Below are positions 1 through 32,000 of a stretch of 32,000 nt of DNA, in pieces. The notes under the pieces were generated by a model. It saw only the letters and a list, made by a program, of their open reading frames with translations, was not told the origin of the DNA and did no database searches. The number at the start of each line of letters is the position of its first letter. Positions within the stretch are counted from its first letter, which is position 1. Origin of the DNA: Candidatus Hermodarchaeota archaeon (GTDB taxonomy: Archaea > Asgardarchaeota > Heimdallarchaeia > Hodarchaeales > Hodarchaeaceae); the NCBI GenBank assembly GCA_048886185.1, contig JBHLKY010000014.1, positions 30,001 to 62,000 on the forward strand, written 5' to 3'. Position numbers and translations under genes: made by a program.

Positions 1-389
1 ACACCTTCAAGTTGAGGAATTTTCAGTTGCCTATTCATGGTATGAAGGGTTTTGACAAGTCCTTTGAGATCCTGACCTATCGCTTGGGTGGCTGCAGCTT
101 GCTCCAACTTAAATTTAATACCTTTTACACGACTTGCCATTTGTTGGCATCCACGAGCCATGGTTCGATTTTTCGCAACATCTTTAGCTAATAATCGTGC
201 AGTGGTCATGTCACCAGCTTCTATGGATCTTTCAACTTCTTTAAGCATCTGCTTTTCTTCTTTGAGGAGCTTATTTCGCTGACGATTCATGCGTTTTTCG
301 ACCATACGAAGCCTGACGATCCACTTACGAGTAGACCTAGAATCGCTCCCTCCGCCTTTTAACCAATTACCAAATTTATCAAAGACCAC
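1..389 (-). CDS. ESCRT-III protein, Vps2/24/46 (ESCRT-IIIA) class; 3' end runs off the window
   Basis: Not in the ORF track. Manual translation from GTG at 389 (GAGGT at 401-397 upstream) gives MVFDKFGNWLKGGGSDSRSTRKWIVRLRMVEKRMNRQRNKLLKEEKQMLKEVERSIEAGDMTTARLLAKDVAKNR...KLEQAAATQAIGQDLKGLVKTLHTMNRQLKIPQLEG, open to position 1. The basic helical hairpin and 'ARLLAKD' pattern fit Vps2/Vps24/Did2. Confidence 0.88.
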   Translation of the reverse strand, partial: MVFDKFGNWLKGGGSDSRSTRKWIVRLRMVEKRMNRQRNKLLKEEKQMLKEVERSIEAGDMTTARLLAKDVAKNRTMARGCQQMASRVKGIKFKLEQAAATQAIGQDLKGLVKTLHTMNRQLKIPQLEG

Positions 390-391
390 TT

Positions 392-1051
392 TTAGGACCT
401 CAATCCTTCTTCAATCTGTCGTCTCATTTCATCAAGTTTCTTTTTCTCAGCTTCACGTTTATCAGGAGTTTCCGAGACAGGTGTGACAGGGGTTCGTGTT
501 TCAGCAGTTGTTCCTGGTAAGGAACTAGTGGTTAATTCTGCTTCTAACTCAGCCATTTGTTTAGCGATACGATCATCTGCTTCAACATCCATCCCGATTT
601 CAGTAATTGAAGTATCCGTTAATGCTTCCTCCATTCCCGAAACCATCTCTATAGAGTCCTCCAACGCCATCATTACCTCCTCGGTTTTTTCGGGAGATGC
701 AGCCTCAATATTAGAATCAATAGCTAGTTGAGCAGAAGCTAAGGTTTCAGTTAAAGTAACATTATCAGCAGATACATCCAGGGTATCAATCGTTCGTTGT
801 AGGTTAGCAATTTTATTGTGAGTATTGGAAACCTGAGTTAAATAGAGTTCCCGTCGTTTTAATGCCTGCTGTGCGCCCATCTTATTTCCTGATTTCATCA
901 ACGTTCGAGCAAGCTCATATTGTTCATCAGCTTGGCGTTGATAATTTCGGATCTTAACTTCCATTTGGTTGATGGTACGTTTGAGCTTGGCTTTGGTTTC
1001 AGTGGAGCTAGAGGGTTTGCTGCCAGTTAAAAAACCTCTTAATCGTTTCAA
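392..1051 (-). CDS. ESCRT-III protein, Snf7/Vps20/32/60 (ESCRT-IIIB) class
   Basis: Basic N-terminal helices with GNKMGAQQALKRRELY (Snf7 'G.k..Al.aLKrKk.y' motif), acidic C-terminal half, Pro-rich linker and terminal amphipathic helix. TTG start. Confidence 0.9.
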   Translation of the reverse strand: MKRLRGFLTGSKPSSSTETKAKLKRTINQMEVKIRNYQRQADEQYELARTLMKSGNKMGAQQALKRRELYLTQVSNTHNKIANLQRTIDTLDVSADNVTLTETLASAQLAIDSNIEAASPEKTEEVMMALEDSIEMVSGMEEALTDTSITEIGMDVEADDRIAKQMAELEAELTTSSLPGTTAETRTPVTPVSETPDKREAEKKKLDEMRRQIEEGLRS

Positions 1052-1265
1052 CGGTTAAATCATCTCATTAAATTTATTGATGTATAATTATCAAACTTAT
1101 CAGTTATAAAGTCTTCAGATGTACCTTAAGTTAGAAATACTTAAATCTTTCCCATAAGTACCCCTTGACGGCTTCTGATGGTTTAAAAATGATGATATAC
1201 GTGTTTTAATTGTAAGTTCTGAAAGAATATAGTCTAAATAAACTATTCTTCTTTCAAGGAAGGTA

Positions 1266-1979
1266 TTAAACCCCTGGAAAAGAAATAACAATTCCATCCA
1301 GAGTCTCACTTCTAATAGCGATTTTTTGTTGAATTAATTGCATAATTGCTTGATTAACACGTTCCATTGTCCATGATGTCTCACGAACCAATTCAGTTAA
1401 ACTCATCTGGCCGTGAAAGCGAGCTGCCAATTCTAAGATGACTTGATGATCTTGGGTTAAGTTAGGATCAATGAAAACCACTATATTCATCCCTCCGATT
1501 TGCCTGATATCATGAATCATCCTATTCTTCTTAAGTAAATTGAGGGCTGTAGTGATATCATTGATTGAGGTTGTAATGCCTTGACTTTCATCTCCTAGCT
1601 TTAATGCTAATTCAGAGACACTAAGGAGCCCCCCCGTCTCATTTCGGATTTCCTTACCAATTTCAAGTATACGTAGAGCCAGAAAATTGTGATAATCATT
1701 CTTTCCTTTTCTCTTCGGTGTTCCGACATCATAAACTCCGATTGCACGAGGAAGGCCTAATTCCTCCCGTACAGCCATTAATCGCTGAGCAAGTGCTGGA
1801 TTTTTCTTGAGATCATCCTCATATCTTTTCTCCAGCTTATGTAAATCAGAATGCAGCTCTTTAACCTTAGCTGCCATTGTATCTAATGATTTTAAGGCAT
1901 ATTGAGCCCCCTTACGCCTCATCTCAGCTTCTTTGGTTAGTTTCTCTTCAATTTTCCTGATTCCCATGATATTGGCCAT
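1266..1979 (-). CDS. vps22: ESCRT-II subunit Vps22/EAP30-like (tandem winged helix)
   Basis: MGIRKIEEK N-terminus, DLKKNPALAQRL, DYHNFLALRILEIG and GGLLSVSEL match EAP30/Snf8 conserved blocks. Confidence 0.88.
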   Translation of the reverse strand: MANIMGIRKIEEKLTKEAEMRRKGAQYALKSLDTMAAKVKELHSDLHKLEKRYEDDLKKNPALAQRLMAVREELGLPRAIGVYDVGTPKRKGKNDYHNFLALRILEIGKEIRNETGGLLSVSELALKLGDESQGITTSINDITTALNLLKKNRMIHDIRQIGGMNIVVFIDPNLTQDHQVILELAARFHGQMSLTELVRETSWTMERVNQAIMQLIQQKIAIRSETLDGIVISFPGV

Positions 1980-2015
1980 CCTATGATGCTTTCATATTGT
2001 TTTGACTCAAATTCA

Positions 2016-2035
2016 TTTATAATCCTTTATAATCC
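2016..2035 (-). promoter_or_regulatory. Tandem TATA-like repeat (GGATTATAAA x2 on the minus strand) upstream of vps22
   Basis: Perfect 10-bp direct repeat TTTATAATCC at 2016-2025 and 2026-2035, 37-56 nt upstream of the vps22 ATG. Confidence 0.4.
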
Positions 2036-2264
2036 GATACCAGAAAATCATGCTTAAGATGATATTGTCTTTATTTTAAGTTCATTACTAGTTGTTTTAC
2101 CACTAACACCAGCTATTCAATTATTTACTTAACTGATGATTGAATCTGTTAAGCAAAATTAGAAATCCTACAATTCCCCCTTTTAATGTTAATGCATATC
2201 ATGTCAAGAGTTCTTATGCTTATAAATCCGAAGCTAGAGTTTATACCTGCTGGGATCACACACG

Positions 2265-3611
2265 GTGCTTGAGATGACTTCAGGGATATCAAATTTTTAT
2301 TGTTCATTTTGTGGCACAATGATTCGTGAATTGGATTCCCAGAAGTGTCTCGATTGTGGAGCTGCATTTTGCCAGCGATGTGCTTCACATTTACAGGTTA
2401 ATTCATCTCAGTTTAAGTGCTCTTGTGGATCAACAAATATTGAGAAAGATTCTTCCCCCCAGAATATGAAAACAGAAGCTTTAGAACAGATTTTTGAGTT
2501 AAAGCGTGCACTTAAACAAGTTGGTTACCGACCCGTCATCGTGCTTAAACGAACTGGACATCTTGAATCCAGATTACGCTCTTTTAGAAAGCAATTCTTA
2601 ATCCCAGGAAATCAAATTGACAAAATTTTTCTTGAAACCAAGAAAATTGAAAATTTCACTCTATCTGAATTTCAGGAATATTCTTCTAAATTAAACCGAT
2701 TGTACCGTAGTTTAATGGGTTTAGATTCCTCTTTTTCAGATCATCGTAATTTTTCGCTTCAGCTTACTCTTTTTCAAAAACAAGTTAAAAGTTTTGATCA
2801 GACAGTCCAAGACAAAATCAACCCAATTCATGTACTGATTGAGGATATTGAGACCCAATGTGATGTCATTGAAGAAATGTCACGTCATCTCAAGCGATGT
2901 TTTGACGCCTTTGTCTTTGTTCCTGGAGAGTTAATTATTGGCTATTTTCCAAATATTGAACTTCAGAATAGTCGGATGAGAAAGACCAGTATCGATGTGT
3001 TAATCACAACAGATAGAGTTGTTTTAGTTAAATGGAAAAGATTCAATCTCAGAGGACAAAGGACGAAAAAATTGGATGAATTTCCACCAGAAGATTTAAT
3101 AGACGTCCAAAAAACGAAAGTTGGCCTTTTAAAGCGTCATAAACTTCAAATTACAACAATTAAACATGATTATGAGTTACGAACTGATGGAGATACTCTT
3201 ATGCGAATCTTTGACGCCCTACAACTCAGTTATTACGGTCGGCCCAGTGAAATCTATGTTCATGAACCTTTCCGTGATTGGTCCTCAGAAAATTATCAAG
3301 AAAAAATTCTTTCCGCACTCAATTTCAATACAAATGAAATGAGTACTGCAAAAGGAGCCACTGAATTACAATCCACCCAGCAAAGAACACCAGATTTTGT
3401 AACAGGGGTCCTTGATGATAGATTACGTGATCTCCGATTGCGTAAGCTTGCTAATGAAAAAGCACTTCAGGAACTCAAGGAGGGACGTAAAAAGGTTTCT
3501 AGTCGTGATTATTTTGAACTAATTAAACAATTTGAATTAGAGCTTGCTAAAATAAACGAAGCTATCACTGAGCTCCTTGTTCGAACCGGAAAAACTAATC
3601 TGTTTGGGTAA
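2265..3611 (+). CDS. ESCRT-associated multidomain protein: FYVE-like 8-Cys Zn finger + coiled coil + PH/GLUE-like domain + C-terminal steadiness-box-like helical hairpin
   Basis: CSFC-x10-CLDC-x4-CQRC-x12-CSC; ELIIGYFPN...VLITTDRVVLVKW...KLQITT resembles GLUE/PH; the C-terminus LQELKEGRKKVSSRDYFELIKQFELEL resembles the SB motif of the neighbouring Vps23. Real start may be ATG 2274. Confidence 0.6.
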   Translation: MLEMTSGISNFYCSFCGTMIRELDSQKCLDCGAAFCQRCASHLQVNSSQFKCSCGSTNIEKDSSPQNMKTEALEQIFELKRALKQVGYRPVIVLKRTGHLESRLRSFRKQFLIPGNQIDKIFLETKKIENFTLSEFQEYSSKLNRLYRSLMGLDSSFSDHRNFSLQLTLFQKQVKSFDQTVQDKINPIHVLIEDIETQCDVIEEMSRHLKRCFDAFVFVPGELIIGYFPNIELQNSRMRKTSIDVLITTDRVVLVKWKRFNLRGQRTKKLDEFPPEDLIDVQKTKVGLLKRHKLQITTIKHDYELRTDGDTLMRIFDALQLSYYGRPSEIYVHEPFRDWSSENYQEKILSALNFNTNEMSTAKGATELQSTQQRTPDFVTGVLDDRLRDLRLRKLANEKALQELKEGRKKVSSRDYFELIKQFELELAKINEAITELLVRTGKTNLFG

Positions 3612-3616
3612 GAATA

Positions 3617-4225
3617 TCAGAGATTACTCATTTCTCTTCGAAAATCAGATAACCATCTTGCGACCTGCAATTCTAGCTTCTGCAGCTCATCTTGTTTTAA
3701 CAGCTGACCTGGTTTTTGCCTATCCATCCATTTAATCCATTGGTCAATATCTTGAGTGACCCAGTGATTGGAGCCATATAACCGAGTATTAGTCAAAATG
3801 GCACATAATTCATCGAGATAAGGTAGAACACGATCTACTGTTGCTATAGCTTCAAGACGTAGAAGATCAAGTAATTCAATGGCATTAGCAACAAATTCAG
3901 CAGCAATACTTGGTAATTTCTTAATTTGGCTGTAATCAATGCGATTTCGAGGAGTTTCATCAGTTCCTTCGGTTTTTCGAAGTTTTTCTAATCCATATGG
4001 ATATTTTTGGTCGATTTTTTCAGCCCGAATGAATTCATTCAAGTTAAAATTATAATCTTCCAATTTTGCTCTAATAGATACAATCGTGGACAATAAATTC
4101 TTGTGTTGCTTGTGAAAAATATTGGGATCAATCTCACCTTTTTCATACGTTCGTGAAAGCAAGTCAAGTGTGCCAATACATGCATATAATTGTCCTTCCA
4201 ATTCCCAACGGTTCACTAAAGTCAT
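3617..4225 (-). CDS. vps28: ESCRT-I subunit Vps28
   Basis: LYACIGTLDLLSRTYEKGEIDPNIF and AAEFVANAIELLDLLRL...DRVLPYLDEL match the Vps28 N-terminal core and C-terminal four-helix bundle. Confidence 0.9.
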   Translation of the reverse strand: MTLVNRWELEGQLYACIGTLDLLSRTYEKGEIDPNIFHKQHKNLLSTIVSIRAKLEDYNFNLNEFIRAEKIDQKYPYGLEKLRKTEGTDETPRNRIDYSQIKKLPSIAAEFVANAIELLDLLRLEAIATVDRVLPYLDELCAILTNTRLYGSNHWVTQDIDQWIKWMDRQKPGQLLKQDELQKLELQVARWLSDFRREMSNL

Positions 4226-4235
4226 GAATCCTATC

Positions 4236-4982
4236 CTATCCCTGATATTCCAATTGTTTTCGAATTATATAAAGTTCTTTAGTATATTTTTTGTATAAGC
4301 GTGAGTATTCGAAAATGGAAATCTCACCTGAAGCATATCGATCTTCCAATGCTGCTAGTAATTCAGATAGGGCAATATGTTCTGATTCGAGATTAGCTTG
4401 AGCTGAAAGCCTTGTGGGTTCCACCTTCTGTGTAGATGGCATTTGAACCATCTGTTGGGCACGTAATCGCGCCAATTCTTCATCTTTAGCTTGCATCTGT
4501 TGAGTTAGTGAAGATATCTCCATTCTTAATGCAGATGTTTCAGCGGAGGTCGTTTGACGCTCAATAGTAGGAGGGGTCTCCGCTAATCTAGCTACTGTTT
4601 CTCTTACTGTCTTGGCAGTCTCTCCTCGTGGAGTTGGAGGAACTCGTGACATAAGATTCTTCAATGCTATAATCACTTGATAGAGATGGAACTCCGCACG
4701 CCAATTATCCAAGATTCGGAGCTGGATAAACCCATCATTATCGATATTTGGATGATCCATGACTCCAACAGCAGTTACGACTGGTGCCACATTAGGGAAG
4801 TACTCTGGGAGAAAAATTTCGAAAGTAAACATATTACGCCCGCGATTTGTAGTATAAGTTAATGTTCCTTGCCATTTAGCTAGGGATTCTCCTACGGGGT
4901 TAAAACCTGACGCAGCTGAATTTGAAAAAACTAATTGTGCCTCACGGGCTAATATAAAATCTCGATCCATCTTGATAACCAT
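4236..4982 (-). CDS. vps23: ESCRT-I subunit Vps23/TSG101-like (UEV + coiled coil + steadiness box)
   Basis: UBC fold with HPNIDNDGFIQL (catalytic Cys replaced by Gln), Pro/Thr linker, coiled coil, and C-terminal SB motif LLAALEDRYASGEISIFEYSRLYKKYTKEL. Confidence 0.88.
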   Translation of the reverse strand: MVIKMDRDFILAREAQLVFSNSAASGFNPVGESLAKWQGTLTYTTNRGRNMFTFEIFLPEYFPNVAPVVTAVGVMDHPNIDNDGFIQLRILDNWRAEFHLYQVIIALKNLMSRVPPTPRGETAKTVRETVARLAETPPTIERQTTSAETSALRMEISSLTQQMQAKDEELARLRAQQMVQMPSTQKVEPTRLSAQANLESEHIALSELLAALEDRYASGEISIFEYSRLYKKYTKELYIIRKQLEYQG

Positions 4983-5264
4983 TCTGTTTGTGTTTATTTC
5001 GGCTTGTTTACACTTGTTTGAAACCTCTTAAAAAAGCCTCACAATAAGGAACCTTATAAAACTGTTCACTAGTCCTAATATGTTTTTTCTTTGCTAAAAT
5101 CTGCATAATAATTATATTGGTTTAATTCTCGACTCTGATAGGGACAATGACCTGAAAAAATGATCCTTTTGAAGTATAAAATTTCTTATTTACCTTAAAT
5201 TATAAAATATTCTCATAAAATTCTTTCTCATATATTTATCCTCTGGAATAGAGATAAATCTCCT

Positions 5265-6479
5265 TTATCTTCCCCTAGGTGTTTTCACAGAAGTTAAGAA
5301 ATCTAAAATTGCCTCTCCCAAAAGCTCAAATGCTTGTTCAATATTCTGTCCTGTTTTGGCACTTGTTGGAAGATAATGGATCTTAAATCCACGGTATTGC
5401 TCTGAAACGTGAGACAATCTAGCAACGAACGCTTGTACCTTTTTTTCAGATACGCAGGGCATACCTACTTCCCGTAAGTCAACTTTATTTCCTAAAACAA
5501 TTAATGGAACTGGACCCCGTCCATTGTTTCTCCATAACTCATTCATCCATTTTACAATATTTTGGAAGCTCTCTGGTCGTGTCATGTCGAAAACAACCAA
5601 AGCACCCACAGCACTCATGTAATAGATTTTTCTTACATTACTGAATCGGGGTTGTCCTGCTAGATCCCAAATAAGGTATTTTATTTGTTTTCCCCCAGCA
5701 TAGACGAGATCAGATGTTTTAGCAGCTAGATCAGCACCAATTGTCATTTGATAATCGATTTTAAATCCTTCTCCAAGGTAACGTCTTCGAATAGATGTTT
5801 TACCAACTGCACCGTCCCCGATCAAAATGACTTTTAATGTATGATGTTCTTGAACGAGAGTTGCTTTAATGGATTCGATAGCACGATCGATAGCTGCTCG
5901 CAACTCTTGGTTACTCTGGATATCTTTATTTGGATACTGCTTCAAAATTTGGCAAACTTGAAATGATAAAGAGGTAATTTTATCCCTATGAACATGTTTA
6001 GAAGTGACTATTGCCACAATGAATAACTCCTCGACAATAAAAAAGTGGAAAGTCTGAGATTCTAGAGAAAGATCTTCTAGCAATTCCCCCAAATTATGTG
6101 TATAATGTGTTATTGTATTTAGGATGAGACTAACTGAATCCTGATAATTAATTGTTTTTGATAATAGATAATGAAACAATGGATTCCCACTGTTCGTAAA
6201 ACACGAAACCATGTAGATATCTTCAGTGCTTTTAGCTTCCAACCTAAATTCTCTAAATTTTTCTTTGTAATCTTTCTCAGTTTTTTCAGCTTGAGAATAA
6301 GCTTCTTCTAAGATGCTTAAGTAATCCCTCCGTCCAGACATGGCATCTTCTAGATCCACTTTTACTTTTAGTGCAAACTCTTCCATTTCATCAGCTTTAG
6401 ATTTATCAAATAATCTTGTGTCAAATGCTTTCTGTTTTTTTTCCTTTTTCTCTTGGAAAAAAGGATTATTTTCGCCCAT
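5265..6479 (-). CDS. Rab-like small GTPase fused to an N-terminal charged helical region and longin-like domain
   Basis: G1 GDGAVGKT, G3 WDLAGQ, G4 NKVD, G5 TSAK. RabF-like IGADL, KYLIW, RFSNV, YYMSA, LVVFDM. The middle domain (IYMVSCFTNSGNPLFHY...FIVAIVT) has a longin-like beta/alpha pattern. Confidence 0.82.
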   Translation of the reverse strand: MGENNPFFQEKKEKKQKAFDTRLFDKSKADEMEEFALKVKVDLEDAMSGRRDYLSILEEAYSQAEKTEKDYKEKFREFRLEAKSTEDIYMVSCFTNSGNPLFHYLLSKTINYQDSVSLILNTITHYTHNLGELLEDLSLESQTFHFFIVEELFIVAIVTSKHVHRDKITSLSFQVCQILKQYPNKDIQSNQELRAAIDRAIESIKATLVQEHHTLKVILIGDGAVGKTSIRRRYLGEGFKIDYQMTIGADLAAKTSDLVYAGGKQIKYLIWDLAGQPRFSNVRKIYYMSAVGALVVFDMTRPESFQNIVKWMNELWRNNGRGPVPLIVLGNKVDLREVGMPCVSEKKVQAFVARLSHVSEQYRGFKIHYLPTSAKTGQNIEQAFELLGEAILDFLTSVKTPRGR

Positions 6480-6656
6480 GTCGATTACTTACTCCGATAA
6501 CTTATTAAAAAGTTGAGACATTTTATCCTCTAAAAGTCTTTATCATAAAGCCTTTATTATCTTATAATATCATATTCCTTTGAATCTTGATTAAAAAAAT
6601 GAAACTTATAAAAGAAAGATAATTCTTCTGTTTTCTCTCTGAACTAAAATATATTC

Positions 6657-7658
6657 TTGGAAGAACAGCTGATGGGTGAATTGTTAGGTCCTTTGGATGA
6701 TCAGATAATTATTTGGATACAGACTTTTAGTCCACTTTTTGATTTTATATTTGGATTAGTTACTTTGTTTGGAGACGAACTCGTTGTTGTATTAATTATT
6801 GGTTTTTTATTTTTCTGTATTGACAAAAAGATAGCAATCAGGAGTGCATTTCTGGTTGTTATTACATACTTTTTTACAATTTTGCTCAAAGGTTACTTTG
6901 GACTTCAACGGCCATATATTGTCAATAGTGCTGAAATAAAAGGAATTCCCGATTTATTAGGCCAGCTTCCTGATGATTATACCTTTCCGAGTGGGCATTC
7001 ATCAAATGTGGGAGCGTTTTGGAGTTATTTAGCAAGTAAATGTCGCCATCGTAGTTTTTGGGTCTTAGCGATCTTGATGATTATAATTATCCCTATTTCA
7101 CGAGTTTATCTGGGCGTACATTGGCCAACAGACATCATTATTGGCGTTTTTCTAGGTGTATTGGTTAGCCTCATTTTTATTTTCCTTTTACCAAAAGTTG
7201 AAGGATTCATTGATAAGGCCAATCCGATATTTTTAGCATTTATGGCTATTATAATCCCAATTATGGGTGTTATCGTTTCTTATCTACTCATACTTAGCAT
7301 GGGTAACCAAATAGAATATGCAGACCCCAGTCCGATGGGGGGATTGTTTGTTGGCTTATCAATAGGAGCGATGCTTGAGCATAGATTTGTGAATCTAAAA
7401 GTAAAAGAGTACCGAGAGAATAAGAAGGTCCTTGTTTATCGTGCGGTCTTAGGCCTCATTGTTATCCTTGGTACATATCTAAGTATGAGTGTGATATTCG
7501 GATTACTGTTTGAAGAATGGCCGCTCAAACAGATATCACGATTCTGTAGATATGCGATACTAGCATTCGTTGGAATCTTTTGTCTTCCTTGGTTGTTTGT
7601 CTTTATTGAACAAAAACTTTCATTAGAGCCAAATATTCCCAAAAAAATGATTTTGTGA
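6657..7658 (+). CDS. PAP2-family integral membrane (lipid) phosphatase
   Basis: C1 KGYFGLQRP, C2 FPSGH, C3 SRVYLGVHWPTD; multiple hydrophobic TM segments. Confidence 0.93.
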   Translation: MEEQLMGELLGPLDDQIIIWIQTFSPLFDFIFGLVTLFGDELVVVLIIGFLFFCIDKKIAIRSAFLVVITYFFTILLKGYFGLQRPYIVNSAEIKGIPDLLGQLPDDYTFPSGHSSNVGAFWSYLASKCRHRSFWVLAILMIIIIPISRVYLGVHWPTDIIIGVFLGVLVSLIFIFLLPKVEGFIDKANPIFLAFMAIIIPIMGVIVSYLLILSMGNQIEYADPSPMGGLFVGLSIGAMLEHRFVNLKVKEYRENKKVLVYRAVLGLIVILGTYLSMSVIFGLLFEEWPLKQISRFCRYAILAFVGIFCLPWLFVFIEQKLSLEPNIPKKMIL

Positions 7659-7755
7659 TTTAGATTCCAAAAGAAAACAAATAAGAAATATTATAGGAAA
7701 AGAAATTTAAGCGTTAAGAAACACGAATGTATCACTCTTTCGTGAGAGGAAACTT

Positions 7756-8502
7756 ATGTCTGAGTCTGAGTCTCTTCTGTGTCCCAATTGTTCGGAAAGA
7801 AGTCCAGCAGGATATATTCTCTGCCCATATTGTGGCTTCGATTTAACAAAGATTATGCGTGCTAGAGAGAGAGTTCGAGTTACGTTTAGAGAAAAATTTT
7901 CACGTATATATCGAAGTTTTATTGATCCTAGAGAGAGTAAACGTCTTTTTAAAGAGATTGGAGTCAATCCTGACCGCATTGGTGCCTTAATTGTTCTTTA
8001 TTTGGTTTCAGTTGCCTTTGGTTTTCGAGTTGGAGCTTTATTTGTAAAAGGTTCTTCTCCTTCATGGCACGGTTGGGAATTTATGTACTTCTTCATTGCC
8101 CCCTGGTTTGTTGCGATCGGTCTTATCATTCTTGCGATATTTGGATGGTTTATCAGCAGTCTTATAATTTGGTTAATTGCAAAAACTCTTGGAGGAAAAG
8201 CTAGTTTTCGTGATACTCAAGGAATAGTTGGTTACTCACTTGGACCACTCATTCCCGCGTCATTAATTGTAAATCTTTTGATTACATTCATAGGGACTAA
8301 TTTAGATTCTATTACTACAACATCTTGGATTAGATATTCTATATTTGAAATCCTTTATATCCCCTTTCTGGTACTCGCAGCGTATCACTGTGGTAATGGT
8401 ATTCGTACTGCTCATTTACTCAGTGAATATTATTCTTATGGTATTAGTGGTGGCCTCACTCTATTTTATGTTGTACTTTTTCTATTACCAAATATCCTAT
8501 AA
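7756..8502 (+). CDS. Zinc-ribbon + Yip1-domain membrane protein
   Basis: N-terminal CPNC...CPYCG; about five TM helices with IAKTLGGKASFRDTQGIVGYSLGP, the Yip1 'GG...f......vgYs..P' pattern. Confidence 0.8.
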   Translation: MSESESLLCPNCSERSPAGYILCPYCGFDLTKIMRARERVRVTFREKFSRIYRSFIDPRESKRLFKEIGVNPDRIGALIVLYLVSVAFGFRVGALFVKGSSPSWHGWEFMYFFIAPWFVAIGLIILAIFGWFISSLIIWLIAKTLGGKASFRDTQGIVGYSLGPLIPASLIVNLLITFIGTNLDSITTTSWIRYSIFEILYIPFLVLAAYHCGNGIRTAHLLSEYYSYGISGGLTLFYVVLFLLPNIL

Positions 8503-8616
8503 TGCAAAGATTAAATTACACCTATTTTAATAAAATTTAGAATAATTCTTCTTACTTGAAAAGAAGAGCTGAAAAATTCATTTTTCATAGTTTAAAATGA
8601 AATCTTGATACAAACA

Positions 8617-9642
8617 TCAATCGAGATTTATCACAAATTTTAGTGGGGCTGACAAAGTGGGATCCACGACTCTAATAATTTCTCCAGATCGAAGCACATT
8701 ACCAACTTCTTCTTCAGAACTAGTGAGTTCCCGTGTTTGGTATAGTAGTGCCATTTCTGAACTAAGATTGAAAGAATAACGAAGTTGATCTATAAAGTTT
8801 CTTAACTTTTGATCCAATGGTGACCGAATCGGGATAGCTTCAAGTTGATAACGTGGGGAGCAAACAATGCAATCCTGCCGACGTTTGAGAGGCACAGAAG
8901 TAAATATCCCTGCCTCTCCATCCCAAAACAAGTATTCTTGTAATGGGGGTAATTCCAGAATAATTTTAAGGGCTTCTTGAGCCATGAGTCCTCCAATTAC
9001 AAAAGAAATACTGGATACATAAGGAATATATTCTTCCTCGATTTTATCAGCCTTAATTTCTTTTCTCTTTTCTCCAAAGGGAGTACAGGCTTTTTGAAGC
9101 TCTTCTTCAGGAATTAATGATTGACATTCTAAACAAGGAGTTTTTTGGGGAATTACCACTTGAAGATTACCAAGAAAACTGTACATTCCTCCTGAGACTA
9201 ATGGGATCCCTGTTCCGACTGCAAAAGAGTTTACCCAGCGTCTTGTTTGAAATGTATCAAGGCCATCAAGGATAACGGTTGAATTTTCTAAGATGTGGCG
9301 CGGTGCCTTTTCAATAGGCATGTATAATATATTAACATTGATTTCTGGATTAAGTCCCTTTATTACTTCTGCACCAACTTTTACTTTAGGTTTTCCAATG
9401 TCTGCGGCCCGAAAAAACAACTGTCGATTCAGGTTACTCATTTCAATTGTATCGAGGTCAACTAGAACGAGTGTACCTACTCCAGCCATAGCTAATGAGG
9501 CAGCAGCAACACTTCCCAAAGCGCCTAAACCAACTATTGTCACTGTGCTTTGTTGAAGTTTTTTCTGATCCCAATTTTTGATCAGAAGTTGACGATTATA
9601 CCGTTCTCTCATTATATGATCCCAACCACCGCCTCTGGTCAA
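8617..9642 (-). CDS. Ubiquitin-activating enzyme E1-like (ThiF/MoeB adenylation domain + C-terminal ubiquitin-fold domain)
   Basis: RYNRQ, VGLGALG, DLDTIEMSNLNRQ, CLEC and CIVC Zn pairs, probable catalytic Cys in KACTP, and a beta-grasp-like C-terminal ~75 aa. Start may be ATG 9612. Confidence 0.9.
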   Translation of the reverse strand: MTRGGGWDHIMRERYNRQLLIKNWDQKKLQQSTVTIVGLGALGSVAAASLAMAGVGTLVLVDLDTIEMSNLNRQLFFRAADIGKPKVKVGAEVIKGLNPEINVNILYMPIEKAPRHILENSTVILDGLDTFQTRRWVNSFAVGTGIPLVSGGMYSFLGNLQVVIPQKTPCLECQSLIPEEELQKACTPFGEKRKEIKADKIEEEYIPYVSSISFVIGGLMAQEALKIILELPPLQEYLFWDGEAGIFTSVPLKRRQDCIVCSPRYQLEAIPIRSPLDQKLRNFIDQLRYSFNLSSEMALLYQTRELTSSEEEVGNVLRSGEIIRVVDPTLSAPLKFVINLD

Positions 9643-9713
9643 GAATTTAAAAGTACTTCACATGCTTTACGATGTCATTTCTGACATATGAGTTTTAGAA
9701 AAACTCTCTTTGT

Positions 9714-9953
9714 TTACTTATTGCCACCTGTGGTTCGAGTGATCATGTACAATTTATCCATATCCTCGATTCCAGCCGACTTTAGAGTTTCACTCTCATC
9801 AAGTTGTTTCCCCTGAAATACAAGTATGACTGATCGAGCAGGGATTCTTTTTGTTTGAGCTACCCGTTCCTTAATGGCAGCAACGGAGTCGGTCTTCTCA
9901 CAACTCAATGTAAGTTCCCCTCCTCCAATGGCTTGGACGACATTAATCTGCAT
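9714..9953 (-). CDS. Ubiquitin precursor (pro-ubiquitin ending TTGG-NK)
   Basis: MQINV...IKERV...LVFQGKQLDESETL...ITRTTGG aligns with ubiquitin with one extra residue near the N-terminus. Start taken at MQINV (9953); the ORF track starts at 9968. Confidence 0.92.
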   Translation of the reverse strand: MQINVVQAIGGGELTLSCEKTDSVAAIKERVAQTKRIPARSVILVFQGKQLDESETLKSAGIEDMDKLYMITRTTGGNK

Positions 9954-10052
9954 TTTGAATTCCTTCATTTATACTGCTTAATCTACATAGCAATTTTTCA
10001 GCTTTTAAAATATATTGAAAGCGGTACCTGAATCTTTCCCCTCTGACATTCA

Positions 10053-10844
10053 TTAATCATTTTCAGGATCAAGGAGTGTAATACCATTAGTAGTAATCTT
10101 AAATCGTAGTGTTTTTGTTGTATGATTGGTTCCTCTCATCTTACTGATTCGGAGAATGCGCATCATTTCCCCTCGTATTGAAAGCATGTCAAGATGAATT
10201 ATAGAATCGACAATATACTCCTCCCCAAAAAGTGATTGATCCATCCCACTAGTAATTTCTGATATTGCAACTGTGGTAACATTCAATGTCGCTATATTTG
10301 CTATAAATCCTGTTGTGAGTTTTCGTAGGAATCCAGAGTCATTACCATAATCATAGAATTGAAATGCAGCAAGAGGGTCTATTACAATTCTCTCGATCTT
10401 CTTTTCTTCTACAACTTGGCTGATATGATAATATATTTTGTGTAGAAATGTTGGTAACGATGTCTCATCATACGGAACCCCTTCTGCTTCTATCATCATT
10501 TCAGATTGTTCAGCATATGTTAAACTATCAGGATCCCATAATTCCCACCCAGATGGTGTGAAATCAAGCATGGTGATTTTTTGAGGTTCAGCAAAAAAGT
10601 TATGATCAAAGAAAGAGAAGCTACTTGCATCCCGACGAATAGCCCAAGGAGGTTCTTGCATAGCAACCAAAAGGCCATTTTCATTCCGACGAGCTCCTTC
10701 TAACAAGAAGTGTAATCCAAAAATTGTTTTACCAGCTCCAGCAGGACCAATTACAAGGTTTGTGGTACCCCTAATGAATCCACCTGATGTTAATGCATCT
10801 AAAAAGGGAATACCAGTTGTCACACGAACAATCTGCTCAAACAA
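10053..10844 (-). CDS. KaiC/RAD55-family single-domain ATPase
   Basis: RVTTGIPFLD, Walker A GPAGAGKT, Walker B RIVIDP, EYIVDSII, RILRISKMRGT. Confidence 0.9.
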   Translation of the reverse strand: MFEQIVRVTTGIPFLDALTSGGFIRGTTNLVIGPAGAGKTIFGLHFLLEGARRNENGLLVAMQEPPWAIRRDASSFSFFDHNFFAEPQKITMLDFTPSGWELWDPDSLTYAEQSEMMIEAEGVPYDETSLPTFLHKIYYHISQVVEEKKIERIVIDPLAAFQFYDYGNDSGFLRKLTTGFIANIATLNVTTVAISEITSGMDQSLFGEEYIVDSIIHLDMLSIRGEMMRILRISKMRGTNHTTKTLRFKITTNGITLLDPEND

Positions 10845-10966
10845 GTTTCCACACTCTTTTTTTCATATGTCTGAAATATTATAAAGTTAAACGTACGGAA
10901 ATGAGAATTCAAATGATACATACTAAAATCCTTAATTTTTTATGAAATAGTGATCTTTAAAAAAGA

Positions 10967-11536
10967 TTATATTTGACGTTGTTTAATTAAAACCTTCCGA
11001 TTTCGCCTCATCTGTTTAACAAGGAACTGGAATGCCTGTTCAATATTTTCTCCACTTCTAACTCCTCCAGGGTCAGCAGCAACTGTTCCGAAAATATCAT
11101 ATTTGTATTCATTCATAATTTTGTCAAAAAAATTCACTCTTAAAAATTCAGGTGAAAGGGCACCTTGTAAATCTTGTTTATTGGCTATAATGAGAATTGG
11201 TGTTCGGTTAGAAATTAAACGTAAAGCATCTTCTAGCCATTGTTCATCATATTTGAAATCTCTTCTCGAACTATCTACAACAAAGACCAATCCATCAGTA
11301 GTACGGACAAACCGCTCATGATAACGCATATCAAGAAATTTTTGCTGACCTCCCACATCAACCAACCCCAATACCGATTTTTCGATTACGATATGTGATA
11401 TCCCGAATGCAATGGTAGGTCGAATATTCCTTGGGGGAGGATAGCCATGTTCTAGGTAAAAGGCTATTGAAGATTTCCCCACTCCGCTTGTTCCTAACAA
11501 TACTACCGTGTATAGGTCTTTTGAACCGCTTTGCAT
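10967..11536 (-). CDS. Arf/Arl-like small GTPase
   Basis: G1 GTSGVGKS, G2 PTI, G3 DVGGQ, FVVDSS, G4 ANKQDL followed by GALSP, all Arf-type. Confidence 0.85.
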   Translation of the reverse strand: MQSGSKDLYTVVLLGTSGVGKSSIAFYLEHGYPPPRNIRPTIAFGISHIVIEKSVLGLVDVGGQQKFLDMRYHERFVRTTDGLVFVVDSSRRDFKYDEQWLEDALRLISNRTPILIIANKQDLQGALSPEFLRVNFFDKIMNEYKYDIFGTVAADPGGVRSGENIEQAFQFLVKQMRRNRKVLIKQRQI

Positions 11537-11768
11537 CCCAAGTTTGATCCTTTCGTGAATTTTCTAAAATGAAGTTGTAAGTAAAGCATTTTCTTTTCTT
11601 TAATTACAATAAATGCGGTATCAGTTGATAATCTTAGATTTTGACGTTTATAACATCTTCGGAATGCATGGATATCAAATACCCAAATTTTTATCCTAGG
11701 GTCACGAATTTATTTTAATTAGATTGCATTTAAGAAATCAAAAGATAGTAGGATCCTTGGGATTGACA

Positions 11769-12173
11769 ATGCCTCTAGAGCCCCGAGAAGTCGAGATTGA
11801 GTCTTTAAAAACTCCAAAAGGTGATGTTCCTACAGTTAAAGGCCTTGAGACCGCAGTTAACACAGTATATACAGAAATAGCCTCACTAAACACCCACTTA
11901 TCAAAAATTGAAGAGTTTCTGACCCAGATCAGTCAGTCTTTAATGCAGATTAATGAACAACTAGATAAACAGAGTTCTAGCATTAGGAGTCTAGGAGAAA
12001 CTTTTGCAGATCTTATTGTCCAGCTAGCGCAAAATGAATCACTACAAGAACATTACAGAGATTTTTCTAGGAAACAATTGATCATCGAAAAGGCTGATTT
12101 ATTGGCATTGAAAGAAGAGTTATCCAGCATCCTAGAGCGATTGAAAGACCAAGTGACTGAAAATGAGTCCTAA
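11769..12173 (+). CDS. Coiled-coil hypothetical protein
   Basis: Long heptad-rich helical sequence. Start moved to ATG 11769 (MPLEPRE), in frame with the track ORF at 11724. Confidence 0.6.
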   Translation: MPLEPREVEIESLKTPKGDVPTVKGLETAVNTVYTEIASLNTHLSKIEEFLTQISQSLMQINEQLDKQSSSIRSLGETFADLIVQLAQNESLQEHYRDFSRKQLIIEKADLLALKEELSSILERLKDQVTENES

Positions 12174-12501
12174 TTCTGCAAAATTAATTCCAAAATTTCG
12201 ATTTCGATCATCTCCTGTTGACAATAGTGTTAGGAAGAATCAAATTCGAATCCCTACATATCTTGTTTCTTCTCATCCCTCCAAATCTTCTTTCATACAA
12301 CTTATCAGCAAAAATAAGGACAATTGGAATCCTTTTGAAATAATTAAATGCATGATTTGTTGGAAACCTATCGAAATTTATGGAAGAGATGCTGATTCCT
12401 ATATGGAATGCCCTCATTGTCACCAAAAGGCTCATCAAGATCATATGTTTCGATGGCTTGTTAAACATAAAACCTGTCCTTATTGTCGTGGGAAGTTATA
12501 G
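12163..12501 (+). CDS. Small RING-finger protein, putative E3 ubiquitin ligase
   Basis: CMIC...CPHC...AHQDH...WL...CPYC, a RING-H2-like variant. Overlaps the upstream gene by 11 nt. Confidence 0.85.
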   Translation: MSPNSAKLIPKFRFRSSPVDNSVRKNQIRIPTYLVSSHPSKSSFIQLISKNKDNWNPFEIIKCMICWKPIEIYGRDADSYMECPHCHQKAHQDHMFRWLVKHKTCPYCRGKL

Positions 12502-12505
12502 CTCA

Positions 12506-12970
12506 TTGAGTACCAAAATCCTACCTGAGGTTCTTCAACTACTTGTTCCAAGGATTGAAGATCTTATTGATTCATATTTTTCAAACCGATTACGAACATT
12601 ACCAGTTCGGATAAATCATCGAAAACAAAATATCACGATTACATGGAACATTTATCCAACAGACAGGATTTCATTGGAAGACCTATTTCAAATTCTTTCA
12701 AAGTTAATTGATGAAAACTTGGATGACATTAATGGAGAAATAATTTGTTATACTATTAGTGATGGCACTATTCGGGATAGAAAAGTCCAGGAATTTCAAA
12801 TTCATTCAGGAAAATCTTGGGAGATATATTTATATGAACCTGAAACTTTTATTGATGTACGACTCTTACTTGAGTCTTATTTAACCGAGTCACACAATAA
12901 ATGGATCTCTATTGATATCGATATTGTGACACAATCAGCATGGTTTGAATATCAAGAGAGTAATGCATGA
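12506..12970 (+). CDS. Hypothetical protein
   Basis: The track ORF (12380) overlaps the RING gene. An in-frame TTG at 12506, 4 nt after the RING stop, gives 154 aa of globular-looking alpha/beta sequence. Confidence 0.55.
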   Translation: MSTKILPEVLQLLVPRIEDLIDSYFSNRLRTLPVRINHRKQNITITWNIYPTDRISLEDLFQILSKLIDENLDDINGEIICYTISDGTIRDRKVQEFQIHSGKSWEIYLYEPETFIDVRLLLESYLTESHNKWISIDIDIVTQSAWFEYQESNA

Positions 12971-12989
12971 GTATGTTTCTATATGCATA

Positions 12990-13937
12990 TTAAATTATAC
13001 TCCACCGTTGAGTATGTGTTTCATACCGAACACGTCCCTCTTTTTCCAGTTGTCTCAGAAACGCAATAACTGTTGTTTCACCAACACCTAGCTCTTTGAA
13101 AGGGGTTTCCCAAGAGAATCCGAGTATTTTCTGGTATTCCTCCGCAATATAAAATGATTTAGCTTGCCCAGCGTTAACTATTAAGTCGTAAATAGTATCT
13201 TTAGTATGTTTATGCTCGAATATGAGATTTTGAGTGTATAGTTCAACTGGTTTAGGAATGGGGCTTTGATGAGAAGGACAGATGACTTCGGTTTTAAGTT
13301 TACTCACTAGTTCGAGTAATTTCATACGCCTTTCGGAGTTTCCTGTCCCATCAATATAGAAAGCAGCAGGTTGATCTGGATATATGTTCCCCTCATCACC
13401 AATAAATGTACATCCGCCTCTATATGCCTGTATTAAAATGGAATCAGAGGAATGCCCTCCAGAATTCTGTAGAATTAGTTCTTCCCCCCCTAAATCAATG
13501 GTTTCACTTTTATCAAATGAATGGATGAGTTCTTCTTTAACCCTTCCAAGTTTAAAGAACAAAGAAGATTTCATTACTAAACTGAACTTAGAAGGCTTAG
13601 GGAATTGTTTACTTAGGATATGATCACTCCCCTCTTTTAAGGATTCAACGCCTGATTCGTGAAGCCATACTTGTGGTTTAATTTTATTCATCGAATCTAT
13701 CCCTGCCCAATGATCAGGGTGTGTATGAGTAAGAATAAGATATCGTATTTCTGAGGGGTCACGATCTGCTTTTTTGACAAACGAAATAATATCTTTTCCG
13801 ATACCCCGAGAAGGTAGGTCTATAATGGCAATTTTTTCGTCACCTAATACTAGGTAACTAGCGTATTCTTCCCCCCCTTTTCCTACATCATCTACAACCC
13901 GATAGATTCCTGAAGCCCATTCTGTGAAATTAGCCAT
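12990..13937 (-). CDS. Metallo-beta-lactamase-fold hydrolase with C-terminal winged-helix-like extension
   Basis: THTHPDHWAG (HxHxDH), GGHS, FIGD, PSH motifs. Confidence 0.88.
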   Translation of the reverse strand: MANFTEWASGIYRVVDDVGKGGEEYASYLVLGDEKIAIIDLPSRGIGKDIISFVKKADRDPSEIRYLILTHTHPDHWAGIDSMNKIKPQVWLHESGVESLKEGSDHILSKQFPKPSKFSLVMKSSLFFKLGRVKEELIHSFDKSETIDLGGEELILQNSGGHSSDSILIQAYRGGCTFIGDEGNIYPDQPAAFYIDGTGNSERRMKLLELVSKLKTEVICPSHQSPIPKPVELYTQNLIFEHKHTKDTIYDLIVNAGQAKSFYIAEEYQKILGFSWETPFKELGVGETTVIAFLRQLEKEGRVRYETHTQRWSII

Positions 13938-14115
13938 TCTGATTCACCCTTTATTTCTTGTACTAATCTTTGAATTTTTAATGGTTTTTGGTGGAGGCGG
14001 ACATATCTCGTTTTAGTTTACTGGTTGATGATTTTAATAATAATTTTTAAAAGCAATACAAAAAAAAAGTCTCTAATAGCGAAGTAGTGTTAAGTATCCA
14101 AGTTAAAGATAGTAG

Positions 14116-15141
14116 GTGCCAGAATTGAATATTGATGAATTAATTGATCATAATTATATTCCAGTCATTGATCCCACTGCTAAGGATTCTCCAGCCGAAA
14201 AAGGCGCAAATACTTTTCTTGCAGAGTATGGTGGTATACTAGAGGAAGTGGCTCTAGTATGCAAAAAAGAAGATGGATTGGTGACCTACAGGTCGGGAGC
14301 TGCGCCCAGTGATCGGAATTATGAAAACTTTTTTACAGATTTCACCGAATTAGCAAATGATTTGGGCCTTAGAACCCATGCAATTGCCTATGCTTTCGGT
14401 GATTCCTATCTTGGAGCGGATCCAAATTATTCTATAGGCCGTTCAGACGGTACAAGTATTTTTGACTATGTTGATCCCTCTATGGAGGGATACTGGAAAC
14501 ATCTTAGTTATATTGCGCGGGAGGTTACCACAAAACCTATTAAATCATTAATTTTCCAGGAATTTCTCTTCCCGAGGCAAGAGTACTCGTTTTCACGAAG
14601 AAGCGTGAGAAAGTTTGCTGAAATCTCAGGTGTCAGCCTAGATGTTACATACATCGACATTCAAAAAGATCCTGCAATCCAAAGAATATTTGAAGATTGG
14701 CGAGTGGAAAATATTACCACCGCGTTTCGTGAGACTACAGAAGTGGCCAAAGGAGAATATCCTGACCTTGATGTTGGCATGATAATCCCTGTTGACCCAG
14801 AAACAGAATGGAATGAAGGTTTCATCAGACATTTTGGAATTAATCTTGATCAGATTATTGAAATAAGTGGTTATGTAATTTATCATCTCATGCCATATTC
14901 ACCAATGTATCCTGAACCCCATACTCCAGGATGGGATACATTACTCCGTTCAATACGTAGTTCTGGGTTGTATGAAGAAAGCGGGTATAAAAAAGCTCTT
15001 TTTGTTTGGGGACTTGAGAATGAGGAAGATGTTGATTGGCTAGACGCACTGAGAGATGAAGTTAAAGCTGATCATGTCTTCGCACGATTGGAACATCCCC
15101 CAAAATATACAGTAAAACGTGAAATACATAGGGGTGTTTAA
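14116..15141 (+). CDS. Putative TIM-barrel glycoside-hydrolase-like protein
   Basis: Alternating beta/alpha pattern; LGLRTHA, YVDPSMEGYW, FQEFLFP and HLMPY resemble GHL10/DUF4015-type barrels. No signal peptide seen. Confidence 0.45.
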   Translation: MPELNIDELIDHNYIPVIDPTAKDSPAEKGANTFLAEYGGILEEVALVCKKEDGLVTYRSGAAPSDRNYENFFTDFTELANDLGLRTHAIAYAFGDSYLGADPNYSIGRSDGTSIFDYVDPSMEGYWKHLSYIAREVTTKPIKSLIFQEFLFPRQEYSFSRRSVRKFAEISGVSLDVTYIDIQKDPAIQRIFEDWRVENITTAFRETTEVAKGEYPDLDVGMIIPVDPETEWNEGFIRHFGINLDQIIEISGYVIYHLMPYSPMYPEPHTPGWDTLLRSIRSSGLYEESGYKKALFVWGLENEEDVDWLDALRDEVKADHVFARLEHPPKYTVKREIHRGV

Positions 15142-15162
15142 GCGGAGTAAACTATAAGCGAA

Positions 15163-15618
15163 TCAGTATTGCTGATTCCAGTGAGCATACATTTTCACAT
15201 AATTTACCGCTTGGAGTTTAAAAGACTCACGATCTCTCTTCCACTGTTTGGAAGCAGAGGCATTCAATGGATCATCGGGATTAGGGCTATTTAATAGAAA
15301 ACGAATAGTTTCAACAATCTGAACAAGACTATAAGCAGGGCTCCATTCCTTACCTAATATCCCCACACACACTTTCTCTTTGAAAATGTTTACATGCCAA
15401 ATCGGGGTCTTAAAACGAACCTTTGGTGGCTCAAAAGGATATTTTCGCGGAATGTGGATCTCAATAAAGAACACTCCACCTTCATATAAACCTGATCCTA
15501 ATATTTCTCCCCGCCAATGAGTTAGATCGTTATTTACTGTGCGGAAAGTGGGCTGCTCACGGGCAAGCTCTTGGGCTTCAATTGACAATCTATCTAACCA
15601 TTCGTCCTCTGTAAGCAT
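15163..15618 (-). CDS. Ubiquitin-conjugating enzyme E2
   Basis: YEGGVF, YPFEPPKVRFKTPIWHVNI, catalytic Cys in VCVGIL, WSPAY, PNPDDPLN. Confidence 0.95.
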   Translation of the reverse strand: MLTEDEWLDRLSIEAQELAREQPTFRTVNNDLTHWRGEILGSGLYEGGVFFIEIHIPRKYPFEPPKVRFKTPIWHVNIFKEKVCVGILGKEWSPAYSLVQIVETIRFLLNSPNPDDPLNASASKQWKRDRESFKLQAVNYVKMYAHWNQQY

Positions 15619-15898
15619 AATTTCATCCAGCGTAGTTTTCCAGAATTACTTATTATCATAAAAGTTCCGAGTGATTAAAAGCTATATTTCTTATAAAAAC
15701 GAATATTTAAGAATATGAGTGTAGATAATCCTTCAGATCAAGTAAATATATTATATGGATAATATAATAAAATTTTTTATATATAGTTTAATACAAGACC
15801 GAAATTAGGAAAATATCAGGTAAAAACGCCAATTTCTTATTAATAACTTTGTAACTGAAATTATCCAAATATTACATATAAAAAGAGGATAAAAGAGA

Positions 15899-16192
15899 AT
15901 GTCTGAAGCCTATATAGACGTATTTGACCGTTTTGTGAAACTCCAAGAATTTATGAGCGCAGATGACAAAAAATTTCGCAAAGATCCCCGAAAAACAGCA
16001 CGAATTGCCTCACTTCTAGCAATGGCAAGCTTATACTCAAAATATCCGCTTGATAAGCAATATGCGGTTTATAAGGCAATGATACAAACGATGAGGGAAA
16101 AGATGTCAGACTTCAAGACACTAGGTGAGACAGTAGACGATATTGCAGCAACTCTAATTCTTGCGTCAGAAATAAATAAAACATTGAGATAA
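15899..16192 (+). CDS. Small alpha-helical hypothetical protein
   Basis: 97-aa ORF with ATG, purine-rich upstream GAGG and protein-like composition; no recognisable motif. Confidence 0.65.
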   Translation: MSEAYIDVFDRFVKLQEFMSADDKKFRKDPRKTARIASLLAMASLYSKYPLDKQYAVYKAMIQTMREKMSDFKTLGETVDDIAATLILASEINKTLR

Positions 16193-16604
16193 TAAAGACA
16201 TTTATCACCCTGTAAGGTAGATCTCGGGACGATATAAGGCTAAATGCTTTTCTTTGTTAAAGCTCCTTTCATTAATACCTCCAATAAAAAATAGAGATTG
16301 ACATAGAGGTTTTTTTGTTGATTAATTATCACAACAATCGATTACCCCCTATTCTTCCAAAAAATAAGAGACTCTGATTTTTTTAACTATATCAGAGAAC
16401 AAAGGTATTAAACAGTAGGAAATTGTTTCTATTAACAAAAAAACTAAATCTTTCAGATACATATTTCACAGGATCTTATAACTTCATTTCGGAAGAAAGA
16501 ATAATAAGAAAAGTGCAACTTGAGAACAAAAGAAATAATGAAATACATAGAAGTATAATTAAATCAGCATATTAGGTAGAAAAACAAAATTTGGGGGGAG
16601 GGAG

Positions 16605-16653
16605 GGGCTCCCAACGTGTTTAAAAAGAAATCTTTTCATTTCGTTGGAAGCCC
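16605..16653. repeat. Inverted repeat / hairpin next to a G-run
   Basis: GGGCTCCCAACG (16605-16616) and CGTTGGAAGCCC (16642-16653) pair at 11/12 positions, 12/12 with G.U on the minus-strand RNA. Inner stem AAAAG/CTTTT. Confidence 0.6.
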
Positions 16654-17209
16654 AGTGTTTTCAGAATTTTTTTGCGCTACTGCACTCCTCTCGTTGTTCA
16701 GTGGCTATATATACTCTTTCTTGTATGCCTTATAAATACTTTGGTTCCTTTTTTCGTAATTACTTCATGAGTACTCTTCCTTTCTTTTGCTTTTATAAAG
16801 GGTTTTTAAGACTGATTTACTTTGCTTTCTTTATTTTTTCTTTGTTTTCCTTTTTCTGCCGACTTTTCCCTCCTTTCAGTTATTTATTTTTAAAATGATA
16901 TCCTGTTTTAACTGATTTATTGATTGTTAATCCGTTTTTGTTTAGGAAGATCAAAGTTTTTGGGTATCTTTCATCGAAACCCATTTATATAGTCTCTTTG
17001 GCGGGTGGTATGAGGCGATTAACAATGTGGGATTGCCAAATGGTTCGATCAAGGTAGATTCTCTCTTTTCTTTCCGTCCTCCCGCTGCCGTTTTCGTCAT
17101 CTTTTTCAAACTTTTCAAACTTCTGTGTTTTTCTTCAATAATGGAACTTTTCTCCTTTATGATAATAACAGGGGGATTTTTTCCTCTCAATGTTTTGGAT
17201 GTGTTTATT

Positions 17210-19297
17210 ATGCAAAAATTAGCTAATAAGAAATATGTTGTTTGTCCTGCGTGGCCTTATGTTAATGCTATCCCTCATCTTGGTACCGTTTTACATTTAT
17301 TAGGTGCGGACATTTATGTTCGCTATTTAAAATTAAGAGGGGCAGATGTGATTTCAGCTACTGGTTCTGACTGTCATGGTACTCCTATTGAAGTCGCTGC
17401 TCTTGAAGCTGGTGTTTCTCCCCAGGAATTAGTTGATCAAAATCATACCCAAATTATCGATCTCCTTCAAAGGTGGAATATTAATTTGAACTATTCAAAA
17501 ACTGCGAATCCCTTCCATTATGAGTGGGTTCAAGATTTCTATCGCCGCTGTTATGAGAATGGATACATCTTCTCACAAGAAGTGGAACAGCTTTATTGTG
17601 AGCATGATGGGCGTTTTCTCCCTGATCGTTTTGTAGAGGGTACTTGCCCTCATTGTGGTACAATCGGAGCTCGTGGTGATCAGTGTGACGCTCCTTCTTG
17701 CGGTAAACCACTGCAGCCCATCGAATTAATTGATCCTTATTGTAAAATTTGTGCTAATCCACCGATTGTTAAATCGACCACTCATTGGTATTATGATTTT
17801 AGTGCTTTTCAGGATCAACTTGCTAAGTATATTCGTCAAAACAAGCAATTACCTGAAAATGCTCGGAAATTCTCTGAAAATATTCTGGATGAAGGCTTAC
17901 AGGCTCGTACCCTGACCCGTGATCTAGCTTGGGGGATTCCTGCAGATAAAGCTATCCCTGAAGCTACTGGAAAATCTATTTATGTGTGGTTAGAGGCAGT
18001 TCTTGGGTATGTCTCAGCTTCCGCGGAACTTGGGGTAAGAGAAAACAATGATCCTGACTTTTGGAAAAAATATTGGTTAGATCAAGACACAAGAACGGTT
18101 TTCTTTATTGGGAAGGATAATATTTTCTTTCATACCTTACTCTTTCCAGCTCTTCTTCTCGGAACTGAGGAAAGTTACGGCAAATCCTTTGTTCTTCCTT
18201 ATAATGTAAGTACGACAGAATTTTTAAACTTTGAGGATAGAAAATTTAGTAAATCCCAAGGAGTAGGTATTTGGATAGATGATGCTGTAGCACTTCTTCC
18301 TACTGATTATTGGCGATATTATTTAGCAGCAACTCGTCCTGAAACTAAAGACACCAATTTTACTTGGGAAGAATTTGAGCAACGAATTAACAGTGATCTT
18401 AATGATGTTTTAGGGAATTATATTCACCGTATTTTTGTGTTACTCCATAAATATTGTGAGGGGAAGATTCCCGAATGTCATCGTCTTAGTGAGATTGATC
18501 GTGACTTTGTTACCGCTATTCACACTGTTCCTGAAACTGTAGCTGATTTTTTTGACCAATTTGAATTTAAAAAGGCAGTTTCTGCAATAATTGATTTTGC
18601 CCGAATTGCTAACACCTATCTCAGCACCAAGGAACCTTGGAAACTAGTGGATACGGATTTTAGTACGGTTGAAACTACTTTGTTTCTCTGTGTTCAGTCT
18701 CTTCAAACCCTTAGTACTCTTTTGTCCCCTATTATACCAGAAACGAGTGAAAAAATCTGGAGTACTCTTAATCAAGAGGGAAAAGTAGCGGAGCAAGATT
18801 TTGATGAAGCAGGTAAGCTCAAGCTTCAACCAGGTGTTCTAATTCAAGAGTCCAAACCACTATTCTCAAAAATAGATATTGAAGACCTTCAAACACGTCT
18901 TCAAGAGCTGAGAATAAAGGAGCAAACGGATTTAAAAGAGGAAATGATTGTGTCAGACAAGAACCAAAGTCTTATTCCCTTTAATGATTTTCAGAAATTA
19001 GATATTCGTATTGGTACTATTGTTACTGCCGAAAAAATTCCCAAAACAGAGAACTTACTAAAACTCCAAGTTGATCTTGGTTCAGAAATAGGCCAACGAC
19101 AACTAGTTGCTGGTTTGGCTGCCTTTAGGGAAGTAAATGATCTGATTGGACAACGTTTAACTGTTATTGTTAATTTAGAACCAGCTACCATTCGTGGAGT
19201 TCGTTCAGAGGGAATGTTGTTAGCTGCAGTTGAGGGGAAAAAATTAGGCTTGCTTGTCCCAGATCAGGATGTTCCAGATGGCACTCGAATAAGCTAA
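17210..19297 (+). CDS. metG: Methionine--tRNA ligase with C-terminal tRNA-binding OB domain
   Basis: PYVNAIPHLG (HIGH), Zn knuckles, FFIGKDNIFFH, KFSKS (KMSKS), DYWRYYL, DIRIGTIV. Start reassigned from GTG 17027 to the in-frame ATG 17210. Confidence 0.97.
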   Translation: MQKLANKKYVVCPAWPYVNAIPHLGTVLHLLGADIYVRYLKLRGADVISATGSDCHGTPIEVAALEAGVSPQELVDQNHTQIIDLLQRWNINLNYSKTANPFHYEWVQDFYRRCYENGYIFSQEVEQLYCEHDGRFLPDRFVEGTCPHCGTIGARGDQCDAPSCGKPLQPIELIDPYCKICANPPIVKSTTHWYYDFSAFQDQLAKYIRQNKQLPENARKFSENILDEGLQARTLTRDLAWGIPADKAIPEATGKSIYVWLEAVLGYVSASAELGVRENNDPDFWKKYWLDQDTRTVFFIGKDNIFFHTLLFPALLLGTEESYGKSFVLPYNVSTTEFLNFEDRKFSKSQGVGIWIDDAVALLPTDYWRYYLAATRPETKDTNFTWEEFEQRINSDLNDVLGNYIHRIFVLLHKYCEGKIPECHRLSEIDRDFVTAIHTVPETVADFFDQFEFKKAVSAIIDFARIANTYLSTKEPWKLVDTDFSTVETTLFLCVQSLQTLSTLLSPIIPETSEKIWSTLNQEGKVAEQDFDEAGKLKLQPGVLIQESKPLFSKIDIEDLQTRLQELRIKEQTDLKEEMIVSDKNQSLIPFNDFQKLDIRIGTIVTAEKIPKTENLLKLQVDLGSEIGQRQLVAGLAAFREVNDLIGQRLTVIVNLEPATIRGVRSEGMLLAAVEGKKLGLLVPDQDVPDGTRIS

Positions 19298-19411
19298 CTT
19301 TTTTAACCCATTCTTTTCTAATCATCGTATTCTGATGTCAAATCGACTTACTAATGTAGTAACAATTTAGAAACTAATTTACTTGTGATGATAAGAAATT
19401 GAAGGAAGTAG

Positions 19412-20548
19412 ATGAGAATGGATAACTGGGATCTCGTTATTTTTGAAACTCCTGATAAAAAAGCTGTTCTTAACCGTTTTCGCCTTACTGAAAAAACAAT
19501 GTCTGCAGCAGGCCAGCATGGTATGGCTACTATCTTAGAAGATGACAATGGTAAAGAATGGCTTCTCAAGACCTTTGCAAATATCATCGATTTTGAATTG
19601 AAGGAGATTTTAGATTTGGAGGTTGACCTTAAAGAATCTCCTGAGGATAGTCGGGATCGAATGCATCTATGGCGAACATTTAATGAGCTTACAGCTTCAC
19701 GTTTGGGCCGTCGCTTACGTCTCAATGTTCCTGAAGCTCTCATTGTTTGCTCCCAACAGATTGCGGATCATCCTCTTGAAAAGAGCTCAGCATTGCCACT
19801 TGGTGATGTAATCATTCTTGATGAAGATGAAGAAGCAGAAACTGCGGAAGAGTATTACGAGTTTTCCCAGCGAGAAACGTATTCTTTAGAAACCTCGTCT
19901 AGGTTTGAACAGATTTTAGCTGCTAAAAGCGGACGTGGTGACCCTTCAGTAGTACTTGCTTTACTTCTTGAAAAAATTTCCAATACAATTAATCTTGATG
20001 AATTTCTGGACTCCCTTGAAGGAGATTTGGATGGAGCTTTTGCTACCATTCAGCAAGTGGATGATGGCTACTCTCTCCTACCATTTGATATTTGGTTAAA
20101 TGATCCGGATAGAAACGCAGGGAATTATTTAGTACAATTAGATGAATCTAAACAAATACATAAGATTTGGGGTATTGATTATGAAATGTGGGCCTTAGGG
20201 TCTGATATTTGGATGGAAGAGGATGAGATAACACAAGGCCGAAGCTATTTAACCGCAATTATTCATCCTAAGAGCAATATTTTTGATCCAAGAATAAATC
20301 AAACTGTTTATCGGATTCGAAATCTATCTGATGATGATCTTTCTGCAATGACCCGAATGCCCCAATTAGCATGTAAATATTTTGAGTATCATATTGGTCA
20401 TAAGAATCTTGAACCCGATGAAAGGATTAAGCTAAAACAGGTGGAAACAAATTTAGAAGATTTTTTGATTGAATCAAGACCTCGATCTGATAAATTAAGC
20501 GATATTCTTGTTAGGCAGATCGGGCTTCCAGATGATTTTGAATCCTAA
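19412..20548 (+). CDS. Atypical kinase of the HipA-like / PI3-PI4 kinase fold
   Basis: WLLKT (ATP-site Lys), NELTASRLG...LNVP, FDIWLNDPDRNAGN (catalytic loop), IWGIDYE (DFG equivalent). Confidence 0.75.
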   Translation: MRMDNWDLVIFETPDKKAVLNRFRLTEKTMSAAGQHGMATILEDDNGKEWLLKTFANIIDFELKEILDLEVDLKESPEDSRDRMHLWRTFNELTASRLGRRLRLNVPEALIVCSQQIADHPLEKSSALPLGDVIILDEDEEAETAEEYYEFSQRETYSLETSSRFEQILAAKSGRGDPSVVLALLLEKISNTINLDEFLDSLEGDLDGAFATIQQVDDGYSLLPFDIWLNDPDRNAGNYLVQLDESKQIHKIWGIDYEMWALGSDIWMEEDEITQGRSYLTAIIHPKSNIFDPRINQTVYRIRNLSDDDLSAMTRMPQLACKYFEYHIGHKNLEPDERIKLKQVETNLEDFLIESRPRSDKLSDILVRQIGLPDDFES

Positions 20549-20578
20549 ATGATTAAATCCTTCAATTTCCTCGTTTTA

Positions 20579-21529
20579 TTAAGGGTTTGAATAATCTAAC
20601 TTTTCTTGGGTAATTTCTCCATTCAGTACTCTAAAAGCTTTCTTAGCAAACTTTCTCCTTTCTTCAGATTCACTTTTAAGGGCCATTTGTCTCCAAAAGG
20701 AAGGAATTATTGCTGTTGCGAGGAAAGATCCCAATTGTTGGAGAATTTGGTCACGATTTAAAGGTAAAACTGATTGAGAAAGAATTTCTTGATTAACAAA
20801 GTCAACCCAGTCAGCAGCCACCAAAAAAAGTAATTTTGAATGATTAAACGAGAGTTGTAACCCTACAGGACTCCAACATAACCAATAAATGACTGCATTA
20901 ATTATTGTTGCCATTTCTTTTATTGTAGAATCTTCTGTTTGTAAAAGAAATCTCTCCAAAGATTGGGGAACAAGATTCAAGTTCTTAATTTCATTGCGTA
21001 AATCATGGATATCTATACGGTCAAAAAATGAAATCTCTTCAGAAAGTCTTTTCATTGGAATGTTATTGAATGGATTTTGTTTATCAATCTGTTCTCCCAG
21101 ATAATTTTTGTAATTTAATTGTGATTTGCTTAATAGTCTTTCAAGTTCTTGATCTGAAATACGATTATCTGGATTTGCTATCCATTGAAACCCATTTCCC
21201 CTGCAAGGATTTATCCACACCAAAATAAGATCTGGTTTCATTTTCCAAAAGATTAGAGGATAAATTTGACATATTAATGGTTTATTTGGAGTATTATGAA
21301 GTATACACAGCCCGTGAGAATTCAGAAAAGGGCACCTATCTCCCCGAAGTAGCCAACTTCCCTCTACTGAATGGTGTATGAAAATATTGCAAAAAGGATA
21401 TTTTTGTCGTAATATTTCAGTTTCTTGGGGTAATAATGGTAGTTCATATTCTGTAGCACAACATTTATGATGACATTCTAAACAAAAATAACCTGTGGCT
21501 GATGAAAAACCTCGGATGATTCTCTTCAT
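20579..21529 (-). CDS. YkgJ / CxxCxxCC-family cysteine-cluster (Fe-S or Zn) protein with helical C-terminal extension
   Basis: CLECHHKCC, CPFL, CILH, KPLICQIYPL, PC. Confidence 0.8.
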   Translation of the reverse strand: MKRIIRGFSSATGYFCLECHHKCCATEYELPLLPQETEILRQKYPFCNIFIHHSVEGSWLLRGDRCPFLNSHGLCILHNTPNKPLICQIYPLIFWKMKPDLILVWINPCRGNGFQWIANPDNRISDQELERLLSKSQLNYKNYLGEQIDKQNPFNNIPMKRLSEEISFFDRIDIHDLRNEIKNLNLVPQSLERFLLQTEDSTIKEMATIINAVIYWLCWSPVGLQLSFNHSKLLFLVAADWVDFVNQEILSQSVLPLNRDQILQQLGSFLATAIIPSFWRQMALKSESEERRKFAKKAFRVLNGEITQEKLDYSNP

Positions 21530-21580
21530 CCCACAAACTCCATTTATCTATCTTTCATTTAATGACTTTTTTTGTAAATG

Positions 21581-23359
21581 TTATTGATTAGTCTTCAACT
21601 CAAGTTTTGTTAGTTTTTCCTTAGTTGGTACACCGCTTTCATCCCAACCTCTAATTCTATAATATTCTAGAAGCATTTCCTGCAGTTTTGCTACTCGATT
21701 TCGCGAACCACCAACTGTTAAGGGTTCTCTCAATAATCGTATTGGTAATGTATCATCTTTCGCCCTAAAACCAGCTTTTAGATTGAAAATACGTTCTAAA
21801 TTCCAAATTCTCTCACCAATTTTCATGAATTCACTTTCTGAATATTCTTTTTCATGTACTACTGATAACATCCTCGCATAATCAACAGCAGAAAGGGCAA
21901 AGCTTGAAAACCTGCATAAAACCAGTGAGTCAACACCTGCAGAAAGATCTTGGAATACTCGTACAATACTTGCCTTTCCTGAAGAAGAAAAGCGATCCAT
22001 CGGAATTGGTGCCCCCAATACTTCCGTACTTATCATGTAACCACGAAGGTGACAACCCCCTCTATTAGATGTCGCATATGATAAACCTTGACCTTGAGCA
22101 CCTCTAGGATCATATGCAGGTAGTTCAAGGGATTTTACAGTCATTGAGAGATCTGGTTCTCCAAATTTCTCTGAAAATCTTCTAGAACCTTTACTTAATT
22201 CTGCTCCTATTCCTTCTTTGTAAGCAATTTGGGTAATGATTTTCTTTAATGAATCGACCTCGCCAAACTTAGGAAAATTAGAAACTCTATTCTTCTCAGA
22301 CAATTCCATGGCACAACCAATGGTATTTCCTGTAGATATAGTATCTAAACCTAATTGATTACAGAGATAATTGACTTTACAAATCAAAGCTAGGTCATTG
22401 TTTCCGATTTGAGATCCAAAAGCCCAAATAGTTTCAAATTCTGGTCCTTTTCCTTGTTCCTCTTCAGTTACTTTTGTTATACGTCCACACGCAATACTAC
22501 ACCCTGCACAAGCATGATTTTTAATAACATACAATTCCTTAAGCTTTTCCCCTGAAATACCAGGAGCATCATCAAATGTCCCTTCCTTAAAATTATTTGT
22601 TGCAAACATTCCTAATTCATTGACAACATTTACTAAAACTGATGTACCAAAAACTGGTAGAGCAGATTTAGTAACTGGATTTTTCCTTATGGCTAAAGTT
22701 AAGTGTTCTGATAAATCTTTCAATTCTTCATTCTTTTGAGGTCTTTGTCCCTTGACTACTATGGCTTTCAATTTTTTTGACCCCATAACCGCACCTATCC
22801 CACCACGGCCAAGGGCGTGACCCTTATCATTGATGATACAAGACATGAGGCCAATATTCTCACCTGCAGGCCCAATACAGGATACTCTTGCCTGTTTTTT
22901 TGTTATCTTTGTAAGTATATCAGTTGTCTCCCAAGTAGTTTTCCCTTTCAGCTGGGATGCTTTTCTTAGTTCAAAGGTTTCATCCTCAGCATCCAAGTAA
23001 AGGTAGCTAAGATCTGTTGCCACATCCTCAATGATTAGGGCAATAACTCCAAGATTTTTCAATTCTGAACCAAATCTTCCCCCTGAATTAGTATCAAATA
23101 TTGTTCCTGTCAATGGTGATTTTGATACTGCACAAAATCGGCCAGAGGTTGGAGCGTAGCTCCCAGTCAAAGGGCCAACAGCATATATTATTTTATTAGC
23201 TTGACTCAATGGGTCAACTTCAGGAGGAACCTCGTCCCACATGTATCTTACTCCCAAGCCTCTTCCACCAATATATTGTTCCAAGAGTCCTTTTGGTATT
23301 TCTTCCTTTGTTATTTTTTTAGTAGCCAAGTTACATCGGAGTAAGAACTGTTTTTCCAT
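21581..23359 (-). CDS. aor: Tungsten-dependent aldehyde:ferredoxin oxidoreductase
   Basis: YIGGRGLG, SPLTG, CIGPAGE, GRGGIGAVMGSKKLKA, CAGCSIAC, GPEFET, GLDTIS, NRGGCHL, YYRIRGWD. Confidence 0.95.
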   Translation of the reverse strand: MEKQFLLRCNLATKKITKEEIPKGLLEQYIGGRGLGVRYMWDEVPPEVDPLSQANKIIYAVGPLTGSYAPTSGRFCAVSKSPLTGTIFDTNSGGRFGSELKNLGVIALIIEDVATDLSYLYLDAEDETFELRKASQLKGKTTWETTDILTKITKKQARVSCIGPAGENIGLMSCIINDKGHALGRGGIGAVMGSKKLKAIVVKGQRPQKNEELKDLSEHLTLAIRKNPVTKSALPVFGTSVLVNVVNELGMFATNNFKEGTFDDAPGISGEKLKELYVIKNHACAGCSIACGRITKVTEEEQGKGPEFETIWAFGSQIGNNDLALICKVNYLCNQLGLDTISTGNTIGCAMELSEKNRVSNFPKFGEVDSLKKIITQIAYKEGIGAELSKGSRRFSEKFGEPDLSMTVKSLELPAYDPRGAQGQGLSYATSNRGGCHLRGYMISTEVLGAPIPMDRFSSSGKASIVRVFQDLSAGVDSLVLCRFSSFALSAVDYARMLSVVHEKEYSESEFMKIGERIWNLERIFNLKAGFRAKDDTLPIRLLREPLTVGGSRNRVAKLQEMLLEYYRIRGWDESGVPTKEKLTKLELKTNQ

Positions 23360-23394
23360 TTCACAAACCTCTTTAATATCTATATAAAGTGATT

Positions 23395-24264
23395 TTAATC
23401 ATAGAATTGGTTATAATTATTATACTGACATGTATGACACTTACTTTTATGATATGAATAATGTATTTCGTTCATTTTTCCAAAACTTGCTGCTCTTACT
23501 GGACATAAGTGACAGGGTATTTCATCTATAACCCACTCTTCGCTTAAAGACATCCACTTCAAGTTATTGATTATGTTAATACCAGCACTAGCGCCAATTC
23601 TAAATTTAAGAGGATCAAGAATAAGTCCACTAGCAATTATGACTCGGGCAGCATCAACATAGTTACTAATTCCTCCAGCTGCTTTTACACCCATATCAGA
23701 TCCTACTGTTTTCCTCATCAATTTTACATCATAAGGGAAAGAGCCATATGCACCAAATCCAGTTGAAGTCTTTACAAAGTCCGCACCAGCATCTTTACTG
23801 AGTTTACACGCCTTAATCTTTTCTTCATCAGTAAGATAACAAGCTTCAATAATGACTTTTACTAATGCCTTATCTGCAGCGCTTACTACAGTCTCAATAT
23901 CAGTTTGGACATACTTATATTCGCCACTTTTTAACATACCAACATTAATGACCATATCGACTTCGTTAGCACCATTTTTGACTGCAGTTTTCGTCTCATA
24001 AGCTTTTGAATCGGTATCCATCATCCCTAGGGGAAAACCAACAACAGAACAGATTTTAATATTCGTATTCTTAAGAGTTTCAACAGCTAATGGAATATAA
24101 GAAGAATTAACACAAACAGAGTAAAAATTGTATTGAATTGCTTCTTGACATAGATTTCTTATTGCTTGAGGCCCTTCCCATGCTGATAGTTTAGTATGAT
24201 CTATCAATTGAGCCATTTGGGCTGGAGTAACATCAAGTTTAAAACCTTTAAAATCAATATCCAT
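23395..24264 (-). CDS. deoC: Deoxyribose-phosphate aldolase with C-terminal Cys-rich extension
   Basis: IDHTKL, SVVGFPLG, GANEVDMVIN, KVIIE, FVKTSTG (Schiff-base Lys), GVKAAGGI, RIGAS. Confidence 0.95.
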   Translation of the reverse strand: MDIDFKGFKLDVTPAQMAQLIDHTKLSAWEGPQAIRNLCQEAIQYNFYSVCVNSSYIPLAVETLKNTNIKICSVVGFPLGMMDTDSKAYETKTAVKNGANEVDMVINVGMLKSGEYKYVQTDIETVVSAADKALVKVIIEACYLTDEEKIKACKLSKDAGADFVKTSTGFGAYGSFPYDVKLMRKTVGSDMGVKAAGGISNYVDAARVIIASGLILDPLKFRIGASAGINIINNLKWMSLSEEWVIDEIPCHLCPVRAASFGKMNEIHYSYHKSKCHTCQYNNYNQFYD

Positions 24265-24542
24265 TGGATTGTTACAACTCCTTTCTCATTTTTTTAAGAA
24301 TTTTTGCATAAATCCTTCTTTCTTTAGATTATATCTTATTGAGCCAGCTTTATTAGAGAATAAGATATGAAAAACTCTCAAGCATTACAATGAATTGGTT
24401 TTCAATGCCTAGAATACATAAATGATTTGGTTTGTTTTAATTAACCTATGTTGGGTTTTTATTCTAGAATTATATAGTAATACTTTTGAATTAATGATAA
24501 GTAAGGTTTACATAACTCAATTAACATTGGAAGAATATAAAA

Positions 24543-24725
24543 ATGGCAGGTAGTCACGGTTCTCTTACAAAAGCTGGAAAAGTCAGAAATCAAACCCCAA
24601 AAGTTGAAGCACGACCCCGAAAAGGTCTTATTCCAAGCTTACGTAATAAAAAAAATTATTTCAAGCGGGTAGAAAGAGGGATACCAGCTGGTCAACCTGA
24701 ATATCGACCTGATAGTCGTAGATAA
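24543..24725 (+). CDS. rps30e: Ribosomal protein eS30
   Basis: [18 protein letters not shown] signature. Confidence 0.97.
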
Positions 24726-24732
24726 CGATTAA

Positions 24733-24978
24733 TCATTTTGACAATATTCGTTGGCCACATCGTTCACAAAATTTTCCTTCAGGATGAATTACCGCACCGC
24801 ATTTTCTGCAATAACGAGTAATTCTATTTTTATTTTCTCTCTCATCATCATAATATTGACGCCACGCTGATTTATGAGGATCTTCACCTTTCTTTTCAGT
24901 GTATTCAAACCAAAATGATTTTTTTGCTTTTTTTGGTTTTTTTTGATACTCCTTTGTATCAGTTATATTATTCACCAC
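24733..24978 (-). CDS. Small basic zinc-ribbon protein
   Basis: C-terminal CRKCG...FCERCG. Confidence 0.65.
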   Translation of the reverse strand: MVNNITDTKEYQKKPKKAKKSFWFEYTEKKGEDPHKSAWRQYYDDERENKNRITRYCRKCGAVIHPEGKFCERCGQRILSK

Positions 24979-25185
24979 ACTTCTTATCCTTTCTAAGGAT
25001 ATAATTCACTATATACTTAAAAAATCTTATTATCACAGAACTCAGAATTAACAGCTAATTTACCAAAATTGTGATAAAAATTCCATTATAGAATAGAAGG
25101 AATTAGAATAGGCTGTAAAAACTTTTCTAAGGATTATTGTTATTTATTCCTCCTTAAAAGATTGACTTCAAATGAGAAAGAATGA

Positions 25186-25280
25186 TAGCGGCCGGAGGAT
25201 TTGAACCATCCGATCTCGGGGTTTCTCAAGATAAAATTCTTTATGAGCCCCGCGGGATAACCTAGCTACCCTAGGCCGCT
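25186..25280 (-). tRNA. Initiator tRNA-Met(CAU) with 19-nt intron at 37/38 (25223-25241)
   Basis: Acceptor AGCGGCC/GGCCGCT (A1-U72), G11-C24, anticodon stem CGGGG/CCCCG with three G-C pairs, anticodon CAT at 25245-25243, BHB helix CTCA/TGAG, T-loop TTCAAAT. CCA not encoded. Confidence 0.93.
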
Positions 25281-25534
25281 TCATTATTCATACCATTTTC
25301 TAGATTGATTAAAGTTCTCTTTTCGTTTATAAAAATTCTCACTTATTTCGATTTATTGTCAGATTTACGTTATAATAAAAGGTCATTGTCTGTTTTAAAT
25401 TTTTCCTCTCTTTAATTTACAACACGTATTAAATTTATTAATATTGCAGTACTAAGTCCCAAACCAAAGGATCAATTAACAATTTTCATGTAAGCCTGCA
25501 ATTTTTCGAATAAAACAGAAATTCAGCCAAGAAA

Positions 25535-25894
25535 TTATTCAAAGAAAAAAGCCTTGAACTCTGTATCCTGTTGAAGCAATTCAGTAACTTGTAGTCCAAG
25601 AGGGGTCAATTGCCAACCTTGTTCTCCTCTTTCGACCAACCCAAGCTCGAGTAATGACCTACTATACTTACCTGTTCGAATATGACTTCTAATTGTGTCC
25701 AATCCTACCCCAATGATTTTACTCAGTCTTTTATAGCCTACCGAGTCTCGATATAATTCAATTAAGATCCTTTTTTTGGTTCTCCCAAGTCTCTCCATCA
25801 TCTGAATGGGATCTAAACTCTTTTCTAGGTCTACCTCCTGTTCATTATTCGTTAAACTTGTATTTGTCATGTCCTTGGATTCTTTATCAGACAT
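25535..25894 (-). CDS. Winged helix-turn-helix DNA-binding protein
   Basis: RILIEL...YKRLSKIIGVGLDTIRSHI...LLELGLVE...WQLTPLG. Confidence 0.75.
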   Translation of the reverse strand: MSDKESKDMTNTSLTNNEQEVDLEKSLDPIQMMERLGRTKKRILIELYRDSVGYKRLSKIIGVGLDTIRSHIRTGKYSRSLLELGLVERGEQGWQLTPLGLQVTELLQQDTEFKAFFFE

Positions 25895-25942
25895 TTTACT
25901 TTCTCTCGATAGATATATAAATAGGGATTGTAACTAAACCGA

Positions 25943-26245
25943 TTAAACACGTGCAATTTCGGTTCTTCTGGCTCTTGGTCTACTACGTATCAACTTTTTT
26001 CCGCATTCAGGACAAGTGAGACGAAGATCGACTTTTTTTGTTGTTTTGGAAGTCATATTTCTTGATGCAATTGGCCTACGAGAATATCTCCCTTTATTTC
26101 CGATACGACTCGTCCATCGAGCCATCCTTCGACTCCCTCGACTCATACCTCCACCACGCTGTTTAGCTTTCTCAATCTTAACATTATGTGCTGTATATTT
26201 ATTACAATATGGACAGAAAGTTCGCATTTTAGCAGGAATTTTCAT
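25943..26245 (-). CDS. rpl44e: Ribosomal protein eL42 (L44e)
   Basis: MKIPAKMRTFCPYCNKYTAH, KTTKKVDLRLTCPECGK. Confidence 0.97.
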   Translation of the reverse strand: MKIPAKMRTFCPYCNKYTAHNVKIEKAKQRGGGMSRGSRRMARWTSRIGNKGRYSRRPIASRNMTSKTTKKVDLRLTCPECGKKLIRSRPRARRTEIARV

Positions 26246-26633
26246 CCTAGAGTCTCTCCATTCCTTATAATGGATTCATTGTTTTTCATAGTATCGCTGG
26301 GTGTCATAAATTCATTTCTACATTTATGTTAAAAATTAAATGTTTTTAGAGATATTAGTGTTTAGCTATTTTTTATAGATGGAACTCGATAGAATTTCCT
26401 TTCTTATACCTCTAGTAGAGCTCAATAAATATTTCTCTTAAGCAAATTGATATAAGAGCACATTATTTTTCTTTTTATAAAAATATTTCATCGCATATTA
26501 AATTTTCTTCCTTAAGAGAACTGTTTTTGTTACCTTTAGGTATGTTTTGACGAATTTTTCCCCCTATCACGACAAAAAAGGTGAAATAACATTCTTTCCT
26601 TCCCAAATATGTTTCTGATTTTTGTGTTTTTTC

Positions 26634-26668
26634 TTTTATAAAACAAAAGTCTTTTACTAGTGTAAAAG
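26634..26668 (+). promoter_or_regulatory. TATA box plus palindromic operator-like site upstream of the signal peptidase gene
   Basis: TTTTATAAAA at 26634-26643 followed by the inverted repeat CTTTTAC-TAGT-GTAAAAG at 26651-26668. Confidence 0.4.
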
Positions 26669-26732
26669 AGAATAGTTATCATCAAGCGATACTTCTAAAA
26701 GCTTCTGACAAGAGTCCATCAATTGATAAAGA

Positions 26733-27851
26733 TTGCCTTTGAGTTCAAGACAGAAATCAATGATTGAGTTAGTACTACTTTTAATCTCTGCTGTTATAAT
26801 GGCAATAACTATTTCTATTGGATTAACCTTTCTCTTGGGTGGATCCAGCCATCCAATAGTAGCAGTGACCACAGGCAGTATGCTTCCCATATACAATGGA
26901 TTTCAAGATAATGATGGAACAGATATCTATCCATTTAGAGGGGATATCCTTCTAGTAAAAAAAGTTCCAATTGAATCGATAGAAGTGGGAGATGTTATCG
27001 TTTTTAATACTACAAAGGTATCTGATCCTGTTGTACATCGAGTTGTGGCAAAATGGCAACATGATGGTGAATACTTCTTTAAAACAAATGGGGATAACAA
27101 TCTCTTACCAGATACCTGGGAAGATCAAGAGGGATCGATTTCTGGAGATAAAGTTTATGGAGTTGTCGTATTTCGAATCCCTCATATTGGCTGGTTCTTG
27201 TTGGTTGTACAGACAACAATTGGAAAAATACTAATTTTAGCACTTGCAGTTCTCATTCTGTTCGTTGGAGATGATTCAAATGAGGAGACCCAAGCCAATA
27301 TTGAAGAACAAAATGTTTCACACAAGAAGGATTCATCAATTTTTTTAAAATTATTTACCATAGGAAAGTCAATTTCACGAAAAAAAAGTTACACATACTC
27401 TGTACTAGCTTTACTAATTATTATATTATTCTTAGGAAACACTATACTCAGTTCATTTCTTTCTCCTCCCTCTATTAGGCTTTATCGCTTAGAAGATGAA
27501 TCTCGAACGGCCAATCTTATAATGGCTCCCTCACCTCTTACTATTGGCTCTAAATGGGAAGATAATTTTAACCAGACGACTTTCTTCTTTCCTATTCAAA
27601 TTGAAATTCAATCTGGAGGCATTTTTAATAATATTGATCATATTGAGATACGAGTTAACGAAACGAAAGGATTGTATCGCTGGACAACTGTATATAACTT
27701 TATTGGCACACGAGTTTTTAAGGGAGCCATCATTGCAATGATGAACGAAAATACAGTTTCTTTTGCTTCAGTTTCAGTAGAGTTATTTTCTCGTGGATTA
27801 CTCGCTTCACCTCCTCAAACATTTAACTTTTCAATTGAATTAATAAGTTAG
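26733..27851 (+). CDS. Signal peptidase I (SEC11/S26B type) with C-terminal TM + beta-rich extension
   Basis: N-terminal TM, TTGSMLP (Ser), GDILLV, VGDVIVF, PVVHRV (His), KTNGDNN..PD, RIPHIG. Confidence 0.92.
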   Translation: MPLSSRQKSMIELVLLLISAVIMAITISIGLTFLLGGSSHPIVAVTTGSMLPIYNGFQDNDGTDIYPFRGDILLVKKVPIESIEVGDVIVFNTTKVSDPVVHRVVAKWQHDGEYFFKTNGDNNLLPDTWEDQEGSISGDKVYGVVVFRIPHIGWFLLVVQTTIGKILILALAVLILFVGDDSNEETQANIEEQNVSHKKDSSIFLKLFTIGKSISRKKSYTYSVLALLIIILFLGNTILSSFLSPPSIRLYRLEDESRTANLIMAPSPLTIGSKWEDNFNQTTFFFPIQIEIQSGGIFNNIDHIEIRVNETKGLYRWTTVYNFIGTRVFKGAIIAMMNENTVSFASVSVELFSRGLLASPPQTFNFSIELIS

Positions 27852-27864
27852 TGATTATAAGAAA

Positions 27865-28620
27865 ATGACTAACATTTGTTATTTAGTTGGAACTGCTGGT
27901 TCAGGTAAAACGATGCTTACCTCTTCTCTTCAACAATATTTAACTACAAAGGGTGCAACCCTTACCACAGTTAACCTTGATCCTGCGGTTCAATATATCC
28001 CGTACAAAGCGGATATTGATATTCGTGACTACATCGATTTTGATCGGTTAGTAGATGAATACAAATTAGGCCCAAATGGTGCGATGATTGCAGCAGCCGA
28101 TTTAATAGCAGATTATATTAATGATATCCGTGAGGATGTCATGGAATTAGGTGAGAGTTCTGCGGTCGTCTTAGTGGATACTCCTGGTCAAATGGAACTT
28201 TTTGCTTATCGTAATTCTGGTTTAAAGATTGCAGAGAGTTTTCCAAAAGATACATCTTTCCTAGTATTTTTATTCGATTCTACTCTTGTGTCAAATATTG
28301 CAGGATTTATTTCAATCAGTTTATTGGCCACATCTGTACAAATCCGTCTTAATCTCCCTATCACCCATACCATGACCAAAATTGACCTTCTTAAACCTCA
28401 TCAAATTGATGATATCTTATCATGGCGTGAAGATCCTTATGAAGCTATTGAAGATCTATATGGAATGACCCGTGAATTTTCCATTCGAGCAGGCCAGGTA
28501 ATTGAAGGTATGGGAGAAATTCCTTTAATACCTGTGAGTTCCCTCTCAGGAGATGGTTTAGAGTTACTAAGTGCCCAAATAAGCCGTATATTTGTGGCAG
28601 GTGAAGACTGGTCGATTTAA
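27865..28620 (+). CDS. GPN-loop GTPase
   Basis: GTAGSGKT, VNLDP, LGPNG, DTPGQMELF, TKID. Confidence 0.96.
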   Translation: MTNICYLVGTAGSGKTMLTSSLQQYLTTKGATLTTVNLDPAVQYIPYKADIDIRDYIDFDRLVDEYKLGPNGAMIAAADLIADYINDIREDVMELGESSAVVLVDTPGQMELFAYRNSGLKIAESFPKDTSFLVFLFDSTLVSNIAGFISISLLATSVQIRLNLPITHTMTKIDLLKPHQIDDILSWREDPYEAIEDLYGMTREFSIRAGQVIEGMGEIPLIPVSSLSGDGLELLSAQISRIFVAGEDWSI

Positions 28621-29000
28621 AATATCATCCAAACCAAAGAAGTCATAACAATAAAAAGAACTAAGAATGTAAAAGTTCCTGACAGCCATAATCGCTTTTG
28701 ATCAATGTCTTCACTTGAAATTTTCAGTACATACCGAACAAATAGAACACAAGTAACTAAAGCTAGAACGAGAATTAAGAGCCACCAATTCAAGAACACT
28801 TCAGATACTACAAAAAGAAATCCTGTTACTAAACCTGTACAAACACCGAAAGAAACTTTCGTATAATACATTTTTGTGTTAGGTGCCAAACCTGTGGTTG
28901 TTTCACTCCTAGATTCAACCTCTTCAGGTTTAGTTACTCGTTTAATCCTGCGGATTTTGCGTTGACTGATATGTCTTCTTTCTTTAGACACTTTTAACAC
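28617..29000 (-). CDS. Three-TM small membrane protein, EMC6-like
   Basis: Basic soluble N-terminus, then three TM helices (YYTKVSFGVCTGLVTGFL; WWLLILVLALVTCVLFV; LSGTFTFLVLFIVMTSLVW) in the EMC6/Rab5ip arrangement. Confidence 0.5.
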   Translation of the reverse strand: MLKVSKERRHISQRKIRRIKRVTKPEEVESRSETTTGLAPNTKMYYTKVSFGVCTGLVTGFLFVVSEVFLNWWLLILVLALVTCVLFVRYVLKISSEDIDQKRLWLSGTFTFLVLFIVMTSLVWMIF

Positions 29001-29298
29001 TTATTGACAATGGATTGAGTTTTTCGAGACAATGCTTATGACATCTCTTCTTATGTTTTAATAATAATCCTTTTTACTCATATGAGAATAGAATGATGTT
29101 CATAATTAGGGTAAAATTACATCTAGATATGTTCAAAAATTATAAAAATGAATAAAAAAATACTGACTCAACTGATTTCGAGGTTATTTTTGTAGACCCC
29201 AATATTTATTCATTATTTTCTACAAAAATAACGTTTACGCCGACTTTCTGATCAAAAAAATTAAGGATATTAGACTAATTCAATAGAGATGAGAAAAA

Positions 29299-29913
29299 AT
29301 GAATTACTCTGGTGAATACCTTGTTAAATTAGCCCGTTTAACTATTGAAACATATCTTAAAGAAAAAATAAAGATTAAAATTCCAAAGGATGCACCAGAA
29401 GATCTTTTTGATCACTCGGGCGTTTTTGTAACATTGCATCGTATTGTAAATGGGAGAGAACCAGATTTGAGGGGTTGTATCGGGAGAATTGAAAGTCGTC
29501 ATGGATCTTTAATTCAATCAACGATAGATTCAGCAATTGATGCATCTATCCATGATCCACGGTTTCCTCCTGTTGATTTTAGTGAAATGGAAAACATAAC
29601 TGTTGAAGTTACAATATTGACTCTTCCTGAAGTACTTAATGTCCATAATCCAAAAGAATATTTTGACCTAATTGTTATTGGTAAACATGGATTGATAGCA
29701 GAACGAGGTAAATATCAACGAGGTCTTCTCCTCCCACAAGTTCCAGTTGAACAAAAATGGGATCTTCAGCGTTATCTCGATTATGTCTGTTTGAAAGCGG
29801 GTCTTCCCAATCGGGCTTGGACTGATCTTAGTACGAAAATTTCACGCTTTGAGGGGCTGATTTTTACAGAAAAATCACCAAATGGTATTATAGAACAAAA
29901 AGAAATCGAATAA
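29299..29913 (+). CDS. AMMECR1-domain (AmmeMemoRadiSam protein A) protein
   Basis: GVFVTL, LRGCIG, DPRF, GLLLPQVP, CLKAGL. Confidence 0.95.
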   Translation: MNYSGEYLVKLARLTIETYLKEKIKIKIPKDAPEDLFDHSGVFVTLHRIVNGREPDLRGCIGRIESRHGSLIQSTIDSAIDASIHDPRFPPVDFSEMENITVEVTILTLPEVLNVHNPKEYFDLIVIGKHGLIAERGKYQRGLLLPQVPVEQKWDLQRYLDYVCLKAGLPNRAWTDLSTKISRFEGLIFTEKSPNGIIEQKEIE

Positions 29914-29916
29914 TAA

Positions 29917-31026
29917 TTAGATTTTTAGCTTAAAGGATAAAATCTCTTTTAAATTTGTATCATTGAAATCCTCAAATGGCTGTAGAGAAACTGTTGTCTT
30001 AAATTGACAGCAAGCTTTTTTATCTAATTCTTTCATTTTAATTTCTTGACCATAATATCCTAGTTGAAGAGGCCTTAATATTGCCAAATTAATATTTTTT
30101 TCAAGGATTTTCAGAGCTTCTAACGACATAATTTCGTTGTTATAATTGAAACATGTTGGAGACACAATGGTTGAGACTTGATATTTGTTAGCAACTTTTT
30201 TACAAACCTGTTCACAATATATCTGACAGTATAAACACAAAGAAGAATGGTGTTTGAACAACGCTAAAAGCTCTTCTATGCGTACAATAGTTATGTCTTG
30301 ACTAAACAGCAATTGTATATGTTCTAGGAAATTTTCCTCAGATGTTTTTCCAGTTTTAAAAAAAATTGGGGTAATTTTAACTCCTCTTTTCTTCATTAAC
30401 CAAGCTGCTAATATTGAATTGAAGTTAGGCTTTAGTAAAGCAATCGCTGTGCCTTGAGATCGAGATGGTAAGCCATCCATCCCTTTATAAATATGTGAAT
30501 AGATAAAACATAATATCCCACTAATATCCAAGTGAATTTGAAATTTTGGCGCTTCAAGATCTACTTTGATTCCTTCCAACGGATAAGCTAAGATCTCAGC
30601 GCCAAGTTTACTGGCAATTTCTATTGAGGAGAATGGGTGAGACCCCTCACGACGAGCCCTTATAGCAAAACTAGTATAAGGTTGAATTATATTAATTGCT
30701 TCTGACTTTCCTGCAGAAAGTATGGAATTTTCTGTTGCTTCAACAACGAGCACGGGACTTACAGAAGACACTCCACTGATTGAGGTAACGATACTGAATG
30801 CAAGTTTATCAAGATCAATGCTCGATTCTGAATAGATGATTAATCGATTTCGATAATTAAGAATATTAAAGGTAAATATATGCCGAAAACGAGCTTTTAT
30901 ATTATGTTGAAGCTGGTCTATCATATATCGACGAGTCTGTCGGCTTTTTATCCCTAGTTCACCACCAATACGGATTAATAATACACGCTTGTTTATCAAG
31001 AAAGAGTATTTCGCGTTATATGCCAT
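29917..31026 (-). CDS. ThiI-like THUMP-domain protein with degenerate PP-loop
   Basis: IRIGGELGIKS, SFAIRARREGSHPFSS, VDLEAP (THUMP), then ALLKPNFNSILAAWLMKKRG where canonical ThiI has LLSGGIDSPVAAWLMMKRG. Confidence 0.8.
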   Translation of the reverse strand: MAYNAKYSFLINKRVLLIRIGGELGIKSRQTRRYMIDQLQHNIKARFRHIFTFNILNYRNRLIIYSESSIDLDKLAFSIVTSISGVSSVSPVLVVEATENSILSAGKSEAINIIQPYTSFAIRARREGSHPFSSIEIASKLGAEILAYPLEGIKVDLEAPKFQIHLDISGILCFIYSHIYKGMDGLPSRSQGTAIALLKPNFNSILAAWLMKKRGVKITPIFFKTGKTSEENFLEHIQLLFSQDITIVRIEELLALFKHHSSLCLYCQIYCEQVCKKVANKYQVSTIVSPTCFNYNNEIMSLEALKILEKNINLAILRPLQLGYYGQEIKMKELDKKACCQFKTTVSLQPFEDFNDTNLKEILSFKLKI

Positions 31027-31124
31027 ATTGATGCCTTACTTGAAGACCAGTCTTATTATGATGCAAAGAGCTTAGATTCTCTACAAACCTATACTTCAAA
31101 GGATTCTTAACCTCAAGACAGCTA

Positions 31125-31188
31125 GCGAATCAGAGTAACTATAAGATTTCATTGCTTAGCTCATCCTTGTCAGGTTTCATCATTTCGC
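31125..31188 (-). ncRNA. Dual-guide C/D box sRNA
   Basis: GCGAA-ATGATGA (C, 31183-31177)-AACCTGACAAGG-ATGA (D', 31164-31161)-GCTAAGCA-ATGAAAT (degenerate C')-CTTATAGTTACT-CTGA (D, 31133-31130)-TTCGC. 5-bp terminal stem; both guides are complementary to conserved LSU rRNA sequence. Confidence 0.88.
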
Positions 31189-31212
31189 AGCCGTGGAATC
31201 AGAATATAGGAT

Positions 31213-31638
31213 TTAAAGCTCTTCATCTAGCTCCTCGTCTTCTTCTTCAGTGAGCTCTTGGGAGGCCCGTATTAATTCTGCAGCATTAAATTGTTGTTCA
31301 AATCTCCGCCAAACTGCTGGTTTTAATTTTTCATTAAGGCTTTTAATTTCCTTTTCTACTACCTTTTTAGCTTTTTCACGATCTTCAGGTAACTCTGTGA
31401 AACCCCATGTTGAAGCAGGGGGAGCTTTTGGATCTTTTTTTATTAAATATACAGAATTTTCTTGTTGTTGAAACGAAAAAAATTCAGGTTGAACAAGGGG
31501 GCAATCAATATATCTACATGTTCCTGTAACAGTAAAGAGATGATTGCAGCGCTTTTTCGGAGATGTGGCAGCCGATTTATAGGCACATTGCCCATTTGCG
31601 AGGTATCTCCAGGTGGGGATTAACTGAGATGATTCCAT
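31213..31638 (-). CDS. mak16: Mak16 / eL28-family ribosome biogenesis protein homologue
   Basis: W....NGQCAYK...CNHLFTVTGTCRYIDCPL matches eukaryotic Mak16 (W..IN..FCS.K...CRNEYNVTGLC.R.SCPL), plus VYLIKK, TWG.TELP and an acidic tail. Confidence 0.85.
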   Translation of the reverse strand: MESSQLIPTWRYLANGQCAYKSAATSPKKRCNHLFTVTGTCRYIDCPLVQPEFFSFQQQENSVYLIKKDPKAPPASTWGFTELPEDREKAKKVVEKEIKSLNEKLKPAVWRRFEQQFNAAELIRASQELTEEEDEELDEEL

Positions 31639-31691
31639 TTCTTGTCACACAATTATAGGTCATATAGTAGCTTTTAATACTAGCTTGTAAC

Positions 31692-31795
31692 AGCCGCTGG
31701 TGGGATTTTCATACATGATTCATCAGGATCCTATATCTTGAACCCACGACCAACAGATTACAAGTCTGTCGCTCTACCAACTAAGCCACAGCGGC
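31692..31795 (-). tRNA. tRNA-Thr(UGU) with 31-nt non-canonical intron at 59/60 (31706-31736)
   Basis: Acceptor GCCGCTG/CAGCGGC, discriminator U73, anticodon arm ACAGA-CTTGTAA-TCTGT, T stem GTGGG/CCCAC. Removing the insert restores a 73-nt tRNA with T-loop TTCAAGT. Confidence 0.93.
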
Positions 31796-32000
31796 ATGGA
31801 TTTTTCTTTCTACCATTTTTTGTATATGAGTTATTTGATAGACCTTTCCATACCTTATTTCTAATTCCTCCCTTTTTGGAAGAATTTAAATTTGTTTCAT
31901 TGTAATTCAAGAAATCGTTGATTGCGGATATAGAGGGATTTTATTCCTTTTTTACGGGCCATGCTTTTCAGTTTTCGATCATTTGTGGCAATTATCCCGC

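Follow-up and report, generated by a model that had tools for sequence, protein, structure and literature searches.

Does the cluster of ubiquitin and ESCRT genes at this locus, with its embedded longin-Rab, Yip1, Arf-like, KaiC-like and PAP2 genes, amount to a wider sorting module with GTPase and lipid control, as an earlier note on the sequence had suggested? The window, that is, the entire stretch of 32,000 nucleotides analyzed here, contains a cluster of an already published type, the Asgard ubiquitin and ESCRT membrane-sorting genes (Hatano et al. 2022, PMC9192718; Makarova et al. 2024, bioRxiv 10.1101/2024.02.06.579148), so that the statement of the note that such clusters are known from Asgard archaea holds. 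The gene-neighbourhood comparison across Asgard genomes proposed in the note was run, and its outcome was split gene by gene; therefore, a single module “with GTPase and lipid control” is not supported, and the part of the proposal that stands is Yip1 as a supported conserved companion of the ubiquitin genes. We consider it likely that the window shows the known ubiquitin-ESCRT supercluster of Asgard archaea in its Hodarchaeales version, built of old and young gene layers. Of the embedded extras, the zinc-ribbon Yip1 alone keeps the company of ubiquitin genes in Asgard lineages that are far apart; the lipid phosphatase, the KaiC-like ATPase and both GTPases were added in particular lineages.

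All the families that the note had placed together within 15.6 kb were recovered by Pfam at the expected positions, with the RING match below the cut-off. The two Snf7 genes are ESCRT-III paralogues separated by 2 nt: ESCRT-IIIB (Vps2/24/46-like; 1..389, minus strand; Pfam Snf7, 2e-11), of which the window includes the 5' two thirds (the full ORF has 204 aa), and ESCRT-IIIA (Vps20/32/60-like; 392..1051, minus strand; Snf7, 9e-12). The ESCRT-IIIB gene extends to 225 nt before the window, followed upstream, on the same strand, by Vps4 (MIT + AAA + Vps4_C) and Vps25, 0.3-2.3 kb upstream of the window; this run leads on into ribosomal protein genes. Because Vps25 and Vps4 sit just outside, the cluster spans about 18 kb and is cut by the left border of the previously noted region. 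The remaining ESCRT genes encode the ESCRT-II subunit Vps22/36 (EAP30; 1266..1979, minus strand; Pfam EAP30, 3e-17) and the ESCRT-I subunits Vps28 (3617..4225, minus strand; VPS28, 7e-14) and UEV-Vps23 (4236..4982, minus strand; UQ_con, 2e-13, and UEV, 7e-5). UEV-Vps23 consists of an E2 fold without the catalytic Cys (the sequence reads GFIQL, that is, Gln, at the catalytic Cys position of E2 enzymes), a coiled coil and a C-terminal steadiness-box-like region. The slot between Vps22 and Vps28 holds a gene for a 448-aa zinc-ribbon/coiled-coil protein (2265..3611, plus strand) that has no Pfam match and is kept at this slot in every same-genus locus; judging from the published domain description, this is most likely Znr_PH_CC_SB, the ESCRT-I candidate of Makarova et al. 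2024.

The ubiquitin cascade comprises a ThiF-family activating enzyme, E1 (8617..9642, minus strand; Pfam ThiF, 3e-60), ubiquitin (9714..9968, minus strand; Pfam ubiquitin, 5e-15), with a likely start at 9953 and the C-terminal end GG-NK, a conjugating enzyme, E2, with the catalytic Cys present (15163..15618, minus strand; UQ_con, 2e-36) and a RING-H2-type E3 candidate (12163..12501, plus strand; zf-RING_2, 3e-5) with homologues in other Asgard classes. The RING gene shares 11 nt with that of a helical/coiled-coil protein, cc149 (11724..12173, plus strand; weak coiled-coil Pfam matches only). In Baldr- and Hermodarchaeia, homologues of cc149 have RING on one side and UEV-Vps23 on the other; the protein probably corresponds to asCOG005522, the “Vip-like” partner of RING. 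The gene u196 (12506..12970, plus strand), which starts 4 nt after the RING gene, encodes a protein of about 155 aa that has no Pfam match but has homologues close to Yip1 in two families (f22 and f23) and two metagenome loci (L135 and L136). It is followed by a gene for a metallo-beta-lactamase-fold protein (12990..13937, minus strand; Lactamase_B, 2e-13), seen at this cluster position in the genus only and missing from the corresponding slot of genomes G001 and G016. The 341-aa protein u341 (14116..15141, plus strand) yields a glycoside-hydrolase-like (GHL10/DUF4015-type) lead, with values of 0.94-0.97 to GHL10/DUF4015 clusters in an Atlas feature search and a GHL10 match (6e-4) in a homologue; its gene adjoins ubiquitin in family f9 (both genomes sampled) and Yip1-E1 in one of the three sampled f5 genomes.

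The same gene set was found again in each of the 20 genomes of the genus that have a Vps28 match, near-identical loci being those of B3_Heim and “Ca. Hodarchaeum mangrovi” among others, and the co-location of the cluster genes is not due to chance. Within the genus, synteny is background that is uninformative on function because the flanks, made up of unrelated genes, are equally conserved. Comparison with other Asgard classes separates the layers. The old layer, common to those classes, consists of E1, E2, ubiquitin, RING, cc149, the ESCRT set (UEV-Vps23, Vps28, Vps22, Vps25, Vps4 and ESCRT-III) and the zinc-ribbon Yip1; in Baldr- and Hermodarchaeia, the gene order is LeuRS / Yip1 / E1-E2-(Ub)-RING / cc - UEV-Vps23 - Vps28 - Vps22. 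The young layer, found in Hodarchaeales or in the genus only, includes the longin-Rab fusion, the Arf-like and KaiC-like genes, PAP2 and the metallo-beta-lactamase-fold protein, and the GHL-like u341 is intermediate between the two. The genes of both layers share co-directional runs, namely, longin-Rab–UEV-Vps23–Vps28 and Arf-like–KaiC-like–Ub–E1; PAP2–Yip1 form a further such run.

The zinc-ribbon Yip1 membrane protein (7756..8502, plus strand; Pfam Yip1, PF04893, 2e-15, above the cut-off) combines an N-terminal zinc ribbon (CPxC...CPxCG) with the Yip1 domain. Its profile matches 237 of 301 Asgard genomes, and its neighbourhood was sampled in the Hodarchaeales loci and 40 further contexts, spanning 19 Asgard families, with the related genomes not being independent. 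In 9 of these 19 families, E1, E2, ubiquitin or UEV-Vps23 lies within 2 ORFs of Yip1 (f1, f2, f5 in 2 of 3 genomes, f6 in its one genome, f7 in 1 of 2, f17 in 4 of 4, f19, f22, and f25 in 2 of 2). Thus, Yip1 is retained beside the ESCRT/ubiquitin genes in related lineages: the adjacency was seen in both Hodarchaeales families, in two further families of Heimdallarchaeia (f5 and f7), outside Heimdallarchaeia (f22 and f25), and in Hermodarchaeia and Baldrarchaeia; in f9, Yip1 is 5-6 genes away from ubiquitin-system genes. In the reverse test, 20 of the 22 informative metagenome loci retrieved by the Yip1 profile had ubiquitin-system genes alongside. Yip1 is convergent with E1 here and in most of the loci, and therefore the two are not co-transcribed; it is co-directional with and upstream of UEV-Vps23 in G023 and G041, and adjoins RING and E1 in G022. 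Given these differing arrangements, the Yip1-ubiquitin neighbourhood has outlived rearrangements. No linkage to ubiquitin genes was seen in the sampled contexts of several large groups, namely, f3 (Heimdallarchaeaceae), f4, f11, f21, f23, f24 and f28. Part of this unlinked set may represent another paralogue; in the Yip1 tree, the contig-6 paralogue of the source genome has a long branch, which the f11/f28 clade joins. As a control, the Yip1 Pfam family is present in bacteria and other archaea and therefore has no trafficking meaning in itself.

The other embedded genes are far more restricted. The longin-Rab fusion (404 aa; 5265..6479, minus strand; Pfam Ras, 3e-39, at residues 216-391) has a longin fold at residues ~88-207 and a Rab-like GTPase domain at residues 213-396, which matches Rab and has intact G1-G5 motifs; a C-terminal Cys is absent. 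The longin label given to this protein in the earlier note is borne out by the AF2 model of residues 78-208 (pLDDT 86), with Foldseek matches to the longins of zeta-COP, AP sigma/mu, Fuzzy, Ykt6 and Mon1-Ccz1. The longin domain was detected in the source genus only; in the sister family, one genome has a Rab-like fragment close to Yip1-E1. Rejected as an orthologue was the GTPase beside the Heimdallarchaeaceae cluster, which is a different paralogue. As an orthologue, longin-Rab is not kept beside the ESCRT/ubiquitin genes in related lineages. The KaiC-like single-domain, RecA-fold ATPase (10053..10844, minus strand; Pfam KaiC, 2e-44; Walker A GPAGAGKT) and the divergent Arf-like small GTPase (10967..11536, minus strand; best match Arf, 1e-17; Ras, 8e-13), which heads its run, form a two-gene module restricted to Hodarchaeales, where all orthologues of the GTPase were found; its nearest paralogue in the genome is just 30% identical, and three of the five KaiC-like genes of the genome are directly downstream of a small GTPase gene. 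The polytopic PAP2 lipid phosphate phosphatase (6657..7658, plus strand; Pfam PAP2, 9e-22), encoded 97 nt upstream of Yip1, has three legible phosphatase motifs (KxxxxxxRP, PSGH and SRxxxxxHxxxD); its gene is genus-restricted and labile within the genus, being present at the corresponding slot, in two diverged forms, in 14 of 18 species and missing in four.

By analogy with relatives (Hatano et al. 2022), ubiquitin would be put on targets by E1, E2 and the RING protein, and read by the UEV domain of Vps23; ESCRT-I (UEV-Vps23, Vps28 and, probably, the 448-aa protein) would hand over to ESCRT-II (Vps22 and Vps25), with ESCRT-III and Vps4 presumably remodelling and cutting the membrane in the last step. 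For the role of a partner to the ubiquitin/ESCRT-I machinery that is embedded in the membrane, the best candidate is Yip1, possibly acting as an anchor, a receptor or a regular substrate. Longin-Rab, encoded co-directionally 282 nt upstream of UEV-Vps23/Vps28, could be a later, lineage-specific switch, and the Arf-like/KaiC-like pair might have arrived upstream of Ub-E1 as a signalling module complete in itself. That all the extras instead belong to one integrated module, with ubiquitin-dependent ESCRT sorting under the control of GTPases and lipid phosphatase, appears quite improbable. All of them fall within the cluster and share co-directional runs with core genes, the gene set is retained within the genus, PAP2 recurs in most species, and the sister family has the Rab-like fragment close to Yip1-E1; however, the flanking genes are just as syntenic, and outside Hodarchaeales, no PAP2, metallo-beta-lactamase gene, longin domain or Arf-like/KaiC-like pair was found next to ubiquitin/ESCRT genes. 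Furthermore, normal ESCRT function in the naturally PAP2-less species argues against an essential lipid step, GTPase-KaiC-like pairs occur elsewhere in the genome without ESCRT genes, and, since ~60 of the 4,623 ORFs of the genome encode small GTPases, finding two of them in a cluster of 22 genes is only mildly unexpected (about 0.3 expected, by a rough estimate).

At the other extreme, every non-core gene, Yip1 included, would be a passenger and the adjacencies functionless remnants of ancestral gene order. The Yip1-E1 adjacency could be an inherited arrangement: convergence excludes a shared transcript in most lineages, the LeuRS-like gene is an equally constant neighbour in Baldr- and Hermodarchaeia, Yip1 is located elsewhere in many Asgard families, and Yip1-domain proteins are common beyond Asgard. 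We nevertheless regard this reading as unlikely, given that the adjacency spans at least nine GTDB families, three named classes among them, with a varying partner (E1, E2, Ub, RING or UEV-Vps23) and orientation, which is unexpected under passive inheritance of one order; with about one ubiquitin-type E1 per genome, the chance of direct neighbourhood is, roughly estimated, below 1 in 1,000 per lineage. Similarly doubtful is the possibility that cell division or membrane repair, and not cargo sorting, is the main task of the cluster, with ubiquitin regulating the machinery itself. ESCRT-III and Vps4 divide cells in other archaea, and ribosomal protein genes continue the ESCRT-III/Vps4/Vps25 run. 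In addition, a 2023 preprint reports that a helarchaeal cascade mono-ubiquitylates UEV-Vps23, a self-ubiquitylation (bioRxiv 10.1101/2023.07.25.550441). Sequence does not separate sorting from division, but cargo or membrane targeting is at least as good a fit for a UEV reader accompanied by a conserved, polytopic membrane partner.

The layered supercluster matches the published Asgard clusters in its parts list (Ub, E1, E2, RING, UEV-Vps23, Vps28, Vps22, Vps25, two ESCRT-III classes and Vps4) and in its sub-operon logic, with vps25 accompanying vps4/ESCRT-III and vps22 beside the ESCRT-I genes; the synteny of B3_Heim, from the same genus, is drawn in Hatano et al. 2022 (Fig. 1C). Unlike in those clusters, Vps22 is co-directional with ESCRT-III/Vps4/Vps25, not with Vps23/Vps28. 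Other classes encode the Vps28 C-terminal domain separately, whereas no such gene was seen in the Hodarchaeaceae loci (no ~100-aa ORF lies between Vps28 and Vps22), which carry the Znr_PH_CC_SB-like gene at that slot. In its accessible text, the above preprint (“Origin of eukaryotic-like Vps23...”) describes the Hodarchaeia cluster as containing Yip1 as well as a Rab-like GTPase, and states that in several classes, Ub and UEV-Vps23 are joined by RING and asCOG005522. What goes beyond that text here is the longin domain of the GTPase, the pairing of the Arf-like and KaiC-like genes, PAP2, the GHL-like gene, and Yip1 adjoining E1 in Hermod-, Baldr- and other lineages. Asgard Rag-like proteins likewise carry a longin domain ahead of a small GTPase, but here the GTPase is Rab-like, not Rag/Arf-like; PMC10933270 and the Liu et al. 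2020 preprint mention such fusions for Rag-like GTPases only, and the structural support for a longin domain on a Rab-like GTPase is new here. The fold order, beta-beta-alpha-beta-beta-beta-alpha-alpha, is that of the longin regulators Mon1-Ccz1, TRAPP and CPLANE/Fuzzy.

Archaeal KaiC-like ATPases are said, by Makarova, Galperin and Koonin in 2017, to be signalling partners. Like them, the ATPase of the cluster has a single RecA fold, in contrast to the double-domain clock KaiC, and is encoded beside a signalling protein, but its link to ubiquitin genes was seen in Hodarchaeaceae only. Eukaryotic Yip1/YIPF proteins share with the archaeal one the polytopic Yip1 domain and differ in the N-terminal zinc ribbon of the latter. 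The eukaryotic Yip1-Rab contact requires the prenylation Cys, which the archaeal Rab-like GTPase, encoded 1.3 kb from Yip1, does not have; in these archaea, the Yip1 gene follows the ubiquitin genes, not the GTPase.

A Pfam search of the ORFs in positions 1-15618 recovered every family named in the earlier note: two Snf7/ESCRT-III proteins, EAP30/Vps22, VPS28, PAP2, a zinc-ribbon Yip1, a ThiF-type E1, a canonical E2, a single-domain KaiC-like ATPase, a divergent Arf-like GTPase, RING, ubiquitin, and a 404-aa protein whose C-terminal half contains a Ras/Rab domain. The ubiquitin ends in TRTTGG-NK and thus contains the diglycine; the E1 matches ThiF at 3e-60, and the E2 matches UQ_con at 2e-36, with the catalytic Cys within HVNIFKEKVCVGIL. 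The RING candidate (Pfam 3e-5) falls under the Pfam cut-off, and its homologues are known in other classes. ESCRT-I is represented by Vps28 and by UEV-Vps23, which combines a UEV-type E2 fold, lacking the catalytic Cys, with a long helical tail (Pfam, sequence and alignment). ESCRT-II (Vps22/36-like and Vps25), two classes of ESCRT-III and the MIT-domain Vps4 are all present. The window edge cuts the cluster: ESCRT-IIIB extends 225 nt past it, followed upstream, on the same strand, by Vps4 (MIT, AAA and Vps4_C domains), Vps25, and then ribosomal protein S2.

The cluster occupies about 18 kb of a 4.84 Mb genome assembled in 75 contigs and, as read from the coordinates, consists of transcription units of alternating direction. 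Vps22, ESCRT-IIIA, ESCRT-IIIB, Vps4 and Vps25 form one unit, in that order; longin-Rab (5265-6479, minus strand), UEV-Vps23 and Vps28 form another, as do PAP2 and Yip1; the Arf-like GTPase (10967-11536, minus) is followed by the KaiC-like ATPase (10053-10844, minus), ubiquitin and E1; and the helical/coiled-coil gene cc149 (11724-12173, plus) is followed by RING, after an 11-nt overlap, and, after a 4-nt gap, by u196 (12506-12970, plus). The 448-aa zinc-ribbon/coiled-coil gene (2265-3611, plus) stands alone, and the metallo-beta-lactamase-fold gene MBL (12990-13937, minus), u341 (14116-15141, plus) and E2 are units of one gene each. Rfam and tRNA scans over the window produced no match. The right half of the window carries ordinary archaeal/eukaryote-type housekeeping genes, namely those for ribosomal proteins L44e (25943-26245) and L28e (31213-31638) and a GPN-loop (ATP_bind_1) GTPase (27865-28620), along with three ORFs of 316-378 aa that have no Pfam match (19412-20548, 20579-21529 and 26733-27851), of which the 378-aa ORF adjoins MetRS and is conserved genus-wide. 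A second Vps22/EAP30-like ORF (230 aa) is encoded apart from the main ESCRT cluster, on contig 11 of the same genome (29241-31430), three genes upstream of another KaiC-like gene.

The Ub-ESCRT cluster is real, complete and already described. That such clusters are a known feature of Asgard archaea is borne out by the literature (Hatano 2022, PMC9192718; Makarova 2024, bioRxiv 10.1101/2024.02.06.579148): the Ub-ESCRT synteny of Heimdallarchaeota B3_Heim was drawn, and binding of ubiquitin by UEV demonstrated for relatives, in Hatano 2022, which mentions neither GTPases nor Yip1. UEV ubiquitin binding and E1-E2-E3 conjugation in relatives are reported there and in a 2023 preprint (bioRxiv 10.1101/2023.07.25.550441), which also describes, in several classes, UEV-Vps23 accompanied by Ub, RING and the uncharacterized asCOG005522. 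In agreement with this RING-asCOG005522 pair, cc149 and RING retain their place adjoining UEV-Vps23 in Baldr- and Hermodarchaeia. The parts of the cluster, their order and their distribution are observed directly. Extrapolating from what was shown experimentally for relatives in Hatano 2022 and in the 2023 preprint, the ubiquitin cascade would tag targets, the tag would be read by UEV-Vps23, and the membrane would be acted on successively by ESCRT-I, ESCRT-II and ESCRT-III/Vps4. The Znr_PH_CC_SB protein has been proposed as a likely Asgard ESCRT-I component (Makarova 2024), and the 448-aa gene fits it by position and domain order, which suggests a match. A 441-456-aa gene located between Vps22 and Vps28 in family f4 (f codes denote GTDB families), considered as a diverged Znr_PH_CC_SB, turned out to be an RsmB/F methyltransferase.

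A Vps28 profile yielded 80 loci from species-representative genomes; 'Ca. Hodarchaeum mangrovi' and B3_Heim, the latter sharing the GTDB genus with the window, are among the 19 that lie closest (65-84% identity). Each of the 20 genomes of the genus in which Vps28 was matched has the same gene set in the same order, as far as the contigs reach, and the span from Vps25 to E2 is complete in nine of the fetched same-genus stretches. MBL and u341 are absent from their slot in two genomes (G001 and G016), two others (G008 and G017) carry additional genes between Vps22 and the 448-aa gene, and PAP2 is missing in 4 of 18 species. The flanks past E2 (MetRS, the 378-aa gene and others) are equally syntenic, in 9 of 10 genomes; therefore, conservation within the genus represents background, and we do not take it as evidence of function.

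Comparison outside the genus relied on HMMs built from the genus orthologues and broadened with first-round matches; being derived from the loci themselves, these models can miss very divergent homologues. They were used to annotate the ORFs of the 80 Vps28-anchored loci, 26 Yip1-anchored metagenome loci and 40 Yip1-anchored loci from 301 Asgard genomes. Of the wider sorting module, with GTPase and lipid control, that the earlier note had proposed, this comparison retains Yip1 and removes the two GTPases, the KaiC-like ATPase and PAP2, so that Yip1 is the sole gene for which the extended-module reading holds. The embedded genes sort into one old companion, the zinc-ribbon Yip1, versus several young, lineage-specific additions.

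Among these additions, the longin-Rab fusion is correctly labelled as such. The 404-aa protein produced no match to the Pfam longin families by sequence, and an Atlas feature search of the region (scores 0.81-0.83) provided only a lead. Because the full-length AF2 model was poor (pLDDT 59), residues 78-208 were folded alone, with 14 orthologues, resulting in a model (pLDDT 86, pTM 0.83) with the beta2-alpha-beta3-alpha2 sandwich of the longin fold (E11-18, E23-28, H35-52, E65-72, E76-83, H88-104, H114-130). A Foldseek search with this model gave 32 PDB matches at E≤1e-3 (TM 0.50-0.62, E from 6e-5 to 1e-3), and all 32 listed are longin-domain proteins or coat/adaptor subunits, among them zeta-COP, the AP sigma and mu N-terminal domains, Fuzzy, Ykt6, VAMP7, Mon1-Ccz1 and TRAPP subunits. 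The GTPase half matches Pfam Ras at 3e-39, with intact motifs GDGAVGKT, DLAGQ, NKVD and SAK, and its best Foldseek matches are Rab1/8/10/11/43 and a Thorarchaeota Rab (29-35% identity). The C-terminus (...SVKTPRGR) contains no Cys for prenylation; hence the protein is Rab-like rather than a bona fide Rab. As it lacks a lipid anchor, reaching the membrane would call for a partner protein there.

Matches of the longin-part profile are confined to the genus (18/21), apart from one weak match in family f7. In the sister family f2, one contig ends within a Rab-like gene two ORFs from Yip1-E1, and this fragment scores equally against longin-Rab and another paralogue. Heimdallarchaeaceae (f3) encode a 177-184-aa Rab-like GTPase 0-4 genes from a block of Ub, E1 and a UEV-Vps28 fusion. 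Orthology of this GTPase to longin-Rab is rejected: its best matches in the window genome are other GTPases, and in Heimdallarchaeum endolithica it ranks about 14th, at 35% identity versus 50-51% for the best. The ORF of about 103 aa upstream of it is likewise not a longin relative (hhalign probability 0.4%, empty Pfam scan). These two genes belong to a conserved block upstream of Ub-E1-[UEV-Vps28 fusion] (L096:4538-7950, L106:7280-9050 and about 16 further loci), composed of the helical ORF of about 103 aa, the GTPase, a 206-266-aa unknown, a PIG-L family deacetylase and an ORF of about 130 aa. With about 60 small-GTPase ORFs among the 4,623 of the window genome, it is not unusual for a locus to have a GTPase nearby. 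From its neighbourhood, longin-Rab may be a Hodarchaeaceae-specific switch for ESCRT-I.

For the Arf-like GTPase, Pfam ranks Arf best (64 bits), with Ras (49), Roc and Gtr1/RagA also passing, and the nearest paralogue in the genome is just 30% identical. Its N-terminus (MQSGSKDLYT) has no Gly2 for myristoylation, and the P-loop begins at residue 15, leaving no room for the amphipathic helix of Arf proteins. The adjacent ATPase is a single 263-aa domain, rather than the two tandem RecA-like domains of clock KaiC, and covers positions 1-229 of the 231-position KaiC model; it is therefore KaiC-like only. Orthologues of the GTPase are confined to Hodarchaeales (19/21 genomes in Hodarchaeaceae, f1; 2/2 in f2; 0/59 in other Heimdallarchaeia, at E≤1e-18). 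A KaiC-like gene also follows the GTPase in f2, with different upstream neighbours; both contigs stop inside this gene. The window genome has five KaiC-like genes, of which three lie directly downstream of a small GTPase gene, the other two pairs being located on contig 10 (41667-43618) and contig 3 (146309-147680). Thus, the pair looks like a recurrent, portable module of two genes. In Hodarchaeaceae, a copy of it lies upstream of Ub-E1 and, judging by position, might provide an added regulatory input to Ub-E1.

PAP2 carries the three catalytic motifs (KGYFGLQRP, PSGH and SRVYLGVHWPTD; consensus KxxxxxxRP, PSGH, SRxxxxxHxxxD) and scores 77.7 bits in Pfam. In the Vps28- and Yip1-anchored loci outside the genus, neither PAP2 nor MBL was seen beside Ub/ESCRT genes; the comparison lends no support to lipid control by PAP2. 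Within the genus, the slot between longin-Rab and Yip1 (6657-7658 in the window; L014, L016, L017 and L020-L022) is occupied by two PAP2 clades on opposite strands, with a mutual identity of just 30-35%; the best match in the window genome for each clade is the other clade. Inversion with fast divergence could have produced this pattern, as could replacement. Two other embedded genes recur more widely. Homologues of u341, for which there is a GHL10/DUF4015-like lead, lie directly beside Ub-RING in f9 (L166:12867-13886) and beside Yip1-E1 in one genome of f5, a family of Heimdallarchaeia (L161:8879-9874), which suggests that this gene is more than a passenger; homologues of u196 adjoin Yip1 in f22, f23 and two metagenome loci. 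Both proteins, the GHL-like u341 and u196, are possibly further old companions.

The zinc-ribbon Yip1 scores 57.7 bits against PF04893 (cut-off 28.6), a family with matches also in E. coli, B. subtilis and methanogens; the linked homologues are about 250 aa long and share the CPxC...CPxCG ribbon and the Pfam Yip1 domain. Yip1 is found at most two ORFs away from E1, E2, Ub or UEV-Vps23 in f1, f2, f5 (2/3), f6, f7 (1/2), f17 (4/4), f19, f22 and f25 (2/2), these counts including related genomes that are not independent of each other; f17 and f19 belong to Hermod- and Baldrarchaeia. In f9, it lies 5-6 genes from ubiquitin-system genes, and the Yip1-anchored loci of f3, f4, f11, f21, f23, f24 and f28 show no such linkage. 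Partner and orientation vary: Yip1 is convergent with E1 in most families, upstream of and co-directional with UEV-Vps23-Vps28 in G023 and G041, and between RING and E1 in G022. In a maximum-likelihood tree, the zinc-ribbon proteins are separated from two of the three other Yip1 paralogues of the window genome, and the linked state is present in both main branches; the f11/f28 group clusters with the long-branched third paralogue, and some unlinked cases may therefore be non-orthologues. With about one Ub-type E1 per genome, we estimate the chance of direct Yip1-E1 adjacency at less than 1 in 1,000 per lineage, and conclude that the zinc-ribbon Yip1 has long accompanied the ubiquitin genes and tracks them more closely than it does ESCRT or the GTPase. 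A LeuRS-like class I aminoacyl-tRNA synthetase (964-972 aa) flanks Yip1 opposite E1 (L116:2545-5463, L120:2255-5149), constantly so across the Baldr- and Hermodarchaeia loci, and MetRS lies 1.4 kb past E2 in the window; these synthetase neighbours are probably a coincidence and make a serviceable control neighbour.

The modestly new points are the neighbourhood of Yip1 and ubiquitin genes across the phylum, the confirmation of the longin domain by its modelled structure and the recurrent GTPase-KaiC-like pairing; the entire 18 kb should not be taken for a single eukaryote-like trafficking module. Hodarchaeales rank among the known archaea most closely related to eukaryotes. For experimenters with the newly cultured strains of this order (bioRxiv 10.1101/2025.02.26.640444), the sorting of the genes shows which partner to try first. 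Judging from its neighbours, Yip1 could serve the Ub-ESCRT machinery from within the membrane, as its anchor, its receptor or its standing substrate; a complex prediction for ubiquitin, the UEV domain and the N-terminal 75 residues of Yip1 (score 0.01, without control runs) carries no weight either way. A more far-reaching interpretation, which we consider rather unlikely, makes the zinc-ribbon Yip1 an ancestral part, embedded in the membrane, of the Asgard ubiquitin-ESCRT system, with the longin-Rab switch later added beside it by Hodarchaeales. Yip1 might then be a standing substrate of E1/E2/RING or ESCRT-I; alternatively, it would be the receptor or anchor that brings these enzymes or ESCRT-I to the membrane and would so fill the place that is held in eukaryotes by ESCRT-0. 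If Yip1 is indeed such an ancestral component, a Yip1-Rab partnership beside ubiquitin-dependent sorting would predate eukaryotes.

Follow-up and report, generated by a model that had tools for sequence, protein, structure and literature searches.

A double-guide box C/D sRNA of a Hodarchaeales genus, predicted to target helices 69 and 71 of the large-subunit rRNA

Does the short spacer behind a Mak16-like gene of a Hodarchaeales genome encode a guide RNA for the large-subunit (LSU) rRNA, and how would such an RNA relate to those known from other archaea and from eukaryotes? The question comes from an initial annotation of the window (the whole analysed stretch of 32,000 nucleotides from contig JBHLKY010000014.1 of Candidatus Hermodarchaeota archaeon), in which a dual-guide box C/D sRNA with complete C/D architecture was proposed, lying 24 nt downstream of mak16 on the same strand and aimed at two LSU rRNA sites also methylated in yeast. 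When the minus strand is read from 31188 to 31125, a 64-nt box C/D sRNA is found in the order, 5' to 3', GCGAA, AUGAUGA (C box), AACCUGACAAGG (D' guide), AUGA (D' box), GCUAAGCA, AUGAAAU (C' box), CUUAUAGUUACU (D guide), CUGA (D box) and UUCGC. Its parts and its two neighbours have the following positions.

31125 to 31188, minus strand: sRNA core, 64 nt; homologues in 22/22 genomes of the genus; 97.8 bits with covariance model R1
31184 to 31194, minus strand: 5' strand of the terminal stem, GCGAA (31188..31184), with an optional extension ACGGCU (31194..31189); from the minimum free energy (MFE) fold
31177 to 31183, minus strand: C box AUGAUGA, canonical RUGAUGA; UGAUGA invariant in 22/22 homologues
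31165 to 31176, minus strand: D' guide AACCUGACAAGG; partner CCUUGUCAGGU in LSU rRNA (helix 71), 11 Watson-Crick bp with same-genus LSU
31161 to 31164, minus strand: D' box, variant AUGA (consensus CUGA); AUGA or UUGA in 20/22 homologues, shifted or GAAA in 2
31160 to 31153, minus strand: 8-nt loop GCUAAGCA between D' and C'
31146 to 31152, minus strand: C' box, variant AUGAAAU (consensus RUGAUGA); AUGA invariant, last three positions variable
31134 to 31145, minus strand: D guide CUUAUAGUUACU; partner AGUAACUAUAA in LSU rRNA (helix 69 loop), 11 Watson-Crick bp with same-genus LSU
31130 to 31133, minus strand: D box CUGA, canonical; invariant in 22/22 homologues
31118 to 31129, minus strand: 3' strand of the terminal stem, UUCGC (31129..31125), with a bulged U (31124) and the extension AGCUGU (31123..31118); from the fold and the flank duplexes
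31213 to 31638, minus strand: upstream neighbour, Mak16/ribosomal L28e-like protein of 141 aa (PF01778, 34.7 bits)
29917 to 31026, minus strand: downstream neighbour, ThiI/THUMP-domain protein of 369 aa (PF22025, PF02926, PF02568)

As can be seen in this list, the C and D boxes, two guides of 12 nt and a terminal stem are all present, in agreement with the dual-guide assignment. Both guide spacers, C to D' and C' to D, measure 12 nt, the archaeal C/D criterion being around 10–12 nt, and in the MFE fold the 5-bp terminal stem can be extended to 11 bp with one bulge through pairing of 31194..31184 with 31129..31118. The architecture called complete is canonical for C, D and the stem, but of the consensus the variant internal boxes, D' and C', retain just the UGA core. 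In these boxes the GA dinucleotides for the sheared pairs are present and other positions depart from the consensus, the UGA cores being found in 20 of the 22 homologues. The D' region of two congeners (G016 and G001) has the sequence GUGAAAGC, with the GA displaced by 2 nt. Elsewhere the D' box is the canonical CUGA in Lokiarchaeial relatives and CAGA, CCGA or AGGA in others. No open reading frame of 40 or more amino acids was found overlapping the sRNA, and the gap between the stop codon of the Mak16-like gene and the sRNA is exactly the 24 nt initially reported, on the same strand.

The pairing of both guides with rRNA was then the central point. Neither LSU nor SSU rRNA was found in the host assembly (96% complete, 75 contigs), and because of this the pairing was assessed with the LSU rRNAs of congeners, which in G005, G016 and contig C38 of G001 read GGGAGUAACUAUAACUCUC...CCUUGUCAGGUAAGUUCUGAC. 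In these three same-genus LSU rRNAs, standing in for the one missing from the host assembly, the D guide forms 11 contiguous Watson-Crick bp with AGUAACUAUAA, and the D' guide forms another 11 with CCUUGUCAGGU, a complementarity of fewer than 9–10 bp having been named beforehand as evidence against the proposal. The D guide is thus antisense to the helix 69 loop, as the initial annotation had it. The complementarity of the D' guide to the region around 1941–1951 of the E. coli 23S rRNA also stands, but not the G.U pair that was supposed to be part of it, which is unneeded because the genus has an A where E. coli has G1948; an A-U pair, matched by the guide, takes the place of the E. coli G-C pair in helix 71.

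For both guides the N+5 position falls inside the duplex and is Watson-Crick paired. That of the D guide is the second A of GUAAC, corresponding to A1913 of E. coli (helix 69 loop) and A2256 of yeast, and that of the D' guide is the G of CCUUG, corresponding to G1945 of E. coli (5' strand of helix 71) and G2288 of yeast, so the two nucleotides that the +5 rule had been expected to reach are indeed the ones reached. The two predicted sites are 32 nt apart in the genus LSU, as they are in fungi. The E. coli numbering is consistent with the E. coli line in Additional file 3 of Dennis et al. 2015 (PMC4644070), and the 343-nt offset from E. coli to yeast fits the A2252-U2264 pair described in yeast H69 (PMC5699541). 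The yeast equivalences of the initial annotation agree with published data, Am2256 being guided by snR63 and Gm2288 by snR75 (PMC5199042; PMC5699541), and conservation in humans is indicated for the two of them (PMC5699541).

During the comparison of LSU rRNAs, several deviating sequences were seen around these helices. Contig C57 of G001 (L001/L083) carries a complete LSU whose helix 69/71 region, GGGGGUAACUAUGACCC...CCUUGUCGCUUAAUUGGCGAC, is unlike the genus type found on C38 of the same bin. This LSU was discarded as a genus rRNA: its helix 71 (CCUUGUCGCUUAA) mismatches the guide of its own bin, while C38 fits it, and because of this C57 is probably foreign, a probable contamination. In the LSU of G144:C87 (L082/L084) a 30-nt insert lies between helix 69 and UAAGGUAGC, that of G028:C99 (L004) has a different sequence at the expected place of helix 69, and in G404:C8 (L152/L153) around 570 nt separate the helix 69 and helix 71 pieces. 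Such insertions beside the guide targets in Asgard and Thermoproteota LSU rRNAs could represent introns or expansion segments of the rRNA at a methylation hotspot.

Conservation of the sRNA was analyzed within the genus. Homologues with 79–98% identity were detected in all 21 other genomes, which makes 22/22 with the host. In the 22 genomes no change is seen in the UGAUGA of box C, in ACCUGACAAG (D' guide), in UUAUAGUUACU (D guide) or in the D box, so that the lack of conservation of boxes or guides in relatives, proposed earlier as a sign against the sRNA, is the opposite of what was observed for boxes C and D and for the guide cores. Across the same genus, the identity of the two neighbouring proteins goes down to 56% and 43%. 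The terminal stem, present in all 22 homologues, differs in sequence between species and keeps its pairing: the flank duplexes, calculated per genome, have a mean energy of -12.0 kcal/mol for cognate flanks, compared with -7.3 for non-cognate and -4.7 for shuffled ones. The duplexes were calculated sequence by sequence because register shifts spoil the ungapped alignment, from which RNAalifold did not recover the terminal stem, pair counts there being moderate (61.9% of cells paired).

The neighbourhood is equally constant, with the Mak16-like gene, the sRNA and the ThiI-like gene in this order on one strand in 22/22 genomes, and with 20–35 nt from the stop codon of the Mak16-like gene to the stem of the sRNA across the genus. 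Mak16 is a factor of ribosome biogenesis in eukaryotes, and in the whole genus its homologue (L28e family) keeps its place beside a predicted guide for rRNA modification. Syntenic copies beside mak16, which had been suggested as a check in other Asgard genomes, are therefore present throughout the genus, but no Mak16 synteny was found outside it. Many of the genus copies have a T-run after the 3' strand of the stem, and no conserved TATA-like box or promoter was seen upstream of the sRNA across the genus. The constant arrangement suggests that the Mak16-like gene and the sRNA form one transcription unit, and, given that no promoter is conserved across the genus, transcription is probably by read-through from the Mak16-like gene, or coupled to it. 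Among the sequencing runs listed, all were of DNA from sediment metagenomes and none was of RNA. Further upstream, on the minus strand at 31795..31692, lies a gene for tRNA-Thr(UGU) whose T-loop contains an insert of 31 nt (31737..31707). ARAGORN misses this gene and the Rfam tRNA model covers only its 5' part (29.0 bits), but once the insert is removed in silico ARAGORN reports a 73-nt tRNA-Thr(TGT). The insert holds a C-box-like CUGAUGAA.

Comparison with Rfam at gathering thresholds gave no family over the sRNA. Below threshold, 15 of the 16 matches on the stretch belong to CD-box families, all on the minus strand, the best being snoR442 with 18.1 bits (threshold 50) and SNORD41 with 18.0 (threshold 41); SNORD46 has 11.3 (threshold 40). 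The weak matches to SNORD46 and to the plant snoR442 span the D guide and the D box, and neither SNORD15 nor snR75 appeared among the Rfam matches up to E = 10. The Infernal check that had been advised thus failed to name a family, but its weak matches do point to the CD-box class. Since no Rfam family reaches its threshold, sRNAs with this pair of targets in helices 69 and 71 (H69/H71) are likely to be overlooked in the annotation of Asgard genomes. The H69/H71 family is cleanly recovered by the covariance model and by an exact pattern.

This exact pattern, in which the C and D boxes enclose the guide cores GRCAAR (D') and KAGUUAC (D), was searched in 185,579 species with one genome each. It gave 61 matches, 57 archaeal and 4 bacterial. 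A purine, left unspecified in the pattern, precedes UGAUGA in 54 of the 57 archaeal matches and in none of the 4 bacterial ones, and most of the archaeal matches have flanks able to pair. On the Asgard side the matches carry, according to the labels of the metagenome-assembled genomes (MAGs), the names Hodarchaeota, Heimdallarchaeota, Promethearchaeota/Promethearchaeia, Thorarchaeota, Njordarchaeota and Baldrarchaeum, and the other archaeal matches are from Desulfurococcales, Ignisphaera and Sulfolobaceae. No Euryarchaeota appeared among the exact-pattern matches in the 185,579 species genomes, having in mind that the pattern misses degenerate copies, such as that of G019, and that a non-match is not taken as absence. 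In 400 Asgard genomes the pattern, with gaps set to include the 35-nt gap of the genus itself, was found in 38 genomes belonging to 8 of 85 genera, and the backwards control gave 1 match. The initial annotation had presented one Asgard guide that covers two sites assigned to separate snoRNAs in yeast; both sites are covered, but the arrangement is not specific to Asgard archaea, as the same D'/D pair occurs in Desulfurococcales, Ignisphaera and Sulfolobaceae.

Within the class, covariance model R1 was run on 83 genomes and recovered the genus, the copy of G019 (37.4 bits) and one doubtful match, in a search whose first-look filter scores few candidates. The G019 copy (L061:1501-1582), from a sister family of the same order, is a diverged sRNA with GAUGAUUGA in the C box region and AUGA as D box; its D' guide has one change, CCAGACAAG compared with CCUGACAAG, and the LSU rRNA is not in the G019 assembly. 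Inside the genus, a second C/D-like element was seen in G012 (C82:444-504, L064, minus strand), which ends in AUGAUAGUUACA-CUGA with a D guide of the helix 69 type and has an unrelated 5' half. This element may be a paralogue or a chance match.

In 15 pairs of an sRNA and the LSU rRNA of its own genome, from at least 8 lineages, the D' guide places N+5 on one and the same G throughout, and the D guide places it on one and the same A in 14 pairs. The remaining pair is from a Thermoproteota MAG whose D guide forms only around 7 bp with helix 69. The guides follow the changes of the rRNA in each lineage, both in helix 71 (GUCAGGU, GUCUAGU, GCCGGGU, GCCGGAU or GCCGGAC) and in helix 69 (CUAUAA, CUAUGA or CUCUGA). 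This co-variation of guide and rRNA is the strongest evidence for the predicted functional pairing. The double-guide sRNAs of the different lineages have the same box order and register, and their sequences outside boxes and guides are not alignable. The shared order and register, and the restriction of the exact-pattern matches to Asgard archaea and Thermoproteota, speak for common descent rather than convergence, but given the non-alignable sequences and the patchy occurrence under the exact pattern among Asgard genomes, we regard common descent as a candidate origin of the double guides only.

Two explanations without any guide function were weighed against these data. One is that short motifs stand together by chance in an AT-rich spacer; in its favour, C and D boxes are short, and 50 candidates were obtained when the genome was scanned for RUGAUGA and CUGA with a stem in the flanks. 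Of these, however, only this sRNA has two 11-bp guides, and the reversed-genome control of the scan produced 0 candidates of that kind. For 12-mers sampled from the window, p = 0.0019 was obtained for at least 11 contiguous Watson-Crick bp with the genus rRNAs, and from this per-guide value the joint chance of two 11-bp guides is around 4e-6. With the element kept in 22/22 congeners together with a covarying stem, and recurring across phyla, we give chance practically no credit. The other explanation is a kink-turn in the 3' UTR of the Mak16-like mRNA, a regulatory element bound by L7Ae in which the complementarity to rRNA would be incidental. The position 24 nt past the stop codon with no conserved promoter between would suit it, and L7Ae binding to kink-turns of archaeal mRNAs has been proposed (PMC5539422). 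Such an element would leave unexplained that the guides are the most strongly conserved parts and co-vary with the rRNA; moreover, the linkage to Mak16 is found in this genus only and the same double guide lies in unrelated contexts elsewhere, so that we regard the UTR element as very unlikely. In the genome-wide scan, the sole other box-plus-stem candidate with rRNA complementarity was G000:C27:19273-19342 (plus strand, outside the window), with 9 bp to LSU rRNA per guide and a weak D' box, AGAG.

The host has the proteins for a guide RNA. The genes for fibrillarin (PF01269, 263 bits) and Nop5 (PF01798, 224 bits) are adjacent on contig C8, and genes of the L7Ae family are present, with PF01248 at 92 bits on C3. 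We consider it highly probable from the sequence comparisons that the element is a working C/D sRNP that would bind helices 69 and 71 of the nascent LSU rRNA and methylate the A1913 and G1945 equivalents, and we infer its transcription, RNP assembly and 2'-O-methylation at both sites. In the proposed mechanism, the terminal stem would bring C and D together into a kink-turn and C'/D' would form a k-loop, on which the host-encoded L7Ae, Nop5 and fibrillarin would assemble. The helix 69 loop would be bound by the D guide and, 32 nt further downstream, helix 71 would be bound on its 5' strand by the D' guide. In each duplex, fibrillarin would then 2'-O-methylate the rRNA nucleotide that faces the fifth guide nucleotide upstream of the D or D' box. 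With its two binding sites so close together in domain IV, the RNP would probably act also as a transient folding clamp or chaperone on this domain at the subunit interface.

The two predicted methylations do not deserve the same trust. The D-guided A1913-equivalent site is the safer prediction, and methylation guided by D' is less certain because of the variant internal boxes and of the 2-nt shift of the D' GA in two congeners. It can be thought that only one guide is catalytic, in such a way that D would methylate the A1913 equivalent and D' would only anchor or chaperone helix 71, or would direct a shifted site in some species. This possibility is favoured by D' and C' boxes that read AUGA and AUGAAAU instead of CUGA and RUGAUGA, by the D' region GUGAAAGC of G016 and G001 that moves the GA by 2 nt, and by reports of guide pairings conserved without methylation and of chaperoning by close double guides (PMC6009581; PMC7994747). 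By contrast, the internal UGA cores are found in 20/22 homologues, the C to D' spacer is exactly 12 nt, and N+5 always falls on the same Watson-Crick-paired G across very different D' boxes, CUGA among them. A constant N+5 despite differing D' boxes is what is expected of a catalytic guide and is unneeded for an anchor, so we hold a single catalytic guide to be unlikely, and that both guides direct methylation is the preferred reading.

Is this type of sRNA new? It is a further example of an already known double-guide type, as the H69/H71 pair was catalogued in 2015 as IHOsR91 of Ignicoccus. IHOsR91 of Ignicoccus hospitalis (Dennis et al. 2015, BMC Genomics 16:632, PMC4644070, Additional files 1 and 3) shares the architecture, both targets and their order. 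Its D' guide UAACUCGGCAAG(C) precedes CCGA and has N+5 on the G1945 equivalent, and its D guide AUCAGAGUUACG precedes CUGA and has N+5 on the A1913 equivalent. The authors marked I91 in both the helix 69 and the helix 71 alignment blocks and backed it by RNA-seq reads (PMC4644070). It differs in coming from a hyperthermophilic crenarchaeon, in guides that fit a GC-rich rRNA (CUUGCCGGGU, GUAACUCUGA), in its internal boxes and in having no Mak16 neighbour. As nothing is alignable beyond boxes and guides, homology to IHOsR91 rests on the shared arrangement. A partial relative is Sac-sR113 of Sulfolobus acidocaldarius (PMC4644070), whose D guide CUCAGAGUUACU stands before CUGA in the shared register, so that its N+5 is the A1913 equivalent; in helix 69 this sRNA carries the mark S113. 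Its D' guide CAUAAAAUAG, however, is without a match to helix 71. The full double guide is carried by one Sulfolobaceae genome found in the global scan (L124).

The region in question, helices 68–71 of the 23S rRNA, has been described as an archaeal methylation hotspot with dense prediction around helix 69 (Dennis 2015, PMC4644070; Lui 2018), and around 45% of Pyrobaculum sRNAs have two target sites within 100 nt (Dennis 2015/Lui 2018). Archaeal guides have been described as fast-evolving, with few exact sites common to different orders (PMC7994747; PMC6009581). Compared with the general guides of the hotspot, whose exact sites are rarely kept between orders, the H69/H71 pair is kept across Asgard archaea and Thermoproteota.

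As to eukaryotes, snR63/U46 (SNORD46) and snR75/U15 (SNORD15) address the same two nucleotides, Am2256 and Gm2288, 32 nt apart as in the genus, but they are two separate, longer and mostly intron-encoded snoRNAs, with one guide each for these sites. The Neurospora homologue of snR63/U46 uses its D box for the A site, and that of snR75/U15 uses its D' box for the G site (PMC2780460). The box usage is common to the archaeal double guide and these Neurospora homologues, a coincidence with a probability of around 1 in 4 by chance. No homology to eukaryotic snoRNAs was detected beyond the guide, the 11.3-bit SNORD46 match consisting of the D guide and the D box. The idea of a candidate ancestral snoRNA, put forward in the initial annotation, thus receives modest support from the deep conservation and the matching box usage, but it is still a hypothesis. 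In its explicit form, the double guide would have been present in the common ancestor of Asgard archaea and Thermoproteota and inherited by the archaeal ancestor of eukaryotes, where it would have been duplicated and subfunctionalised, one copy keeping the D guide as snR63/U46 and the other the D' guide as snR75/U15; we advance this only tentatively, as a possible course of events and not the probable one.

The Hodarchaeales are the archaea nearest to eukaryotes in recent phylogenies. The same two targets and the same box order are kept from Sulfolobaceae and Desulfurococcales to Hodarchaeales despite the fast evolution of guides, which makes this sRNA a candidate for tracing the change from double guides to single-site snoRNAs. 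It offers a testable case that the ribose methylations of the intersubunit bridge in helices 69 and 71 are older than eukaryotes, and, if the proposed descent were true, it would be one of the very rare lineages of guide RNA that can be followed from archaea into eukaryotes.
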